Assembly (NCBI GenBank): GCA_041441455.1
Contig: JASDTB010000056.1
Span: 2,767-66,766, forward strand
Length of the DNA: 64,000 nt
Source: Bacteroidales bacterium
GTDB lineage: Bacteria > Bacteroidota > Bacteroidia > Bacteroidales > UBA932
Direction of reading: 5' to 3'
The notes beneath the pieces were generated by a model. The model did no database searches and had not been told where the DNA came from. It saw nothing but the letters and a program-made list of their open reading frames with translations. The stretch's first letter is position 1. Every line of letters starts with the position of its first letter. Below are positions 1 through 64,000 of the stretch, piece by piece. A program made the translations under genes and the position numbers.

Positions 1-1
1 T

Positions 2-784
2 GTAGATAGCCTAAAGCTTGAATCCTCTTTAAAACCAATAGGGTTCAAGATTATAAACTTTGGTAATACCGACCTTAGAAGGATGAATGGTGAGTTTGAA
101 TATACTGCCTACGAAAATGGCGTGCCTGTCAGAACATTTCCTGTTGGACCATCATATGGTAACTTTAGGACACTCTCACAAATTTCGCCTTATCTGCAGA
201 TGGCGGTATTGCAAAGTGAAGATGGTGGCTTCTTTTATCACGATGGATTCTTGATGGATGCAATTAGAGGAGCTTTAGCAACTGATATAAAAGAGAAAAG
301 ATTTAGAAGAGGGGGAAGCACTATTAGTATGCAGCTAGTTAAGAATGTATACCTAAGCAGACATAAAACATTAGCCCGAAAATTCGAAGAGATTTTAATT
401 GTTTGGTTGATTGAGAACAATAGACTAAGTTCCAAAGAGAGAATGTTTGAAGTCTATATGAATATCATAGAATGGGGGCCTGGAGTCTATGGAGCAGCTG
501 AGGCGGCGAGATTTTATTTTGATAAAGATGTTAGAGACATTAATGCAAATGAGGCAATCTTTTTAGCAAGCATCATCCCTTCTCCAAAAAGAGCTCTTAA
601 CTCTTTTGATTCTGAATATAAGCTTAAACCATCTTTGGAAGGTTATTATAGGCTCTTAGCAGGAAGGTTGAAAATCAAAGGTTTGATAAGTGAGGAGGAG
701 GAGATGGCGATTAAGCCAGAGGTTAAGTTAGGTGAGGCTGCTAAAAAGTTAATTGACAGTAGAAATATCCCCGAAACATTTTAA
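2..784 (+). CDS. Peptidoglycan glycosyltransferase (GT51 transglycosylase) domain protein, 5' end cut by window edge
   Basis: Motifs EDGGFFYHDGF and RGGSTISMQLVKN are typical of GT51 transglycosylases. The frame stays open from base 2 up to the first Met at 83, so the gene probably starts left of the window. Confidence 0.8.
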   Translation, partial: VDSLKLESSLKPIGFKIINFGNTDLRRMNGEFEYTAYENGVPVRTFPVGPSYGNFRTLSQISPYLQMAVLQSEDGGFFYHDGFLMDAIRGALATDIKEKRFRRGGSTISMQLVKNVYLSRHKTLARKFEEILIVWLIENNRLSSKERMFEVYMNIIEWGPGVYGAAEAARFYFDKDVRDINANEAIFLASIIPSPKRALNSFDSEYKLKPSLEGYYRLLAGRLKIKGLISEEEEMAIKPEVKLGEAAKKLIDSRNIPETF

Positions 785-817
785 CTCGCTGTTTGTTTTA
801 CCTTAAAAGTTTGATGT

Positions 818-1297
818 ATGATTAACTTTAGAGGTAAGACATTTGAAAAGGCCGACGTCAAGATTACTAGATGGATGGCAAAACATAGCCTATCGCTGCT
901 TAGAGTAAGCATAGGAATTATATTTTTCTGGTTCGGAGTACTTAAGTTCTTCGATGGATTGAGTCCAGCTCAGGACTTGGCAATCAAAACTATAGATATT
1001 GTTACATTTGGACTTTTAACACCTTCAATCATAATCTTAGGTTTAGCAATTTGGGAGACAGCTATTGGAATAGGACTGATATTCTCACTATTTATGAGAG
1101 AGACTCTTCTCTTGCTATACTTACAGATGATAGGCACTTTTCTTCCAGTACTATTCTTTCCAAGTGAGGTTTTTAATATTTTCCCCTATTCATTAACATT
1201 AGAGGGACAGTATATTATTAAAAATCTTGTATTATTGAGTGCTGGAATTGTTTTAGGTGCAACAGTCAGAGGAGGAAAAATAATACAGGAGAACTGA
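818..1297 (+). CDS. Small polytopic membrane protein, DoxX/DUF417-like
   Basis: 159 aa with about four hydrophobic helices. The segment LLRVSIGIIFFWFGVLKF resembles DoxX/DUF417 proteins. Its stop overlaps the next start (TGATG). Confidence 0.5.
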   Translation: MINFRGKTFEKADVKITRWMAKHSLSLLRVSIGIIFFWFGVLKFFDGLSPAQDLAIKTIDIVTFGLLTPSIIILGLAIWETAIGIGLIFSLFMRETLLLLYLQMIGTFLPVLFFPSEVFNIFPYSLTLEGQYIIKNLVLLSAGIVLGATVRGGKIIQEN

Positions 1298-2178
1298 TGA
1301 AAATATTGATTACAGGGTCTAATGGCTATATTGGCAGTCGTCTTGTAACTCTACTTTTAGAACAAGGGTGCGAGTTGTATTGCTGCGTGCGAAATTTATC
1401 CAAAGTAACACCGCAAAACAACCCAAAGATTCACTACATAGAGGTTGATTTCTTAAAACGAGAGACTCTTGAAAATATTCCAAATGAAATTGATGTTGCA
1501 TACTATTTAATCCATTCGATGGCAGATTCGGGTAAAAATTTCTCTTATCTAGAGACATTATCTGCATTAAATTTTAGAGAGGCAATAAATTCGACAAATA
1601 CAAAACAGGTTATATATTTAGGCGGTATTGCAAACCAGAAAGATCTCTCTCCACATCTAAAATCGAGGGCTAAAGTGGAGGAGATACTGAGTGAAGGCGA
1701 TTACAGCTTAACGGCTATTAGAGCAGGTATAATCATTGGGAAAGGGGGTTCATCTTATCAAATAATTAAAGACCTTGTTGAGAAACTTCCAATCATGATT
1801 GCTCCCAAATGGCTAAATACAAAGACGCAACCAATTGCATTACGCGATGTTTTGTATTGTTTATCGGCAGTAAAGGGAGATGAAAGATTTTATGGAAAAA
1901 GTTTTGATGTGGGAGGTCCAGATGTCTTAACTTATAAAGAGATGTTGTATGGATATTCAAAAGCTCATTCATTAAGACGCTTGATAATTACTGTTCCTGT
2001 TATGACTCCGCGGTTGTCGTCATATTGGTTGTATTTTGTCACAAGTACTAGCTATTCTCTTGCGGTTCATTTAGTTGAAAGCATGAAAATAGAGGTGCTC
2101 TGCCGTGATATGTCGATAATAAACATGCTAGGCATAACACCTCTTACCTATGAGGAGGCTCTGTTGGAGGCTCGTTAA
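1297..2178 (+). CDS. NAD(P)-binding SDR/NmrA-like oxidoreductase
   Basis: N-terminal Rossmann motif [14 protein letters not shown] (GxxGxxG), 293 aa, translationally coupled to the upstream membrane protein. Confidence 0.7.
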
Positions 2179-3212
2179 CTCTTCTTCTCTTTGATTAGTC
2201 TAGCTGATATGTTGACTAATGCAATCATTACAGGTACCTCTACTAATGGTCCAATAACTGCTGCAAATGCCTCTCCAGAATCTATCCCAAATACCGCAAT
2301 TGCAACTGCAATTGCCAATTCGAAATTATTACTAGCGGCAGTAAATGCAAGTGTAATAGATTTTTTATTATCAGCTTTTGCACTTTTACTTAAGTAAAAT
2401 GAGGCAAAAAACATGATAAAGAAGTAGATTGTCAATGGTATAGCTATTCTGACTACATCCATCGGTATTTTCACAATATATTCTCCTTTTAGTGAAAACA
2501 TTACAATGATTGTAAAAAGAAGGGCAAAAAGTGTTAATGGTGAAATTTTAGGTACATATTTTCTATTAAACCAATCTTCACCTTTCACTCTAATCAATGC
2601 ATAACGAGATATTATTCCAGCAAACATTGGAATTCCAAGATAGATTAAAACACTTTTGGCAACCGACCCGATAGTTATACTACCGACAGAATCGTTAACT
2701 GGAAGTCCGAACACGCCAGGTAATACAGCAATAAAGATGTACGCGTAAAGCGAAAATAAGAGAATCTGGAAAATTGAGTTAAATGCAACTAATGCTGCTG
2801 CATATTGTCTGTCTCCATTTGCCAAATCGTTCCAAACAATTACCATCGCGATACATCTTGCTAATCCAATCAAGATCACACCATACATGTAATCGATGTT
2901 AAATTGAAGGAAAATAATTGCCAAGAAAAACATGAGGACTGGGCCAATTACCCAGTTTTGAATTAGTGATAGGCCAAGTACCTTTTTGTCCTTAAAGACA
3001 TCTCCAAGCTCTTCGTATTTGACTTTTGCAAGAGGTGGATACATCATAATAATTAATCCAATTGCAATTGGGATATTTGTTGTCCCCGAACTTAAACTAT
3101 CCCAAAAGTCGGCTGTACCTGGAAAAAAATATCCAAGAGCGACACCAATTGCCATAGCTGTAAATATCCACACCGTGAGATATCTATCGAGAAAATTAAG
3201 TTTAACTTTCAT
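2175..3212 (-). CDS. acr3: ACR3-family arsenite efflux transporter
   Basis: 345 aa polytopic protein. The N-terminus [13 protein letters not shown] and overall layout are typical of ACR3, and the gene lies directly downstream of arsC. Confidence 0.85.
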
Positions 3213-3639
3213 TTTCTATTTCTATTTCTAATTTATAAAATTTATAAAATCCTTCTTTAATCTCATCTCTAACTCTACGAAACTCACTCCAAATAAACTC
3301 ATCATCTCCTATTGCATGTGAGGGATCATCAAATCCAATGTGTAATCTGTTTTTTACCTTTCCAATGAAAGCTGGGCAAGACTCATTTGCTCCCCCACAA
3401 ACTGTAATAACATAGTCCCACTCTTCATCTAAATATTTGTCGATATGATCCGAAGTATGGTGGCTTATATCAACCCCAACCTCGTTCATTACAAAAACGG
3501 CCTTTTCATTCAATTTTCCAGTAGCTGCAGTTCCTGCTGAGCAAACAATTAAATCTTGATCGAATGATTGTAAAAAGCCATGCGCCATCTGACTTCTACA
3601 ACTATTGCCAGTACATAGAATTAAAATTTTCTTTTTCAT
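3202..3639 (-). CDS. arsC: Arsenate reductase, LMW-PTP fold, thioredoxin-coupled type
   Basis: P-loop CTGNSCRS (Cys9) plus Cys81/Cys88 in [10 protein letters not shown], matching the Cys10/82/89 triad of pI258-type ArsC. Confidence 0.85.
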
Positions 3640-3643
3640 ATAA

Positions 3644-3979
3644 TTAAATTTTGCATTTATCTAATGTTTTTGAAGCCTCAATAAAGTTTCCAATCCTTTT
3701 TTCAAATTCCTCTTTTACTTTTACTAGCCTGTCTTGATTCAAGCAGTAACATGTTTTAACACCAGCAATCTCTCCATGAATTAGATCTGCCTTTTTTAAC
3801 TCTTTAAGGTGCTGATAGATTGTTGTTCTACTTAATGTAAAGTGAGATGAAATGTCTCCAGAAATACATGTTTCGGAGGTTGAGATATAATTTAAAATCT
3901 CTAATCTTATAGGATTAGATAGGGTTTTCAGTGCGACTATAAAGTCAGAATTATCTAAGAGAGTATCTGATTTGTCCAT
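3644..3979 (-). CDS. arsR: ArsR/SmtB-family transcriptional regulator
   Basis: Winged-helix core LSNPIRLEILNYI...TIYQHLKELKKADLI. I chose the start at Met20 of the ORF (ATG at 3979) because the upstream extension is encoded by a 34-bp palindrome. Confidence 0.8.
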   Translation of the reverse strand: MDKSDTLLDNSDFIVALKTLSNPIRLEILNYISTSETCISGDISSHFTLSRTTIYQHLKELKKADLIHGEIAGVKTCYCLNQDRLVKVKEEFEKRIGNFIEASKTLDKCKI

Positions 3980-3983
3980 AAAA

Positions 3984-4017
3984 TAAAAATATGTCGTAAA
4001 AATACGACATATTTTTA
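3984..4017. promoter_or_regulatory. Perfect 34-bp palindrome (15-4-15), candidate ArsR operator upstream of arsR-arsC-acr3
   Basis: Minus strand reads TAAAAATATGTCGTA-TTTT-TACGACATATTTTTA. It ends 5 nt upstream of the arsR ATG at 3979. Confidence 0.6.
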
Positions 4018-4061
4018 ATACTTTAAATTTCGACATTTGAATTAGCGAAATCTTAACAATT

Positions 4062-5405
4062 TTAAAAGAAGAATCCGTAAATAAATCCTGAAATTGTTGC
4101 CATTATGATAACCAATGACACATATACGATTGTCTTTTTTGTTCCCATAACTCCTCGAATAACTAACATATTTGGTAATGAAAGTGATGGACCTGCAAGA
4201 AGGAGTGCAAGTGCAGGGCCTTTTCCCATTCCAGAGGCTATAAGGCCTTGAAGAATTGGTACTTCGGTGAGAGTCGCAAAGTACATAAATGCCCCTACAA
4301 ATGATGCAAAAAAGTTTGAAAAGATTGAATTACCGCCAACTAGGGCGCTAATCCAACTATTTGGAATTACTCCAGCGATAGTTGTGCCATCATGTGTAGA
4401 TCCGAGTAAAAATCCTGCAGTTACAACTCCTATAGCAAGGAGTGGAATGATTTGCTTAGCATAACCCCATGTAGAGATTGTCCATTCTCTATTCTCTTCG
4501 TTATCTTTATCTTTCAATGTTATAATTGAGAGAGCAGCAATTCCTGTAATCATTGGAATAATTGGAACCATCTTTGGATCTTCAACAAGTAACATTGACA
4601 ATGCTATTGAGATTGCAACTGCGATACCTGATAAGATTACTGGTAAAATCTTTATTTTAAGAATTTTCACTAGAGAGAATCCTAGCATCAAAGTCAGAAT
4701 ACCTGCAATAATCCATTTTGAATGCCATATCATGTACCACATGCTAGTTGTATCGTCTGACGATGGTTTTCCAAAATTTACGATGACTAAAATTAATACA
4801 AGGACAAAGAAATGGAAGGAAGTTTGCCATAGGGGTCTCTTCTCTGGAGGAAATTTCAGATTCATCTGTTCCTCTTTCTTGATTCTCTCCTCTTTTCTAA
4901 AAATGAAAGCCATTGCAAGACCAATAATAACGCTGAATGATACAGCACCTACTGTTCTTGCTATCCCCATTTCGGCACCTAGGATTCTAGCAGTTAATAT
5001 GATGGCTAAAATATTGATAGCAGGTCCAGAGTATAAGAATGCAATAGCAGGTCCAAGTCCAGCTCCTCTTTTATGGATGCTTGAGAAAAGAGGCAGAATT
5101 GTACAGCTACAAACGGCAAGGATAGTCCCTGATACTGCAGCAATTGTGTAGGATACCCATTTTTTAGCATTGGCTCCAAAGTATTTTAATACAGAGCCTT
5201 GGCTTATAAATACAGAGATTACTCCTGCTATAAAAAATGCAGGCAAAAGACACATAACTACATGTTCGCGAGCGTACCACTTAGTCAAGTCTAAAGTTGC
5301 ATCTACTGCTGTACGAAATACAGGAGAGGTTACTGGTAGAAAGAATGCAACAGCGAATGCTAAAACAATCCAACCCAGAATTTTTAGTTCTTTATTAGTT
5401 TCCAT
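4062..5405 (-). CDS. DUF318-type permease, ArsP-like (putative organoarsenical/thiol-linked efflux)
   Basis: 447 aa polytopic protein. It has a vicinal Cys motif, AVCSCTILP, in an early TM helix, as I recall for ArsP permeases, and it is embedded in the ars cluster. Confidence 0.6.
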   Translation of the reverse strand: METNKELKILGWIVLAFAVAFFLPVTSPVFRTAVDATLDLTKWYAREHVVMCLLPAFFIAGVISVFISQGSVLKYFGANAKKWVSYTIAAVSGTILAVCSCTILPLFSSIHKRGAGLGPAIAFLYSGPAINILAIILTARILGAEMGIARTVGAVSFSVIIGLAMAFIFRKEERIKKEEQMNLKFPPEKRPLWQTSFHFFVLVLILVIVNFGKPSSDDTTSMWYMIWHSKWIIAGILTLMLGFSLVKILKIKILPVILSGIAVAISIALSMLLVEDPKMVPIIPMITGIAALSIITLKDKDNEENREWTISTWGYAKQIIPLLAIGVVTAGFLLGSTHDGTTIAGVIPNSWISALVGGNSIFSNFFASFVGAFMYFATLTEVPILQGLIASGMGKGPALALLLAGPSLSLPNMLVIRGVMGTKKTIVYVSLVIIMATISGFIYGFFF

Positions 5406-5407
5406 TT

Positions 5408-6106
5408 TTAAAACATTGTTAGGAATATATAGTATATACCTATGATGATGAATAATATACCAATGATTTTTCTAAACCATTTTTCGAAAATCTTTATCTT
5501 GTTATATGTTTTACCTACACTCGATACGGCGTATGCAAGAAGCCAGGAAAAGATTATGACAGGAATGCCTGTAGCGATAGCAAAGAGCACAGGTAACAGA
5601 AGTCCAGAGCTGCCAGAAAGTGTTAATGGAATGAGCATCCCAAAATATAAAACACCACTGTATGGACAAAATGCCATTGCGAAAAGTACTCCAAGTAAAA
5701 AGGCTCCTGCATAACTTTTTTTCGCCTTTGATTCTAGTTTTTCACCCAGTTTGCCTGTTAAAGAAAAATTTAGTTTGATAAGGTCTAGCAAGAAAATTCC
5801 AATGATAATTAAAAAAGGACCTAAAAATTTTTCTCCCCAACCTTGAAAGATCGCAGAGACATTCATCTGCTCTGCTCCAAAATAGAGGATAACTGCAATT
5901 AGTGTGTAACTGAATGCTCGTCCTGCTGTATATAGAAGTCCCCCAATAAACACTCTTCTTCTATCTTCGATATCTCTTCCGAGAAATCCGATAGCAGAGA
6001 TGTTTGTGGCAAGAGGACAAGGACTTATGGCTGTCATCAAACCAAGGATTATCGCTGTTAGAAATGAGTATTGAGTATTTTCTAAGATTGACTGAAGAAA
6101 TTCCAT
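5408..6106 (-). CDS. CcdA/DsbD-like thiol-transfer membrane protein (ArsG-family-like)
   Basis: 232 aa, about six TM helices, with Cys-Pro motifs in TM helices (SPCPLATN and FCPYSG). It sits between thioredoxin-fold genes and the permease. Confidence 0.55.
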   Translation of the reverse strand: MEFLQSILENTQYSFLTAIILGLMTAISPCPLATNISAIGFLGRDIEDRRRVFIGGLLYTAGRAFSYTLIAVILYFGAEQMNVSAIFQGWGEKFLGPFLIIIGIFLLDLIKLNFSLTGKLGEKLESKAKKSYAGAFLLGVLFAMAFCPYSGVLYFGMLIPLTLSGSSGLLLPVLFAIATGIPVIIFSWLLAYAVSSVGKTYNKIKIFEKWFRKIIGILFIIIGIYYIFLTMF

Positions 6107-6112
6107 CTTTCT

Positions 6113-6514
6113 CTATTTTATCTTATCTACAGCTTTTTTGATCTCCTCTTTAATCTTTTGAGGGTCATCAGAATTCATAAATGCTATGTTTGTAATATCG
6201 CATTTTTTATCTCCTTTAACAACGATTAGTGCTTGACCTCCAATTTTGAATTTTTTTGCAATTTTATCTGCTGAGGCATCATCGAGATTAATACTTTTGA
6301 ATGAATACTGTCCTGCTTTCACCTTGTCGGAAGCTATTAAAGAGACTGCTGCTTTACTGTTTTTTTCTACTTCCAGACAGGTTGCACAACGCCTAGTGTA
6401 ATGAAAGTATAAAACTTCAATGTCAGATGTTCTTGGTGCATTTTGAGCAAATAGTGATGTGCCTAAAAAAGATGTTTGTAAGCATACTAATAATAAGAAT
6501 ATGAGCTTTTTCAT
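6113..6514 (-). CDS. Secreted thioredoxin-fold CxxC protein (ArsF-family-like)
   Basis: Signal peptide MKKLIFLLLVCLQTSFLGTSLFAQ followed by a CATC redox motif; 133 aa. Confidence 0.5.
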   Translation of the reverse strand: MKKLIFLLLVCLQTSFLGTSLFAQNAPRTSDIEVLYFHYTRRCATCLEVEKNSKAAVSLIASDKVKAGQYSFKSINLDDASADKIAKKFKIGGQALIVVKGDKKCDITNIAFMNSDDPQKIKEEIKKAVDKIK

Positions 6515-6515
6515 T

Positions 6516-6755
6516 TTATACGTATTGACTTAATATTTTCTTTATCTCTTCTGCAGATGGAACTCTACCTTTAATCTCTACTTTTTCGTTGATAACAAGT
6601 GCTGGAGTAGACATTACATTATAACTCATAATGTCCATAATGTCCTCTACTTTACTAATTTCGGCATTGATTCCGTTTTGTTCTACTACCTCTCTGGTTA
6701 GTTTTTCCAGTGCCTTACATTTTGGGCATCCTGGACCAAGTACTTTTATATTCAT
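6516..6755 (-). CDS. Small thioredoxin-like protein (redox-active disulfide protein 2 / MTH895-ArsE family)
   Basis: 79 aa with N-terminal MNIKVLGPGCPKC (CPKC active site), typical of this family. Confidence 0.75.
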   Translation of the reverse strand: MNIKVLGPGCPKCKALEKLTREVVEQNGINAEISKVEDIMDIMSYNVMSTPALVINEKVEIKGRVPSAEEIKKILSQYV

Positions 6756-6771
6756 AGTTCTGTTAAATGTA

Positions 6772-7071
6772 TTATTGATTGAAAAAATTGCCTAGTAACT
6801 CTTTTGCCTCTTCCCAATTAGTGCGATTGACACAGTACTTAATGTAAGGAGGATTGATCTCTCCTTGTATTAGTCCTGCTTTTTTAAGTTCTTTTAGATG
6901 TTCAGAAAGAGTAGATCGTGCAATTGGCAGTATGTCAGCCATATCGCCGCTATAGCAACATTTGTTGCCTGCAAGATGTTCGAGAATAAATACTCTGACA
7001 GGATGCGAGAGTGCCTTAGAATATTTGGCTATTTTCTGTTGATTGTCAGAGAAGTGTTGTTCTTTTTCCAT
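6772..7071 (-). CDS. ArsR/SmtB-family metalloregulator
   Basis: Winged-helix core ALSHPVRVFILEHL...STLSEHLKELKKAGLI. It has a vicinal CC in the alpha3 position (GNKCCYSGD). First gene of the minus-strand cluster. Confidence 0.8.
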   Translation of the reverse strand: MEKEQHFSDNQQKIAKYSKALSHPVRVFILEHLAGNKCCYSGDMADILPIARSTLSEHLKELKKAGLIQGEINPPYIKYCVNRTNWEEAKELLGNFFNQ

Positions 7072-7076
7072 AAATC

Positions 7077-7101
7077 ATTTCGTAAAATCCCGAAACGAAA
7101 T
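7077..7101. promoter_or_regulatory. 7-bp inverted repeat ATTTCGT-N11-ACGAAAT upstream of the second arsR-like gene
   Basis: Lies in the 39-bp gap between the PAP2 stop (7111) and the ArsR-like start (7071). No T-tract follows, so an operator is more likely than a terminator. Confidence 0.3.
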
Positions 7102-7110
7102 TATGGGTTT

Positions 7111-7647
7111 TTATTTTATCGACAAAATTTTTCCAGATTTTTTTGAAATCAACAGTACTAAATATGCAGAAAAGAGTCCTAAAACAACTCCTGCTAAGAC
7201 ATCAGATGGATAGTGAACGCCTAGATACATCCTTGAGTATCCGACCATTATTGCCCAAAGATAGGCTATAAATGCATATGGAGACCTACGGAAAAACAGA
7301 AGAAACAAACCTGTTGCAAGAACAAAAGCATCTGTTGTATGGCCAGACGGAAATGATGGGCTGCCTCCGGAAGATAGTTTTTCAATGAAGTCATACTCTT
7401 TGAAAGGACGGGTTCTGTCGATTGAATATTTGAGGATATTTGAGAAAATTGCTGCAATTACAACCATCAAAAAAAGAGTGATTGCTTTATTGCGTAATGT
7501 TTTGTTTTTATAGATTAAAGCTATGATAAAAAGGAGAATAGGGATGCCCCAAGCAAAAGGGCCGGCTGTTTCTGTTACTATTCCAAATAGAGAGTCTGCA
7601 AATGGAGTGCGATTAGAGTTGATAAAATCCAGTAGGGTGATATCCAT
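7111..7647 (-). CDS. PAP2-family phosphatase (membrane)
   Basis: All three acid-phosphatase motifs are present: KYSIDRTRP, PSGH, SRMYLGVHYPSD. Confidence 0.85.
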   Translation of the reverse strand: MDITLLDFINSNRTPFADSLFGIVTETAGPFAWGIPILLFIIALIYKNKTLRNKAITLFLMVVIAAIFSNILKYSIDRTRPFKEYDFIEKLSSGGSPSFPSGHTTDAFVLATGLFLLFFRRSPYAFIAYLWAIMVGYSRMYLGVHYPSDVLAGVVLGLFSAYLVLLISKKSGKILSIK

Positions 7648-7649
7648 GA

Positions 7650-7991
7650 TTAAAATATTCTTCTTTTCGCCGCAATATAGTCATAAATTTTGTCTCGAAT
7701 GAACTTTGGTACCAATAGTAGCAGTAGAACAGCCTTTTGCAGTGCTCCTGTGTCGGCAGTCATATGAATAATTGCATCGGACTTTATGAAGGTTCTGGTT
7801 GGAGTTATGTATACAACATATTGCGCAATATCGTTAATGAGATTTTGTTCCTTAAGATATTTCCTCCCTTTCGACGAGCTGTAAGGTATAAACTCGAGCC
7901 TCTTATTCTTATCAATTTTTGAGAGAAAAGAGGCACTTCTACTACAAAGCACGCAATCACCATCGATGATAACTATGTTTTTACCAATCAT
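7650..7991 (-). CDS. DCC-family thiol-disulfide oxidoreductase (DUF393)
   Basis: N-terminal IIDGDCVLCS motif. The ATG at 7991 overlaps the pdxH stop as ATGA; an alternative start at 8015 is possible. Confidence 0.7.
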   Translation of the reverse strand: MIGKNIVIIDGDCVLCSRSASFLSKIDKNKRLEFIPYSSSKGRKYLKEQNLINDIAQYVVYITPTRTFIKSDAIIHMTADTGALQKAVLLLLLVPKFIRDKIYDYIAAKRRIF

Positions 7992-8635
7992 GGATAAAGT
8001 CTTTTGAATGTCCAAAGCAAATCGTCTCCTCTTTTATACTCAAAACGGTCATGAAGCCGACCTGGACCACCTTGCCAAAATTCAAACAATAGTGGTTGGA
8101 CTCTGTATCCTCCCCAATTGTCTGGACGTTTGACATAAGCTCCACTGTTGAAAATATTATCTAACTTCTGTTTGAAAATATCTTTACTTCTAAGCTCTTT
8201 GCTCTGCTTCGAATATGCAGCAGTTATTCTACTCTCGGCGGGTCTTGAGTAGAAGTACTCGTCGGACTCTTCTGCAGTTGTCTTCTCTGCAATACCCTCT
8301 ATCCTTACTTGTCGCATCGATTTTTCCCAAAAAAATAGAAGTGCAACATTTGGGTTGAATAGTATGTCTTCTCCTTTGTGACTCTCATAATTTGTAAAAA
8401 ATGTAAATCCTTTTTCGTCAAATTTCTTGAGAAGAACGACTCTAGACGATGGACGATTATCTTTGCCGCAAGTTGAAAGAACCATTGCATTAGCCTCAGC
8501 TGTCTCGATTGAGAGCGATTCATCGAACCACAAAGAGAATTGTTCAAAAGGATTACCCTTCATGTCAATCTCTCTAATAGGTTTGTTTATGTAGTTTCGT
8601 CTCATGTCGAAGATCTCCTTGTCTGTTTGTCTCAT
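7988..8635 (-). CDS. pdxH: Pyridoxamine 5'-phosphate oxidase
   Basis: MRRNY...RVVLLK...RIEG...EFWQGGPGRLHDRFEY...RLYP matches PdxH end to end. The ORF start (TTG at 8665) is uncertain; the ATG at 8635 gives an E. coli-like length. Confidence 0.85.
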   Translation of the reverse strand: MRQTDKEIFDMRRNYINKPIREIDMKGNPFEQFSLWFDESLSIETAEANAMVLSTCGKDNRPSSRVVLLKKFDEKGFTFFTNYESHKGEDILFNPNVALLFFWEKSMRQVRIEGIAEKTTAEESDEYFYSRPAESRITAAYSKQSKELRSKDIFKQKLDNIFNSGAYVKRPDNWGGYRVQPLLFEFWQGGPGRLHDRFEYKRGDDLLWTFKRLYP

Positions 8636-8704
8636 ATTCTTATCAAAATGTTTCTTATTAAACAATTATTCTCAATTCTTGTTTTATCATAAATCCCTTT
8701 CCAT

Positions 8705-9625
8705 ATGAAAAAATTATCTTTTGAACTCAGGATTACTGTTTTCTATCTTCTTTTGGGAGGATTGTGGATTGTTTTTTCCGACACTTTCTTCCATACAATA
8801 ATTGATGATGAGGATGTATTGGTTGTTGTTCAGATGGTTAAAGGATGGATTTATGTATTGGTGACAGGAGTCTTGTTTTATATTATTCTTAGACGCCACA
8901 TTATGAAGCTTCGTCAAGCCGAACAAAAAGCAATTGAGAGCGATCGTCTGAAGTCGGCATTTCTAGCAAACATTAGCCACGAAGTACGTACTCCGATGAA
9001 TGGAATTTTAGGTTTTCTCGATATGCTTAAGGATCCAGATTTATCTACAGAGACAAAGAGAGATTATATTGAGTTATTAGAGAGAAGCGGTTATCGTTTG
9101 ATAACTGTTATGACAGATATCCTTGATATCTCTGCTATTCAGTCAGAGACGGTTAATCCCGAAAAGAGGACTACAGATATTATTCAAATTTTTGAAGAGT
9201 CTGCGGATTTTTATAAAAGTGATTTGGAGACCAAAGGGCTTAAATTAAATTTTATTAAACCATATGGGGATTCTCCTTTATTGATTGAGACCGACGAAAA
9301 GCTTTTGAAAAAAATAATCTGTAAGCTATTGGGTAATTCAATCAAATTTAGTGACAAAGGGGAAATTGACATAGGGTATGAAATTAATGCGGGGTTGTTG
9401 ACTATCTATGTTAGAGACAATGGTATAGGTATTCAAAAAGAGAAGCTAGAGGCAATATTCAACAGGTTTGAACAGGCAGACACAAGACTGTCGTCTCCAT
9501 ATCAAGGTGCAGGGTTAGGTCTTTCTATTGCAAAAGCTTATGTGCATATTCTTGGGGGAGATATTTGGGCAGAATCGGAACCGGGAAGAGGTTCTTCGTT
9601 TTATGTCTCATTCCCGGTACCGTAG
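8705..9625 (+). CDS. Sensor histidine kinase (two TM helices, HisKA + HATPase_c)
   Basis: H-box SHEVRTPMNGILG, N-box LLGNSIKFS, G1 DNGIGI, G2 GAGLGLSI. No response regulator is adjacent. Confidence 0.85.
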   Translation: MKKLSFELRITVFYLLLGGLWIVFSDTFFHTIIDDEDVLVVVQMVKGWIYVLVTGVLFYIILRRHIMKLRQAEQKAIESDRLKSAFLANISHEVRTPMNGILGFLDMLKDPDLSTETKRDYIELLERSGYRLITVMTDILDISAIQSETVNPEKRTTDIIQIFEESADFYKSDLETKGLKLNFIKPYGDSPLLIETDEKLLKKIICKLLGNSIKFSDKGEIDIGYEINAGLLTIYVRDNGIGIQKEKLEAIFNRFEQADTRLSSPYQGAGLGLSIAKAYVHILGGDIWAESEPGRGSSFYVSFPVP

Positions 9626-9630
9626 TTTTG

Positions 9631-11247
9631 CTATTTTTGTCTAAACTCTAAAGGACAGTAGTTTATATTCATCTTGTCGTATAATTTTACAAGAATATCA
9701 AGTCTCCGCTTAAAATCTTTATACTCTCTTTTATCTTTTTGCGACCATACAACTTCTGCCAAGGCTGCAACTCTTGGAAATACCATATATTCTGCATGTT
9801 CTGGATTTGGAATATACTCAGTCCATACATTTGCTTGTGCACCCATAATATACTTTTGCTCTTCTAATGCAAGTTCTTTTGGAACAGGTTCGTAGGAGTA
9901 GACTTTTGCTAGATTCGTAAATCCTCCGATAGCAAGAGGTTCTGTTTGCGGATCGAATTGGTAGTGATCAAAATAGCAGTGACTTCCAGGTGACATAACT
10001 ACATTATGTTTCATCTTGGCAGCCTCTATTCCCCCTTTTTCGCCCCTCCACGACATTACAGCAGCGTTAGGAGCAAGCCCTCCTTCCAATATTTCGTCCC
10101 ATCCAATGATTTGTCTTCCCTTAGAGTTCAGATATTTTTCTATTCTCCCAATAAAATAACTTTGAAGTTCATGTTCATCCTTTAACCCGTTGGATTTGAT
10201 TCGCTCTTGGCATAATGGACACTCTTTCCATCTTGTTTTTGGACACTCATCGCCACCAATGTGAATTAGTTCGCTAGGGAACAGATCGATAACTTCGTCA
10301 AGTACATTTTCTAAAAACTCAAAGGTGCTCTCTTTTCCTGCACACATCACGTCGTCGAAAACTCCCCATTTAGTTGCAACTTTATATGGACCGCCTGTGC
10401 AGCCTAAGTGAGGATATGAGGCAAGGGCAGCTAATGCATGACCAGGCATCTCTATTTCTGGAACAACAGTAATATATCTTTCGGCAGCATAGCGTACAAT
10501 CTCTTTTATATCTTCTTGCGTGTAGAAACCCATGTGTGGTACCCCATCAAAAATTGAAGATTTGGCTCCATGCCCAACTAAAGTCTCAGATCTGAAAGAT
10601 CCGACAGTTGTGAGTTCTGGATATTTTTTAATCTCTATTCTCCAGCCTTGGTCTTCGGTTAGATGAAAGTGGAATCTGTTTAGTTTGTGGAGTGCCATGT
10701 AATCGAGATACTTGAGTACAAACTCTTTTGGCATGAAATGGCGGCATACATCGAGATGAAGACCTCTCCATGCAAAACGTGGATAGTCATTGATTTCGGA
10801 GCATTTTATCTTAATGCTCTTTGATTTTGATTCAGTGGGAATTAGTTGAAGTAGTGACTGAACCGCATAAAAAAGACCAGCTTCACTCGATGCTTCTATT
10901 GTGATAGTTTTTTTCCCTATCACCATTTTATAACCTTCGGGGTGAATGTTAAGATCCTTTTTGAGGTTAAAAATAATTCCTTTTACTGCTTGATTTTTAA
11001 CTGGAGATGACTCTAACTTTAATCCGCATCTAAGTTCAATCCCTTTTTTAAGAGAGGCAACAAAGCCCGCTTTTTGATAATTTGCAGGGATTGTTATAAT
11101 AGTAGAGCCATTAAGTTTAAAATACCCGTCGTTCTCTTGGTAAGAGACAGGCGCGGGAATGATAGGGTTGTCCTTGCCAGAAGCGGCAGCAGTGCTAAAT
11201 AGTGCAGTGAATAAGGACATGATCATCAGGTAGTTTTTTAAGTTCAT
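9631..11247 (-). CDS. Beta-N-acetylhexosaminidase, GH20
   Basis: Signal peptide, RGLHLDVCRHF and HIGGDE catalytic region typical of GH20. Confidence 0.85.
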   Translation of the reverse strand: MNLKNYLMIMSLFTALFSTAAASGKDNPIIPAPVSYQENDGYFKLNGSTIITIPANYQKAGFVASLKKGIELRCGLKLESSPVKNQAVKGIIFNLKKDLNIHPEGYKMVIGKKTITIEASSEAGLFYAVQSLLQLIPTESKSKSIKIKCSEINDYPRFAWRGLHLDVCRHFMPKEFVLKYLDYMALHKLNRFHFHLTEDQGWRIEIKKYPELTTVGSFRSETLVGHGAKSSIFDGVPHMGFYTQEDIKEIVRYAAERYITVVPEIEMPGHALAALASYPHLGCTGGPYKVATKWGVFDDVMCAGKESTFEFLENVLDEVIDLFPSELIHIGGDECPKTRWKECPLCQERIKSNGLKDEHELQSYFIGRIEKYLNSKGRQIIGWDEILEGGLAPNAAVMSWRGEKGGIEAAKMKHNVVMSPGSHCYFDHYQFDPQTEPLAIGGFTNLAKVYSYEPVPKELALEEQKYIMGAQANVWTEYIPNPEHAEYMVFPRVAALAEVVWSQKDKREYKDFKRRLDILVKLYDKMNINYCPLEFRQK

Positions 11248-11250
11248 TTC

Positions 11251-12246
11251 TTAATACTTTATATAGTCATACAGTGCTTGCCCGGTTTTCAGTTTTCTAG
11301 ATCCCTCCATCCACTTCGGCCACCAATTATTGATATAGATTTTCATTTTACTCGTAGGCATCCCTTTTTCTCCTTTATAGAAGCTATATTTCTGCCCATC
11401 TACCCAAAAGCTAATCTCTCCAGGGTAGAAATCTATTCTGTATTCGTGAAACTCTTTTGAGGGGTCGAATGGGAGTTCTACTTTATCACTAAAGATCTTT
11501 GTAGCCTTAATCCATATAGTGAAATCTATCTGATTAGTTTTATTATTCCATAGTTCAATATCTACCTCGTCTTCGTTATGCGGATTATATAAAAAGAATG
11601 TTGTGTAGGTTCCCTTCATTTTGCTTGGAGTCTTGATTTTGGCTCTGAAAGTTCCATAGGGAGGAACTACTCCGTCGTTTGTTGCAATCTCCCCACCATC
11701 TTTAGTGAGTATCGGAAATTTCATTTGCAAAAGTCCATCTTGGACGATTACATTTTCGGCCTTAAAAAAGCCTAATCCAGGTGTTCTCTTCTCTATAACT
11801 CTCCACACTCTGTAGTCTAAATGGTCAAAATCATCGATATGGCGGAAGATCGTTGCAACTTTTTCTAGGTCGACGTACTCTATGCGGACTGGGTCTGGTT
11901 CTTCTGGAGCCCGATCCCAAATGGCTACCCTGGCAGAAAAGTCACCAGAGACAAAGTCTGTGGAGTTTGGAGCTCTCCATTTGAAAGTCATTGTCTGTTC
12001 TTGTGAAGAGAGGGTTATTTGTTGAGACGGCACATCGAACCATCTGCCTAATGGGTCACGCAAACTTAAACCCATCCAATAGGTGCCATCGCCATTTGTT
12101 ATGACGGCTTTTAGCAGAAGGGTATCACCTGATTTAAGAAATGGATTGTCTACAGTAATTTCTTTAATTCTTAGAGTATCTTTTCCCACTGAGTTCAAAC
12201 TGAATGAGAGAAAGTATATTAATATTATGATAAATCGACTGTTCAA
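11251..12246 (-). CDS. GH16-family glycoside hydrolase with N-terminal beta-sandwich domain
   Basis: EVDIE (ExDxE) catalytic motif in NEDEVDIELWN, with a C-terminal concanavalin-like region. The TTG start is inferred from the signal peptide. Confidence 0.7.
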   Translation of the reverse strand: MNSRFIIILIYFLSFSLNSVGKDTLRIKEITVDNPFLKSGDTLLLKAVITNGDGTYWMGLSLRDPLGRWFDVPSQQITLSSQEQTMTFKWRAPNSTDFVSGDFSARVAIWDRAPEEPDPVRIEYVDLEKVATIFRHIDDFDHLDYRVWRVIEKRTPGLGFFKAENVIVQDGLLQMKFPILTKDGGEIATNDGVVPPYGTFRAKIKTPSKMKGTYTTFFLYNPHNEDEVDIELWNNKTNQIDFTIWIKATKIFSDKVELPFDPSKEFHEYRIDFYPGEISFWVDGQKYSFYKGEKGMPTSKMKIYINNWWPKWMEGSRKLKTGQALYDYIKY

Positions 12247-12330
12247 TTCTGGAGATTTTGTATAAAGTTATAATAAATCTCTGATTAAACTTTCTAACAA
12301 TAACTTTGTCAAAATGAAAACGGTTAAAAA

Positions 12331-14670
12331 ATGAAGAGGATTGTATTTTTATTTCTATTTCTTGGTTTTACAACTGTCTCTTTCTCTCAATCTTCGAATG
12401 AGGGTAGTTGGTTTACGTTAAGGGGATTAGTGCTGGATAAGTCTACTAAAGAGACTTTGGATTATGCAAATATTGCTATATATGATGCTTTAAACAAGGT
12501 TGTTGCAGGGTCAATTACAGATAACAAAGGGCATTTCAAGTTAAATATACCAAAAGGAGGCAAGTATAAACTGCAAATATCATTTTTAGGATATAAGCCA
12601 TATGTCTCTGATTTAAAAATTAGCAGTAATATGACTTTAGAGCCTGTTTACCTAGAAAAGGATGAGAATCTACTTCATTCAGCAACAGTTGTAGGGAAGG
12701 CAGATGAAAGAAAAGTGTCAGTTGAAAAGACAAAAATTTCAATGAGCGGCACATTGTCTACTGTAAGCTCAAATATTACGGATGTTTTAAAGTCCGATCC
12801 ATCAGTTACCATCGATAATGATAACAACATATATTTGAGAGGAAATAAAAATATCGTTATTTTATTAGATGGAAGGCCAACTAGTTTGTCGTCAATTAAT
12901 TCAATACCAATGTCAGGAATTGACTATGTAGAAATCTTATCTAGCCCCGATGTAAAATCTGATGCTGAAGGGACAGGGGGAATTATTAATATTGTGTCAA
13001 AAAGGAGATATCAAAATGGATATAGCTCTGTATTTCAGTTAAATTATGGGATACAAAATCGAGTTAATGGTAATTTGGGATTTAGTTTTAAAAGAGATAA
13101 ATGGGGTTTAGAAGTTGGATACTCAATTAAGAATGAAAATGAGAGTATCGAGAGTTATTTGAAAAGAGAGTTTTATGTCAATGGAATGGTCGCTTCGGAA
13201 AATAGTGCGACATCATTAAGAAGATCTCTAGTTAATGGTTTAAATTCAACGCTCTTTTTTAACCTTAATCCTAAGAATCTCATTCAGGCTAATGTTAAAC
13301 TTATGTTTCCATCGTTATTTACTAATCAAAACTTTTACACGCTTGGAAGATATAATGATATAACCTTCTCAAGGCAAACAAAAGAGGGGGCGATTGTTTA
13401 TAAACATATTTCAACTCCAGGAAAACGAGAGCTTTCAACAGAGCTTTTTTTCTCTTTTACCAAAGGGTCTCGACCTGCAAACTATTATGATTTTGGTATT
13501 TTGAACAGAAAGTCAAGTGGTGGTGGACATCCATCTGTTGTTACTCTCCAATCAGACTATTTATCATTTATTGGAAAATCAAAATTTGAAGGTGGTGCAA
13601 AGATCTCATTTAGATGGAATTCGTTTGATTATAAATTTTATAAGCGGATTGGTGATTTATGGCAGATAGATAACCAATTTACAAGTGACCTAATACATGA
13701 TGAAACTATAAGCTCTCTCTATTTTAATCTAACGTCTCCGTCTACTTTAAGATTAACCTATAAAATTGGTGCTAGAGGAGAATATTCCTTTTCTAATTTC
13801 GAACAACATACAACTAATGAGTCATTTGATAAAGATAAATTATCTCTATTTCCTTTTGTTTCGTTAGGTTATAAGATCAATAGTTCAAGTAACTTGGCTA
13901 TTACATATAATAGAAGAATTTCTCGTCCGCAATATCCTCAGTTAAATCCATTTATTAATATGATTGATGATATGACATTTGAAAAAGGGAATAAAAACCT
14001 GAATCCAGAGCTTACTGATAAAATAGAGTTAGCAGTTTCTTCGAAGATAGGTAAGGTAGATGTTAGAAATTCAGTTTACTACTCTTATACAAAAGATATG
14101 ATAACTCAAGTCACAATGCCTTATTCTACTGATAAGCTATTATTGACCTACAATAATGTTGATAAGAGTATCAAAGTTGGGAATGATTTTGATTTATCGA
14201 CAAAGGTTTCAAAATGGCTTGACTTAAATCTTGCAGCATCGTTGTATTATAATGATTTTACTATTTCTTCGGATGTACTTGGTGTAAACAATAGGGGAGT
14301 AGGGTTTCAAAATCTAATAAGGCTAAATATCTATCCCGATAAAAACATGGATATCCAGGTCTCTCATAACTATGTTAGTACGCAAAGGTTGCCACAATTT
14401 GTGGTTAACCCTCAAAATGTGATTGATTTAAGTGCAAAAAGACGTTTTATCGGGGGGAAACTTGCAATTTCAGTTGCAATATCTGATCTTCTGAATAGTA
14501 AAGAGTGGATAGTAAATAGCGATAATTCGTTTTTTAAAATTAGCAATAGGAGTAAAAGTAACTCCAGAATTCTCTGGATTGGGATGACAATTAATCTTAA
14601 TTCATTTAAGATAAGGCAGAAAGAGGATAAATCTCTCTCGGAAGAGGGAATTATAAAACTTGGTTATTGA
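12331..14670 (+). CDS. TonB-dependent receptor-like outer-membrane beta-barrel protein
   Basis: Signal peptide, CarboxypepD_reg-like N-terminus (LRGLVLDKSTKETLDYANIAIY), a plug-like region, and a long Tyr/Asn-rich barrel ending in an aromatic residue. Confidence 0.75.
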   Translation: MKRIVFLFLFLGFTTVSFSQSSNEGSWFTLRGLVLDKSTKETLDYANIAIYDALNKVVAGSITDNKGHFKLNIPKGGKYKLQISFLGYKPYVSDLKISSNMTLEPVYLEKDENLLHSATVVGKADERKVSVEKTKISMSGTLSTVSSNITDVLKSDPSVTIDNDNNIYLRGNKNIVILLDGRPTSLSSINSIPMSGIDYVEILSSPDVKSDAEGTGGIINIVSKRRYQNGYSSVFQLNYGIQNRVNGNLGFSFKRDKWGLEVGYSIKNENESIESYLKREFYVNGMVASENSATSLRRSLVNGLNSTLFFNLNPKNLIQANVKLMFPSLFTNQNFYTLGRYNDITFSRQTKEGAIVYKHISTPGKRELSTELFFSFTKGSRPANYYDFGILNRKSSGGGHPSVVTLQSDYLSFIGKSKFEGGAKISFRWNSFDYKFYKRIGDLWQIDNQFTSDLIHDETISSLYFNLTSPSTLRLTYKIGARGEYSFSNFEQHTTNESFDKDKLSLFPFVSLGYKINSSSNLAITYNRRISRPQYPQLNPFINMIDDMTFEKGNKNLNPELTDKIELAVSSKIGKVDVRNSVYYSYTKDMITQVTMPYSTDKLLLTYNNVDKSIKVGNDFDLSTKVSKWLDLNLAASLYYNDFTISSDVLGVNNRGVGFQNLIRLNIYPDKNMDIQVSHNYVSTQRLPQFVVNPQNVIDLSAKRRFIGGKLAISVAISDLLNSKEWIVNSDNSFFKISNRSKSNSRILWIGMTINLNSFKIRQKEDKSLSEEGIIKLGY

Positions 14671-17191
14671 TTCTTTTATAAAGTTCAAATCCAAGAATAC
14701 TGAACAGACCTGCAGTAGCAGAGAGTGCAATTTCGTACCACTTAAGTGAACTGAATTGAAATAGTGATTGGAAGAATGGAACTTCTAGAACAATAATCAA
14801 AAAGAAAAGTGCACCTCCTAAAACCCATTTAACTGTACTATTGGGAGTTCTGATTATAGTGAATATGTTCTGTTTCCATGATCTGTTGGAAAGTATGATT
14901 GATATGTTAGAGACAATCAGGGTGATGAATGACATGGTTCTAACCTCTTTTTCATTTAGTCCAACATATAATCCAATGAAATAGACTAATAGTGTTATTA
15001 TTAATACATTAACGCCTTGTAGACAGCTCATTATGATTTTCTTTGAACCAAAGAATGGTTGATCTGCTTTTCTCGGGGCCCTTTTCATAATATCTTTTTC
15101 TGCTTCTTCTGCTTCAAAGATCACCGAACACGAAGGATCGATAATGAGTTCTAAGAAGACTATGTGTACTGGCCAGAGAATTAGAGGAAGGTCGGCAGTT
15201 AATACAGGAATCAGTGAAAGACCTGCAATTGGAACGTGGATTGCAAAGATATATCCTAGAGCCTTTTGTAAGTTGTCAAAAATTCTTCTGCCCATTTTGA
15301 TTGCACCTACAATCGAGGCAAAATTGTCGTCCATCAGTACTAAAGCGGATGCTTCACGAGCTACATCTGTTCCCTTTTCGCCCATAGCTATCCCAATATG
15401 GGCTGCCTTAAGCGCAGGAGCATCATTAACGCCGTCTCCTGTCATCGCCACCACTTCGCCGTTTCTCTTTAGAGCATTCACTAGCTTAAGTTTCTGTTCT
15501 GGAATTACCCTTGCAAAAATGTTAACATGTTTGATTCTTTCACTCAGCTCCTCTTCGCTCATTGCTGCCAACTCTTGCCCAGTGATTACATTTTCGGGGG
15601 TCTCAATTCCAATCTCTTTACCAATATTGGAGGCTGTGATAGGATAGTCTCCGGTTATCATAATTACTCTGATTCCTGCTTCGCGACACTCTTTTACCGC
15701 TAATGGAACCTCTTCTCGGATAGGGTCGGAGAGACCAATAAGTCCTATAAATTCAAAATCGAAATCGTGTTGAATTTCGGGTAGAGTTTTATCGATTACA
15801 TGAGCTTTTGCTACTCCCAGTACTCTTAACCCTTTTGCTGCCATTTCTGATACTGCCTTTTCATAAATGGCAATTTTCTCAATAGGGAGATGGCATAGGT
15901 CGAAAATTGCTTCGGGAGCACCCTTGGCGGCTATTACTTTTTGGTTTGAGGCTGGATTTATGAATACTCTGGACATTGCAAGCATCTCTTTTGAAAGAGG
16001 GTACTCTTTGACCATTGTCCAGTCTGTATGAATATGTTCGGTTTCGCTCATATGTTTCTCTCCAATCAAAATAATCGCCTTTTCCATTGGGTCGAAAGGA
16101 TTGACTTGGCTAGATAGAATTCCGAATTCAATAATATCGTGATACTCTTCTGGCACTCCGTTGCTTGCTACTGTGTAATTTACGTGGTCTCTATTGTAGA
16201 GTGCTGTGACAGTCATCTTGTTTTTGGTAATCGTTCCCGTTTTGTCGCTGCAAAGAACAGTAGCAGAGCCTAATGTCTCAATTGCCGATGGACGGCGGGT
16301 GAGGACACTTTTTCGAGACATTCTCCAAGCTCCAATTGCCATAAAGATAGTGAGCACAACTGGAAACTCTTCGGGGAGCATCGCCATTGCAAGGGTAATG
16401 CCTGCAAGGAAGCCTTTTAATAAATCGCCTCTAGTGAGAGTGAATATAACGATGACAGAGATACATAGAATTGCTCCCATAATTGCAAGTCTCTTCACTA
16501 AGACTCCCATCTCTCTCTTAAGTTTTGTAGGCTCCTCCTCTTCAGATTCTAAAGCCTTCCCAATTTTCCCAATTTCTGTATTTGACCCAATCGCGATTAC
16601 TCTTGCAACAGCATTTCCTTGGACAATCATCGAACCTGAGTAGACATAAGGTAGATCGTCTCCACCTGGGGTAAAGCTCTGTTCATTCTCTTCTGCCTCG
16701 CGTTTTCTTACTGGCACAGACTCTCCAGTTAAAAGAGATTCGTCTGCCGATAAATTATTGCAAGTGAGGATTATTGCGTCTGCAGGAACTCTGTCGCCCT
16801 CTTGTAAAACAATTAAATCATCTTTTACAACCTCTCTTCCGGCAACTCTGCGTGTCTCTCCATCTCTGATCACTAAAGCTCTTGGACTTGCTAAATCTTT
16901 TAATGCATCCAAGGCCTTCTCTGTTTTCCGCTCTTGATAGTATTCGATACCCATGATCACAAAAACGAAGCTCATCAACATGATCCCTTCGTTAATGTCG
17001 CCAAGAATAAGATAGAGCGTTCCGCAGGCTACTAAGAGCATAAACATTGGCTCTTTAATAATTCCTGCTGCAATATAAAGTGCACCTCTTTTTTTTGAGC
17101 CAGGAAGCTCATTCAAACCATCTCGTTTTTGTTTTTCGGCTACCTCTTTTTCCGATAAACCGTTGAATCGAGAGTTGTCGTTGATTGTCAT
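14651..17191 (-). CDS. Cation-transporting P-type ATPase (P2-like, ion unassigned)
   Basis: DKTGTIT phosphorylation site, TGES, MITGD, TGDGVNDAPAL hinge, N-terminal cation-ATPase domain; 846 aa. Confidence 0.9.
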   Translation of the reverse strand: MTINDNSRFNGLSEKEVAEKQKRDGLNELPGSKKRGALYIAAGIIKEPMFMLLVACGTLYLILGDINEGIMLMSFVFVIMGIEYYQERKTEKALDALKDLASPRALVIRDGETRRVAGREVVKDDLIVLQEGDRVPADAIILTCNNLSADESLLTGESVPVRKREAEENEQSFTPGGDDLPYVYSGSMIVQGNAVARVIAIGSNTEIGKIGKALESEEEEPTKLKREMGVLVKRLAIMGAILCISVIVIFTLTRGDLLKGFLAGITLAMAMLPEEFPVVLTIFMAIGAWRMSRKSVLTRRPSAIETLGSATVLCSDKTGTITKNKMTVTALYNRDHVNYTVASNGVPEEYHDIIEFGILSSQVNPFDPMEKAIILIGEKHMSETEHIHTDWTMVKEYPLSKEMLAMSRVFINPASNQKVIAAKGAPEAIFDLCHLPIEKIAIYEKAVSEMAAKGLRVLGVAKAHVIDKTLPEIQHDFDFEFIGLIGLSDPIREEVPLAVKECREAGIRVIMITGDYPITASNIGKEIGIETPENVITGQELAAMSEEELSERIKHVNIFARVIPEQKLKLVNALKRNGEVVAMTGDGVNDAPALKAAHIGIAMGEKGTDVAREASALVLMDDNFASIVGAIKMGRRIFDNLQKALGYIFAIHVPIAGLSLIPVLTADLPLILWPVHIVFLELIIDPSCSVIFEAEEAEKDIMKRAPRKADQPFFGSKKIIMSCLQGVNVLIITLLVYFIGLYVGLNEKEVRTMSFITLIVSNISIILSNRSWKQNIFTIIRTPNSTVKWVLGGALFFLIIVLEVPFFQSLFQFSSLKWYEIALSATAGLFSILGFELYKRINNQVL

Positions 17192-17201
17192 TGTGTTTGT
17201 G

Positions 17202-17603
17202 TTATTTTGTGATTTTTGAGATGAGTTGCTGGAGAGTTGTAACCTCTTCGTTTGTAAGTTTGGCGCGAATGATATCGATGATCAGTTTGTGAGCTGCGTT
17301 GTGCAAGTAGTTGATTATAATTGCTTTTTCGCTGAGGTGAATGTGTGCGCTTCGTCTGTCAGAATCGGATTTTACTCGAGTTATATATCCCTTGTCTTCT
17401 AGTTTGTCGAGAGTGATTTTAACTGTTGGTTTTTTTAGGTTCAGGACCTTTGAGAGTTCTGTCAAGTTTGGATTCACAAGCCCAGCGATAGCCTCAATGT
17501 ACTTTACTTGAGATGGAGTTATGTCGGTTATTCCAGAGTTTGTCCATACAGAGTGTTCTGTATCAGTTATTAATTCTGTTAATCGGGCTATCTGCTCTTC
17601 CAT
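17202..17603 (-). CDS. MarR-family transcriptional regulator
   Basis: Winged-helix pattern LTELSKVLNLKKPTVKITLDKLEDKGYITRVKSDSDRR. I prefer the ATG at 17603 over the ORF-track TTG at 17624. Confidence 0.75.
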   Translation of the reverse strand: MEEQIARLTELITDTEHSVWTNSGITDITPSQVKYIEAIAGLVNPNLTELSKVLNLKKPTVKITLDKLEDKGYITRVKSDSDRRSAHIHLSEKAIIINYLHNAAHKLIIDIIRAKLTNEEVTTLQQLISKITK

Positions 17604-17627
17604 TATTTGTTTATTTTTCTGCAAATA

Positions 17628-17647
17628 TAGTTAGATGCGTCTAACTA
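17628..17647. promoter_or_regulatory. Perfect inverted repeat TAGTTAGA-TGCG-TCTAACTA, candidate MarR operator
   Basis: 8-4-8 palindrome located 25 nt upstream of the marR ATG at 17603 (4 nt upstream of the alternative TTG). Confidence 0.5.
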
Positions 17648-17887
17648 AAAAATTTTTCTTAGATTCATCCTAAACTTGGAATTGAAATTAAGGGGAAAGT
17701 ATTTGTTAAAGAGGCAACAAATGCATCAGGAACTGAGATCTCTTTCACTACACTTAGAGGAGAGTAGTGTTGTGCGTGTTGCGCCAGAGGGTGCTAGAAA
17801 TATCTACAACAGTTCGGATGAGAAGCGAGTGCAGAAAGATGCTTTGTGGCTTAAATAAAAAGAGTTGCGCTAGACTTTACTGCATAG

Positions 17888-17920
17888 GTATAAGAAAGAA
17901 GGCTGCTTTTAAAGCAGCCT
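17888..17920 (-). terminator. Rho-independent terminator after the M16 peptidase gene (minus strand)
   Basis: Stem AGGCTGC/GCAGCCT (17900-17906 / 17914-17920), followed on the minus strand by TCTTTCTTAT. Confidence 0.65.
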
Positions 17921-17931
17921 ATCTAATTTAA

Positions 17932-20739
17932 CTAGTTTTCCGGAGCAAAGATAAATGTCATCCGATTTTTTTGAGAGAAGAGTTGTTGAGCAAATTTCTT
18001 TAGCTCTTTTGATGTGATTTTATCAAAATAGTTCTCTTCGCCAATTGTAAGGTCAACATTGCCTTTGATGCTGTTTTTTAGATCTGCAGCCCAATCGCGT
18101 TTAATAGATTTTTTCTCCTCTACACCTTTTTTAAGGTAGAGCATCACCTCTTTTACCTCTTTATCTGAGACCCCCTCGGTAGTGACTTTTTCAATCTCTT
18201 TTTGTACGATTTCTGCAAGCTCTTGTACAAGCTTAGGATCGGTGTCGAAGTCAACAGATATTCTGAATAGTGGTTGAGGATATTGAATTGTTCCAATACC
18301 AACACCAACATGATATGTGCCACCTTTCTCTTCTCTGATTGATTTCATATACCTCTCTCTAAGGATATATACAAGGAAACGAGCTTTAACATAGTTCTCT
18401 GTTGTATACTCTACTTTTCCAGAATATGATCTATAAAAACTTGCTTTAGAGCTTTTTAAATTTTTTCCTTTGTAGAATAGAGATACTTCTCCTTTGCGTA
18501 CAACAGGTTCTCTGTCTTTAAATTGAGAAGTAGGAGCTGATTTATCAGAAAGGGTCGCGATGTATTTTTCGCAAAGTGCTTTAATCTCCGAAGGTTCTGC
18601 AGGTCCAGAAAGGATATAAGTAAATTGAGACGGAGTGCAGAAGTGAGCATCATAAAGTTTGGAGATGTTTGTTATAGACGCAAGTTCTATCTCCGATGGA
18701 GTGATTTTGCCGCTGAAAGGGTAGTATGAGTATTCTAATTTTTGGCATGTGTCTTTATAGATCTCATGACTTCCAGTTGGCATGGCTAGCTCTTTTAATG
18801 TTTGAGTCTTCGAATAGGCTATATCTTTATCATCGATAGAATATTCCGACATATATAGATTTAGTAACTTGAAGAGATTTTCTGCACTTTTCTTAGTGAA
18901 AGTTCCAGAAAATTCATCGTATCTATAGTCGATAGATGGCTTTAAGGATACATTATTGGCTGCGCACCATTTTGTCATATCCTGTTTTTTGAGTCCACCG
19001 ATAATAAATTGAGAGGTGAATCTCTCCATAAAACGGGTTAGCTTCAGATCTTTTTCATCTGTTGCAGAGTAGCCCCCTTTCTTTATTGCATATAGCTTGA
19101 TATTATCTCCTTGCTCGCCACTCTTTTTGAAAATAACTTTTGCACCATTTGCTAATTGCCAAGTATAAGTTGTGTCTTTGGATATTACTTCGCTCTTTGC
19201 AGCTATAGGTGTCAGATTTTTTTCGAATTGGAGTGTTTTGTTTTTTATAGGCTCGTATTTTGGCAAGTCAGAGTCTTTAATCTCTTTCATGAATTTCAAG
19301 CACTCCTCTTTAGTTGGAAGATTAATAGAGTCTTTTTGAGGACACGCAAAGATTAGCAGACGATTGTCGGCCCTGATCATTTTTGGTGTGAATTCATTAA
19401 CTTGCTCTGTTGTAATGGATTTTAAGCACTCTGTCTGTAGCTTATATCTCTCTTCTGGAGAGATCAATGGCTCATTGCGAGTGAAGTGCTCAACTATTCT
19501 GTTAACATAGTCCTCATTCTTCTGATCTTTAGCTCTGCGGTAGTTGCTCTCTATCTGCTTTTTGACAGCAGGGATTGCTATAGTTAGCTCCTCTTTGCTG
19601 AATCCGTGTTTTGCGACTCTTTCGATCTCTGTAACTACAACTTTAGCTGCGTCAACCATTCTGTTTCCAATTGGAAGTGCTGTAATTGTAAATGTTCTCA
19701 TCGCGTAGCTTATGGCTCCAGTTGCAGGGATTGCTGCTTTTACCATTGAGTCTGCAGGAAGACGGTCACATCTGTTTTTGATCATCTCGCTAACTAAGTT
19801 TTGCATCACTTCGTCGTAGATGAGTTGCTTTGTCTGTTTTTCGGGAGTAGAAACAAATGGGTATTTAATTACGATCCTTGTTGAGTATCCTTTGCTCTCT
19901 GGGTCGGTAATGTAACCAATGATTGGCTCTGCGTTATCGGGAACCGAATAGCTCTCTCTCTTTGCAGGATTTTTTGCCTTTGGAATAGAAGAGAACATCT
20001 TTTTGATTCTGTTTTCGATATCGTTAACATCGATATCTCCAACTACTACTACTGCTTGGAGGTCTGGTCTGTACCATTTGTGGTAGTAGTCAACAAGAGT
20101 TTGAGGTTTAAATGTATTGATGATTTCGGGGAGACCGATTACGTCTCTCTCTGCAAATCTAGACCCAGTCTGTTGAATCTTGAAGATTGCCTTCATCATT
20201 CTTGTTCTCGCATCGTCGCCTCTGCGCCACTCTTCGCGGATAACTCCTCTCTCTGCCTCAATTTCTTTAGGCTCACAAGAGATGTAGTATGACCAATCGT
20301 GAAGTACTAGGAGGGCTGAATCAACGACAGTTGGTCTAACCACTGGAACCGATGATAAGTTGTAGACTGTTCTGTCCATCGAAGTGTAGGCGTTTATATT
20401 TGCACCAAACTTTACACCTATGCTTGCAAAGTATTCAAGCATTTTCTTCTTTGGATAGTGTTTTGTTCCATTGAAAGCCATATGCTCCAGGAAGTGAGCT
20501 AGTCCTCTTTGGTTGCTCTCTTCTTGAAGTGAGCCGACGTTGTGGATGATGAAAAATTCTGCTCTATTGGCAGGATTTTGTGCCTTTCTGATGTAATAGG
20601 TTAGTCCATTTTCGAGCTTACCAATTTTAATCTGTTCATCGACTGGCAGTTTGTCGCCTTTTACAAATTCTTGTGAAAAAGCAAAATGCACACTCATAAC
20701 GAGTATAAGTGTGCATAATGTTTTGTTGAAAAGGGTCAT
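17932..20739 (-). CDS. M16-family zinc peptidase, PqqL-like single chain (935 aa), secreted
   Basis: Signal peptide and inverted zincin motif HFLEHMAFNG (HxxEH). Four-domain length. Paralog of 23230-26037. Confidence 0.85.
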   Translation of the reverse strand: MTLFNKTLCTLILVMSVHFAFSQEFVKGDKLPVDEQIKIGKLENGLTYYIRKAQNPANRAEFFIIHNVGSLQEESNQRGLAHFLEHMAFNGTKHYPKKKMLEYFASIGVKFGANINAYTSMDRTVYNLSSVPVVRPTVVDSALLVLHDWSYYISCEPKEIEAERGVIREEWRRGDDARTRMMKAIFKIQQTGSRFAERDVIGLPEIINTFKPQTLVDYYHKWYRPDLQAVVVVGDIDVNDIENRIKKMFSSIPKAKNPAKRESYSVPDNAEPIIGYITDPESKGYSTRIVIKYPFVSTPEKQTKQLIYDEVMQNLVSEMIKNRCDRLPADSMVKAAIPATGAISYAMRTFTITALPIGNRMVDAAKVVVTEIERVAKHGFSKEELTIAIPAVKKQIESNYRRAKDQKNEDYVNRIVEHFTRNEPLISPEERYKLQTECLKSITTEQVNEFTPKMIRADNRLLIFACPQKDSINLPTKEECLKFMKEIKDSDLPKYEPIKNKTLQFEKNLTPIAAKSEVISKDTTYTWQLANGAKVIFKKSGEQGDNIKLYAIKKGGYSATDEKDLKLTRFMERFTSQFIIGGLKKQDMTKWCAANNVSLKPSIDYRYDEFSGTFTKKSAENLFKLLNLYMSEYSIDDKDIAYSKTQTLKELAMPTGSHEIYKDTCQKLEYSYYPFSGKITPSEIELASITNISKLYDAHFCTPSQFTYILSGPAEPSEIKALCEKYIATLSDKSAPTSQFKDREPVVRKGEVSLFYKGKNLKSSKASFYRSYSGKVEYTTENYVKARFLVYILRERYMKSIREEKGGTYHVGVGIGTIQYPQPLFRISVDFDTDPKLVQELAEIVQKEIEKVTTEGVSDKEVKEVMLYLKKGVEEKKSIKRDWAADLKNSIKGNVDLTIGEENYFDKITSKELKKFAQQLFSQKNRMTFIFAPEN

Positions 20740-22691
20740 TATTTGTTGGTTTTTAAAGTTGCACCAGGTTCTGAGAAGGTAAATTTAGGTTCTACAACCT
20801 GAATCTCTCCCTCTTTAGTTTTTACAGTCCATTTGGTTTTTGTAAGTGCCTTCCATATTTTGTCGTCATTTAAAACCTCTTGCGAGTATTTAATTCTGAA
20901 AACTGGAAGATCGTTATCGTTGAGAGCAGTTTCGATTCCAAGGAAGCCTTCTTGAAGTGAAAGGTGGCTTGAAAGATATGGAATGTTTCTAATGATAAGC
21001 GGTTTATCTAAATCTGTATAAACAATTTCATAAACAGCCTCTTTCTTGCCTGCATATTTTTCTACATTACTTTCGTATTGCTTTTTGTAGAAATGGAATT
21101 GTCTCTCTAAGAACTCTCTCTTTGAAATTGTATCTACTTTGTCTTCAATTGAGATGAATTCGAAGTCAACCTCAACCTTTTTCACTCCACCTCCATGAAC
21201 TGGCATCTGTAGCTCTTTCATCTCAACGGTGTTTTTAATAAAGTCGATATCAATAGGCTCATTGATGTTCATATAAAGTCTGACGATAAGTGGACATGCA
21301 TACTCTGTCTCAAGTCCATAATAGCCTTTTTTACTTAGTCTGAATTGCATTCCCAAATAATTTGGGTCCATCTTGTCAAACATTTTTTCGGTGCGAATAG
21401 TCACAACTTTAACTTGTTTCTCTTCTGCAGGAGGATTAGCTATTCTAAATTTCGCAGGAGTGTAGATTAATTCGCGAATCTTTTCGGGAGTTATTTCACT
21501 TGGAACGTAATAGATTTCAACAGTATGGTGCTTTACATATGTTGCAACACCATATACTCCAGGGATTTTTTGAAGTTGTGCCGAAAATGCTTTTGAACTT
21601 CCGAAGCATTTTACCGAACGTAGTCCATCTACTTGTAGCTTCTCTAGTTTATCGTATTTTGTTTTGTCACCCCACTTTTCGTCAATTGTTGGAAGCTCAT
21701 ATACAGATCCTAAGTAGAGGGCTAAAGCAAACATAACTACAGTCAGGATGGCAGGAAGCCAACGGAGATTCTTTTTTCCAGATATTGTCAGCGCAGACTT
21801 ATTACATGCTGTGATACATTCGCCGCAAAGGGTACAGTCGATGTCTTTAACAGTGTCGGTTTTGCAAACATCAATACCGTAAGGGCATTTTTTTGTGCAA
21901 AGTCCGCAGTCATTACAAAGCTCTTTATCTTTTTTGATTTTTAATATCGGGAAGATATTTGTTTCGTGGTAAACAATCTCTAGAATAAATCCAGTAATAC
22001 AGACAGCCCCCAAGATGTATACCCAAGAAATTGCCAGTCCAGATAGATTTGCTACTGCATAAAGTCCAATCAAGATAACAAATGATATGGTGAATTTGAA
22101 TACATTGCTTAGTGCTCCAAGTGGACAGATGTATTTGCACCAAAACATATCTACAACAAAGTTTCCTATAAAGAAAACTGCGATTGCAGCAATTGCCATC
22201 CATAGAGTCAACTCTCCTTGAAAGCCTGTAGCAAAGGCGTAATAAGGATCGAAGTTCTTACAAAATAGTTCGGAGCTTGAGATGGTGTAATAGAAAATAA
22301 TAAATAATAAGATGTATTTGAATGATCTTAAAATTTTGTCTGCAATTGACTTCGATTTTATTTCGAATGTCTTGATTTTTAGTTTTTTTCTAAGACGGGC
22401 TGTATATTCTCCGATAGTGCCTAATGGGCAGATATATCCACAGAATAGTTTGCTGAAGAGTATTATTCCAACAGCAAGTGCAACTCCCATCATAATTTGG
22501 GTCATTGTCATGCTGCATGCTAGAGATCCATTTACTAGATAAGAGCCTAGAGTTTCAATTCCTCCTAGAGGACAGTATGCCTCAGGATCGGCTGTCTCGT
22601 TTCCGAAGATTTTTGTAAGAAATACTATAATGGCGATTAATGTTCCCCATTGCAATATTGCTTTTGCCGGATTTTTCCACAGAGATTTCAT
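20739..22691 (-). CDS. NapH/NosR-like polytopic 4Fe-4S protein with about 320-aa C-terminal domain of unknown function
   Basis: CX3CP motifs FCGYICPLG and WCKYICPLG in TM helices, two ferredoxin motifs CNDCGLCTKKCP and CTLCGECITAC, then a TM helix and a soluble region with an HMA-like pattern lacking CxxC. Confidence 0.7.
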   Translation of the reverse strand: MKSLWKNPAKAILQWGTLIAIIVFLTKIFGNETADPEAYCPLGGIETLGSYLVNGSLACSMTMTQIMMGVALAVGIILFSKLFCGYICPLGTIGEYTARLRKKLKIKTFEIKSKSIADKILRSFKYILLFIIFYYTISSSELFCKNFDPYYAFATGFQGELTLWMAIAAIAVFFIGNFVVDMFWCKYICPLGALSNVFKFTISFVILIGLYAVANLSGLAISWVYILGAVCITGFILEIVYHETNIFPILKIKKDKELCNDCGLCTKKCPYGIDVCKTDTVKDIDCTLCGECITACNKSALTISGKKNLRWLPAILTVVMFALALYLGSVYELPTIDEKWGDKTKYDKLEKLQVDGLRSVKCFGSSKAFSAQLQKIPGVYGVATYVKHHTVEIYYVPSEITPEKIRELIYTPAKFRIANPPAEEKQVKVVTIRTEKMFDKMDPNYLGMQFRLSKKGYYGLETEYACPLIVRLYMNINEPIDIDFIKNTVEMKELQMPVHGGGVKKVEVDFEFISIEDKVDTISKREFLERQFHFYKKQYESNVEKYAGKKEAVYEIVYTDLDKPLIIRNIPYLSSHLSLQEGFLGIETALNDNDLPVFRIKYSQEVLNDDKIWKALTKTKWTVKTKEGEIQVVEPKFTFSEPGATLKTNK

Positions 22692-22708
22692 AGTTTATTG
22701 ATTTTAGG

Positions 22709-23047
22709 TTATCGTTTATTCTTTTTTGCATTTTCAGGATCTGCAGCTGCTTTCTCTCTGTATGTTTTGTATCTCTCTTCTCCAATTACTGCTGTTATTT
22801 TTTTTGGCAAGTCTTGTATTACCGCTTTAAGTTTTTCTCTATCGTCGATTACTGCATTTGCCTCTTTTTGGTAATCCATGTAAACAACAATCAGTTTGCT
22901 TGACTCTTCTGGAGTAATTTGAATGTATTTGGTCATGAATGCTACTTTCTCTTTAGCGAACACTTCGGGGGTTTTTCCGTTTTGTGCAGTTGCTGTAACA
23001 GCGAAGAGGCAAACAAAGCCTAACATAATGGCGATAAGTTTTTTCAT
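22709..23047 (-). CDS. Small secreted Lys/Glu-rich protein, unknown function
   Basis: Signal peptide MKKLIAIMLGFVCLFAVTATAQ. 112 aa. First gene of the minus-strand three-gene unit. Confidence 0.45.
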   Translation of the reverse strand: MKKLIAIMLGFVCLFAVTATAQNGKTPEVFAKEKVAFMTKYIQITPEESSKLIVVYMDYQKEANAVIDDREKLKAVIQDLPKKITAVIGEERYKTYREKAAADPENAKKNKR

Positions 23048-23101
23048 AATTTTCGGATTTTTATTTCGTATTGTTTGGCTATTTGACTGCGCATGTCGAA
23101 T

Positions 23102-23144
23102 ATGGTTTAATCATAAATTCGACTCCTATGTTCGATTAAACCAT
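23102..23144. promoter_or_regulatory. Perfect 11-bp inverted repeat ATGGTTTAATC-N21-GATTAAACCAT in the divergent M16 control region
   Basis: Arms at 23102-23112 and 23134-23144, within the 182-bp gap between the starts at 23047 (minus) and 23230 (plus). Confidence 0.4.
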
Positions 23145-23229
23145 TTATAGTTTATGTAGTCTTTATTAAAACGAAAACCGCCACCAGTAAATGTGAGTGA
23201 CGAGCATCTTCGTTTATAAACCTTAAACT

Positions 23230-26037
23230 ATGAAAAAAATAATTGTTCTGACATCTGCTATATTGCTAGCAGTGTTGAACTTAATGGCACAATCTTCTGG
23301 ATATTATACTATTCCAGAGGATAAATCTGTTGTTTCTGGCAAGCTTGCCAACGGAATGACATATTTCATAAAGAAAAATTCTAACCCTGCAGGTAAGGGA
23401 GAATTTTTTATTGTTCACAATGTTGGAGCCATCCAAGAAGAGGATAACCAAGATGGTCTTGCCCATTTTCTTGAACATATGGCTTTCAATGGTACTAAAA
23501 ACTTTCCAGGAAAGACGATGCTCGACTATCTCAATAAAATTGGGGTAAGATTCGGTTATGAGGTTAATGCCTACACATCTAAGGAGAGAACTGTATACAA
23601 CATTTCGAATGTTCCTTTAAATAGAAATTCTGTTGTTGACTCTGTATTGTTAATGCTTCACGATTGGTCTTCTTATATCACCTGCGACCCTAAAGAGATA
23701 AATAAGGAGAGAGGTGTAATTAGAGAAGAGTGGAGATTGGGAGATAATGCAAGAGGTAGAATGTATACTAACACAGCTAAAATTCTTTATACAGGTTCAA
23801 AGTTCGCTGAGCGAGATGTTATTGGTGATACTGCTGTTATAAATAATTTTGTTCCTTCTGTATTGACTGATTTCTATCATAAATGGTATAGACCCGATCT
23901 ACAAGCAATTGTATTAGTTGGAGATTTTGATGTTAAAGAGATTGAGAAAAAAGTTGTGTCACTGTTCTCAAAGATTCCAAAAGTAGCTAAACCATCTGCG
24001 AAAATAAATTATTCAGTTCCTCAGAATGATAAACCAATTTTGGGATACTTTACTGACCCTGAGTCAAGAGCATTGTCAGTAAAGTTATATTATAAACATA
24101 AAGCGCCTACAGCCGAATTAAAGCATTCTACAAAGAGTATTCATGATAAGTTGGCTATTACGCTTGCTGTAAATATGCTTGGTAAGAAGCTTGATATTGC
24201 GAAAGATAAACCAGGAGCATTGTATCGCACCGCAGTTGCAGTAACCGGCGACGGCAATGGCGATATGAATTACATTCAGATGACTGTCTCACCAATCGGG
24301 AAAAACCTCAAGGACGCTTTTAAAGGTTTGGTAACCGATATGAAGAGAGTGAAAAAATATGGTTTTTCTGAAAAGGATCTTGCATTATCTAAAGAGGACA
24401 TGCTCAAAAAGAATGCAGTGAATATTAACTCAATGGCAGACTTAAAGAACGGACAGTACGTTGAGTATATTGTTAGACACTTCACTCAAGATGAACCATT
24501 AATTACAGACAGAGAGCGTCTACAGTTGGAGCGTAAGATCTTAGAAGAGATTACACTGAATGATATTAACTCTTCTTTAAATAGAATTTTTCCAGATAGC
24601 AACAGAGTATTTGTATTTGCAGGAAATATTGCAGATAAAGAGACTTTTCCTTCTGAGTCTTTCGTTTTATCCGAGATCTATAAAGACATTGATAAAACAT
24701 TGACTCCTTTTGAAGAGCATGCAATTGCAAAGGATTTATATGATTTTTCAAAGATTTCTGCTGGAAAGATTATTGAAGAAAAGGCTGCCAATCAGTTTGG
24801 ATATAAGGAGTGGAGACTATCCAACGGTCTAATTGTTTATTGGGCTCCAAATAATGAAAATGGGGCGAAGATTCATATCCATGGTGAGTCAGATGGAGGT
24901 TTAATTCATATGTCAACAAATGATCTTACTAAAGGTAAGATGATCAGTAATATTTCAAGGATAAAGGGTTTAGGTAATTTGAACGATAAAGAGCTTAAAG
25001 CATTTATGATCGGTAAGACTTCTGGTGTTTTTTATAGTATCGGAAGAGATGCGAAAGTGCTAGATGCCTCTTCTGAAAAGAGTGATGCTGAGTTGTTGAT
25101 GAAACAAGTCTATTTAAACTTTACTAAGCCAGTATTTGACTCTCTTTCATATGTGAAATTTATTGATCGCCAGAAGGAGATGATGAAAGATATGTCTGAA
25201 GAGATAATTTATATGGATAGTGTTACAAACTTTATTTACTCTGGTAGCCCTATTGTAAAGAGTCTTAAGTCAAAAGACTTAGAAGGTCTCGTATACAACG
25301 AAGTTGTTGATTACTACAGAAAAACTATGTGCAATGCAACAGGATTCAAATTTGTATTTTCGGGACCTATTTCTGAGAGTGATGCTAAAATATTGGTTGA
25401 GAGATATTTGGCTACACTACCTGTTCTCCCTGTCAATTTGAAAGTTATCAATTCTTCCCCTATTTATGCAAAAGGGTGTAAAAATATGACATTTAAGTCT
25501 AAAACAGCCACTACGCCTAGAACTGTGATTTCGGTATTGTATTCTGGAGATATGAAATATAGTGCTGAAAATTATATTAAACTTTCAATTTTAAGATATG
25601 TTTTGTCTGACAGATATTTAAACAGCATACGTGAGGAAAAAGGTGGTGCTTACTACGTTTCAGTAGCAGATCAGGTGTTTGTAAAACCGCAGAATAGAGT
25701 ATCTTTGAGAGTTGATTTCGAAACTGATCCAAAATTAAGTTACGATTTGTTAGCACTTGTTCAAAGTGAGATCGATAAAATTGTAAAGGAGGGGCCAGAG
25801 CAAAGATCTGTTAATGATGCAGTTCTATTTATGAAAAAGAAGTTTGGTGAGGCGGAATCGAAAAAGGCTTTCAATGAGGCAAGATTTACGAGCATGCTGT
25901 TTGAAGGTGTTGACCTGTATGATGGATATGTAAAAATGTTGGAAAAGATTACACCAGCCGACTTAAGAAAATTTGCCGCTGAATTGTTTAAGCAAAACAA
26001 TAAATTGACTATGATAAAAGAACCTGAAACGAAATAA
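23230..26037 (+). CDS. M16-family zinc peptidase, PqqL-like single chain (935 aa), secreted
   Basis: Signal peptide and HFLEHMAFNG (HxxEH). Long stretches align with the 17932-20739 product, for example HNVGxxQEExNQxGLAHFLEHMAFNGTK. Confidence 0.85.
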   Translation: MKKIIVLTSAILLAVLNLMAQSSGYYTIPEDKSVVSGKLANGMTYFIKKNSNPAGKGEFFIVHNVGAIQEEDNQDGLAHFLEHMAFNGTKNFPGKTMLDYLNKIGVRFGYEVNAYTSKERTVYNISNVPLNRNSVVDSVLLMLHDWSSYITCDPKEINKERGVIREEWRLGDNARGRMYTNTAKILYTGSKFAERDVIGDTAVINNFVPSVLTDFYHKWYRPDLQAIVLVGDFDVKEIEKKVVSLFSKIPKVAKPSAKINYSVPQNDKPILGYFTDPESRALSVKLYYKHKAPTAELKHSTKSIHDKLAITLAVNMLGKKLDIAKDKPGALYRTAVAVTGDGNGDMNYIQMTVSPIGKNLKDAFKGLVTDMKRVKKYGFSEKDLALSKEDMLKKNAVNINSMADLKNGQYVEYIVRHFTQDEPLITDRERLQLERKILEEITLNDINSSLNRIFPDSNRVFVFAGNIADKETFPSESFVLSEIYKDIDKTLTPFEEHAIAKDLYDFSKISAGKIIEEKAANQFGYKEWRLSNGLIVYWAPNNENGAKIHIHGESDGGLIHMSTNDLTKGKMISNISRIKGLGNLNDKELKAFMIGKTSGVFYSIGRDAKVLDASSEKSDAELLMKQVYLNFTKPVFDSLSYVKFIDRQKEMMKDMSEEIIYMDSVTNFIYSGSPIVKSLKSKDLEGLVYNEVVDYYRKTMCNATGFKFVFSGPISESDAKILVERYLATLPVLPVNLKVINSSPIYAKGCKNMTFKSKTATTPRTVISVLYSGDMKYSAENYIKLSILRYVLSDRYLNSIREEKGGAYYVSVADQVFVKPQNRVSLRVDFETDPKLSYDLLALVQSEIDKIVKEGPEQRSVNDAVLFMKKKFGEAESKKAFNEARFTSMLFEGVDLYDGYVKMLEKITPADLRKFAAELFKQNNKLTMIKEPETK

Positions 26038-26064
26038 ACAATTAATAACCTAAATAATAACACA

Positions 26065-28893
26065 GTGAAAAAATTGCTTGTCCTTTTGTTATTATCGCTT
26101 TTGATAATACCTGTCTCTTTTGCTCAGGGGCAAAAGAAGTACACTTTAGAGGGAAAAGTAACCCTCTCGGGCACAGAAGAACCTATCCCTTATGCTAATG
26201 TGTTGATCAAAGAACTTAATCTTTGGGCCTTCACAAACGCTGATGGTTCTTTCAAGATTGTAGGAATTTTACCTGGAACCTACAACCTCGAGGCCTCATC
26301 GCTTGGATATCAGAAGACTGTATTCCAAGTGAAAATAATTAAAGATGTAGCGTCGTTCCGCATTCAACTCAAGGAGGATAACCTTACCCTCGATGACGTT
26401 GTTGTGACAGCAAAAGCTGGGGCCACAATGAATTCTTCTTCCAGAGTTGACAAACAGGCAATTCAGCACCTTCAGGCATCAAGTCTTGCCGACGTAATGC
26501 AGCTTGTTCCAGGATCCGTTATTAAAAATCCAGACTTGACATCTGCAAATGTTATTACTATTAGGTCAATTGATGCTAATGGATACAATGCAAGAGGTGT
26601 AGGTCTCTTAGTGAATGGATCAAAGATATCTGATGATGCTAAGCTTAGCTCGAATGACCCGCTTGACTTTCGAAAATTATCTACAGATAATATTGAATCT
26701 GTTGAGGTATTAAAAGGGATTGTATCTGCAGAGTATGGTGATATAACTTCTGGAGCAATTCTAGTTACTACAAAGGCAGGTAGAACTCCTTATGAAATAC
26801 GTATTAAAACAGATCCCAAAACCAAAGCCTTTTCTTTTGGAAAGGGTTTCTCGTTAGGAGATAATAAAGGAAACTTAAATGTTGACTTAGATTATGCAAG
26901 AGCATTTAAAAATTGGATATCTCCTGTAGAAATTTTTAATAGAACGACTTTAGGACTAACTTATTCTAACACATTTATGAATAAATCAACACCTCTTCGT
27001 TTTAATGTGAGATTAAGTGGCTACATGACTGGAAATAGTGTTACAAGCGATCCTGATGTTTCAAAAGAAGATTTTACAAAAAATAGAGAAAGAAATCTCT
27101 CACTATCTATTTATGGAAGTTGGATGTTAAATAAATCATGGATTTCATCACTTAATTATAATGTTTCTGGTGGCTATACTAATAGAACTAATCAAAAATA
27201 TGAAGTTACAAATCAACCTCCACTACCTACAACAAATATTTTAACTCCGGGGTTAAACTTGGGTTATTTTACGAATGTTCTTGATAGAAGAGATCAACGA
27301 ATAGAAGACATCCCTCTGTATTTCAATGCTAAATTATCTGGTAATTTAAATAAAAGTATTAAAAAGGTTTTATTTAAAACAACAGTAGGTGCAGAATTTA
27401 ATACAAAAGGAAATAAAGGTAGAGGAGAATATTATGAGGGCCAAGCTAGACCTCAGTTTTTCAGGGAAAGACACTTTAGTGATGTTCCCTTTATGAGCGA
27501 TTTCAGTGTATTCGCCGAAGAAAAAATCAACATTCCAATTTACAAAACTTCATTAGAGATAATTGCTGGAGTAAGAGCAAATCAAATGATTATTAAAGGT
27601 TATAGCTATGATCCTACAATCGATCCTCGATTTAACATTAAATATAACTTTTTACAAAACAAAAGGACAGGAACATTTAGAGCTCTTTCTATCAGAGGTG
27701 GTTGGGGGATTATGCAAAAACTTCCTACAATAGGATATTTATATCCAGCACCAGATTACAATGATAGGACAATTTTTCAGTACCGAAATACTGCTACTAA
27801 TGAGGAATTAGTCTTAATTAATACATCGTTGATAGATGGACTCCTTCCTTATAATCTAAAGCCAGAAAAAACTACTAAATATGAGATAGGTCTAGATTTT
27901 AATATTTCTGGAATTGAAGGAAATATAACTTATTTCAATGAAAGTTTAAAAAATGGAATAAGTGAAAATTATCAATATAGTAGTAAAAGTTTCGACTATT
28001 ACTCAACAATAACAGATCCAAATGCTGCACCAAAGTTCGAAAACGGAAAAATTTGGATTAAAGATGGTTCTGGTAATTATATTCAACATACATACACAAC
28101 TAATACTGAGTTCTTAAAATACAAAAGACCAGATAATAGAGGAGCTGTTGAAAAATGGGGAATAGAATACGACATCAATTTTGGAAAGATTAAGAGTTTG
28201 AATACATCAATAATTGTTTCTGGAGCATATTTAAGAAGTAAAAATTATAATTCAGGAATTGAATATAACTACTCTGATGTTCAAGATCCAATTGTTCCAC
28301 AGCAAAAATTTCCATATGTAGCATTGTATTCTGGAGAAGCATTATTGTCAATTGGCGATAACAGAGATCGTTTAAATACTAATTTAAATTTCATTACAAA
28401 TATTCCATCTATAAGAATGGTTGTAACATTAACAGCTCAGTGTGTATGGATGAACCGTACATGGAATGAGTATGATGATGGTAAAATTTATGCGCAAGAC
28501 TCTAATGGTAATCCGATTTATGGAGATTATAATAACATATCTAATGATAAGGTTTTATATAGAGATCCTGTAGCTTATATGGACTTTAATGGTGTAGTAC
28601 GTCCGTTTAGTGATTATTGGACAACGTCTGATAATAATTTAAAGCGTAGATTAGCTTCTTTAAGGATGGCAACTAACAGAACTACATATTTTCTTAAATC
28701 AGGATATGACCCATATTTCATGGCAAATATAAGAGTGACGAAAGAGTTAGGTAAATTAGCGTCGCTCTCGTTTTATGCAAATAATTTTACAAATTCTACA
28801 CCGATTATGAAAAACCAGTCTAACCCGAATGGAGTTGGATCTCGAGTAAACACTGATATTTATTTCGGAGCAGAGTTAAAACTAACATTCTAA
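26065..28893 (+). CDS. TonB-dependent receptor (non-SusC context), triad copy 1
   Basis: GTG start, signal peptide, CarboxypepD_reg-like domain, plug (STDNIESVEVLKGIVSAEYGDITSGAI), long barrel ending in F. Confidence 0.85.
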   Translation: MKKLLVLLLLSLLIIPVSFAQGQKKYTLEGKVTLSGTEEPIPYANVLIKELNLWAFTNADGSFKIVGILPGTYNLEASSLGYQKTVFQVKIIKDVASFRIQLKEDNLTLDDVVVTAKAGATMNSSSRVDKQAIQHLQASSLADVMQLVPGSVIKNPDLTSANVITIRSIDANGYNARGVGLLVNGSKISDDAKLSSNDPLDFRKLSTDNIESVEVLKGIVSAEYGDITSGAILVTTKAGRTPYEIRIKTDPKTKAFSFGKGFSLGDNKGNLNVDLDYARAFKNWISPVEIFNRTTLGLTYSNTFMNKSTPLRFNVRLSGYMTGNSVTSDPDVSKEDFTKNRERNLSLSIYGSWMLNKSWISSLNYNVSGGYTNRTNQKYEVTNQPPLPTTNILTPGLNLGYFTNVLDRRDQRIEDIPLYFNAKLSGNLNKSIKKVLFKTTVGAEFNTKGNKGRGEYYEGQARPQFFRERHFSDVPFMSDFSVFAEEKINIPIYKTSLEIIAGVRANQMIIKGYSYDPTIDPRFNIKYNFLQNKRTGTFRALSIRGGWGIMQKLPTIGYLYPAPDYNDRTIFQYRNTATNEELVLINTSLIDGLLPYNLKPEKTTKYEIGLDFNISGIEGNITYFNESLKNGISENYQYSSKSFDYYSTITDPNAAPKFENGKIWIKDGSGNYIQHTYTTNTEFLKYKRPDNRGAVEKWGIEYDINFGKIKSLNTSIIVSGAYLRSKNYNSGIEYNYSDVQDPIVPQQKFPYVALYSGEALLSIGDNRDRLNTNLNFITNIPSIRMVVTLTAQCVWMNRTWNEYDDGKIYAQDSNGNPIYGDYNNISNDKVLYRDPVAYMDFNGVVRPFSDYWTTSDNNLKRRLASLRMATNRTTYFLKSGYDPYFMANIRVTKELGKLASLSFYANNFTNSTPIMKNQSNPNGVGSRVNTDIYFGAELKLTF

Positions 28894-28904
28894 AAAGAAT
28901 AGAG

Positions 28905-30143
28905 ATGAAAAAAATATACTATGTATTTATTCTGATCGCGCTTTTATCGGTAAGTGCCTGTATGAAAAGCGTCAAAGAGGATCAGTTTGCCGATGACTCT
29001 CTGTCTTCTGTACTGAAGATTACTGTTAAGATGCCACTAGGGTTTGATTATACAACACAAGGGCTAACAGTTTCTCTTTCTGATCCATCTTCGGGTTTGA
29101 AGTTTAGTGGTGTCACTGACAATGCAGGTGTGGCAACGATTAGAGTTGCGCATGGAACTTATATTGCAACAACGCAAGTTAGCCATAGTGAATCTGGGGG
29201 AGTTATCTATATATTTAATGGAACAACCGAACAAATAAGAGCAACACCAAAAGATCCAGCTTTGATAAACTCTAATCTGAATCTGAATGTGTCAAAAGCT
29301 GGCCAAATAATTATTAAGGAATTCTACTATGGTGGATGTTTTGATGTTGCTACAAATAAATCTTATGCTAAGGATCAATATTTTATTTTATATAATAATA
29401 CTGGTGAGACGGCTTATTTAGACTCATTATGTGTAGGAGTAATTGATCCATTTAATGCTCCAACTAACGGAGCAACTTCTGCTTGGGTAAAACCGGGCAC
29501 TACAGAATTACGTGACTCTTTACCTGCGACTAGTATGGGATGGATGTTTCCTGGTAGAGGTAAAGATTATCCCCTATTGCCTGGAGGAGAGGTTGTAATT
29601 TCTTTAAATGCAATTAATCATAAAGCAACTGTCTCTTCATCTGTAGATTTAGGGAAGGCTGGTTATTGGGCTTTATTTGATCCAATTCTCACAAAGGCTC
29701 AAGCCGTTCCAAACGCTGGAGTCAATTTACTTAAAGGGTATTGGAAAGTTGGTACTGCTACATCTTATGTAATGTCTATAGTTAGTCCAGCACTATTTAT
29801 ATACTCACTAGGAGGAAAAACAACTGATCAATTTGTGCAATCAACATATACTTGGCATCCAAAACAACTAACTAATAGAAATTTTGACTGCTTAATGGTT
29901 GATAAAAATCTTGTATTGGATGGAGTTGAGTGCTTTAAAAACATTACTGACACAAAAAGAATTAGGCCTGAAGTTGATAATGGATTTGCCATAACTGATG
30001 GCTCGGGACAAGGTCAGAGTATTCATAGGAAAGTCGATCCAGTCGCAACTGCTGCTGCAGGAGGAAGGATCGTTTATATGGATACAAATAACTCTTCTGT
30101 GGATTTTGAGAAGAGAGCCAAAGCCTCATTGACTAACAACTAA
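28905..30143 (+). CDS. DUF4876-like lipoprotein, triad copy 1
   Basis: Lipobox LSVSAC, an Ig/transthyretin-like N-domain, then an LTD-like region (IIIKEFYYGG...DQYFILYNNTGE...DTNNSSVDF). Paralog of 56706-57935. Confidence 0.6.
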   Translation: MKKIYYVFILIALLSVSACMKSVKEDQFADDSLSSVLKITVKMPLGFDYTTQGLTVSLSDPSSGLKFSGVTDNAGVATIRVAHGTYIATTQVSHSESGGVIYIFNGTTEQIRATPKDPALINSNLNLNVSKAGQIIIKEFYYGGCFDVATNKSYAKDQYFILYNNTGETAYLDSLCVGVIDPFNAPTNGATSAWVKPGTTELRDSLPATSMGWMFPGRGKDYPLLPGGEVVISLNAINHKATVSSSVDLGKAGYWALFDPILTKAQAVPNAGVNLLKGYWKVGTATSYVMSIVSPALFIYSLGGKTTDQFVQSTYTWHPKQLTNRNFDCLMVDKNLVLDGVECFKNITDTKRIRPEVDNGFAITDGSGQGQSIHRKVDPVATAAAGGRIVYMDTNNSSVDFEKRAKASLTNN

Positions 30144-31765
30144 TGACAACAAAGATGAAAAACAAGACACTATATATAGCAGGAATATTGGCTTTGAGTC
30201 TTCAAATAAGTACACTCAGAGCTCAGGAAGTTGCTGATAAAAGTTTCTACTCTTTCGAAAGAATTGAGTTAAAGACTCCTTGGCTTACTTCGGAAAATGG
30301 TGCAGGCCTTGTGTTTAACAAGGTTAAGGACTTCTCTACAGTTGGTGGATACTTTTCAAACCAAAGCGGAGATTATACAAATTATAATGACCCGCAAGTA
30401 TATGAATCGTTTGGTCTTTCTACGAAGTCGTATATGAAGGTTAAAAAGTTCTATTTTTATGGTAGTTTCGGATATGATTATGGAGTTAGACAAAATCAAT
30501 CTTGGCTAGGAACTATTTATCCTAATACAGCACTTAATCCTATTTGCGATTCTGTGCCAGGTAAAGTACTTAGAGAGGACTATTTTTTAGCAGCTAAGAT
30601 TGGCTACAAGGTTAATGATAAGTATTCTTTGGGAGTAGCGTTTGATTATCATACAGCAACAGGGGCCAAAAGAAAAGATGGACGAAATAGTAATGTGTTT
30701 TCTGATTTCTCTGTACGCCCAGGTGTAACATTTAATTCAAAATACCTAACACTTGGTTTAAATGCGAATTATAGCCACTCGGTTGAGAGAGTTGAATACA
30801 AATACTTAGGCGATGTAACTGGTAAAAGTCTCTATTATTTTGAACCCTTCTTTTTCTATACAGAGTCTGGTATTAACTCGTCTTCAACTTACAAGAGAGG
30901 CTACTTTTCCGATATCTTTGGTGGTGCTTTACAAGTAGAGCTGAAGCTAGGGAAACTAGCTTTTTATAACCAATTGCAAGTTAACTATACTAGGGAAAAT
31001 GATTTTGAAGATAATAATTTATTAAAGAGGTATGCCACTATTGACGGCTTAAAATATAAGTATAATGGAGTTGCTAAGTATTCTACTAAGTTTGTTGATC
31101 ATATAGTAAACTTAAGATTCATTAGTGATGAGACTTTTTCGTATAATGTAATAAATAATTATGAAAGAGTACCTGGGGAAAACAATGTGTGGGCATATTT
31201 CGAATACGGTAAAGATTTGAGATATATTCAAACATCAAAGAATTATGGTGCAGAATACAACGCATATCTTAAAAAGAGCGAATGGTTAATAGATTGGACA
31301 TTTTCAGCAGGATTCAATTATTTTGAGATCGACAAACAATATAAAGTATACCCTGCAAAATACGAACAAAATTACAATTTGTCTGAAGTGTACGGGTCAG
31401 TTGCCAAAAGTGTAATGACCAGCGATTTGTCTAAATTGGATTTATCTGTTGGATATGGATATACATTTGGAAAAGGTGATATGTTAAAGACTCAGAACCC
31501 TTTAACAACTGGAGCCTTAAAACAAAATGAAAAGCTATTATATGCAGATTTTATGTACAACACTGCCAACAAATATAGATTCTCATTTGCTTCAAAATTC
31601 ACATATGCTGTAGAACCGAAATCGGGTAAATCAGTTTACGCCGCATTTAAAGCTACTCATATACAATTACCTCAAGCACCAATACGTGACGGAATTATTT
31701 TTAGTCAATATTCTGGAGGAGCTAACAGAGGTTATTATGAATTCTCTTTTGGATTCAACTTCTAA
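30143..31765 (+). CDS. Second outer-membrane beta-barrel protein (DUF6850-like), triad copy 1
   Basis: Signal peptide, alternating Tyr/Gly/Asn-rich strands, C-terminal FSFGFNF. Its start overlaps the upstream stop (TAATG). Paralog of 57957-59516. Confidence 0.6.
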   Translation: MTTKMKNKTLYIAGILALSLQISTLRAQEVADKSFYSFERIELKTPWLTSENGAGLVFNKVKDFSTVGGYFSNQSGDYTNYNDPQVYESFGLSTKSYMKVKKFYFYGSFGYDYGVRQNQSWLGTIYPNTALNPICDSVPGKVLREDYFLAAKIGYKVNDKYSLGVAFDYHTATGAKRKDGRNSNVFSDFSVRPGVTFNSKYLTLGLNANYSHSVERVEYKYLGDVTGKSLYYFEPFFFYTESGINSSSTYKRGYFSDIFGGALQVELKLGKLAFYNQLQVNYTRENDFEDNNLLKRYATIDGLKYKYNGVAKYSTKFVDHIVNLRFISDETFSYNVINNYERVPGENNVWAYFEYGKDLRYIQTSKNYGAEYNAYLKKSEWLIDWTFSAGFNYFEIDKQYKVYPAKYEQNYNLSEVYGSVAKSVMTSDLSKLDLSVGYGYTFGKGDMLKTQNPLTTGALKQNEKLLYADFMYNTANKYRFSFASKFTYAVEPKSGKSVYAAFKATHIQLPQAPIRDGIIFSQYSGGANRGYYEFSFGFNF

Positions 31766-31784
31766 CAAACAATCATATCTTATA

Positions 31785-31819
31785 GAGTTGCCGATGAAAA
31801 TCGGCAGCTCTTTTATTTT
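31785..31819 (+). terminator. Rho-independent terminator after the second-barrel gene of triad 1
   Basis: 10-bp stem GAGTTGCCGA/TCGGCAGCTC (one G-U pair), loop TGAAAA, then TTTTATTTT. It ends 18 nt before the S46 ATG. Confidence 0.7.
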
Positions 31820-31836
31820 CCCTAATAAAAACCGAC

Positions 31837-34017
31837 ATGTTAAAAAAATCAATCGCAACTATCGCACTTCTCACGATTGTTGCTTTCAAAACTTATGCAG
31901 ATGAGGGAATGTGGCTGGTCAATTTACTTGACAAACAGCTTTATGCTCAAATGAAGGCCAAAGGACTGAAATTGTCTGCAAATGAGATATATAACGACAA
32001 AGGTGGAGCGATTTCCGATGCCATAGTAGCTATTGACGGCGGAAGCTGCAGTGGAAGCATCATCTCAGCGGAGGGTCTAATGATTACGAACCACCACTGT
32101 GCATATGGAGATGTTCATAAGCTAAGTACTAAAGATAAAAACTACCTCGAAGATGGTTTTTGGGCAATGACTCGCGACCAAGAGGTTCCAATCAAAGGTA
32201 AACAAGTTACATTTCTAAGAAGAGTAATTGATGTTACCGATGAGACAAACAGAGTAATCGATAGCTTGGATAAGGCTGGACCTCGTGGACTATTCTTTAT
32301 GAACAAAGTCTCAGGTGTGTTTGAAAAAAGATATAGCAATCAACCATACGAAGTTGCATTAATGTCTATGTGGAGAGGTAGTAAATACTACTTGTACTTC
32401 TATGAAACATACAAAGATATTCGCCTTGTTGGAGCACCTCCTGTCTCTATCGGAGCATTTGGAGGCGAAACCGACAACTGGGGCTGGCCTCAGCACAAAG
32501 GAGACTTTGCAATGTATAGAGTCTATGCAAACAAAGAGGGAAAACCAGCAGAATATTCTAAAGATAATGTTCCATTGAAAGCAGCAAAATACCTTACTGT
32601 CTCGTCTAAAGGAGTAAACAAAGATGATTTTACAATGGTACTTGGATATCCAGGATCGACAAATCGTTACACATCTTCTTTTGAACTAAAGGAGAAGTAC
32701 GAGATCCTCAATCCAGTAATCAGTGGAATCAGGAGAGCTAAACTCGAAGTCTGGAAAAAATATATGGATGCAAGTCCTGCAGTAAGATTAAAATATGCCG
32801 ATAAATACTTCGGAATCAGTAATTATACCGACTATGCTAAGTGGGAAAATATCTGCATTGGAAGATATAAAATCATTTCACAGATAGAAAAGAGAGAGAA
32901 GGAACTTCAGGCATGGATTGCAGCCAATCCAGAGAGAGTAGCAAAATATGGGAAGGTGATTGAAAATCTGAAAAACGGATACGCATCAAAAGCGGAGATT
33001 ACAAGAATCAAAGAGAATTTCAGAGAGTCAATGGTGAGAGGTGCAGAATTTGTCGCAATTGCGTCTAGGATGAACTCAATGGCGAGCTCTCTTAAAAAAG
33101 CTGGAAAGACAAAATTCTCAATGGAAGACAAATCTGTTGCTGAATATGTCAATAAATTTGCAGCGAAACAATATGATGAGTCCGACATTAAGGCAGACAG
33201 AGAGCTATTTAAAGTTATGCTTGGCTATTATTTGAAAAACGTACCATCATCATTTTATGATAAAGAGTTTAAAAAGATGGCAGAAGGTCTTGGCAACGAT
33301 CCAATTAAAATTGCCGACTATGTTTACGACAACAGTATTATCACAGACTCGGTTCGTCTTAGAAATTTTTTCAATTCAGAGAGAACAATCGAAGAGCTAC
33401 TTGCAGATCCAGTAATTACAGTTGTTAAAACAACAGGAATCATTCCATACAACAAAGTGGAAGATAGAATTTTAGACAGCGTAAATGTCTCTTTAGGAAA
33501 AGAGAAAACTCTCTATACAAAAGCACTGTACGAAATGTATCAAGAGAAGGGTAAAGCGATCTCTCCTGACGCTAACTCAACAATGAGAGTGACTTTTGGA
33601 GAAGTTGGCCCAATTGAACCTGCTGACGGAATCTACTACCACTATCAAACAACAACAAAAGGGATAGAAGAGAAATATGATCCAAAGAATTATGAGTTCA
33701 ATCTTAAACCAGAGATGCAGAAAAAATTAGAGACATCAGATTGGGGCAGATGGGGCAAAAATGGTAAATTATATGTAAATTTCCTCGCAGATATGGATAT
33801 AACTGGAGGTAACTCCGGAAGCGCAGTGCTAAATGGAAGTGGAGAGTTGATAGGATTAGCATTTGATGGAAACAGAGAGTCGATGAGCGGAGATGTCTTC
33901 TTTAAGGAGGGCTATTGCAAATCGGTGTGTGTTGACATCAGATATGTTATGTGGGTTATCGAAAAATATGCAGGAGCAAGTAATATTATCAAGGAATTAA
34001 AAATCAACGATAAATAA
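31837..34017 (+). CDS. S46-family dipeptidyl-peptidase (DPP7-like)
   Basis: Signal peptide then ADEGMWL, catalytic His in ITNHHCAYGD, catalytic Ser in TGGNSGSAV; 726 aa. Confidence 0.9.
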   Translation: MLKKSIATIALLTIVAFKTYADEGMWLVNLLDKQLYAQMKAKGLKLSANEIYNDKGGAISDAIVAIDGGSCSGSIISAEGLMITNHHCAYGDVHKLSTKDKNYLEDGFWAMTRDQEVPIKGKQVTFLRRVIDVTDETNRVIDSLDKAGPRGLFFMNKVSGVFEKRYSNQPYEVALMSMWRGSKYYLYFYETYKDIRLVGAPPVSIGAFGGETDNWGWPQHKGDFAMYRVYANKEGKPAEYSKDNVPLKAAKYLTVSSKGVNKDDFTMVLGYPGSTNRYTSSFELKEKYEILNPVISGIRRAKLEVWKKYMDASPAVRLKYADKYFGISNYTDYAKWENICIGRYKIISQIEKREKELQAWIAANPERVAKYGKVIENLKNGYASKAEITRIKENFRESMVRGAEFVAIASRMNSMASSLKKAGKTKFSMEDKSVAEYVNKFAAKQYDESDIKADRELFKVMLGYYLKNVPSSFYDKEFKKMAEGLGNDPIKIADYVYDNSIITDSVRLRNFFNSERTIEELLADPVITVVKTTGIIPYNKVEDRILDSVNVSLGKEKTLYTKALYEMYQEKGKAISPDANSTMRVTFGEVGPIEPADGIYYHYQTTTKGIEEKYDPKNYEFNLKPEMQKKLETSDWGRWGKNGKLYVNFLADMDITGGNSGSAVLNGSGELIGLAFDGNRESMSGDVFFKEGYCKSVCVDIRYVMWVIEKYAGASNIIKELKINDK

Positions 34018-34019
34018 TT

Positions 34020-36197
34020 ATGCTAAAAAAATTGACAATTGCCCTTGTGGCATTAACCATACTGTTTCCCTCTTTTTCAAGAGCGGACGAAGGTATGTGG
34101 CTTGTGAATATGTTCGAGAAGAGCATTTACCCTCAAATGGTAAAAAAAGGTCTTAAATTGACTTCGAAAGAGATTTATAATGAAGAGAATGACGCTGCGC
34201 TTAGCAACGCAATTGTCTCATTAGATTTTGGTTGTACTGGCAGTATGATCTCCGATAAGGGACTAATGATTACAAATCACCACTGTGCCTATGGTGACAT
34301 ACATGCACTTAGTACTCCAGAAAAGAACTATCTCGAAGATGGTTTCTGGGCAATGAACCAATCAGAGGAGAAGCCAATACCTGGTAAAAATGTACTTTTC
34401 CTTAGAAAGGTGATTGATGTAACCGACGAAGTAAAAGCAGATGTAGCAGAACTACAAAAGCAAGGATTCAAAGGCGCAATCATGAGAAGAGTATTCAAAC
34501 ATATTGAGATGCGCTATAAGGAGAAGAATAATCTCGAAGCAATGTGTGCATCAATGTGGAGCTCTACTAAATTCTATATGTTTTTGTACGAAGTATATTC
34601 AGACGTTCGTTTAGTTGGAGCACCTCCAGTTTCAATCGGAGCATTCGGTGGTGAGACAGACAACTGGGGATGGCCACAACATAAAGGTGATTTTGCAATT
34701 TATAGAGTTTATGCCGACAAAGATGGCAAACCAGCAAAATATTCTGCAGAGAATAAACCATTGATGCCTAAGAGAGTATTGAACATCTCAACAAAAGGTG
34801 TTAAAGAGAATGATTACTCAATGATTCTTGGATACCCTGGAAAGATCAATCGCTATGTATCATCATTTGAGGTGAAAGAGAAACAAGAGATTTTGAATCC
34901 AATTGTTGTAGAGATCAGAAGAGCAAAACTTGATGTTTGGAAGAAACATATGGATGCCAATCCTACTGTAAGACTTAAATATTCTGATAAATATTTCGGA
35001 ATCAGCAACTATACCGACTATGCAAAATGGGAGAACAAATGCTTTATCAGATACGATGTTATAAGTATTAGAGAACAAGAGGAGAGAGAGCTTGCTAAAT
35101 GGATTGAGTCAGATCCAAAGGCTAAGGAAAAATATGGCGACCTGCTTGCTAAGTTAGAAAAAGGATTTGCAGCAAGAGCTGAACTGATAAAACAAAAGGC
35201 TTACTTCAGAGAGTCATTTGTTTCAATTTCGGAAGTTGTGCAATCTGCTAAGAGATTTGGAAATGTAACTCGTGACATGGAGAAGGGTGGAATCGAGAAG
35301 ATTTCTGCTAATGATCAGATGTTTAAAACAGAGTATGCAGCAATTCAAAGATCACTTTATGATGTTTATGATTTAGCGACAGATAGAGATCTATTCCGCC
35401 AACAATTAGCGTTCTTTATCAAATATGTTAAACCAGAATATTATGGTGGAGCACTTGCTAAATGGGTTAAAGAGTACAACGGAGATGCAGGCAGAATTGC
35501 AGACTATATCTATGACAACTCAATCTTTACTCAAAAAGATAAACTTTACAAATACTTTGAAACACCAAGATCGAAAGAGGAGATATTGTCTGATCCAGCA
35601 ATTTTATTGGCAGAGTCTTGCTCTATCCAAACATTCAATGAGATAACCAATAAAATGATCACTCAGCTTGGATTCGATACTGAGGCTTTAACTTCACAAT
35701 ACACTAGAGCTCTTTATCAAATGAGAGAGTCAAAAGGTCTTCCACAATACCCAGATGCAAACTCAACTATGCGTATTACATACGGAACAGTAGGTGGCAT
35801 CCAACCCGCTGATGGTATTACTTATGGCTATAGAACAACTATTAAGGGTTACCTTGAGAAAAAAGATCAGACTAATTACGAGTTCAACGTAAAACCTAAG
35901 CTAGAGGCGATAATTAAAGCTAAAGACTGGGGAAGATGGGGCGAAAACGGTCAGCTTTATGTAAACTTCTTAACCAATAATGACATTACAGGAGGCAATT
36001 CAGGAAGTCCAGTAATCAATGGAAAAGGCGAATTAATTGGACTTGCTTTCGATGGAAACAGAGAGTCGATGAGTGGTGATGCATACTTCCATCCTGAATA
36101 TTTCAAAACCGTTTGTGTAGATATCAGATTTGTCCTTTGGGTAGTCGATAAATATGCAGGAGCGGGTTATCTAATTAACGAAATGAAACTTAAGTAA
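34020..36197 (+). CDS. S46-family dipeptidyl-peptidase (DPP7-like), tandem paralog
   Basis: ADEGMWL, ITNHHCAYGD, TGGNSGSPV; 725 aa. Starts 3 nt after the previous stop. Confidence 0.9.
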   Translation: MLKKLTIALVALTILFPSFSRADEGMWLVNMFEKSIYPQMVKKGLKLTSKEIYNEENDAALSNAIVSLDFGCTGSMISDKGLMITNHHCAYGDIHALSTPEKNYLEDGFWAMNQSEEKPIPGKNVLFLRKVIDVTDEVKADVAELQKQGFKGAIMRRVFKHIEMRYKEKNNLEAMCASMWSSTKFYMFLYEVYSDVRLVGAPPVSIGAFGGETDNWGWPQHKGDFAIYRVYADKDGKPAKYSAENKPLMPKRVLNISTKGVKENDYSMILGYPGKINRYVSSFEVKEKQEILNPIVVEIRRAKLDVWKKHMDANPTVRLKYSDKYFGISNYTDYAKWENKCFIRYDVISIREQEERELAKWIESDPKAKEKYGDLLAKLEKGFAARAELIKQKAYFRESFVSISEVVQSAKRFGNVTRDMEKGGIEKISANDQMFKTEYAAIQRSLYDVYDLATDRDLFRQQLAFFIKYVKPEYYGGALAKWVKEYNGDAGRIADYIYDNSIFTQKDKLYKYFETPRSKEEILSDPAILLAESCSIQTFNEITNKMITQLGFDTEALTSQYTRALYQMRESKGLPQYPDANSTMRITYGTVGGIQPADGITYGYRTTIKGYLEKKDQTNYEFNVKPKLEAIIKAKDWGRWGENGQLYVNFLTNNDITGGNSGSPVINGKGELIGLAFDGNRESMSGDAYFHPEYFKTVCVDIRFVLWVVDKYAGAGYLINEMKLK

Positions 36198-36205
36198 AAA
36201 CATAG

Positions 36206-37888
36206 ATGTTTAAAAGATTAGTTGTACTTATTTCTATGACATGGGCCGGATTATATCCGGCCTTTTGTCAAGATAGAATGCTCGATTTGCTCAAAACAGA
36301 GCTTCAGAGCCAGATGACAGAACTTGGCAAGGGAGAGTATCCTCCGTATTATATGAACTACCGTGTAATTGATAACTACAGTAGAGTAATAAAGGCCTCT
36401 ATGGGAGCTGTCAACACCGTTGAGACAGAGAGACAGATTATTTTTGTTCCACAAGTACGTGTAGGCTCTCCAGAATTTGATAACTTCAATGAGTCTCAAA
36501 ACGGAGTAGTAGTAAATAGATTTGCGGGTCCACCTACAATTTTGCTCCCGTACGATACAAAATTAGGAATTGAAAGCTTCACAGAGATAATCCGCGAAGA
36601 GGTGAATTCAAGATATAAGTTTGCCGTTTCAAATTTTGAAAGAGCAAAAGCAAAAAGAGGTGTGAAAGTAGAAAACGTAGATAAATCTGCCGATTTTACA
36701 AAAGCCAAAGCTGAAAAATATTTTGAACCAGTTCTTAAAGACGACAAAACTCAATTAGATATTAAAGCTTGGGAGAAAAAACTCAACAAATACAGCGGAT
36801 TCTTTGCTGACAATAAAGATATTATCAGCGCAAATGCGACAATGAGTTTTAAAATCTGGAGGAAATACTTTGTTTCAACCGAAGGGGCTGAGGTTGCAGA
36901 GAATAGAACATATGTTTTGCTAAGCATCAGAGCGATGACTATGGCAGAAGATGGAATGGAACTCCCTCTTCATAAGAGCTATTTTGCATTCTTCCCCGAA
37001 GAGTTACCATCGGAGGCTGAGATTATGAACGATCTAAAACAGATGTCCGCAAAACTTAGTAAGTTGAAAGTTGCCCCATTAGTACAACCCTATACCGGAC
37101 CTGCTTTACTTTCTGGTTCGGCAAGTGGTGTATTCTTCCATGAGATCTTTGGACATAGGATAGAGGGTCAAAAGATGAAAAGCGATAGCGATGGTCAGAC
37201 ATTTAAAAATATGGTAAATGAATATGTTCTGCCTAAGGCTATCAGCGTTTTATGTGATCCTACAATGAAAAAATTCAAAGGAAGTCCATTAAACGGTTAT
37301 TACATTTTTGATGATCAAGGTGTAAGGGGAAAAAGGGTTGAAGTTGTAAAAGATGGAATCCTTAAAAACTTCTTGATGACTAGAACAGGTCTGGAAGGAT
37401 TTCCTGAATCCAATGGTCATGCAAGAGCAGAGTTTGAATATGATCCTACTTCGCGCCAATCTAACTTAATAGTTGAGACAAACAATTATAAGACAGATGC
37501 TGAGCTTCGTGCACTTCTAATCTCTGAGGCAAAGAAACAGGGTAAAGAGTATGGATACTTCTTTAAAGCCGTTACTGGCGGATTTACTCAGACAGGAAGA
37601 AGTGGTGCAAATTCGTTTAATGTTACTCCTTTAGAGGTATATAGAGTGTATGTGGATGGAAGAGAAGATGAATTGGTGAGAGGTGTCGATATGATTGGCA
37701 CACCTTTGTCGATGTTTTCAAATATTGAACATGCAGGTGGAGAATACGAAATCTTTACAGGTACATGTGGTGCTTCGTCTGGTAATGTCCCAGTAACAGC
37801 GATCTCTCCAACTATCTTTGTCAATAAGGTTGAATTACAGAAAAAACCGAAACCATCAGTAACTCCGGCATTGTTGCCAAGACCATAA
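36206..37888 (+). CDS. TldD-like metallopeptidase with signal peptide
   Basis: HEIFGH (HExxxH, nt 37139-37156) in the TldD-like context GVFFHEIFGHRIEG. The N-terminal hydrophobic leader ends at AFC. Confidence 0.75.
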   Translation: MFKRLVVLISMTWAGLYPAFCQDRMLDLLKTELQSQMTELGKGEYPPYYMNYRVIDNYSRVIKASMGAVNTVETERQIIFVPQVRVGSPEFDNFNESQNGVVVNRFAGPPTILLPYDTKLGIESFTEIIREEVNSRYKFAVSNFERAKAKRGVKVENVDKSADFTKAKAEKYFEPVLKDDKTQLDIKAWEKKLNKYSGFFADNKDIISANATMSFKIWRKYFVSTEGAEVAENRTYVLLSIRAMTMAEDGMELPLHKSYFAFFPEELPSEAEIMNDLKQMSAKLSKLKVAPLVQPYTGPALLSGSASGVFFHEIFGHRIEGQKMKSDSDGQTFKNMVNEYVLPKAISVLCDPTMKKFKGSPLNGYYIFDDQGVRGKRVEVVKDGILKNFLMTRTGLEGFPESNGHARAEFEYDPTSRQSNLIVETNNYKTDAELRALLISEAKKQGKEYGYFFKAVTGGFTQTGRSGANSFNVTPLEVYRVYVDGREDELVRGVDMIGTPLSMFSNIEHAGGEYEIFTGTCGASSGNVPVTAISPTIFVNKVELQKKPKPSVTPALLPRP

Positions 37889-37906
37889 TTTAAACTCAAA
37901 ATTGTA

Positions 37907-39592
37907 ATGAGAAAATTTATAAATATATTACTCATACTCATTTGTTTGTCTGCTACAACTTATGCTCAGACAAATGACAACATCCTTTTCAAAGCGATGG
38001 AGGATGAGATGAAAAGAGCAGAAAAAGATCTCAAACTGCCAGGAGCTCCTCCTATATATTTCATTTCTTGCACTGTCAGTGAAAACAGATATGTCTCAAT
38101 AACTAGCAGTAAGGGCTCGGTTGTTTATGTTAAAGAGAGTCCAAAGGAGAGAATGCACTCGATCAATTTATATGTTGGAAACAGTAAATTATCTAGTGAC
38201 TACTCATACTCTGGAAATGGTATGGTATCGCAGCAATTCACAACTAGCGACGATAATTATGATCAATTAAGGAGAAATTTTTGGCAGACATATGATCTAG
38301 CATACAAATTTGCAGTTGAAGTTTATAATTCAAAGAAGAATAACTTAAAGACAGCAAATTTAAGCGACGAAGAGAAAGCATTAGAAGATATAACTCCTTT
38401 GAAGAAAATTGAGGTATATGCACCACATTTAGAGCAATATACACTTGATAAAAAAACTCTTTCCGATCTAGCAGATAAGATATCTCTTAAAATTTCGGAG
38501 GTAAAGGGCATCTTTGATGCAAAGGCAGAGATTGATGGAATTGAAAATGTTTATTACTATGTTTCAAACGAAGGAACAAAGGTTAAAGAGCCTGTAGCAT
38601 ATATCCGTATTACAATGTCTGCAAAAATCAGGAACTCTAAAAAACAGGTTGTCAAAGATAAAAGAGTGTTTTATGCCAAAAGCACTCAAAAACTACCTAC
38701 AGAGTCCGAGTTATTGAGTATGGCTTCGAGTTTTGCAAATGATCTCTCTTCGATGTACGACATTAATTCGGTAGATGAGTATTACTTAGGTCCAGTATTA
38801 TTTGTAGAAGAGGCTGCCGGTGCTGTGTTTGCAGAAAATATTGCAGGCCAGTCAGGTGTACTTTCATTCCGCAAACCAATCCAAGTTATGGCAACTGTAG
38901 CGCGCCCCGAGAATGTTGGAAACATGAAAAATATCAAACCACTCGAAGAGAGAATAGGTAAAAAGGTTGTTGATAGTAGAATCTCAGTAATGAATATCAC
39001 CTCTAATATTAAGTTTGGAGGTAATGAGTTATTGGGCTCATATTTATACGATGCCCAAGGAGTAAAAGCCAAAGACAGTGTGATACTAATTCAGAATGGA
39101 ATTCTTAAAACTCTGTTAAGTACAAGAGTGCCAACTCTTAAAATTAAAGAGAGTACAGGCAGCCTTAGATTTGGGGTCAAACCTAGAGCAATTTCACTAG
39201 CTCAAGCACCTGGAAATTTAGTAATTAAGTCTGCTTCAACTGCCAACTGCGACAGTCTTAAGCGAATGTTGATTGCCTCTGCAAAAGAGGAGGGATTGGA
39301 CTATTGCTACATCGTCAAAAAAATAGCGGCTTATGATGAGATTAAACTAGTTAAAGTTAATGTAGCAGATGGAAGCGAAAAGATTGTTACTGGAGCAGAG
39401 ATTGGAGTGATTCCATTTACAAAGCTTAAAAGAGTTTTGGGTGTATCTGCAGAACAAAGTTTGTTTAACTATCTGTTCAACGATGAGATTCCTGTTTCTG
39501 TTGTCCACCCTAAAGGTATCTTGATCGAGGATGTTGAGATTGACAAGAAGCCACTCTCTGTTCAGAAGGAGTCAAAATTAATTATTAACTAA
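37907..39592 (+). CDS. PmbA/TldE-like partner protein with signal peptide (no HExxxH)
   Basis: Similar length and layout to the upstream TldD-like protein, but the equivalent segment reads GAVFAENIAGQ, so the metal site is absent. Signal peptide LLILICLSATTYAQ. Confidence 0.6.
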   Translation: MRKFINILLILICLSATTYAQTNDNILFKAMEDEMKRAEKDLKLPGAPPIYFISCTVSENRYVSITSSKGSVVYVKESPKERMHSINLYVGNSKLSSDYSYSGNGMVSQQFTTSDDNYDQLRRNFWQTYDLAYKFAVEVYNSKKNNLKTANLSDEEKALEDITPLKKIEVYAPHLEQYTLDKKTLSDLADKISLKISEVKGIFDAKAEIDGIENVYYYVSNEGTKVKEPVAYIRITMSAKIRNSKKQVVKDKRVFYAKSTQKLPTESELLSMASSFANDLSSMYDINSVDEYYLGPVLFVEEAAGAVFAENIAGQSGVLSFRKPIQVMATVARPENVGNMKNIKPLEERIGKKVVDSRISVMNITSNIKFGGNELLGSYLYDAQGVKAKDSVILIQNGILKTLLSTRVPTLKIKESTGSLRFGVKPRAISLAQAPGNLVIKSASTANCDSLKRMLIASAKEEGLDYCYIVKKIAAYDEIKLVKVNVADGSEKIVTGAEIGVIPFTKLKRVLGVSAEQSLFNYLFNDEIPVSVVHPKGILIEDVEIDKKPLSVQKESKLIIN

Positions 39593-40766
39593 TTCTACAT
39601 CTACCTTCGGTCTTTAGAAAGAGAAGCATCAGCAAGGCTGCAATTAACGACAATGCACCACCAAAGTAGAATGGGGCAGATGAATTGACGTAATCGTAGA
39701 GAAGTCCAGCAAAAAGACTAGCGGGTAAGAAAGTTATACCGAGGACGGCATGGTACAAACCAAATGCCGTCCCTTTTATTTCATGGGGTACGATGTCTGA
39801 GATCATAGCTTTTTGACTACTGTCTGTCATTGCACTATAAATCCCATAAAGCGCAAAGAGCAGCAAGAAGACTCCAAAATGCGAGGAGTAGCCAAAGATG
39901 AAATAGATTATTGAATAGAGAAAGAATCCAATGACAATCATCTTTCCGTGACCAATTTTATCAGAAAGTTTTCCAATTGGAACAGCCAAGATGACAGAAA
40001 CTGTATTATATAACATGAATACAAGCGGTATTAAAGAGTGAGAAATGCCTGTTTCGGAGGTCTTTACAAGTAAAAGAGCATCTGTTGAATTTCCTAGTGA
40101 AAAGACGAACACAATAATCAAAAAACAGTAAAATCTTTGAGGAATCTTGTTTACTGCGCCAGCTAAACTATGTTCAACTTTTTTGATACTATTCTCTTTT
40201 ATATACAGAACTATTGTGAGTACGCCAAAAAGAGCAGGGATGGAGGCTATTATAAAGATTAACTGATAGTTGTCGGGAAAGTAATACAATAGAGCCATTG
40301 CTATTAGTGGTCCGAGCACTGCTCCACTATTGTCCATCGCTTTATGAAAACCAAAATTTTTACCAGAGTCGTTGTCTCCTGTTGCTTGTCCAATCATACT
40401 ATCACGTGGAGCCGCTCTTAGACCTTTTCCGAATCTTTCAAAGATTCGCAGAGTCATAATTTCTGCTGCAAATTTAGAGATTGCATAGAACGGTGTAACT
40501 AGAGTCGAAAGTGTGTAGCCAATTACCAAAAAAGGTTTGTATCTACCTAATTTGTCGCTCCAGAAGCCAGATAAAACTTTTACAAACGAAGCAATACTCT
40601 CCGATAGCCCCTCGATTGCGGAGATTGCTGTCTTACTAGCTCCAATTGAGAGCAAAAAAAGAGGCATAACACTATACACCATTTTGATTGATGTATCGTT
40701 GAAAAAGCTTGTCACACCTATAAAGAAGACATTTTTTTCTATACCAAAAATTTTTTCTTTTTTCAA
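39585..40766 (-). CDS. MFS transporter
   Basis: 393 aa, about 12 TM helices, with MFS-like loop motifs (GFWSDKLGRYKP, GKLSDKIGHGK). Confidence 0.8.
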   Translation of the reverse strand: MKKEKIFGIEKNVFFIGVTSFFNDTSIKMVYSVMPLFLLSIGASKTAISAIEGLSESIASFVKVLSGFWSDKLGRYKPFLVIGYTLSTLVTPFYAISKFAAEIMTLRIFERFGKGLRAAPRDSMIGQATGDNDSGKNFGFHKAMDNSGAVLGPLIAMALLYYFPDNYQLIFIIASIPALFGVLTIVLYIKENSIKKVEHSLAGAVNKIPQRFYCFLIIVFVFSLGNSTDALLLVKTSETGISHSLIPLVFMLYNTVSVILAVPIGKLSDKIGHGKMIVIGFFLYSIIYFIFGYSSHFGVFLLLFALYGIYSAMTDSSQKAMISDIVPHEIKGTAFGLYHAVLGITFLPASLFAGLLYDYVNSSAPFYFGGALSLIAALLMLLFLKTEGRCRIS

Positions 40767-40848
40767 TATGAAATGTTCTGAGTAAATGTTATATTTGATT
40801 CATCTTAAACTCAGAACCCAAAGAAATGTTTAATTTAAACCGATTATT

Positions 40849-41271
40849 ATGAAAAGATTTTTACAATTTTTGTCAATCGGTATTATTGCATTGGTAATAA
40901 TATCATGTGGATCAATCAGATCAAGTTCTGATAGTAAACAAGGACGCCTTGGTGTTGATGCTACAAATGGAAAAGATACAACTACTTATGAGCTGATTGT
41001 CTTCGATCCAGGTTTTGACTTTTGGTTCAGTGGAAAGACTTTTTCTAAGAAGCAATATACAAATGAATACCTGCAGTCTATGAACAACATGTACGTTATT
41101 GAGTGGAACCGCAGATATTCTATGGGCGACAGAAGAGTTGGCAGTTATATAGATTATGATGCAACTACCAAATACGATTTAGATTTCAATTATAAGCTCT
41201 TTATGTATTTTAAATATTTTGAAGAGAGTTATAATATTAAATTAATTGCTGGAAGCGGCAAGGTTTTTTAA
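40849..41271 (+). CDS. Small lipoprotein, DUF6146-like
   Basis: Lipobox VIISCGS. The pattern YELIVFDPGFDFW...VIEWNRRY recalls DUF6146 proteins of Bacteroidota. Confidence 0.5.
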   Translation: MKRFLQFLSIGIIALVIISCGSIRSSSDSKQGRLGVDATNGKDTTTYELIVFDPGFDFWFSGKTFSKKQYTNEYLQSMNNMYVIEWNRRYSMGDRRVGSYIDYDATTKYDLDFNYKLFMYFKYFEESYNIKLIAGSGKVF

Positions 41272-41706
41272 CCTGGTTGTCGTTTTATATACAACCTCGC
41301 AAAATGAGTTTGTAGAATATGTAGCACCACTTAGGGCATCAATATCCTTTCCAGGTTTTGGTGCCCTTTTTCCGTTATATCCTACGAATTGTGCCAACCA
41401 CTTTTGTGATGCAATCCTTTGCCCATAATGGGACTCTAAATCATAGATTGCAATTCTGCGAATCGAAAGGTCATTTGAATAGATTATAATCAGATTGTAT
41501 CTCTCCATGCTTTTGGGGATACTTACGATCTTTGCATCGAAGAGATATCCGACACTTTTGCCGGATATCTCAATTTTTTTGAAATCTTTATCTGATGTTT
41601 GAATAAGAGCGTACTCTTGCTGATTGAAAATACTCCTCATCTCCTTTTCGACATTATTTGATGATGTGATTGTTGCTGTCAAAAGCAATATCAGTAATAG
41701 TTTCAT
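41242..41706 (-). CDS. FMN-binding domain protein, secreted
   Basis: Signal peptide, and a C-terminal DALSGATYSTNS matching the FMN_bind SGAT(x)S flavinylation motif. Confidence 0.65.
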   Translation of the reverse strand: MKLLLILLLTATITSSNNVEKEMRSIFNQQEYALIQTSDKDFKKIEISGKSVGYLFDAKIVSIPKSMERYNLIIIYSNDLSIRRIAIYDLESHYGQRIASQKWLAQFVGYNGKRAPKPGKDIDALSGATYSTNSFCEVVYKTTTRLKNLAASSN

Positions 41707-41728
41707 GATAATTAGTCTTAGTAAAGGT

Positions 41729-42784
41729 TTAAAACATTACTGCAATTCCCATATTGAGTGTCTTCATCCACGTTTGGTTAGCAGCTGTTTTTATGTACTG
41801 CATATCTGTTTTAAATGCGGCATTTTTATTGAGTCTAAATGTTAATCCAGCAGTAAGAATTGTGTTTTTATATGCAGGATTTGCTGTAGTAATTGCATCT
41901 GTTGCAGAGTGCATATTGTAAAATTCATATCTAAAGAATGGAACTAGACCATAGTCTTCTATTTGTGTTAGTGACAAAACATCATAGCCAGCCTCTGCGT
42001 AAAAACCCGAAATCTCTTTTCCTAGATCATTATTTTTAGTCCCTGTTTTTGTAAATTTATTGTACTCTGCAGTATTTGAGAGAAAGGTATGATAGAGTTG
42101 TCCTCTTAATTCTAATCCTCTGCGACTATACCTTGCGTCTGCTCCAATCATCACGATTCCTACTGCCGAAGAGTCTGCTTTTCTCACATCATTTTCAAGA
42201 TTAGTGTTTAACTTGTTGTAGAGTTTACTTTGCGACTTTCCGATATATCCCGATAGCCCTAAATTAAGGTTTCTTAACCCAAAATATTCGACTCTGGCAG
42301 CGAAAGCTGGCGAACTTACATAAGCTTTTGACCCTTTTTGTCTCCCCTCTCTCAATCCACCAGAACCTGTAAATGTCCCCTTGGTGTCGAATCCATTTAG
42401 TCCCCCCATAACGTATAATTGATATTTTAATGAAGCCTGCTCAATTGTCCCGCTTATTCCAGCTCCTATCTCTCTCCATGTTGAGGGTGCCACTTTGTTG
42501 TCGATAATGGGTCTCTCAACGCCATGAAATGTAACTGGTTCGTGGTATTCATTTATGATTCCCATTGGTACTAAAATTAATCCAGCTTTGATGTTTATGT
42601 ATTTGTTTAATCGATGTTGTAGATATGCTTGCTCTACCCAAAGCTCTTTTGCATATTCGAACTCTATCTCTGATATAAATTGGGTCTTTTCGGTGAAATT
42701 GTAACCTACAAATAGAACCAATCGATGAAGGTCGAGAGTTCCGTTCTCTTTGACCCCTTTATTCATTGGTTGATTGAAGTGCAC
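41729..42784 (-). CDS. Porin-like outer-membrane beta-barrel ORF lacking a signal peptide (possibly 5'-truncated)
   Basis: Alternating beta-strand pattern with C-terminal LNMGIAVMF. The only start is GTG at 42784. The upstream in-frame codons (..NDKKLTIGGYGEV) have no start codon and run into the dcp terminator. Confidence 0.5.
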   Translation of the reverse strand: MHFNQPMNKGVKENGTLDLHRLVLFVGYNFTEKTQFISEIEFEYAKELWVEQAYLQHRLNKYINIKAGLILVPMGIINEYHEPVTFHGVERPIIDNKVAPSTWREIGAGISGTIEQASLKYQLYVMGGLNGFDTKGTFTGSGGLREGRQKGSKAYVSSPAFAARVEYFGLRNLNLGLSGYIGKSQSKLYNKLNTNLENDVRKADSSAVGIVMIGADARYSRRGLELRGQLYHTFLSNTAEYNKFTKTGTKNNDLGKEISGFYAEAGYDVLSLTQIEDYGLVPFFRYEFYNMHSATDAITTANPAYKNTILTAGLTFRLNKNAAFKTDMQYIKTAANQTWMKTLNMGIAVMF

Positions 42785-42819
42785 CTCTCCGTAACCTCCA
42801 ATAGTGAGTTTTTTGTCAT

Positions 42820-42856
42820 TAACAAAAAAGAGGAGCGTTTGTTTTGCTCCTCTTTT
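42820..42856 (-). terminator. Rho-independent terminator after dcp (minus strand), bidirectional-looking
   Basis: Minus strand reads AAAAGAGGAGC-AAAACAAAC-GCTCCTCTTTTTTG. The stem is flanked by an A-run and a T-run. Confidence 0.75.
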
Positions 42857-42884
42857 CTAAATATTACGTTTGGATTGTGTGCGT

Positions 42885-44981
42885 TTATTTTCCAGTCATT
42901 CCAAGTTTCTCCATTAAAGCCTCAGGCTTAGGATCACGACCACGGAATGTTCTGTAAAGTTCAGCAGCATCCTTTAAGTTGCCTTTTGACAGGATGTTGT
43001 CTCTGAAAGACTTGGCAACCTCTTTGTTAAAGATTCCTTTCTCTTTAAATAGAGCGAATGCGTCAGCTTCCAAAACCTCAGCCCATTTGTAGCTGTAGTA
43101 TCCAGCAGAGTATCCACCTGCAAATATATGGCTGAATGCAGGAGAGATTGCAGTTGAGTCAACAAACGGTAATAATTGAGTTCTTGTAATAGCTGCTCTT
43201 TCAAAGTCTATAACACCTTTATCAGTCATTTTTGCTAATGAGTGCCATGCCATATCGTTGATTCCATAAGTGAGTTGTCTTACACTACCATAACCGCTGA
43301 GGAAATTCTTCGAATCGATGATCTTTTGGATCAACTCCTCTGGAATTGCTTCGCCAGTTTGATAATGTTTTGCGAATGACTTAAGGAAATCTTTTTCAAC
43401 AGCCCAGTTCTCCATAATTTGCGATGGTAATTCAACGAAATCTCTTGCAACACTTGTACCTGTTAAGCTAGGATATTTTCCTTCGCTCAACATTCCATGT
43501 AGTGCATGCCCAAATTCGTGAAGAAAAGTTGTTACTTCGTCGAAGGTTAGAAGAGAAGGTGATTTTTCTGTTGGTTTTGTGAAGTTCATAACCATGTTTA
43601 CAAATGGTCTGTACTCAACGCCACCTTGAGAATATTGGTCTCTGAATGATGTCATCCATGCTCCACCTCTTTTGCTAGCTCTTGGGAAATAATCTAGATA
43701 CAGTAAAGACAAGAAGCGTCCATCAGCATCAGATACTTCGTAGATTTTTACATCAGGGTGATAAACAGGAATCTTAGTGTTTTCAGTGAATTTGATACCA
43801 TACAAAGAATCTGCAAGAGCAAATACTGCAGCTTGAACATTCTCTAATTTGAAGTATGGTTTTAGTAGCTCATCGTTTAGAGAGTATTTTTCAGATTTGT
43901 ACTTCTCTGAATAGTAGCTAAAATCCCAAGGCATTAATTTTCCTTTAAATCCAGATTTTTCTGCATAAGCTTGAATTTCTGCAAGATCTTTCTTAGCAAA
44001 AGGCATTGATTTAGCAAGTAGATCGTCAAGGAAGCTATTTACTGTAGCAGGAGTTTTTGCCATATTCTCTTCTAGAACATAGTCAGCATAAGTTGGATAT
44101 CCAAGAAGATTAGCAAGTTTAAGTCTTAAATCAACGATCTTCTTAATATTCTCTTGATTGCTCAACTCTCCGTCTAAACATTTACTGTTATAGGCTTTCC
44201 AAAGTTTCTCTTTTAACTCTCTGTTTTCGCTATACTGCATAAATGGAATATAGCTAGGACCTTGGAGTGTGATTACCCAACCCTCAAGCTTTCTCTCTTT
44301 AGCTTCAGCTGCTGCTCCCTCTTTTACAAATTCAGGAAGACCAGCTAGTTGAGTGCTGTCGGTAATGTTGATAAAGAACTTATTAGTAGCCTCTAAAACG
44401 TTCTGTCCGAATTTAAGAGTTAATTGAGAAAGCTCTTTCTTAATCGATCTGAACTCCTCTTTTTTCTCCTTAGGTAGGTTTGCACCATTACGTGCAAAAC
44501 TTCTGTAAGTCAACTCAAGAATTCTTGCTTGATCCTCTTCCAATTTCAAAGAGTCTCTCTTTTCGTAGACAGCTTTAATTCTTTCGAATAGCTTCTCATT
44601 AAGAAGAATGTCATTTGAATACTCTGTCAACATTGGAGATACCTCTAATGCAATCTTTTGCATAACTGTATCTGTACATGCTTCATTCAAATTGAAGAAG
44701 ATTGCACTGATGTTTGATAACTTTCTTCCAGCATACTCCATCGCCTCTATAGTATTCTCGAAAGTAGGAGCTTCGGGATTGTTTGCAATAGAGTCTATTT
44801 GAGCCTTACCTTCAGCAATTGCTGCATCGAAAGCTGGCTTATAGTGTTCATTTTTGATCTTGTCGAAGGCTGGAGCTCCATATGGATTATCGGACTGAGT
44901 CAAAAGTGGATTTTCTGTCATATTAGATTTGCAGGAAAACAAAAAAGCAATAGCTGTTATAATGATTCCTATTTTTTTCAT
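42885..44981 (-). CDS. dcp: M3-family peptidyl-dipeptidase (Dcp-like), lipoprotein
   Basis: HEFGHALHG zinc motif, 698 aa, lipobox FLFSC. Confidence 0.85.
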   Translation of the reverse strand: MKKIGIIITAIAFLFSCKSNMTENPLLTQSDNPYGAPAFDKIKNEHYKPAFDAAIAEGKAQIDSIANNPEAPTFENTIEAMEYAGRKLSNISAIFFNLNEACTDTVMQKIALEVSPMLTEYSNDILLNEKLFERIKAVYEKRDSLKLEEDQARILELTYRSFARNGANLPKEKKEEFRSIKKELSQLTLKFGQNVLEATNKFFINITDSTQLAGLPEFVKEGAAAEAKERKLEGWVITLQGPSYIPFMQYSENRELKEKLWKAYNSKCLDGELSNQENIKKIVDLRLKLANLLGYPTYADYVLEENMAKTPATVNSFLDDLLAKSMPFAKKDLAEIQAYAEKSGFKGKLMPWDFSYYSEKYKSEKYSLNDELLKPYFKLENVQAAVFALADSLYGIKFTENTKIPVYHPDVKIYEVSDADGRFLSLLYLDYFPRASKRGGAWMTSFRDQYSQGGVEYRPFVNMVMNFTKPTEKSPSLLTFDEVTTFLHEFGHALHGMLSEGKYPSLTGTSVARDFVELPSQIMENWAVEKDFLKSFAKHYQTGEAIPEELIQKIIDSKNFLSGYGSVRQLTYGINDMAWHSLAKMTDKGVIDFERAAITRTQLLPFVDSTAISPAFSHIFAGGYSAGYYSYKWAEVLEADAFALFKEKGIFNKEVAKSFRDNILSKGNLKDAAELYRTFRGRDPKPEALMEKLGMTGK

Positions 44982-44988
44982 AAAAAGA

Positions 44989-45882
44989 TTATTGAGTTTG
45001 AATTACTAAGTATTTTGTCTGTTCCCAGAATGTAGTAGGCTTAGAGATTTTAAGGATTTGATTTCCATTTGCGTCAGCCTCTAAAGTGTAAGTTCCGTTT
45101 GGATGAACAGAAAGAACTTTAGCCTTTTTAGCATTTAAATTAATCTCAGTAACCTCTCTGATATCGATCTTAACGAATGCAGACTTTTCTGCTTGGTAAG
45201 AGATCTTAGCAGATTTAAACAGACCGCCTTTTGACATTACATTTGCTGCAATTAGCTCATTTTTCGAGCCGATAATATAATATCCAGCATTAATTTGTTG
45301 ATCTTGGCTAGAGATAGTCTCTTTTTGAGCACTGCTCTCTTGGTGTAGAGCAGAAACATCTTCTCTTAAGGTAGAAACTGTTTTGTCCAAGCTAGCAATT
45401 TGAAGAGTTTTAACTTTAAGTTGAGCATCTTTTTCTTCTAATTGTTTGCTAAGATCCTCGATAAGTTGTGATTTTGACTCTAACTCTTTAGTTAAGTTAG
45501 CAAGTCTCTTTTTGAATTCTCTAGATTGAATTCTAGCATCATTCTTAAGTTTGCTTATCTGGTTTTTGTAATTCTTAATAGCCTCACCGATAGCACTGAT
45601 GTCTTGCTTTAGTTGCTCTCTAGAATTAGCCGGTACCTCTGCACCACCGTTTTGTGATTGGATAACAAGGATATTTTCGGCCTCTCTTATCGATTTAAGA
45701 CCATCTTCTACCTCGTTTAGAGTAGAGAATACCTCTTCGAATTCGGCACTTTTAGCTGTAGCTGCAACTGACAAAGAGTCTAGTCTAGCTTGCAAGGCTT
45801 TGTATTTACTTGAACTCTCAACACAAGATGTAAGAGAAAAAGTTACAACAGCCATCAAAGAAAAAAGAATAATTTTTTTCAT
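44989..45882 (-). CDS. Coiled-coil lipoprotein, unknown function
   Basis: Start chosen at MKKIILFSLMAVVTFSLTSC (lipobox). There is a long heptad-like Glu/Lys/Gln/Ser-rich central region. Confidence 0.5.
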   Translation of the reverse strand: MKKIILFSLMAVVTFSLTSCVESSSKYKALQARLDSLSVAATAKSAEFEEVFSTLNEVEDGLKSIREAENILVIQSQNGGAEVPANSREQLKQDISAIGEAIKNYKNQISKLKNDARIQSREFKKRLANLTKELESKSQLIEDLSKQLEEKDAQLKVKTLQIASLDKTVSTLREDVSALHQESSAQKETISSQDQQINAGYYIIGSKNELIAANVMSKGGLFKSAKISYQAEKSAFVKIDIREVTEINLNAKKAKVLSVHPNGTYTLEADANGNQILKISKPTTFWEQTKYLVIQTQ

Positions 45883-45951
45883 TGTATTGAATGTTAGTTT
45901 GTTAATATTCTTAATTGAGTTTGGTTTAATCTTCAAATTTAAAGAATATTT

Positions 45952-46308
45952 CTAAATACGACTATTTTTTTTGTCTGTGATATAAACAACTCCCCTAGAG
46001 GAGATTAAATAACTGTAATTATAGCATCGGTACAAAAACCTTCCTTTCTCATACTCTTCGTGCGAAGTATATAGTTTAAAATTGAAACCTCTCTCTTCAA
46101 GCACCTCTTTTCGCACTCTTTTTTCGGACTGTATCAAACAATCCTTTAATAGTCGCCTGTTCTTATTCAATGTCTTGTTGACCAGTTTGACTAATGAAGG
46201 CAATTTCTCAAGTTTTGAATTATTAAAGGTGTTTCTACATAAGGTTGAACAAAATTTTTTGTCGCTTCTCCCAATAAGCGGCTTCCCACAATCAAGGCAA
46301 GTTCTCAT
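45952..46308 (-). CDS. Small zinc-ribbon protein, unknown function
   Basis: N-terminal CLDCGKP...CSTLC (CxxC...CxxxC); basic, 118 aa. Confidence 0.45.
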   Translation of the reverse strand: MRTCLDCGKPLIGRSDKKFCSTLCRNTFNNSKLEKLPSLVKLVNKTLNKNRRLLKDCLIQSEKRVRKEVLEERGFNFKLYTSHEEYEKGRFLYRCYNYSYLISSRGVVYITDKKNSRI

Positions 46309-46468
46309 TCAGTTTTAGTTTAAGTTGTTAGTATTTCATGTTTTAGTAATCCAAAAATAAAAAATCACCATTTTTTGATTTCACAAGTTTTACATTATTT
46401 TATCTATTAATCAATTAATTATATCATTTTAAAAAAATGTGTTATTTTTAGAAAATAATTCCGAGTTT

Positions 46469-47095
46469 ATGACAGAGATCATCTTTACAAGGCATGGCCA
46501 TACTGAATGGAACAAGGAGCAAAGGCTTCAAGGACGCAAGGACTCTCCTCTAACAGAGAGAGGTCTTCATCAGGCGTCTGTTCTTGGATTGTATCTCAAA
46601 GGAAAAGGGATAAAAAAGATCTATTCAAGCTCACTATTCAGAGCGGTCAGAACATCAAGAATCATCTCAGCTCAGTCTGGTATTTCTGATATACTTCTGA
46701 GAGATGATTTACGAGAGATCTATCTATCCGATTTGGAAGGACAGCAGTTTTCTAAAGCTCATGAGTTATATCCCGAAAAAATGGAGGCATTTTCTCATAA
46801 ACCATCAAGTTTTGTCCCTTTAAAGGATGGAGAGACCTTTTTTGAAGCTCAAAAGAGAGCTGTAAATGCTGTTGAATCTATTGCTAAAGAGAATCCAGAC
46901 TCTACAATTTTAATCGTTTCTCATGCAGTCTTACTCCGGTTAATCTTTGCTCACTATTCTGGAACTCATATCGACGATTATTGGCCAAAACAAGGTTTCT
47001 TTTATCCTTGTAGTCTGTCATCAATTGAATTTCATGACTTCTCCCGTAAGATTTCTTTAGTCAACAGCATCGAGTATGCAACAATGCAATATTAG
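46469..47095 (+). CDS. Histidine phosphatase family protein (phosphoglycerate mutase-like)
   Basis: RHGHTEWN catalytic motif near the N-terminus and a later SHA motif. The ATG at 46469 is preferred over the upstream GTG. Confidence 0.8.
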   Translation: MTEIIFTRHGHTEWNKEQRLQGRKDSPLTERGLHQASVLGLYLKGKGIKKIYSSSLFRAVRTSRIISAQSGISDILLRDDLREIYLSDLEGQQFSKAHELYPEKMEAFSHKPSSFVPLKDGETFFEAQKRAVNAVESIAKENPDSTILIVSHAVLLRLIFAHYSGTHIDDYWPKQGFFYPCSLSSIEFHDFSRKISLVNSIEYATMQY

Positions 47096-47220
47096 TCTCC
47101 GTTATTACTAAAGAGTGTCTAAATAATTATAGTCACTTATAGACGTATATAACTGTTTATAAGAGATTTGATTAGTTGATATTGTTTTTCTTTGTATTGT
47201 AATCAATAAAATTTACAATC

Positions 47221-47565
47221 ATGGAAAAATCAATTAACAGAGTGGAGCTTAAGGGAAACGTGGGGTTTGATCCAAAAATCACATCTTTAGATGATGGTTC
47301 GCAAGTGATGAGGCTCTCTCTCGCAACTAGTGAGACATTTAAAAACAGAAAAGGGGAGTTACAGGAGGAGACGGTTTGGCACTCAGTTGTTGCGTTCACA
47401 GGTAAGAATATGCCAGATTTCTCGCAAATTAAGAAAGGAAGCGTTTTATCGGTGGTCGGCAGGATTAAGCCAGTTCAGTATCAAACTAAGACTGGAATTG
47501 AAAGACAAACATACGAGATAGTTGCTGCAGCAATAAAGCAAATTGTACCTAATAACGGGTTATAA
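47221..47565 (+). CDS. ssb: Single-stranded DNA-binding protein, short form (OB fold only)
   Basis: INRVELKGNVGFDPKI...WHSVVAFTGK pattern of SSB OB folds. 114 aa, with no acidic C-terminal tail. Confidence 0.7.
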   Translation: MEKSINRVELKGNVGFDPKITSLDDGSQVMRLSLATSETFKNRKGELQEETVWHSVVAFTGKNMPDFSQIKKGSVLSVVGRIKPVQYQTKTGIERQTYEIVAAAIKQIVPNNGL

Positions 47566-47628
47566 AAATTTATTGTAATTTTACGGACTGAAACAGGAGC
47601 TGTTTGATGCTCCAAAAAGTAAAATGAG

Positions 47629-49104
47629 ATGACAAAAGAGATATTTCTTTACAACACCATCAACAGAAAAAAAGAGCTGTTTGAGCCACTCAGTCCGGGT
47701 ATGGTGGGAATGTATGTTTGCGGCCCTACGGTTTATGGTGATGCTCACTTGGGTCACGCCAGGCCAGGCATTACCTATGATGTACTAGTTCGCCTTTTCA
47801 AGCACTTGGGATATAAAGTAAGATATGTTAGAAACATCACAGATGTTGGGCATTTAGAAAATGATGCCGACAGTGGTGAAGACAAAATAGCTCAAAAGGC
47901 AAGACTTGAGCAATTAGAGCCAATGGAGGTTGTTCAGCATTACACTCTTCGATACCACGAAGCGATGAGAATGTTAAACACATTACCTCCAAACATCGAG
48001 CCTAGGGCTTCTGCTCACATTATTGAGCAGATAGACTTGGTGAAGACTATTTTAGATAAGGGTTATGCTTATGAAAGCAATGGCTCTGTATATTTCGATG
48101 TAGAGGCCTACAATAAAAAGCATAAATATGGAATGCTTTCGGGAAGATCTTTAGAAGATATGCAATCTAATACAAGAACATTGGATGGTCAAGATGATAA
48201 AAGATCTTCATTCGACTTCGCCCTATGGAAAAAGGCATCTCCTACTCATATCATGAGGTGGCCATCTCCATGGAGTGATGGTTTTCCAGGATGGCATTTG
48301 GAGTGTTCGGCAATGAGTTCAAAATACTTAGGAGAAGAGTTTGATATTCATGGTGGCGGAATGGATCTTCTCTTTCCGCACCACGAATGTGAATTAGCTC
48401 AAAATACTGCATCTAGAGGGAAAGGTGGCGTTAGGTATTGGATGCATAATAATATGATAACCATCAATGGTCAAAAGATGGGTAAATCTTTGGGTAACTT
48501 TATTACGTTAGAGGAGCTCTTTACAGGTTCGCATAAGATTCTTGAGCAACCTTATTCACCAATGACTATCCGTTTCTTTATACTTCAAGCTCACTACAGA
48601 AGTACTCTTGATTTTAGCAATGAGGCTCTCCAAGCGGCCGAGAAAGGTCTGAAAAGATTTATTCAAGCAGTCAAAGATTCTGCTAATCTAGAGATTAAGT
48701 CGGGAGTTGTGGACAATGTTCAAATAGAGGAGATTAGACAAGGGGTGTATAAAGCATTATGTGACGATCTCAATACTCCTGTTGCCATTGCTCATCTATT
48801 TGATGCTGTCAAGATTGTTAACCAAGTTAAAGATAAAACCATTTCAATCAATGAGCAGGATAAACTCAAGTTATCTGCTCTTTTCAAGGATGTTGTCGAA
48901 GATGTTTTAGGCCTAGTTGATGAGCAGGAGGGAAGTGGAGTCAGCGAAATTTTAAATGGTGTGATGGAGATGCTGCTTGAGGTTAGAAGCGGTGCTAAGA
49001 AGAATAAAGATTTTGCAACAAGTGACCTTATTCGCGATAGACTTAACAAGCTTGGAATAACAATTAAAGATACTAAAGAGGGAACTGAGTGGTCTGTGAG
49101 CTAA
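47629..49104 (+). CDS. cysS: Cysteine--tRNA ligase
   Basis: HIGH-class motif HLGHAR, KMSKS variant KMGKS, zinc-site region WHLECS; 491 aa. Confidence 0.95.
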
Positions 49105-49172
49105 AGTAGACTTAGACAAATCGGAGCCAACTTCTTTTTCTTTTGAACTTAAACTATTTTGAAATATATATA

Positions 49173-50336
49173 ATGGAAAGAAGAGATTTTTTTAAAGTAT
49201 TGTCTGCCAGTGGTGTTGGTATGGCGATGGCTCCGGTGATCAAGGCTGCAGAATCTGTTGAACAGATTGCTCAAAGCGACAAACCTGCGACAAATGTTGC
49301 AGATGCTGTTGCTGCACCTCGAACAAAAACCTCAATGCCAGGAAGGTATCCTGGGCGAGTTGTAAAAGTTGTCGATCCAAAAAGTGTTGTTGACGGTGTT
49401 CCTCAAGAGGAGGTTGCATATGATATGCTTAAAAAGAGCATGTTGCTGCTAACTGGTGAGAAGAGTATTAAAAAAGCGTGGAGGCAATTTGTTTCCCCAA
49501 AAGATGTAGTTGGTCTAAAAGTTAATCCAGTTGCTGGAAAACTACTTACTACATCGCATGCTGTAACTAAAGCTGTAATAAGACAATTAGAAGAGGCAGG
49601 GATTAGCCGCGATAAGATTGTTATTTGGGATCGTCGAGAGATGCAGCTTCATGAGACTGGCTATACTAAAGAGAACTATCCAAGTATTAAAATAACAGGA
49701 ACCGAATGTCAAGATGAGAAAGGTGGTTATTATAATATGGAAGGTAAATTATATGCCGAAGAGAGAATCGATAAAGACCACTTCTTTTTTGCAGATGTAG
49801 AGGGTGAGTATGATGCATACACAATTCCGTTTATGGTAAATGGTGGTAAATACTCTTATTTCTCAAAGATTTGCACTCAAGAGGTTACAAAGATTATCAA
49901 TCTTCCTATCATGAAAAATGCAGGAGGTTCTTCAACTCTGTGTATGAAAAACTTAGGATATGGTGCAATCACAAATACCGGAAGACTACACGCTAAATTA
50001 TGGAACGAAACTTCTGCTTATGTCTGTGCTTTTCCACCAATTAGAGACAAAGTTGTTCTAAATATCCTTGATGGATTGGTTGGTTGTTTCGACGGAGGTC
50101 CGTCGGCAAAACCTCAATTTATTTGTAATTATAATACTCTTCTAGTAGGTTCCGACCCTGTGGCTGTTGACAGAACTGGTCATGACATCATTATCAATAA
50201 GAGGCTAGAAATGGGAATTCCTAGTGCTCAGAAAGAGAAATCTGTTGGCACTCCAAAATATGTTAAATTAGCAGAGGAATTAAAACTTGGAGTAGGTGAT
50301 GTCTCAAAGATTGAACTACTCGAAATCAAAGCATAA
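49173..50336 (+). CDS. DUF362 domain protein with twin-arginine (Tat) signal
   Basis: MERRDFFKVLSASGVGMAMAPVIKAAES is Tat-like. The remainder resembles DUF362. The ATG at 49173 is preferred over the upstream TTG. Confidence 0.6.
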   Translation: MERRDFFKVLSASGVGMAMAPVIKAAESVEQIAQSDKPATNVADAVAAPRTKTSMPGRYPGRVVKVVDPKSVVDGVPQEEVAYDMLKKSMLLLTGEKSIKKAWRQFVSPKDVVGLKVNPVAGKLLTTSHAVTKAVIRQLEEAGISRDKIVIWDRREMQLHETGYTKENYPSIKITGTECQDEKGGYYNMEGKLYAEERIDKDHFFFADVEGEYDAYTIPFMVNGGKYSYFSKICTQEVTKIINLPIMKNAGGSSTLCMKNLGYGAITNTGRLHAKLWNETSAYVCAFPPIRDKVVLNILDGLVGCFDGGPSAKPQFICNYNTLLVGSDPVAVDRTGHDIIINKRLEMGIPSAQKEKSVGTPKYVKLAEELKLGVGDVSKIELLEIKA

Positions 50337-50339
50337 ATA

Positions 50340-51074
50340 ATGACTCTCAAACCTAAAACAAAAACTAAATATTTGGTAATCCTGATCCTGTTCTTCTCCA
50401 CAAAACTCTTCGGAGGAGAGCAGGATCTTCTTATCAAAAAGGAGACAAAATTTACTGGTGAAGGTCTATATGGCTTTATGAATGGAGGCGCAGACCTTTA
50501 CTTAGAGTATGGTTTTTCTGATCTGATTTATAGAGAGCTCACTTATAGGGGTGAGGACTTTTCTGTTGAATTATACAAAATGCGATCTCCAGAAGATGCA
50601 TTTGGGATACACTCTGTTCTATCGTTTAGATGTATATCTGCTGACTCCTTAGGCAGAGTTGAGTGTCTGACAAAATATCAGTTGCAAGCTGTATCTGGTA
50701 ATTATTTTATCTCAGTAGTCTTCTCTTCTGGTTCACTTAATGGACGTGCAGGTGCGTACGAACTAATCTCTAAATTTCTCCCTAATGACGAATCAAAAGT
50801 AAATTTTCCTGATTTTGTACAAGAGAAAAAAAGATATACTACAAACCTATTCTATTGTGCTGGATCGTTGGGACTTTCAAATTTGCCATCTGCAATAAGC
50901 TCTCTATTGGAAGGAATCTCAGCTTATAAATTGTGGTATTATAAAGATGGATTATCATCAAATAGGTGTAGAGTGTTTTTTTCTGATAATCAATCACTTT
51001 CAATTGTTAAGCAGCGGATTCCCGCATCAGATATAGTTTCTATAAATAATTTAACTTTAGATTTTAAGTTTTGA
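50340..51074 (+). CDS. Secreted protein of unknown function (DUF6599-like)
   Basis: N-terminal hydrophobic leader, with motif GFMNGGADLYLEYGF. Starts 3 nt after the DUF362 gene. Confidence 0.4.
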   Translation: MTLKPKTKTKYLVILILFFSTKLFGGEQDLLIKKETKFTGEGLYGFMNGGADLYLEYGFSDLIYRELTYRGEDFSVELYKMRSPEDAFGIHSVLSFRCISADSLGRVECLTKYQLQAVSGNYFISVVFSSGSLNGRAGAYELISKFLPNDESKVNFPDFVQEKKRYTTNLFYCAGSLGLSNLPSAISSLLEGISAYKLWYYKDGLSSNRCRVFFSDNQSLSIVKQRIPASDIVSINNLTLDFKF

Positions 51075-51115
51075 TTTAAAATATTTTTATATTTGTATAG
51101 AAATATCTTAAAATC

Positions 51116-51475
51116 TTGAAATTCGTTCACAACATACTGTCTTTCACAATCTTGTCGGTGTATTTGGTTTCACTGATGGGAATTGGTCGTTATTCGTGTG
51201 GTTGTGAACACTCCTCTAGAATTTGCCTGTTTGGTATTCATACTGAATGTAATTGCCATCATAAGCATCATGTAAAGACGCAAAAATTCTTTAGATGTGT
51301 GTGTGGCGCTATACTTACAGTGAAGGAGCCTGAACAGAAGGATTGCTGTAAGGTGAACTATTATTTCCTTAAAGATGAGCAAAATATAGCTAATATTCTT
51401 TTTGTAGCAGCCGATTCTTTTTCTCCAGCACTTAAGCCTCTTACAGTTTTTATTATAAAGTCGAAAGGCCAATAA
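51116..51475 (+). CDS. Small Cys/His-rich membrane-anchored protein
   Basis: TTG start, one N-terminal TM helix, then clusters CGCEH, CNCHHKHH, CVC and DCC (10 Cys and 8 His in 119 aa). Confidence 0.45.
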   Translation: MKFVHNILSFTILSVYLVSLMGIGRYSCGCEHSSRICLFGIHTECNCHHKHHVKTQKFFRCVCGAILTVKEPEQKDCCKVNYYFLKDEQNIANILFVAADSFSPALKPLTVFIIKSKGQ

Positions 51476-51656
51476 TTAAATCGTTTCAGGCTCTATTCCA
51501 GCGAGTCACGGGGCCTTTGTTTAAAAAATTCAGTCAGTTTATCTTATGATTTATAAGTCGGGTGTAACTTTTATGCCCGAATGTAGTCTTATGTAAAAAT
51601 GCCTGGGTATACACCTAAGGTAAGTGAAATCATAATTAATAAACTTAAGTACAACG

Positions 51657-53810
51657 ATGAACAGACTTGGATTTATAATTCTAGCCCTAATCCTTTACAT
51701 GTCGTCAGTAGCGTCCTTTGCAGCCGAAAAACGAGCATTTGCAATTGTGACCGACGAAAAGACATACGCTTCATGCAAGACGTCTGTCGACCAATATGCC
51801 GAATCTATCAAAAATGAGGGGATAAATGTATTTGTCATCAATAATGGATGGAGTACCCCCGAAGATATTAGAAAAAAATTAGTTGAATTATATAAAAGCA
51901 GCAACCTAGAGGGAGCTGTCTTTATTGGAGATGTGCCAGTTCCTATGATTAGAGATGCGCAACATCTTACAACTGCCTTTAAGATGGATCAAAGAAGAGA
52001 TTGGCAAGAATCTTCTGTGCCGTCTGATCGTTTTTATGATGATTTTGATCTTAAATTCAATTTTATCAAAAGAGACTCTACAAAAGCGCTCTATTATTAC
52101 TACTCTCTTGCCTCCGATGGGCCTCAGTCTATCAATTGCGATATCTATACCGCACGTATTAAGCCTCCAGTGGTAAAAGGTAAGGGTAAGTATGAGTTAA
52201 TAAGCGAGTTTTTAATAAAGGCTGCTAAAAATAAAAGCTCAAAACATCTTATAAACAGACTTTCTTACTTTGCTGGCCATGGATATAATTCCGATTGTAT
52301 GGTTGCCAGAATCGATGAGAAGTTGGCCCTTTCTGAGCAGTTTTCCTTTATAAATAAAGGGTCGAAAAGAGTTAACTATCTCGATCATAAATTTGAAGAC
52401 AATATAAAATACCGTTTGTTAGCAGAATTGCAGAGTGAAGGATTGGATTTAGCGATTCTTCACCATCATGGTTCTGAGGACTTACAACTAATGAATGGCT
52501 CTCCTTTAACTTCTGACACTCAAAGATGGTTGGAGATGGCAAAAAAATTCTTCCGCGGAAAGATCAGAGGAGCAAAAGATACAACTGCTGCAAAAAAATA
52601 TTATATCGACAACTATAAAGTGCCTGAATCATGGGTTGCAAATGCATTTGATAAAAAAATGATGTTGAAAGACAGCCTAGAAGATGCTGCGATAGATATT
52701 CATATTTCCGATCTTGAGGGCTTCAAGCCACAAGCAAAGGTTGTCATTTTCGATGCTTGCTTCAATGGATCATTTCACTTAGATGATTATATCAGTGGCC
52801 ATTATATTTTTGCAGACGGGGAGACTATGGTTGTTAAAGCAAACTCAGTAAATACTCTGCAAGATACATGGACTAATCAATTAATAGGCTTGCTCGACAG
52901 AGGAGTATCTGTGGGGAATTGGGCAAAAGGCCAGATGACACTTGAGTCTCACTTAATAGGAGATCCGACATATAGATTTCTTGCTCAACCAGCAATCAAC
53001 TTTGATTTGAATGAAAAGGTTGCCGACCACAATCCAAATTCAAAATATTGGCAAAAATTACTTCAATCTAGCGATCCTGAATTACGCTCTTTAGCGATTA
53101 AACGTCTTGCCAGCCAAGCAGCCTTGAGCGATGATGAACTGCTAAAGATTCAATCTCAAGATCCAAATTGTATAGTTCGATTAATGGCATTCACTCAAAT
53201 GAGGGAGAGGGCAAACGAGAACCTAGACAAGGCAATAAAAATCGGATTAAATGATGAATATGAGTTGATTAGAAGATTGTCTGCATACATTGCAGGAATG
53301 AACTACTCTCCGATTTATCTTCAAGATCTTTACAATATGAGAGTTGCTCCTGGAGTTAGCGAAAGGGTTGATTTTCAGATTAAGTCAGCATCGGAAGGCT
53401 ACAAAAAAGAGGAGGCTTTGGCTGCATTTGATAATGCAATAAAAGGCAAAAGCGGAAAATGGTACGATGATTTAAAAGCAAAAAGGAAAAATATAGATTA
53501 TACTTTGTCGAAAAATGAATCCGATATGAATTCATTATTAGACGAAAATGTTTCTGCTAAAGAGAAGAGATTCACACTGATGTCACTTAGAAACAGTAAT
53601 AATATTGCCTACTTAGATATACTCTTTAAATTCATGAAAGAGTCGAAAGACAGAGCGTTGAGACTTCAGTTAGCGGAGGCCTTTGGATGGTATAAATATT
53701 CATACAAAAAAGCAGAGATCATTAAGTTTTGTACATCACTCGCTTCTGAAGAGAGAGATGTTGAAATCAAAAATGAGTTGCTAAGAACCATTAATAGATT
53801 AAACAATTAA
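51657..53810 (+). CDS. Secreted gingipain (C25)-like domain + HEAT-repeat protein, paralog A
   Basis: Signal peptide. Motifs FIGDVPVP, VPSDRFYDDFDL, AGHGYNSDC, LHHHG, FDACFNGSF (Cys codon 52758-52760), LIGDPTY. C-terminal HEAT-like repeats (LRLQLAEAFGW). Confidence 0.6.
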   Translation: MNRLGFIILALILYMSSVASFAAEKRAFAIVTDEKTYASCKTSVDQYAESIKNEGINVFVINNGWSTPEDIRKKLVELYKSSNLEGAVFIGDVPVPMIRDAQHLTTAFKMDQRRDWQESSVPSDRFYDDFDLKFNFIKRDSTKALYYYYSLASDGPQSINCDIYTARIKPPVVKGKGKYELISEFLIKAAKNKSSKHLINRLSYFAGHGYNSDCMVARIDEKLALSEQFSFINKGSKRVNYLDHKFEDNIKYRLLAELQSEGLDLAILHHHGSEDLQLMNGSPLTSDTQRWLEMAKKFFRGKIRGAKDTTAAKKYYIDNYKVPESWVANAFDKKMMLKDSLEDAAIDIHISDLEGFKPQAKVVIFDACFNGSFHLDDYISGHYIFADGETMVVKANSVNTLQDTWTNQLIGLLDRGVSVGNWAKGQMTLESHLIGDPTYRFLAQPAINFDLNEKVADHNPNSKYWQKLLQSSDPELRSLAIKRLASQAALSDDELLKIQSQDPNCIVRLMAFTQMRERANENLDKAIKIGLNDEYELIRRLSAYIAGMNYSPIYLQDLYNMRVAPGVSERVDFQIKSASEGYKKEEALAAFDNAIKGKSGKWYDDLKAKRKNIDYTLSKNESDMNSLLDENVSAKEKRFTLMSLRNSNNIAYLDILFKFMKESKDRALRLQLAEAFGWYKYSYKKAEIIKFCTSLASEERDVEIKNELLRTINRLNN

Positions 53811-53831
53811 CCACAATTAATAACACAAACT

Positions 53832-56693
53832 ATGATGAAACCCAAACTAAAAGAACTTGCCGAAAGAGGAAAATTCTCTTTTTTGGTGGCTTTGGCAATT
53901 ACTGCGATGCTTGTTCTTGGAACAACTGCAAACGCGCAGGTAGGAGCTGGAGGAAACTACTCTACACTTAAAGGGGTTGTGACCGAGAAGGGGACAAAAG
54001 CTGTCCCTGTTGAATTTGCGGCTGTAATTGTGAACCCTCAGGGGTCAGCCGGTATGACTGATAAGAATGGCGAATTTAATTTAACAAAACTCTCCCCAGG
54101 AAAGGTTAAAGTTAGATTCCAGTTTTTGGGAATGGAGAATCTCGACACTACAGTTGTTCTTTATGCCGGGAAAACTACAGTTCTCAATGTTGAGATGGAA
54201 TATAGCTCATTCCGTCTTAAAGAGGTTGCCGTTGTAGCTCAAGAGAGTAAAGCGGGTCAAGCTACTGCTTCAAATATATCCAGACAAGCGATGGACCACT
54301 TACAAACAAGTTCGCTTTCTGACATCATGCAATTATTGCCTGGTGGAGTAACTGCTAACCCTAACTTGTCAACAGCAAAGACGATTAGTATCCGTAATTT
54401 GGGTGGCACAGCTAATGAGATGAATAGTCTTGGAACATCTATCATCGTAGATGGAGCTCCAATTTCGAATAATGCTAATATGCAAGCGCTCTCGCCAACA
54501 ATTTCAGGAGGAGCTTCTGCAGTGGGTGGTGGAGCATCTCCTTCATCTGGTATTGACTTAAGAACAATCTCTACCGATAATATCGAATCTGTTGAGGTAA
54601 TCAGAGGTATTGCATCTGTTGAATACGGAGATATGACCTCAGGAGCTGTTTTAATCAGATCAAAAGCTGGGCGTGAGCCATTAACAATAAGATTTAAAAC
54701 TGACCCAAATACATATCAGATTTCAGTTAGTAAAGGTATGCACCTTGGAGGAAAAGCTGGAAATTTGAACATCAGTGGAGACTATGCTTATAGCGTTTCA
54801 AAACCTACAGAGTCTTATGCATATTATCAAAGAGCTACTGCCAAAGTTCTATATTCAAATGTCTTTGGTAAACTAGCTTCTAACACATCATTTGATTTTG
54901 TACTTGGTAAAGATACTCGTGAAAAGAATCCAGATGATGTTCGTTCTCAATTAGCAACTGGAGCTAAGGATATTACACTTAGATTTAATACAAATGGAAC
55001 TTGGAATGTTAACTATGGTTGGTTGAATAATGTAAAATATACATTGTCCGGATCATACGCAAATAAACACTCTTTCCAAGAGGAACTATTAGGCAACGCA
55101 TTTGCAGCCTACTCTATGTCTGCAACTGATGGAGCTATATTGAGCAACAGACCTTACCAAAGAGTATATGATATTAATGGAGTTGAACTTACAAATATCC
55201 CTTCGAATGAAACCTCTTATTACGCGACTTATCTTCCTAATGAATATTTTAGCCGTTATGATATCTATGGAAAAGAGGTAAATATTTTCGCAAACGTTAA
55301 AGCCAACTTAACAAAAACAATTGGTGGGGTTTTCAATAAAATTATTATTGGTGCTGATTTTAAGAGTGATGGAAATCTTGGTGATGGTAAAGTCTATGAT
55401 TTAAAGAGACCTCCATATAGAAATGTTTCAAGTGAAAACTCTTCACCTCGTCCAAGGAAATTTTCTGACATCCCTTTTGTAAACCAACTGTCTCTTTATG
55501 CAGAGGAGAACCTGCTCTATTCTTTTGGAGAGAGAGAGCTTAGTCTGCAAGTCGGAGGTCGCTATGACGTGGTTGCAGACAAATCTGCTTTGACCTATCG
55601 TCTTAATGGATCATTTGATCTTATCCCTAGATATTTAACACTAAGAGCAGGACACGGTTTGCTTGCAAAAGCTCCAACAGCTTTGTACTTGTATCCAGAA
55701 AATGCATATTTTGATTTTGTTCACTACAATACCTTAGGTAGTTCTACAATTCCTGAGTCGGAGCAACTGTTATTAGCCTCAACAAGAATTTTCAATACCG
55801 AAAACAAAGATCTAGAAATGGCTATTAATACTAAGTCAGAAGTTGGGTTCGATTTTAAGATCAAAAAGATGCGCTTCTCTTTTACGGGTTTTTATGATAG
55901 GATGAATAATGGCTATAATCTTGGATCTGATTTCTCTACATTCAAACTAATTGAATATACTCAATACAAAGCAGGAATCACACAACCAGGGCATACTCCA
56001 AAACTCGATTTCAAGAGCAAAAACAACATCTTCGTAAATTTTGCAAAGCCAATGAATAATATTGAGTCTGTTAACAAGGGAGTTGAAATGGAAATCGACT
56101 TAGGTAGATTCGAAGAACTTCGTACCTCTTTCTTTATAAATGGTGCATATACTCGTTCAAGTTCATGGAATAATGGTCACTCTTTCAGCTCTAAGAAAAA
56201 CTTAAATAGTCTAGAAAAGAACATTGGCGTTTATGAAAAAGCTGTAAGCAAAGAGGAAGACGAGCGTTTAACTACAACTTTCAGAGCTACCCACAATATC
56301 CCTTCAATCGGATTTGTTCTAACACTATCTGCTGAAGTTAAATGGATTAATAAATATTGGTCAACATATGGAAACGACACAATGTTTGTCTCTTATATCT
56401 CAAGAGAGAATGGACAAGTGCTTCCGTTTGATCCTTCGAAAAAGGACGATCCAGAATTTTCGTACATGTTCGATAGCAAAAATCCTAGGCGATATATTGT
56501 GGAGTCTGTATTCCCTGCAGTAATCTTTAACTTCCACTTGTCAAAAGAGATTGGTAAAAATATGAGGGCCTCCTTCTATGCAAATAATATGTTCAACTGT
56601 AGACCTTTATACGAAAACAAAATGAGTCCTGGCTCTTTTACTCGTTTAAATATTCCAATGTACTTTGGGTTTGAACTATCTGTGAAGCTGTAA
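53832..56693 (+). CDS. TonB-dependent receptor, triad copy 2
   Basis: Signal peptide, CarboxypepD_reg-like domain, and plug STDNIESVEVIRGIASVEYGDMTSGAV nearly identical in wording to copy 1; 953 aa. Confidence 0.85.
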   Translation: MMKPKLKELAERGKFSFLVALAITAMLVLGTTANAQVGAGGNYSTLKGVVTEKGTKAVPVEFAAVIVNPQGSAGMTDKNGEFNLTKLSPGKVKVRFQFLGMENLDTTVVLYAGKTTVLNVEMEYSSFRLKEVAVVAQESKAGQATASNISRQAMDHLQTSSLSDIMQLLPGGVTANPNLSTAKTISIRNLGGTANEMNSLGTSIIVDGAPISNNANMQALSPTISGGASAVGGGASPSSGIDLRTISTDNIESVEVIRGIASVEYGDMTSGAVLIRSKAGREPLTIRFKTDPNTYQISVSKGMHLGGKAGNLNISGDYAYSVSKPTESYAYYQRATAKVLYSNVFGKLASNTSFDFVLGKDTREKNPDDVRSQLATGAKDITLRFNTNGTWNVNYGWLNNVKYTLSGSYANKHSFQEELLGNAFAAYSMSATDGAILSNRPYQRVYDINGVELTNIPSNETSYYATYLPNEYFSRYDIYGKEVNIFANVKANLTKTIGGVFNKIIIGADFKSDGNLGDGKVYDLKRPPYRNVSSENSSPRPRKFSDIPFVNQLSLYAEENLLYSFGERELSLQVGGRYDVVADKSALTYRLNGSFDLIPRYLTLRAGHGLLAKAPTALYLYPENAYFDFVHYNTLGSSTIPESEQLLLASTRIFNTENKDLEMAINTKSEVGFDFKIKKMRFSFTGFYDRMNNGYNLGSDFSTFKLIEYTQYKAGITQPGHTPKLDFKSKNNIFVNFAKPMNNIESVNKGVEMEIDLGRFEELRTSFFINGAYTRSSSWNNGHSFSSKKNLNSLEKNIGVYEKAVSKEEDERLTTTFRATHNIPSIGFVLTLSAEVKWINKYWSTYGNDTMFVSYISRENGQVLPFDPSKKDDPEFSYMFDSKNPRRYIVESVFPAVIFNFHLSKEIGKNMRASFYANNMFNCRPLYENKMSPGSFTRLNIPMYFGFELSVKL

Positions 56694-56705
56694 ATTGGAT
56701 AAAAC

Positions 56706-57935
56706 ATGAAAAAAGTTAGAAACATGAAAAGAATAATACAAAATATAATAGCAGTGGTAGTAGCTTCGATTGCTTTTATCTCTTGCCAGCAATTCAAAGA
56801 CGCAGTGAATGTCTCCGATGTCAAGGAGCTTAATGCTGTAGTTAAGGTAACTCTTAATCTAGGCAACGCACCGATGCCCGATGTTTTGAATGTAAAGTTG
56901 ATTAATTATGCAGAGAAGTATGAGATTACCAAAACAATGGATCCAAATGGAACTGTGACAATTGATAAAATTATCCCAGGTATTTATACAATTACCATTA
57001 CTTCCGAAAAGAATAAAGATGGATTTACGTATAATTACAGCGGAAATCTTGTAAATAAGGAGATTATCTCGACAGGAGGTGAGCTTAATGTGACAGTTGG
57101 CTCTTCAAAGTCAGGTGCTCTTGTGATGAAAGAGATTTTCTATTGTGGTTCAAAAACCCCTACAGGCGGTTCTTACTTCAGAGACCAGTTCTATGAAATC
57201 TATAACAATAGCGAAACTCCACAAAATGTCAAAGGTCTAGCAATTGCGATTCTTAATCCAAATACAGCCACAGCTAACCTTCCTGTATGGCCAGGTGAAG
57301 ATGCTGCAAATTATGTTTATGCAACAACTATATGGCAGGTTCCATCTGATAAAGATTATATAATCCAACCAGGTGAATCTATCATTATCGCTCAAATGGC
57401 AGACAATCATCAAAAGAGCAACCTCAATCCTACATCTCCAGTTAATCTTTTAAGTGCAGAATTTGAAACCTATATAAATACAACATCAATTATAAGTGAT
57501 AATCCTGCAATCAATATGTTTATGGCTTTCTGGCCATCTCCAACACCGCAATGGCTGACAACAGTATTTGGAGGAGCCTTTGTAATCTATTTTCCATCTA
57601 CTCCTATAAATCCTGTTGATTATATTTCTCCAATTGGTTCTACATCTAAAAACTATAAAATCAAAATTGATGATGTAGTTGATGCAGTAGAACTTGTAGG
57701 TAATCCAAATCAAGTTCAGCTAAAGAGAGTTCCTGCGGTCTTAGATGCAGGTGCGACAACAGTGGGAGCTACATATGTTAGTAAAAGCGTAGCACGTAAG
57801 GTTAAAGAGACAAAACAAGATGGAAGAGTCATCTATTACGACACTAATAATAGCTCAGAAGACTTTGCCGTGATGGATGTCCCAATGATTAGAAGAAATG
57901 GTGCTAAAGCGCCTGTATGGAATACATGGAAATAA
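56706..57935 (+). CDS. DUF4876-like lipoprotein, triad copy 2
   Basis: Lipobox AFISC. Shares VMKEIFYCGS...DQFYEIYNNSET...DTNNSSEDF with 28905-30143. Confidence 0.6.
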   Translation: MKKVRNMKRIIQNIIAVVVASIAFISCQQFKDAVNVSDVKELNAVVKVTLNLGNAPMPDVLNVKLINYAEKYEITKTMDPNGTVTIDKIIPGIYTITITSEKNKDGFTYNYSGNLVNKEIISTGGELNVTVGSSKSGALVMKEIFYCGSKTPTGGSYFRDQFYEIYNNSETPQNVKGLAIAILNPNTATANLPVWPGEDAANYVYATTIWQVPSDKDYIIQPGESIIIAQMADNHQKSNLNPTSPVNLLSAEFETYINTTSIISDNPAINMFMAFWPSPTPQWLTTVFGGAFVIYFPSTPINPVDYISPIGSTSKNYKIKIDDVVDAVELVGNPNQVQLKRVPAVLDAGATTVGATYVSKSVARKVKETKQDGRVIYYDTNNSSEDFAVMDVPMIRRNGAKAPVWNTWK

Positions 57936-57956
57936 TTTAAACTTAATTGAAAAACA

Positions 57957-59516
57957 ATGAGAAAATTGAAAATTATATACAGGTCGGGAGCATTATTGGC
58001 GGCAATTATCTTTATGCAGCCGCTGTTTGCGCAAACCATTCAGACCAATCCTGCAACTATTGAACTGCAAAAAGCAAAAAGTTTGTGGTTCAACACTAAC
58101 AATGGAGCAGGACTTGTACTGGATCAAATGAAGGACTTTACTATTGTGAACCTTGGCTACACTACCAAAACAGGTGACTTTAAACTTCGCCAACAAGGAA
58201 CCAGAGAGGGAGACATTAATGTTGGAGCAGAAGGCGGTCTTGCCTTAGGTGGTGGATATGTATGGGGTAAAATCTCTTACGACAATATTTTACAAAAGAA
58301 TACACAATACAATACAACTATGCTCGACCCAGATAGGGGAATGCCATATTATGTAGCCGATCCGGTGATAAGCGACTGGGTTAAACAGAGCTATCAACTT
58401 TCGATGAAGGCTGCTACTCCTAAATTATGGAATCTTCTCTATTTAGGTATTGAAGCCGATTATCAGACAAAGACTGGTGCCAAGCAGATGGACCCTCGCT
58501 CCAAAACTGATTATTACAGTATTGACGTTCGCCCTTCGGTATTATTTAATCTAAAAGAGCACTCAATTGGATTAAATTTCGAATATCAAAACAATAATCA
58601 AGAATCAGCACCTACACTAAGTAATAGCCAGCAAGAACAGATTGTCTATCTTTTGAAAGGAGTTGGAAATTACTCGTCTGGTGTTGTTGGAGGTTTACAA
58701 GGGATTAGCTCTTATGTATATTCAGGAAACAAATTGGGTGGCGGTGTTCAATACTCTTATACGATTAATGAATACAAAGCCCTTCTCTCTGGAAACTATT
58801 CATATAGAGTTGAAGATGTTATTACTGCACCAAGTAAACCTAAAAAGGTAGGAACTATCAAGGATGCATTCTATGGAGGCAATCTTCAGTTAGTAAAAGC
58901 TGGAAAAGATATGCACAAACTGGAAATTGGATATAAAGAAAACAAACTTAGCGGCATTGAATATGTTCAAGTTCTTGATAATACCTATGAGGTTCAACAG
59001 TGGATTACCGTTCATAGTAGCGTAAGATCAAAGTTTACTTACAAAGAAGCTTATGGAAAATATGATTTCTTCAGAGGTGCAGATACCGAGTACAATTGGA
59101 GAGTAGGAGTAGATGGGTCATACAATTCATCAACAGATATTTATCTTCTACCTCACTCAAGTATGCATGTGAAAAACTTTTGTGCAGGTCTAAACTTCAA
59201 GTATAATATTCCAGTTGATAAATCTACTAGAATCCTTGCTGGAGTTAATGGAATGTTCAATAAAAACATCGAAGCATCTTATAATTACAATGGTGCCGAT
59301 CCAATGTCTCTTGTGGTAACCGACTTTATGACTCCCGATTTCCTATATAGAGCTCAGGATTATTATAAAGCAGGTGCAGAAGCTACTATGTTTTTCAACA
59401 TTAGCAAAGCAAATACCTCAGGTATGTTTGTAAAAGTTGCGTGTGATTATTACAAGCCAAAAGAGGGCGATGGTAATAGAGTAGTTGCCAACTTTGGCCT
59501 TGGTTTTACATTCTAG
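57957..59516 (+). CDS. Second outer-membrane beta-barrel protein (DUF6850-like), triad copy 2
   Basis: Signal peptide. NNGAGLVLDQMKDFTIV aligns with copy 1 ENGAGLVFNKVKDFSTV. C-terminal FGLGFTF. Confidence 0.6.
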   Translation: MRKLKIIYRSGALLAAIIFMQPLFAQTIQTNPATIELQKAKSLWFNTNNGAGLVLDQMKDFTIVNLGYTTKTGDFKLRQQGTREGDINVGAEGGLALGGGYVWGKISYDNILQKNTQYNTTMLDPDRGMPYYVADPVISDWVKQSYQLSMKAATPKLWNLLYLGIEADYQTKTGAKQMDPRSKTDYYSIDVRPSVLFNLKEHSIGLNFEYQNNNQESAPTLSNSQQEQIVYLLKGVGNYSSGVVGGLQGISSYVYSGNKLGGGVQYSYTINEYKALLSGNYSYRVEDVITAPSKPKKVGTIKDAFYGGNLQLVKAGKDMHKLEIGYKENKLSGIEYVQVLDNTYEVQQWITVHSSVRSKFTYKEAYGKYDFFRGADTEYNWRVGVDGSYNSSTDIYLLPHSSMHVKNFCAGLNFKYNIPVDKSTRILAGVNGMFNKNIEASYNYNGADPMSLVVTDFMTPDFLYRAQDYYKAGAEATMFFNISKANTSGMFVKVACDYYKPKEGDGNRVVANFGLGFTF

Positions 59517-59526
59517 AAAAAACGAA

Positions 59527-61692
59527 ATGGTTAAAAAAGCTCTTATATTCATAGTTGCAATCGGAGTATACCTCTCTGCCAGTGCTCAGAAGGCAGAGAG
59601 GAGCTCCTTCGCCGTTGTAGTCGATAATGAAACATACGCGGCATGCAAGAATGAGATAGATTCATACAAAGCCCTCCTCCAAAAAGAGGGCTTGTTTGCA
59701 TCTATACTCAGTTCTAATTGGAACACACCTCAACAGGTAAAGGATGCCCTATACAAGTTGTATAAAACAGACAACCTCCAGGGAGCAATTTTCATAGGAA
59801 ATATCCCTATTGTAATGGTCAGAGATGCCCAACATCTCACTACAGCATTTAAAATGGATCAAGAGAGGAATCCAATGTTCCAATCTTCTGTTCCGTCTGA
59901 TCGTTTTTATGATGATTTCGACCTCCTTTTTAATTATATCAAAAAGGATTCAATCAATTCTCTTTTCTTCTACTACTCTTTAGATGCAAATTCACCTCAG
60001 AAAATTGAGAGCGATATTTACACAGGTAGACTTAAGCCAACAAAGAGAGGTGAAGCTGGGTACGATCAGATTCGTAAGTACTTCAAAAAATTGATTCAGG
60101 AGAGAAGCACTTCAAATAAATTAGATGTGTTATGCTCATACACTGGAGAAGGCTCTTTTTCTAACAGTCTGACTGCATGGAAAGAGGAGCCTGTAATCCT
60201 TAGAGAGCAGTTCCCACAAGCATTCAAAACTGCCAATTCTGCAAAGTTTTATATGTTCTACATGTACCCTGTTATGAAAGATGTCATAGCGAAAGAACTT
60301 CAACGTCAAGAGCTAGATCTGATGTTATTTCACGAACATGGTATGCCAAATAGACAATATCTTACAGGAGAGCCTGCTGAGAGTGAAAATTTAGTAGAAT
60401 CTGCAAAACTTGCCTTTAGAGAGAGACTACGTCGCGAATCTGGGAATCCTGCTAAAGTGAAGATGTTGAAAGAGAAGTATATGTCGACATTTAAAATTGA
60501 CTCTACTTGGTTCAATGGCGCATTCGATAGAGAGATAATCATTAAAGACTCATTAGAGGAGCTTAGAAGAGGTATTGTTCTCGAAGATGTTCCTGTAATT
60601 AAGCCAAATGCCAGAATAGTCCTATTTGATGCATGTTATAATGGTGACTTTAGAGAAGATCGTTATATTGCTGGAGAGTACATTTTTTCAGATGGGAAGA
60701 CTCTAGTGACATTAGGTAATTCAGTGAATGTTCTGCAAGACAAATCATCTGGAGATATGTTAGGCTTGCTTGGTTTAGGATTTAGAGTAGGAGAGTGGGC
60801 AAGAATGACAAATATTCTTGAGTCTCACATAATTGGTGATCCTACCTTTAGATTTACTGATAACAAAAGAGCTCAAATAGACTTTAACTCAACAAAAGCT
60901 GATTACTGGCTCAAAGTTCTTAGTGCAGAAAAACATCCCGATCTACAATCACTTGCCCTCCATAAGTTATTCAGTCTAAACTACAAAGAGATGTCGTCTT
61001 TACTCACAAAGACATATTTTAGCTCTAGATCATATATGGTTAGACTGCAATGTATCCATCTCCTCCCTTTTTACAACGACAATAATTTTAAAGAGGTTTT
61101 AAAGAGCTCGATCTATGATCCATATGAGTTCATCCGTCGAAAAAGCGTCTACGCAATGGGAAGAGTTGGTTACGACGAATTTATTCCAAGTGTAGTATCA
61201 GTTTACATCAATGACTATCTCGACGAACGTGTAGCCTTTAATGCAGTATTTGCTTTTGATATGTTGGATATACCAAAGGTGAAGGCTGAGTTTGAAAAAC
61301 AGTTGTCGCAAAATAGCGCAATTTATGATAAGGCGAGAGCAAAAGATCAATTCTTTAAAAGGATAGAGAGCCGAGAGCGATTAGCTGCGGGAAGTCTTAA
61401 TCTGACTGATAAAAAGATGAAAAAGGGTGAACGCCTATTTTCGGTTAGCTTCTTAAGAAACAACAATTATCATACACCTGTGGAGAGATATTTAGCCACT
61501 CTTGCCGACAAGTCCGAAGATTCTTTAATAAGGTTGAGACTTGCTGAGGCTTTAGGCTGGTATACATACTCCTATAAAAAGCAAATAATCATTGATTCGT
61601 GCAAAAAAATTGCAAGTGAAGAGCCAGATGGTTCTGCATTGAAAAACGAACTGATTAAAACTGCAAACAGATTACAAACCTATATGAGATAG
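59527..61692 (+). CDS. Secreted gingipain (C25)-like domain + HEAT-repeat protein, paralog B
   Basis: Start at MVKKALIFIVAIGVYLSASAQ (ATG 59527). Motifs FIGNIPIV, VPSDRFYDDFDL, FHEHG, FDACYNGDF (Cys codon 60634-60636), IIGDPTF. C-terminal HEAT-like repeats. Confidence 0.6.
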   Translation: MVKKALIFIVAIGVYLSASAQKAERSSFAVVVDNETYAACKNEIDSYKALLQKEGLFASILSSNWNTPQQVKDALYKLYKTDNLQGAIFIGNIPIVMVRDAQHLTTAFKMDQERNPMFQSSVPSDRFYDDFDLLFNYIKKDSINSLFFYYSLDANSPQKIESDIYTGRLKPTKRGEAGYDQIRKYFKKLIQERSTSNKLDVLCSYTGEGSFSNSLTAWKEEPVILREQFPQAFKTANSAKFYMFYMYPVMKDVIAKELQRQELDLMLFHEHGMPNRQYLTGEPAESENLVESAKLAFRERLRRESGNPAKVKMLKEKYMSTFKIDSTWFNGAFDREIIIKDSLEELRRGIVLEDVPVIKPNARIVLFDACYNGDFREDRYIAGEYIFSDGKTLVTLGNSVNVLQDKSSGDMLGLLGLGFRVGEWARMTNILESHIIGDPTFRFTDNKRAQIDFNSTKADYWLKVLSAEKHPDLQSLALHKLFSLNYKEMSSLLTKTYFSSRSYMVRLQCIHLLPFYNDNNFKEVLKSSIYDPYEFIRRKSVYAMGRVGYDEFIPSVVSVYINDYLDERVAFNAVFAFDMLDIPKVKAEFEKQLSQNSAIYDKARAKDQFFKRIESRERLAAGSLNLTDKKMKKGERLFSVSFLRNNNYHTPVERYLATLADKSEDSLIRLRLAEALGWYTYSYKKQIIIDSCKKIASEEPDGSALKNELIKTANRLQTYMR

Positions 61693-61696
61693 TGCA

Positions 61697-63919
61697 ATGA
61701 AAAAGATAAGATCAATACTATATTGTGCAGTCATACTATTTCTGACACCAAATTTCACTATTGCAAAAGAGATTATACCTGCATCAAAAGGGGTATACGC
61801 CTCATCATTTGCAATTATTGTCGACACAAAGACACTATCTCAGGTAAGAGATGAGCTAATAGCATACAAAAACTGTCTAAACGAAGAGGGCTTGGGAGCT
61901 TTCATAATTGCAGACGATTGGGCTACGCCAGAGCAAGTAAAGAGCGAAATTGTCGCTAATTACAAGAAGAGGCCAATTCTCGAAGGTGTCGTTTTTGTTG
62001 GAGACATTCCTGTAGTCAGAGTCCATAACGCACAACACATGACCTCTGCATTTAAGATGGATGAAGTAAAATTTCCAAAAGAGGAGTCAGCTGTACCAAC
62101 AGATCGCTTTTATGACGACCTCGACTTGAAATTTAACTTTGTAGAGAGAGACAACACAAATCCGCTACATTTCTATTACAGACTAAGTGAAGACTCTCCT
62201 CAAAACCTCCAGTCAGATATATATTCCGCAAGAATGACTCCTCCGTCAGATTACGGAGTTGACAGGAGTGAGTTACTTAAAAGGTACCTTACGAAAGTTG
62301 TAATTGCGCACAAAGAGCAAAATGCTTTTGATAAATTGATTGTTTTCAATGGTCATGGATATAATTCAGACTGTTTGACCGCCTGGAATAACGAGCAGTT
62401 TGTAATGAAAGAGCATTTCCCATTGGCATTTAAATCTTCCGAAGGCAATGGCTTCTATAATTTTCGCCAAGATCCATTTATGAAGTTTAAGCTCTACGAT
62501 AAGATTCAAGAACCAAAGACCGATCTTTTTATCTTTCACGAACATGGAGCATTCGATACTCAATACATCACAGGCGAATATCCATCGGCATCTTCAACAG
62601 ATGATGTTAGCTATTTCGAAGCAATAAACGATCCTACGAAGAAGATAGGCCATCTTGCTTATTTATCATCTACTATCAGAAACCAATATCGCAAGTACAA
62701 AGGTGAAAAGGCAGAAAATTTCAAAAAGACAGCAATCGAAAAGTATAAATTAACACAAGATTTTTTTGATCAAAAGAGACTAGATTCTACAAAGTTGTCT
62801 GATTCCAAAATCGTAAATGAAGTAAATATCTATCTTGATGATTTGAAGGATAAGAATATGCAGTCTCGAGTAACAATTTTTGACGCATGTTACAATGGTT
62901 CATTTCATCGTCCAGGATACATTGCTGGTTACCACGTATTTGGAAATGGAAATACTGTTGTTGCTCAGGGAAATACTGTAAATGTACTGCAAGATAAATG
63001 GACAATAGAGCTAATTGGAATTTTAAATGAGGGTGCAAGAGTTGGCTTTTGGCAGAAAGAGACTCAGTTTCTAGAGAGCCATCTTATTGGTGATCCTACT
63101 TTTAAATTTACATCTGCAAACTCCAAGAAGTTAAACTACGATTTGGCTCTCTCCGCAAATTCAAAGGGTATTTGGGAAGGCTATCTAAAATCGAATAACC
63201 CAAATCTCAAAGCAATTGCTCTTAAGATGATTGGCAAAATAGATGGAAGCACAAGCTCAGCATCGATGCTAAATATTTACAAGACATCGGAATTCTATGG
63301 TGTAAGAATGGAGGCTCTCAAGAGGTTAATTGATATTAAAGATGCAAATATGGTAGCAGCATTGAATTTAGCAATTAACGATCCTTATGAACTGATCAGA
63401 CGAAATGCCGCAAGATATGCTGGATACAGCGGAGACGAATCCTTAGTGAAGGGTTTGGTTTCAACAGTTTTGTTTTCGGATGAGTCGCAAAGAGTACAGT
63501 ACGCTGCAGCGAGTTCTCTTAAGATGTTTCCAAGTGAAGTTGTAATTGGTGAACTCAAAAAACAGGGGGCAGACACAACTCTCATTAATAACTTTATCTC
63601 CGATTATAACGATCAGCAAAGCTCTTTAGAGGCGATGAACGATAAAAAGGGAAAAGTAGATGGACGACTATCGATAATCAGAAGTTATCGCAATTATAAC
63701 GTCCATGCTCATGCACAACACCTTCTTGCAATCGTTACCGACCAAAGCGACAACATCGAACTTAGAATTGCTGCCGCCGAAGCCCTAGGTTGGTTCGACA
63801 GAAGTATTAAACGTACCGAAATCGTCACCAAACTAAAGCAGCTACAGTCCAACCCTTCGCAAGACAAACGCCTTCTATCCGAAATCCAACAAACAATCAC
63901 AAGATTATTAAATAAATAA
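61697..63919 (+). CDS. Secreted gingipain (C25)-like domain + HEAT-repeat protein, paralog C
   Basis: Signal peptide. Motifs FVGDIPVV, VPTDRFYDDLDL, NGHGYNSDC, FHEHG, FDACYNGSF (Cys codon 62888-62890), LIGDPTF. C-terminal HEAT-like repeats (LRIAAAEALGW). Confidence 0.6.
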   Translation: MKKIRSILYCAVILFLTPNFTIAKEIIPASKGVYASSFAIIVDTKTLSQVRDELIAYKNCLNEEGLGAFIIADDWATPEQVKSEIVANYKKRPILEGVVFVGDIPVVRVHNAQHMTSAFKMDEVKFPKEESAVPTDRFYDDLDLKFNFVERDNTNPLHFYYRLSEDSPQNLQSDIYSARMTPPSDYGVDRSELLKRYLTKVVIAHKEQNAFDKLIVFNGHGYNSDCLTAWNNEQFVMKEHFPLAFKSSEGNGFYNFRQDPFMKFKLYDKIQEPKTDLFIFHEHGAFDTQYITGEYPSASSTDDVSYFEAINDPTKKIGHLAYLSSTIRNQYRKYKGEKAENFKKTAIEKYKLTQDFFDQKRLDSTKLSDSKIVNEVNIYLDDLKDKNMQSRVTIFDACYNGSFHRPGYIAGYHVFGNGNTVVAQGNTVNVLQDKWTIELIGILNEGARVGFWQKETQFLESHLIGDPTFKFTSANSKKLNYDLALSANSKGIWEGYLKSNNPNLKAIALKMIGKIDGSTSSASMLNIYKTSEFYGVRMEALKRLIDIKDANMVAALNLAINDPYELIRRNAARYAGYSGDESLVKGLVSTVLFSDESQRVQYAAASSLKMFPSEVVIGELKKQGADTTLINNFISDYNDQQSSLEAMNDKKGKVDGRLSIIRSYRNYNVHAHAQHLLAIVTDQSDNIELRIAAAEALGWFDRSIKRTEIVTKLKQLQSNPSQDKRLLSEIQQTITRLLNK

Positions 63920-64000
63920 TTATAACTTTGATAATGTTTGAGATAGAATAAATATTGTCTGAATATTATTATGAATAGAATACTTAAATTATTTACTGCG

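Follow-up and report, generated by a model that had tools for sequence, protein, structure and literature searches.

A conserved Bacteroidales gene cluster with a TonB-dependent receptor, periplasmic peptidases and a membrane polyferredoxin

In the 64,000-nt stretch of Bacteroidales DNA that we analysed (the window), a TonB-dependent receptor (TBDR), two outer-membrane partners, secreted peptidases and a membrane polyferredoxin (Fer) are encoded side by side, and this gene cluster is genuine and conserved across many Bacteroidales. We believe, with a probability of roughly 0.6, that the products form one functionally coupled envelope system, conserved in Bacteroidales, for the import of peptides or small proteins, their periplasmic degradation and a reductive step by Fer. 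Fer went unnoticed in the preliminary description of this locus; it is better conserved and more tightly linked than any other gene of the cluster, and it alters the probable function of the system.

Layout of the locus and its peptidases

The gene content of positions 17932-39592 was upheld by ORF coordinates and sizes and by Pfam. The features of this region and its edges are as follows:

17900..17920, no strand: terminator-like hairpin closing the minus-strand operon (-15.1 kcal/mol, z -4.3)
17932..20739, minus: M16a, periplasmic PqqL/FusC-class zinc metallopeptidase (Pfam M16 + M16_C)
20739..22691, minus: Fer, 650-aa membrane polyferredoxin (Pfam Fer4_5/Fer4)
22709..23047, minus: 112-aa secreted protein, first gene of the minus-strand operon (ORF and signal peptide)
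23102..23144, no strand: inverted repeat, candidate operator (perfect 11-nt arms, ATGGTTTAATC-N21-GATTAAACCAT)
23230..26037, plus: M16b, second PqqL/FusC-class metallopeptidase (Pfam M16 + M16_C)
26065..28893, plus: non-SusC TonB-dependent receptor, TBDR (Pfam CarboxypepD_reg + Plug + barrel)
28905..30143, plus: DUF4876 lipoprotein, putative receptor lid (Pfam, lipobox, PDB 4q1z match)
30143..31765, plus: DUF6850 plug-less outer-membrane beta-barrel (Pfam, AF2 model)
31784..31811, plus: strong hairpin and T tract, lying after DUF6850 and before S46a (-21.4 kcal/mol, z -7.4)
31837..34017, plus: S46a dipeptidyl-peptidase (Pfam Peptidase_S46)
34020..36197, plus: S46b dipeptidyl-peptidase (Pfam Peptidase_S46)
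36206..37888, plus: secreted TldD-like metallopeptidase (Pfam PmbA_TldD_3rd)
37907..39592, plus: secreted PmbA-like partner (Pfam PmbA_TldD_3rd)
42885..44981, minus: M3 oligopeptidase, a peripheral neighbour also retained in the closest relatives

The 112-aa protein, Fer and M16a form one operon, in which the M16a start overlaps the Fer stop at 20739. Its first two genes, both on the minus strand, were absent from the preliminary description; the 112-aa protein had no Pfam or NCBIfam match, and its only other occurrence is on a contig of the same species (L088). The divergent intergenic region of 182 nt holds the inverted repeat, the arms of which are kept in L088 with a divergent spacer. On the opposite strand, the reported gap of 27 nt between M16b and the TBDR was confirmed and is unstructured. 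Because of the hairpin and T tract at 31784-31811, the plus strand probably comprises two transcription units, split between DUF6850 and the S46 genes. All soluble products had been described as secreted, and we found Sec signal peptides on all of them (N-termini judged by eye), with a lipobox (LSVSAC) on the DUF4876 protein only.

The TBDR has CarboxypepD_reg, plug and barrel domains and no SusC (TIGR04056) match in NCBIfam, and the DUF4876 gene follows it after 11 nt on the same strand, as in a DUF4876-lidded, non-SusC transporter. This pair was kept in 43 of 43 TBDR-anchored loci with at least 9 kb of downstream flank. The DUF4876 lipoprotein, which matched PDB 4q1z (E 3.5e-19), is likely the lid of the receptor, a reading that draws on earlier work (bioRxiv 10.1101/2023.03.17.533168). 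The DUF6850 product was modelled as a large plug-less barrel of ~20 strands with a C-terminal Phe (AF2 pLDDT 82.6, pTM 0.78), and its structural matches were generic large barrels only. Pfam gave names to the two extra outer-membrane partners that the receptor had been said to have. Near-identical strains differ in this outer-membrane module, a divergent allelic cassette whose right edge is the hairpin at 31784-31811.

The two 935-aa M16 proteins, previously noted for the motif HFLEHMAFNG, both carry AHFLEHMAFNG and are 38% identical to each other. Their likeness to PqqL was borne out by full-length PDB matches, which place both in the single-chain PqqL/FusC class: the best match of each is the unpublished, Bacteroidota-like entry 9LDY, followed by PqqL (6ofs; E 7e-60 and 2e-80) and FusC (6b03; E 3e-48 and 4e-52), and other M16 families in the PDB matched the N-terminal domain only, with E values of at least 1e-17. 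Identity to PqqL is 23% over 864 aa. With the HFLEH motif and signal peptides, both are secreted, four-domain members of this class.

As described before, two S46 peptidases and a TldD/PmbA-like pair follow the receptor module (Pfam). S46a and S46b are 54% identical; in most relatives, the S46 gene next after Fer is orthologous to S46b. Among S46 peptidases, an Arg at PgDPP11 position 673 confers specificity for Asp/Glu at P1, and Gly is DPP7-type. Alignment to 4xzy showed FDGNRE in both paralogues as opposed to FDRNWE, with Gly at the Arg673 position, so that S46a and S46b are predicted not to be DPP11-type, despite being closer overall to DPP11 structures. An M3 peptidase gene lies near the cluster in L001, L010, L012, L013, L029, L090, L106 and L118.

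Fer and its partners in other Bacteroidales

Fer has 7 TM helices, two CX3CP and two 4Fe-4S motifs, and is NapH/CcoG-like. Nearly all members keep sixteen Cys (cysteine table); the two that do not each lack all four of the conserved Cys that are predicted to face the periplasm. In the AF2 model (pLDDT 84, pTM 0.70), the C-terminal tail (~res 331-650) is made up of repeated beta-alpha-beta units, the first with an HMA fold, and we infer the topology of Fer, with this tail in the periplasm, from the secondary structure of the model and the positive-inside rule. Foldseek matched the tail to the HMA proteins CopZ, MNK1 and MerP (TM 0.63-0.73, rmsd 1.7-2.8 A) and returned no whole-chain match for the model. 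The HMA-like loop reads CxGS, Cys362 being its only conserved Cys, in contrast to the CxxC metal loop of HMA domains, and Pfam HMA was matched in some Fer homologues only. Such an HMA-fold tail is rare (155 representative clusters among 1.84 billion proteins searched). NCBIfam matches to NapH, NosR, CcoG and MerTP were all under cutoff; we rejected membership in the NapH/MauN family (74.6 bits where the cutoff is 213) and in the CcoG family (24.2 bits against 316.7), and no nap, nos or cco genes are present in the window.

In a Fer-anchored survey of 80 species-representative genomes, Fer was the best-conserved gene, with 45-72% identity across Bacteroidales. The tightest linkage is that between Fer and S46, which lies directly downstream of it in 63 of 74 loci. 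Among the 52 loci with flanks of at least 8 kb, S46 was present in 48, TBDR and DUF4876 in 34, M16 in 24 and TldD/PmbA in 5. M16 is not the constant partner of the receptor, S46 being found twice as often, and TldD/PmbA, counted in the preliminary description as part of the system, is rarely linked. De novo ORF clustering around Fer recovered DUF6850 (50 loci), TBDR (46), M16 (35), an Mfa-like lipoprotein (16) and C69 (14), and both C69 and S9 peptidases recur at loci of other species. When metagenomic loci were anchored on the TBDR instead, Fer was found in 25/29 and S46 in 27/29 of those with receptors at least 32.5% identical, and M16 in 15/18 of those with receptors at least 36% identical. 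M16 adjoins the TBDR module in 6 other loci, and of the 34 loci that have the TBDR, 15 have M16 no more than 10 kb away.

Proximity is kept while gene order and orientation vary in Rikenellaceae/Alistipes, Odoribacter, Butyricimonas, Fermentimonas and Marinifilaceae, and because the cluster recurs across families of Bacteroidales, this clustering goes far beyond chance. A lack of synteny in relatives had been named as grounds for refutation; the receptor module and peptidases are syntenic in many of them, so that this refutation fails. Distant Fer homologues with tail identities of 26-33% (L177, L179) also stand beside TBDR-DUF4876-DUF6850 and S46 or S9, and some Fer homologues (L171, L173) have neither receptor nor peptidase nearby. 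Among the loci, no transporter of the inner membrane for metal or peptide is a regular neighbour; in one of them (L003), a DsbD_N protein adjoins the cluster.

Proposed function and alternatives

In the coupled system that we favour, the TBDR, its DUF4876 lid and the DUF6850 barrel would take up peptide or small-protein cargo, which the two M16 endopeptidases, the two S46 enzymes and the TldD/PmbA pair would break down in the periplasm. The S46 enzymes lack the Arg responsible for Asp/Glu specificity, and other species would also draw on C69 dipeptidases or S9 peptidases. The cascade order of M16, S46 and then TldD/PmbA is one that we only infer. Fer would pass electrons from two cytoplasmic 4Fe-4S clusters through the two CX3CP motifs to a periplasmic four-Cys site formed by periplasmic loops and the HMA-fold domain, and this reductive step may act on the cargo or on the products of proteolysis. 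Most likely Fer would reduce or capture a redox metal (Fe or Cu) that is bound to peptide; alternatively, it would reduce disulfides that block exopeptidases. Clues to a metal are the HMA fold of Fer and its likeness to NapH/NosR/CcoG, the iron response of paralogous receptor modules, and the iron control of PqqL and FusC, which act as periplasmic proteases in TBDT import (PMC6793856). In asaccharolytic Bacteroidales, however, S46, C69, S9 and M3 serve general nutrition as peptidases, so that metal is not a necessary part. Judging by the hairpin at 31784-31811, the S46 and TldD genes may be transcribed apart from the receptor, which counts against a coupled system, as do the lack of a regularly linked inner-membrane transporter and the Fer homologues L171 and L173.

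A more specific version, which we put forward tentatively and consider rather doubtful, is that of an undescribed piracy machine, spanning the envelope of many Bacteroidales. Its lidded receptor would import small peptides or proteins that bear metal and come from hosts, diet or dead cells (ferredoxins, rubredoxins or metallothionein-like peptides, for example). M16, S46 and C69 would strip the polypeptide, and Fer would be an Fe-S electron conduit of a new trans-membrane class, reducing and capturing the released Fe, Cu or cluster at a periplasmic four-Cys/HMA site. If true, Bacteroidota would have an analogue of Fus that comes with its own reductase and whose surface module is under diversifying selection.

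The best-surviving alternative, though we think it unlikely, is a purely nutritional locus in which the receptor imports oligopeptides for amino-acid fermentation and Fer acts across the membrane as a disulfide or sulfoxide reductase, linearising oxidised, cystine-linked host or dietary peptides for M16 and S46 with no metal involved. The carriers are proteolytic Bacteroidales, the tightest linkage is to S46, and further general peptidases (C69, S9, M3, TldD/PmbA) recur; Cys-Pro motifs at the membrane faces and four conserved periplasmic thiols, including the CxxS of the HMA-like loop, would suit a thiol relay, and L003 has its DsbD_N neighbour. However, the HMA fold and the likeness to NapH/CcoG indicate metal or electron transfer over thiol exchange. 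In the locus of a distant relative (L175), moreover, Fer lies between TBDR-DUF4876-DUF6850 and ABC_tran-DUF4857 without peptidases, in the place of the two PepSY_TM proteins of BT3625-33. Paralogous TBDR-DUF4876 modules also answer to iron and not to peptide supply: BT3625-33 of B. thetaiotaomicron is induced 37-128-fold by iron depletion, and PG1019-22 and BT1938-39 are induced under iron or haem limitation, data that concern paralogous modules ~30% identical or less to that of the window. The window itself has a second TBDR-DUF4876 module, with HEAT-repeat neighbours as in BT1933-39, that looks to be of the BT1938-39 type, and its two receptors are 29% identical.

The preliminary description had likened the locus to Fus and YddB-PqqL, and this comparison stood for the M16 class and for the placing of M16b, which lies beside the transporter gene on the same strand, and failed for the receptor clade and for FusB/FusD. 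The TBDR was rejected as a FusA/YddB-clade transporter: BLASTP against E. coli YddB gave E=0.09 and fragments only, and phmmer against the PDB matched no more than the plug regions of Cir, YncD and PqqU, with no FusA or YddB. Pfam found no FusB-like TonB or FusD/YddA-like ABC domain in the products between 12331 and 44981. Because its receptor lies outside this clade and FusB and FusD homologues are lacking, the cluster is not a member of the Fus family, but plausibly follows the same logic of import and periplasmic proteolysis, with a reductive step. We hold it improbable that a folded iron protein such as ferredoxin is imported and cleaved by M16 for its iron, with the other peptidases as incidental clean-up. 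The short distance from M16b to the receptor, the frequency of M16 beside the closer receptors and the iron regulation of related modules would fit such a system, but M16 is missing from about half of the Fer/S46/TBDR loci, and protease-associated import systems (PAIS) were defined from FusA homologues of Proteobacteria only (PMC6793856). That housekeeping peptidases, an unrelated receptor and an unrelated redox protein are neighbours by descent or genomic convenience and serve unrelated functions is scarcely credible: the hairpin hints at separate transcription units, and some loci lack the receptor module or M16, but proximity outlasts rearrangements, inversions and insertions in several families, down to 26% Fer-tail identity, and both anchors yield the same partners.

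Comparison with known systems

Fer shares its polytopic form, CX3CP motifs and two cytoplasmic 4Fe-4S clusters with the membrane ferredoxins CcoG, NapH and NosR, but scores far below their family cutoffs and has another gene context. A further likeness is that CcoG, a cupric reductase in cbb3 oxidase assembly, has one more TM helix and a C-terminal domain in the periplasm. In P. gingivalis, the RagAB importer works with DPP4/5/7/11, likewise joining TonB-dependent oligopeptide import to periplasmic S46 cutting into dipeptides; RagAB is SusCD-type and encoded apart from the DPP genes, and we know of no polyferredoxin or M16 partner described for it. Modules of the same receptor and DUF4876 lipoprotein kind are found in Bacteroides and Porphyromonas (BT1939/38, BT3633-31, PG1020/19), and a further likeness of BT3625-33 is its fimbrillin-like lipoprotein and membrane reductase-like proteins. 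These clusters have PepSY_TM/ABC/DUF4857 or HEAT proteins, whereas that of the window has Fer and peptidases. With Fus of Pectobacterium and YddB-PqqL of E. coli, it has in common a transporter gene beside one for a secreted, single-chain PqqL/FusC-class M16, the logic of importing first and cleaving in the periplasm afterwards, and the tie of related modules to iron limitation. In contrast to those systems of Proteobacteria, the receptor here is unrelated beyond its generic fold, FusB and FusD/YddA are absent and M16 is optional, while this cluster of Bacteroidota adds a likely lipoprotein lid and a second barrel and has S46 and the polyferredoxin as its constant members.

Gene content and likely transcription units

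Open reading frames and Pfam matches bear out the gene list of the preliminary description, and Sec-type signal peptides are indeed found at the start of all soluble products, with a lipobox on the DUF4876 protein. Two genes between the M16 genes, encoding the membrane polyferredoxin Fer and the small secreted protein sp112, were omitted from that list and are included here.

Features of the locus (window positions)
17900-17920, hairpin with a T tract, after M16a
17932-20739 (-), M16a, M16 peptidase
20739-22691 (-), Fer, 650-aa polytopic 4Fe-4S protein, between the M16 genes
22709-23047 (-), sp112, 112-aa secreted protein, between the M16 genes
23230-26037 (+), M16b, M16 peptidase
26065-28893 (+), TBDR, TonB-dependent receptor (CarboxypepD_reg, plug and barrel)
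28905-30143 (+), DUF4876 protein, lipobox LSVSAC
30143-31765 (+), DUF6850 protein
31784-31811, hairpin with a T tract, between DUF6850 and S46a (-21.4 kcal/mol, z = -7.4)
31837-34017 (+), S46a, dipeptidyl-peptidase
34020-36197 (+), S46b, dipeptidyl-peptidase
36206-37888 (+), TldD-like protein
37907-39592 (+), PmbA-like protein

Given the positions of the hairpins and the absence of structure in the 27-nt gap between M16b and the TBDR gene, the genes likely form three transcription units: sp112-Fer-M16a, M16b-TBDR-DUF4876-DUF6850, and S46a-S46b-TldD-PmbA. The Fer stop codon overlaps the M16a start. A scan of the window for sigma-70 promoters found 56 sites where 64.8 were expected and was not informative; the promoter consensus of Bacteroidota differs from that of sigma-70. 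At 23102-23144, in the promoter region from which two operons diverge, lies a perfect 11-nt inverted repeat, ATGGTTTAATC-N21-GATTAAACCAT, a possible operator whose arms are kept in a same-species metagenome contig (L088) while its spacer has diverged.

The two M16 proteins share 38% identity, both carry the HFLEH motif, and the label “PqqL-like” given to them earlier is correct. Their best PDB match is 9LDY (E about 1e-140), titled only “Peptidase, M16 family”, on which a literature search found nothing. PqqL (E 7e-60 and 2e-80) and then FusC (E 3e-48 and 4e-52) come after it, and all three entries match over the full length, while all other M16 families match the N-terminal domain only (E>=1e-17); the alignment of M16b with E. 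coli PqqL covers 864 residues at 23% identity. The TBDR is unrelated to YddB (E 0.09), neither FusA nor YddB is among its PDB matches, and it is not SusC-type. DUF4876 has been proposed to be a lid lipoprotein of non-SusC transporters in Bacteroides (bioRxiv 10.1101/2023.03.17.533168), and the DUF4876 protein of the window matches the structural-genomics lipoprotein 4q1z. The confident model of the DUF6850 protein (pLDDT 82.6, pTM 0.78) is a large barrel that lacks a plug and has about 20 strands; Foldseek returned generic large-barrel matches only for it (TM 0.3-0.38), and a literature search on the family found nothing. The S46 proteins (54% identical to each other) are overall nearest to DPP11 structures, but they should not be acid-specific, as both have Gly at the position of PgDPP11 Arg673, which specifies Asp/Glu (FDGNRE vs FDRNWE).

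The G+C content of the window is ~36-37%, and its closest relatives are uncultured Bacteroidales. L088 and a second contig of the same species, L087, match the window at 97-100% identity in the flanking sequence. Across 26400-31811, a stretch that ends on the right at the terminator hairpin, DNA identity is no more than 70-82% for DUF4876, DUF6850, and the receptor past its first ~120-150 residues. Three DUF6850 alleles occur in the protein database (100, 86, and 72% identity). This stretch looks like an allelic cassette that recombination exchanges or that evolves under diversifying selection. The window also has a paralogous copy of the TBDR-DUF4876-DUF6850 module (53832-59516, +), with 29% identity between the two receptors. 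This copy and the three 717-740-aa HEAT-repeat proteins that flank it (51657-63919, +) are arranged much as in BT1933-39 of B. thetaiotaomicron, and neither peptidases nor Fer are close by. Other envelope redox-related genes of the window encode a DsbD_2/CcdA-like membrane protein beside an ArsP-type permease (4062-6106, -) and a small FMN_bind-domain protein adjoining a DUF6146 protein (41242-41706, -); no conserved link of either to the cluster was seen.

Conservation of the linkage across Bacteroidales

Among relatives, identity is 45-72% for Fer and 30-50% for the M16 proteins, making Fer by far the better conserved. A Fer-anchored scan of species-representative genomes yielded at least 569 stretches, of which the best 80 loci were analyzed. 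Among these best 80, 74 have enough flanking sequence, and in 63 of the 74 the next gene downstream of Fer, in the same orientation, is an S46 gene. In the 52 of the 80 with at least 8 kb on both sides, S46 is present in 48, TBDR with DUF4876 in 34, M16 in 24, and TldD/PmbA in 5. De novo clustering of the ORFs in the same 80 loci recovered DUF6850 (50 loci), DUF4876 (48), TBDR (46), and M16 (35), as well as an Mfa-like/Fib_succ lipoprotein (16) and a C69 dipeptidase (14), and the most frequent order among them is TBDR-DUF4876-DUF6850-(M16 or Mfa-like)-Fer-S46-(M16). Order and orientation vary widely, but proximity is kept in Alistipes/Rikenellaceae, Odoribacter, Butyricimonas, Fermentimonas, and Marinifilaceae.

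A receptor-anchored survey of metagenomes gave a similar picture, with Fer in 25/29 and S46 in 27/29 of the loci whose receptors are at least 32.5% identical; below 32.5%, paralogues without Fer turn up. Three loci lacking the TBDR module (L001-L003) had raised the suspicion that it is an unrelated insertion, which the wider surveys overturned. Two distant Fer homologues keep the association, one in the order TBDR-DUF4876-DUF6850-Mfa-like-Fer-S46 (L177) and one with S46 and an S9 peptidase adjoining Fer-TBDR-DUF4876-DUF6850 (L179), while two others (L171 and L173) have no such neighbors.

The arrangement nearest to that of the window is found in L004, the sole difference being that in the window the Fer-linked S46 gene has moved beside the other S46 gene. 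Outside the cluster, GH16 and the M16 gene are immediate neighbors in L004; in the window, an insertion between GH16 and M16a (12331-17624) encodes a MarR regulator, a P2-type cation ATPase, and a TonB-dependent receptor of the OMP_b-brl_3 type. The MarR and P-type ATPase genes beside M16a and a convergent MFS gene are not conserved neighbors and were left out of the cluster. Some loci have additional members: a C69 dipeptidase (L053, L153, L155, and L164-L166), an S9 peptidase (L179), or a fimbrillin-like lipoprotein with Mfa_like_1 and Fib_succ_major domains (L059 and L120-L137). BT3630 of B. thetaiotaomicron, which adjoins DUF4876 genes, likewise carries a fimbrillin-like annotation. One 5.4-kb contig (L025, CAVIKQ010000113.1), assigned by binning to Eggerthellaceae (Actinomycetota), has a typical Bacteroidales Fer-S46 pair (57% identity) and is probably mis-binned.

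The polyferredoxin Fer and the possible function of the system

Fer is the puzzling component of the locus and its most interesting one. It has two CX3CP and two CxxCxxCxxxCP motifs, resembles NapH/MauN, NosR, and CcoG below threshold, and weakly matches MerTP (TM helix and HMA domain). We take CcoG, a cupric reductase, to be the nearest characterized protein type. The AF2 model (pLDDT 84.4, pTM 0.70) has seven TM helices, an Fe-S domain between TM6 and TM7, and, after TM7, a tail of repeated beta-alpha-beta units (approximately residues 331-650). Under the positive-inside rule, the N-terminus, the CX3CP motifs, and the Fe-S domain would be cytoplasmic and the tail periplasmic. A whole-chain Foldseek search with this model found no analogue (best E 0.013), while the first tail domain matches the HMA domains of CopZ, MNK1, and MerP (TM 0.63-0.73), with a loop that reads CxGS, not CxxC. 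The tail is rare, with 155 representative clusters among 1.84 billion proteins, and always occurs within the same 640-650-aa architecture; the short matches, considered as possible cases of a free-standing or fused tail, are truncated gene calls of this architecture.

Nearly every full-length member keeps sixteen cysteines, even where tail identity is as low as about 24%. Two divergent homologues, P0270 and P0332, are the exceptions: both have lost the predicted-periplasmic C40, C59, C144, and C362 together and retain the CX3CP motifs. We read these four cysteines as a putative single functional site. P0270, whose gene adjoins a PepSY_TM_like_2 gene, also lacks the first 4Fe-4S motif; P0332 retains both.

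The enzymes that recur as partners (M16, S46, C69, S9, M3, and TldD/PmbA) all degrade peptides in the cell envelope, and the cargo is therefore most simply a peptide or small protein. Analogy suggests that a redox-active metal may be involved. In one locus (L175), Fer lies between TBDR-DUF4876-DUF6850 and ABC_tran-DUF4857, a place held in BT3625-33 of B. thetaiotaomicron by two PepSY_TM proteins. BT3625-33 is induced 37-128-fold on iron depletion (PMC10434189). Iron/heme-limitation stimulons also include two paralogous clusters that have been named uncharacterized transport systems, PG1019-22 (up to 214-fold) and BT1933-39, and iron regulation has been reported for PqqL and FusC (PMC6793856). 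The PepSY_TM_like_2 gene beside that of P0270 and the resemblance of Fer to a cupric reductase, CcoG, point the same way. Alternatively, Fer may reduce disulfides during purely nutritional peptide breakdown, which fits the Fer-S46 linkage equally well. We favor a single coupled system of import, proteolysis, and reduction, with a probability of roughly 60%.

Comparison with known systems

To our knowledge, FusA-clade systems of Proteobacteria are so far the only ones in which the import of a protein or peptide has been shown to be coupled to proteolysis in the periplasm, and a literature search, including the TonB/S46/M16/Bacteroid combination, found no prior description of a Fer-S46-M16-TBDR cluster. 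Species-representative genomes, including those of human-gut Alistipes, Odoribacter, and Butyricimonas, contain at least 569 stretches that appear to follow this logic, with different parts from Fus and always with an uncharacterized membrane polyferredoxin. Four families without an assigned function (DUF4876, DUF6850, the Fer family, and the PqqL-like M16 enzymes of the periplasm) gain testable partners, and the iron-starvation-induced “uncharacterized transport systems” known from P. gingivalis and B. thetaiotaomicron are linked to a possible mechanism. The strain-variable surface cassette may also matter for phage or bacteriocin targeting.

The preliminary description had likened the locus to the protease-associated import systems (Fus, YddB/PqqL). 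Its observations are confirmed and its interpretation is supported in part: the logic of import followed by proteolysis is plausible, but the locus falls outside that group, the definition of which rests on FusA homologues and is restricted to Proteobacteria (PMC6793856). Unlike Fus, it is without a FusA-clade receptor, FusB, and FusD, and M16 is an optional partner across the locus family. With a working logic that is plausibly similar to that of Fus, the locus belongs to the class of DUF4876-lidded TonB-dependent transporters.

Follow-up and report, generated by a model that had tools for sequence, protein, structure and literature searches.

Published transcriptomics has shown that iron depletion induces the gene loci PG1019-22 of P. 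gingivalis and BT1933-39 and BT3625-33 of Bacteroides thetaiotaomicron, which are homologous to those described here. BT1933-39 is reported to include a HEAT-repeat protein, and PG1019/1020, also upregulated in a haem-starved hemH mutant, were still termed an uncharacterised transport system as of 2026. AlphaFold-Multimer, together with conserved proximity, has led to the proposal that the DUF4876 lipoproteins of such loci are lids for non-SusC TonB-dependent transporters (TBDTs); the lipoprotein is predicted to touch its TBDT on the outer face and to leave an opening of roughly 20 Angstrom, and a B. fragilis homolog is surface-exposed (bioRxiv 10.1101/2023.03.17.533168). Price et al. argued that the substrates of TBDTs with alternative lids are small, the known ones being about 1.4 kDa or less, and across 519 conditions the fitness of mutants in BT1938/39 and BT3632/33 was not clearly altered, a result that weighs against the reading we favour below (bioRxiv 10.1101/2023.03.17.533168). 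In other published systems, which import proteins, the processing protease is a PqqL/FusC-type M16 peptidase (PMC6793856). Because published transcriptomics shows induction of the homologous loci, iron/haem is the leading physiological clue to these modules, and not merely a condition to test, as an earlier note on this DNA had treated it.

Two outer-membrane triads in one window

The window, a stretch of 64,000 nucleotides from an uncultured Bacteroidales bacterium (GCA_041441455.1 JASDTB010000056.1:2767-66766), encodes two copies of a three-gene outer-membrane triad, all on the plus strand and in the order TBDT, DUF4876 lipoprotein, DUF6850 barrel. Its ORF list reproduced exactly the coordinates previously noted for all six genes, and Pfam matches above the gathering cut-offs, obtained for all six proteins, bore out the guessed families DUF4876 and DUF6850. 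Copy A comprises TBDT_A (26065..28893; 942 aa), DUF4876_A (28905..30143; 412 aa; lipobox LSVSAC; Pfam DUF4876, 1e-30), and DUF6850_A (30143..31765; 540 aa; Pfam DUF6850, 4e-53), whose start codon overlaps the DUF4876_A stop codon. Copy B comprises TBDT_B (53832..56693; 953 aa), DUF4876_B (56706..57935; 409 aa; lipobox FISC; Pfam DUF4876, 2e-45, and a weak LTD match), and DUF6850_B (57957..59516; 519 aa; Pfam DUF6850, 4e-104). Both barrels end in an aromatic residue, as had been noted, namely Phe (..FGFNF and ..GLGFTF).

CarbopepD_reg_2 and Plug domains were found in both receptors (Pfam), with TonB_dep_Rec_b-barrel in TBDT_A besides; the latter is laid out as an N-terminal CarbopepD_reg domain, a TonB-box-like LDDVVVTA, a plug, and a barrel. 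Neither receptor matched the SusC/RagA model TIGR04056 in an NCBIfam search, so the label 'non-Sus' holds and the triads are, as suggested earlier, not SusC/SusD pairs. Pairwise BLASTP aligned each component with its counterpart and recovered the peptides that had been quoted for them: the receptors share 29% identity (E 8e-111), the lipoproteins 26% (E 2e-23), and the barrels, across their N-terminal 217 residues, 29% (E 9e-20). Such a resemblance greatly exceeds what chance would give, but at 26-29% identity the two copies are ancient paralogs and not a recent duplication; orthologs of each occur separately in other genomes.

DUF4876_B is a close homolog of the crystallised protein 4Q1Z (2.6e-76 over residues 43-406, PDB search), which DUF4876_A matches at 3.5e-19. 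Given this structure and the published lid proposal, the claim that both accessory families are known only at the DUF level no longer fully holds for DUF4876; of DUF6850 we found no mention in the literature searched. The DUF4876_A orthologs carry a lipobox and a conserved post-Cys motif. For the lipoproteins of the window itself, a rule that asks for two acidic residues among the six positions following the lipid-anchor Cys gives a borderline export signal, which tells against the import model preferred below. An AlphaFold2 model of DUF6850_B (pLDDT 89, pTM 0.83) is a barrel that has about 20 strands and lacks a plug, and the protein has a conserved N-terminal helical segment. Foldseek matched this model to generic barrels only, including FadL, Occ, AlgE, and MOMP porins, and DUF6850 has no homology to its partner TBDT. 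Gene linkage and co-variation suggest that DUF6850, whose gene is translationally coupled to that of the lipoprotein, is probably a member of one outer-membrane assembly with its two partners.

Exported proteases beside each triad

Copy A is preceded by a divergent minus-strand operon, orf112-NapH-like-M16a. Its first gene encodes a small exported protein of 112 aa (22709..23047; signal peptide; no Pfam family above noise) that recurs in loci L082 and L135 of the same species. The second encodes a NapH/MauN-like membrane polyferredoxin of 650 aa (20739..22691; Pfam Fer4_5, 1e-11; NCBIfam napH, 8.6e-21) with about 6 TM helices, two CX3CP motifs, and a 4Fe-4S dicluster by TM scan and sequence, and a weak HMA-like domain (Pfam, 0.0035). 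The last gene encodes M16a, an exported double-M16 peptidase of 935 aa (17932..20739; Pfam Peptidase_M16 and Peptidase_M16_C; HFLEH at residue 82; signal peptide). The copy-A operon itself starts on the plus strand with M16b (23230..26037; 935 aa; M16 by Pfam; HFLEH at residue 79; signal peptide), 27 nt ahead of TBDT_A. The best PDB matches of M16b, all full length, are 9LDY (2e-143), PqqL 6OFS (7e-60), and FusC 6B03 (3e-48), and by these alignments it is a PqqL/FusC-type peptidase over its full length.

Downstream of the triad on the same strand lie two tandem exported S46 (DPP7/DPP11-type) dipeptidyl-peptidases (31837..36197, as 31837-34017 and 34020-36197; Pfam Peptidase_S46, 1e-203 and 1e-205; NCBIfam Dpp7, 1e-182; signal peptides ending ADEGMW), followed by two exported TldD/PmbA-like metallopeptidase homologs (36206..39592, as 36206-37888 and 37907-39592; Pfam PmbA_TldD_3rd; signal peptides; NCBIfam TldD, 2e-27, for the first). 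The two M16 peptidases, the S46 enzymes, and one M3 peptidase crowd the region. The protease context ascribed to copy A is real, with HxxEH motifs and signal peptides in both M16 proteins and signal peptides on the S46 and TldD-like proteins.

Copy B is part of a plus-strand cluster of six genes, HEAT1-TBDT-DUF4876-DUF6850-HEAT2-HEAT3, with HEAT/His-Cys proteins as its only partners and no S46, M16, or TldD. HEAT1 (51657..53810; exported; 717 aa; Pfam HEAT_2), the first gene of the operon, lies 21 nt ahead of TBDT_B and precedes it in nearly all loci of this type; a clan-CD-like His/Cys domain with invariant HxHG and DAC motifs forms its N-terminal part, and PBS-lyase-type HEAT repeats its C-terminal part. 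HEAT2 (59527..61692; 721 aa; model pLDDT 85; Foldseek matches to HEAT repeats and SAVED-CHAT) probably does not start at the listed TTG at 59485, as its database homologs are 721 aa long, in agreement with the ATG at 59527. The third paralog, HEAT3 (61697..63919; 740 aa; Pfam HEAT_2, 1e-14), has the same His/Cys motifs and HEAT repeats, and its position after HEAT2 is conserved in loci of this type. HxHG and DAC are kept in all HEAT proteins, placed after hydrophobic beta-strands, and the Foldseek matches of a HEAT protein include, weakly, a caspase-like CHAT protease; the 'C25-like' label given earlier is thus plausible. These motifs and the one weak structural match hint at a putative caspase-like His/Cys (clan CD) protease; the assignment is weak, as searches of Pfam and PDB gave it no sequence match, and this counts against the import model preferred below. 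A Cys/His-rich protein of 119 aa (51116..51475, plus strand; one N-terminal TM helix; no Pfam or NCBIfam family) is encoded further upstream.

The two operons are parallel, each with an exported protease gene first and the triad after it, an arrangement that favours a link between proteolysis and uptake. M16b and HEAT1, the leading proteases, are unrelated to each other, and a required function seems to have undergone non-orthologous replacement. The triad is only part of the natural unit, which comprises four genes (exported protease and triad) in both copies and six in copy B. The leaders also resemble each other: a promoter-like element, ATGTAGTCTT, within AAC-N17-GTCTT, lies 76 nt upstream of the M16b start (23154..23163, plus strand) and likewise 76 nt upstream of HEAT1 (51581..51590, plus strand). 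These are its only two exact copies in the window, and alignments of the two leaders revealed blocks in common. At the other end of copy A, an intrinsic-terminator-like hairpin (31784..31811, plus strand; 12-bp stem, 6 GC pairs, T tail), the strongest such site within 22600-40900, lies between DUF6850_A and the first S46 gene; it parts the triad from the S46/TldD genes, which speaks against the import model preferred below.

Conservation and allelic exchange of the modules

Among loci with enough sequence to judge whether the triad is intact, 63/63 of the B type and 39/41 of the A type have the TBDT and DUF4876 genes immediately ahead of DUF6850 and on its strand, with gaps between lipoprotein and barrel genes of -38 to +42 nt. 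This gene-neighbourhood census confirms that the triad is conserved as a unit, and its linkage to proteases recurs as well. Of the 47 well-flanked B-type loci, 46 have HEAT genes next to the triad, which counts in favour of the import model, and the 119-aa Cys/His-rich protein is present in 26 of these 47, often upstream of HEAT1. Near the 22 well-flanked A-type triads, S46 genes were found in 13, M16 genes in 12, and NapH-like genes, in several arrangements, in 11; the three stay close to the triad in at least four gene arrangements and in lineages 30-60% identical, which also supports a functional tie. Against it, and against taking the proteinaceous cargo suggested earlier as more than a proposal, nine of the 22 have no nearby S46 gene, and several of these nine have no protease at all and only unrelated neighbours. 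In the present data the modules occur in Bacteroidales-type genomes, and their relatives, Proteiniphilum among them, were recovered in metagenomes of digesters, sludge, and gut.

An unexpected observation was that the copy-A outer-membrane genes act as one allelic cassette, with about 70% nucleotide identity between flanks that are 97-100% identical. In locus L081 the sequence is divergent up to ~31770, so that the terminator-like hairpin lies just beyond the right edge of the variable cassette. TBDT, DUF4876, and DUF6850 are swapped jointly among strains that are near-identical, which is what one would expect of parts that need to fit each other, in keeping with a common assembly.

Candidate functions and known systems

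The reading we prefer, with about as much doubt as conviction, is that the triads are a Bacteroidota counterpart of protease-associated import systems: two ancient paralogous non-Sus modules, each wired to its own exported proteases. By analogy with FusA/FusC and YddB/PqqL, the DUF4876 lipoprotein, probably surface-exposed and sitting on the TBDT as an incomplete 'lid', would capture on the cell surface a nutrient carried by a protein or peptide, and TonB energy would drive it through the transporter. In copy A the periplasmic PqqL/FusC-type M16 peptidase, possibly followed by the S46 dipeptidyl-peptidases and TldD-like enzymes, would take the cargo apart; in copy B the three caspase-like/HEAT proteins would dismantle it in the periplasm. 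Degradation would free amino acids and/or bound iron, haem, or a metal cofactor, while DUF6850 may anchor or display the lipoprotein or serve as an auxiliary pore.

An unlikely alternative is that the triads, in the manner of classical TBDTs, take up a small compound related to iron (a siderophore-like chelate, haem, or another metal cofactor), the proteases being general periplasmic peptide catabolism of a proteolytic anaerobe, linked through genome organisation or co-regulation and not through action on the cargo. The starvation response of the homologs, the small known substrates of lidded TBDTs, the A-type triads that stand alone, and the hairpin ahead of the S46 genes would all fit, as would the TBDTs themselves, which are not FusA/YddB relatives and whose profile matches are only to plug domains of siderophore receptors, a point against the preferred protease-coupled import; the NapH-like polyferredoxin with its HMA-like domain could be a metal reductase, comparable to the PepSY reductases in BT3625-33. 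What holds this alternative back is that a protease gene leads both operons at 21-27 nt from the receptor, that the M16 is specifically of the import-associated type, that HEAT genes almost always accompany B-type triads, and that protease linkage outlasts rearrangement; moreover, neither the copy-A nor the copy-B cluster contains siderophore-biosynthesis genes, a PepSY reductase, an ABC importer, or a riboswitch.

It is improbable that the modules are nutritional peptide importers of amino-acid-fermenting Bacteroidales, a non-Sus RagAB analog in which iron is uninvolved and imported oligopeptides are trimmed to dipeptides by the S46, M16, and TldD-like enzymes. The crowding of peptidases around copy A, the S46 genes near 13/22 A-type triads, and the habitats of the relatives agree with it, but the documented inducer of the homologs is iron/haem starvation and not peptide supply, copy B has no such peptidases, the copy-A proteases are conserved together with an iron-sulfur membrane protein, and BT1938/39 mutants lack a phenotype on many nitrogen sources. 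Least probable is that DUF6850 stands outside the importer, as an independent channel exporting or releasing, for example, a secreted binding factor, or as a general porin sharing the operon, which its generic Foldseek matches and lack of TBDT homology would allow, but its codons invariably overlap or nearly overlap the lipoprotein gene in about 100 independent loci, it is replaced along with receptor and lipoprotein, and the cluster has no conserved gene that would be a candidate for a secreted cargo.

Set beside known systems, the triads resemble SusC/SusD and RagA/RagB, the latter a peptide importer, in having a TBDT with an N-terminal carboxypeptidase-regulatory-like domain and a lipoprotein gene immediately downstream; they differ in lacking TIGR04056 and the SusD/RagB TPR fold and in their obligatory third barrel gene. 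Slam systems (TbpA/TbpB/Slam; hemophilin/Slam/TBDT), which serve iron piracy, encode a TBDT, a surface lipoprotein, and a separate barrel together, the same gene logic as the triads. DUF6850, however, is not DUF560/TPR, has about 20 strands versus 14, and lacks a periplasmic TPR domain, and Slam is reported absent from Bacteroidota. The pairs BT1939/BT1938 and BT3633/BT3632 and the PG1019-PG1022 locus share the Pfam families of the triads and a lipoprotein directly after a non-SusC TBDT, their orthology to copy B resting on published annotation and the 4Q1Z match. The receptor-DUF4876 pair and its iron regulation elsewhere were thus already known; DUF6850, the protease/HEAT genes, and a genome with two paralogous systems are not discussed there, so that the obligatory DUF6850 barrel and the protease link are the undescribed parts. 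In FusA/FusB/FusC/FusD of Pectobacterium and YddA/YddB/PqqL of E. coli, as in copy A, the TBDT adjoins an exported single-chain double-M16 PqqL/FusC-type peptidase (PMC6793856), and induction by iron limitation is documented for PqqL, likewise for the triad homologs. The TBDT family differs, and the triad clusters lack both a dedicated TonB homolog and an ABC transporter; in their turn, the triads add a surface lipoprotein and a second barrel, and copy B carries unrelated His/Cys-HEAT proteins in place of M16.

Two paralogous triads and their conservation

Two outer-membrane triads, each made up of a TonB-dependent transporter (TBDT), a DUF4876 lipoprotein and a DUF6850 barrel, lie on the plus strand at 26065–31765 (copy A) and 53832–59516 (copy B). 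A mechanical ORF list reproduced exactly the six ORFs of the earlier note, and the two families guessed there were both assigned by Pfam in both copies, DUF4876 with scores of 107.6 (A) and 155.5 (B) bits (cut-off 27.9) and DUF6850 (PF21012) with full-length matches of 181.6 and 349.7 bits (cut-off 27). Both receptors contain N-terminal CarbopepD_reg_2 and Plug domains, with the TonB barrel also matched in copy A (Pfam), and carry TonB-box-like motifs, LDDVVVTA and LKEVAVVA, past the N-terminal domain. Both DUF6850 proteins finish in Phe, as expected from the aromatic C-terminal ends noticed before. NCBIfam gave no receptor match to the SusC/RagA model TIGR04056, listing generic TonB models alone, all far under their cut-offs; the label "non-Sus" is therefore correct. 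The triads thus differ from SusC/SusD (RagA/RagB) systems, and do so also in having no adjacent SusD/RagB-family TPR lipoprotein, the lipoprotein adjoining the TBDT being DUF4876 and having no SusD match in Pfam.

Pairwise BLASTP alignment of copy A with copy B matched each component with its counterpart, at 29% identity for the receptors (E 8e-111), 26% for the lipoproteins (E 2e-23) and 29% across the N-terminal 217 residues for the barrels (E 9e-20). A recent segmental duplication is ruled out by these identities, together with the separate orthologs and distinct neighbours of each copy, and, judged from the sequences, the two copies are deep paralogs.

Conservation was examined in two scans. 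In the scan for B-type loci (with orthologs of copy B), which took one genome per species, 124 encoded proteins related to the copy-B barrel were found, and from these 80 loci were retained. Of the loci with enough upstream sequence, 63/63 had the TBDT and DUF4876 genes directly upstream of DUF6850 on the same strand, and HEAT genes, encoding exported proteins with a His/Cys domain and HEAT repeats, stood beside the triad in 46 of the 47 well-flanked loci. Record names of the B-type loci include Rikenellaceae, Muribaculaceae, Prolixibacteraceae, Proteiniphilum, Prevotellaceae, and others. The scan for A-type loci, in which metagenomes were searched with the copy-A barrel as query, gave 54 loci, and the triad was intact at 39 of the 41 that were testable, the remaining two looking fragmented. 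The triad is thus conserved as a unit in other genomes. Tabulation of the neighbours of A-type triads at 22 well-flanked loci revealed S46 peptidases at 13, M16 peptidases at 12 and NapH-like genes at 11, in at least four differing orders and orientations; that their proximity has been kept through rearrangement argues for a functional relationship over synteny that was merely inherited. Some triads of the A type occur on their own, and the neighbours of protease-free loci are unrelated housekeeping and regulatory genes that give no added clue. The functional unit takes in the third barrel, DUF6850, at essentially every locus examined.

Protease surroundings and a shared leader element

The M16/S46/TldD context described for copy A was confirmed around the triad. 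The first gene of its operon encodes an M16 peptidase (M16b, 23230–26037), which lies 27 nt upstream of the receptor and has an HFLEH motif and a signal peptide. Its nearest solved relatives are 9LDY, followed by PqqL (7e-60) and FusC (3e-48), full length; PqqL and FusC are periplasmic processing proteases of protease-associated import systems (PMC6793856). In the 71-nt gap between the DUF6850 gene and the first S46 gene lies the region's strongest terminator-like hairpin, of the intrinsic type (31784–31811, plus strand, 12-bp stem), and the S46/TldD genes may therefore form a separate or attenuated transcription unit in this genome. Beyond the hairpin come the genes for two S46 dipeptidyl-peptidases and for two TldD/PmbA-like proteins; each of the four products has a signal peptide. 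A divergent operon starts with the gene for a small exported protein, followed by those for a NapH/MauN-like membrane polyferredoxin of 650 aa (20739–22691, minus strand) and, last, a second M16 peptidase (M16a, 17932–20739, minus strand). Two CX3CP motifs and a 4Fe-4S dicluster are present in the polyferredoxin, and its long C-terminal extension contains a weak HMA-like domain. Its gene is co-conserved with M16 and S46 peptidase genes beside A-type triads in several gene orders, an unusual association for peptidases, and the protein could conceivably supply a reductive step. A P-type cation ATPase and a MarR-family regulator (14651–17624) lie directly downstream of M16a, and the window also encodes a third TBDT, of the OMP_b-brl_3 type (12331–14670), and an M3 peptidase (42885–44981).

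The copy-B cluster has the order HEAT1-TBDT-DUF4876-DUF6850-HEAT2-HEAT3, with gaps of 4–21 nt; no terminator was found within it, and Pfam identified no M16 peptidase. The listed TTG start of HEAT2 at 59485 (plus strand) overlaps the barrel gene, while translation from the ATG at 59527 yields an ordinary signal peptide and a protein of 721 aa, the length of near-identical database homologs, making the latter the most likely start. All three HEAT proteins have signal peptides and are paralogous to one another; in each, a region of about 430 residues at the N-terminus, to which Pfam assigned no family, is followed by PBS-lyase-type HEAT repeats. HxHG and DAC motifs are invariant across 28 aligned sequences, including all three window paralogs, and in an AlphaFold2 model of HEAT2 (pLDDT 85) a hydrophobic beta-strand (265–269 and 364–367) leads into each motif. 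The catalytic His-Gly and Ala-Cys dyad of clan CD peptidases (caspase/gingipain/CHAT) is placed in this same way, at the ends of hydrophobic beta-strands. Foldseek with the whole model returned mostly HEAT repeats, with the caspase-like SAVED-CHAT structure 8TL0 among the matches (E 2e-3). No C25 or CHAT match to the N-terminal domain was obtained with Pfam at E<=5 or with a 7-sequence profile against the PDB. The earlier "C25-like" label thus agrees with the motifs, their strand placement and a weak structural match, and sequence profiles lend it no support; a C25-like (clan CD) N-terminal domain is plausible, though unproven.

A small Cys/His-rich protein of 119 aa (51116–51475, plus strand), with one N-terminal TM helix, the pattern ..CGCEHSSRIC..HTECNCHHKHH..CVCG..CC.. 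and no family, recurs at 26 of the 47 well-flanked B-type loci, where its gene lies upstream of HEAT1 whether or not DUF362 and DUF6599 genes are present, and could be a metal-binding or regulatory partner. In the window, a DUF362 protein with the twin-arginine-type signal MERRDFFKVLSASGVGMA and a DUF6599 protein are encoded between cysS and the copy-B cluster (49143–51074, plus strand); these genes are cysS-linked in many genomes and missing from a large number of B-type loci, and are therefore probably neighbours by synteny, not parts of the system. In the relative L139, a TolB-like protein, two S9 peptidases and another TBDT are encoded beyond HEAT3 (L139 14446–22166), a range outside the window.

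Only two exact copies of the 10-mer ATGTAGTCTT exist in the 64 kb, at 23154–23163 and 51581–51590, each of them exactly 76 nt upstream of an operon's first gene (M16b and HEAT1, respectively). Both leaders share further blocks, AAC-N17-GTCTT, TAAAA, GTRAGTGA and ATAAAC. The spacing is ECF-like, and the element may serve both operons as a promoter or operator, in which case co-regulation of the two paralogous systems would follow. Close relatives keep it, and partial versions are confined to them; in other species, none of 56 loci has it upstream of HEAT1. No ECF sigma or anti-sigma gene was found among the annotated genes of the window. Riboswitch control (cobalamin, TPP, others) was rejected, since Rfam gave no match at gathering thresholds anywhere in the window, nor any at E<=1 in the two leaders. 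In homologous systems, iron depletion induces PG1019-22 by 21- to 215-fold, BT3625-33 by 37- to 128-fold and BT1933-39, annotated as a TBDT, DUF4876, a HEAT-repeat protein and hypotheticals, by 3.5- to 7.4-fold (PMC10434189). In a 2026 paper PG1019/PG1020, which are induced in a hemH mutant starved of haem, are still referred to as an uncharacterised transport system.

The lipoprotein, the second barrel and an allelic cassette

[quoted passage not shown] Their genes follow the TBDT genes after 11 nt (A) and 12 nt (B), and in copy A the lipoprotein and barrel genes overlap by one base. By the surface-export signal rule, two acidic residues are expected within six positions after the lipid-anchor Cys; the window lipoproteins have one, and the B-type consensus, C-E-Q-F-x-[DE], has two. 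The PDB entry 4Q1Z, a structural-genomics "putative lipoprotein", was matched by copy B at 2.6e-76 and by copy A at 3.5e-19. [quoted passage not shown] The same study reports lid-TBDT proximity to be conserved in 81 and 59 genera, protease shaving that shows a B. fragilis homolog to be surface-exposed, and no fitness phenotype for the Bacteroides pairs in 519 conditions; a third barrel and proteases go unmentioned.

Clustering at 50% identity divides the DUF6850 family, as present in public data (E<=1e-10), into about 1,140 clusters, and the term "DUF6850" was not found in the literature searched. The proteins of both copies carry signal peptides. An AlphaFold2 model of the copy-B protein (42 homologs, pLDDT 89, pTM 0.83) is a closed barrel of about 19–20 strands after a well-predicted helical segment at residues 32–56, which holds the most conserved motif of the family (W44, N49, A51, G52). 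No sequence relative was found in the PDB, and Foldseek gave generic barrels (FadL, TBDT barrels, OprC, Occ, AlgE) at TM 0.25–0.39, with no specific structural homolog. Derivation of DUF6850 from its partner TBDT barrel by loss of the plug was rejected, the profile-profile probability (hhalign) being 6%.

The window was compared with three same-species metagenome loci (L081, L082 and L135). Flanking sequence in L081 and L135 has 97–100% nucleotide identity, which falls to 62–85% from ~26,350 to the end of the copy-A DUF6850 gene. The left edge of this cassette lies ~300 nt into the receptor gene, past the signal peptide and part of the CarbopepD_reg-like N-terminal domain. The divergent block of L081 stops at ~31,770, just before the terminator-like hairpin, while the identity of L135 is back to 95–99% at ~31,150, inside the barrel gene, a right edge that is a recombination breakpoint different from that of L081. 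Short conserved islands lie at the two gene junctions (28772–29100 and 29972–30270), at least three barrel allele classes (100%, 86% and 72% amino-acid identity) were distinguished, and the adjacent S46 and TldD genes are unaffected. Copy B shows the opposite pattern: in a ~90%-identical relative, its triad has 93–98% identity, compared with 80–96% for the HEAT neighbours. Joint replacement of the three outer-membrane genes in copy A supports their working together, and this swap between otherwise near-identical strains marks them as a co-adapted, surface-selected set. The pattern suggests surface-directed selection on copy A only, exerted by phage, by bacteriocins or through variation in the cargo.

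The DUF6850 gene is linked to the lipoprotein gene and shows co-variation, which suggests that DUF6850 belongs to the same outer-membrane assembly. Within that assembly it may have a role in lipoprotein display or anchoring, by analogy with Slam (the barrel of TbpA/TbpB-type surface-lipoprotein systems) or LptD/E, or may be an auxiliary pore. We consider improbable the stronger proposal that it would be a system-dedicated outer-membrane factor flipping, anchoring or housing the DUF4876 lipoprotein (cf. Slam-TbpB, LptD-LptE), the protease-TBDT-lipoprotein-barrel unit then being a three-component translocon for import of whole proteins in Bacteroidota. If true, such a role would provide a small, genetically tractable handle on surface-lipoprotein placement in these bacteria, where surface-lipoprotein export is an acknowledged open question and Slam is reported to be lacking (PMC12578637). 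DUF6850 differs from Slam in that its sole Pfam match is DUF6850, not the DUF560 14-strand barrel with N-terminal TPR, and in its modelled architecture of about 19–20 strands with a short helical N-terminus.

A proposed import model and its relation to known systems

Both copies present a parallel four-gene core, encoding an exported protease (a putative one, HEAT1, in copy B), the TBDT, DUF4876 and DUF6850 in that order, with unrelated proteases. This shared core, the PqqL/FusC-type M16 and the iron- and haem-starvation response of homologs together make a Bacteroidota version of a protease-associated import system the most economical model for the triads and their proteases. In such a system, the lipoprotein, probably surface-exposed, would capture a protein- or peptide-bound nutrient, TonB energy would drive its import, and periplasmic proteolysis would release amino acids, a bound cofactor (iron, haem or metal) or both. 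The observation of the earlier note thus stands, and its reading as an uptake machine for proteinaceous or proteolytically released cargo is partly supported. Non-Sus TBDTs of Bacteroidota are poorly understood, and DUF4876 loci are among those reported to be strongly induced by iron or haem starvation in P. gingivalis and B. thetaiotaomicron. The unrelated exported proteases heading both paralogs, that of copy B being putative, point to import plus proteolysis, as in the Fus and PqqL systems; if confirmed, protein or cofactor piracy by TBDTs would be extended to Bacteroidota and DUF6850 would be given a role.

Among known systems, the likeness to the Fus and Ydd-PqqL systems of Proteobacteria lies in the adjoining exported single-chain M16 peptidase of copy A with its HxxEH motif, of the PqqL/FusC type, whereas copy B has no M16. 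The triad TBDTs differ in not belonging to the FusA/YddB family. A profile of 14 triad TBDTs searched against all PDB sequences gave matches confined to the plug regions of PfeA, FepA, Cir and PirA, with FusA and YddB, the structures of which are reported solved in the Fus and Ydd-PqqL papers, absent from the matches; a single-sequence TBDT search of the PDB found nothing. No dedicated TonB homolog or ABC transporter was found among the annotated genes of the window, and the triads add a lipoprotein and a second barrel. The system would work like Fus/PqqL but, given these differences, is not a member. With the DUF4876-lid pairs of Price et al., the triads share the DUF4876 family, the lipobox Cys and a lipoprotein gene directly after that of a non-SusC TBDT. 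The system is not categorically new, since the receptor-lipoprotein pair and iron regulation have already been published; the DUF6850 barrel as an obligatory component, operons headed by genes for non-orthologous proteases, the HEAT cluster of six genes and the copy-A allelic cassette appear to be undescribed.
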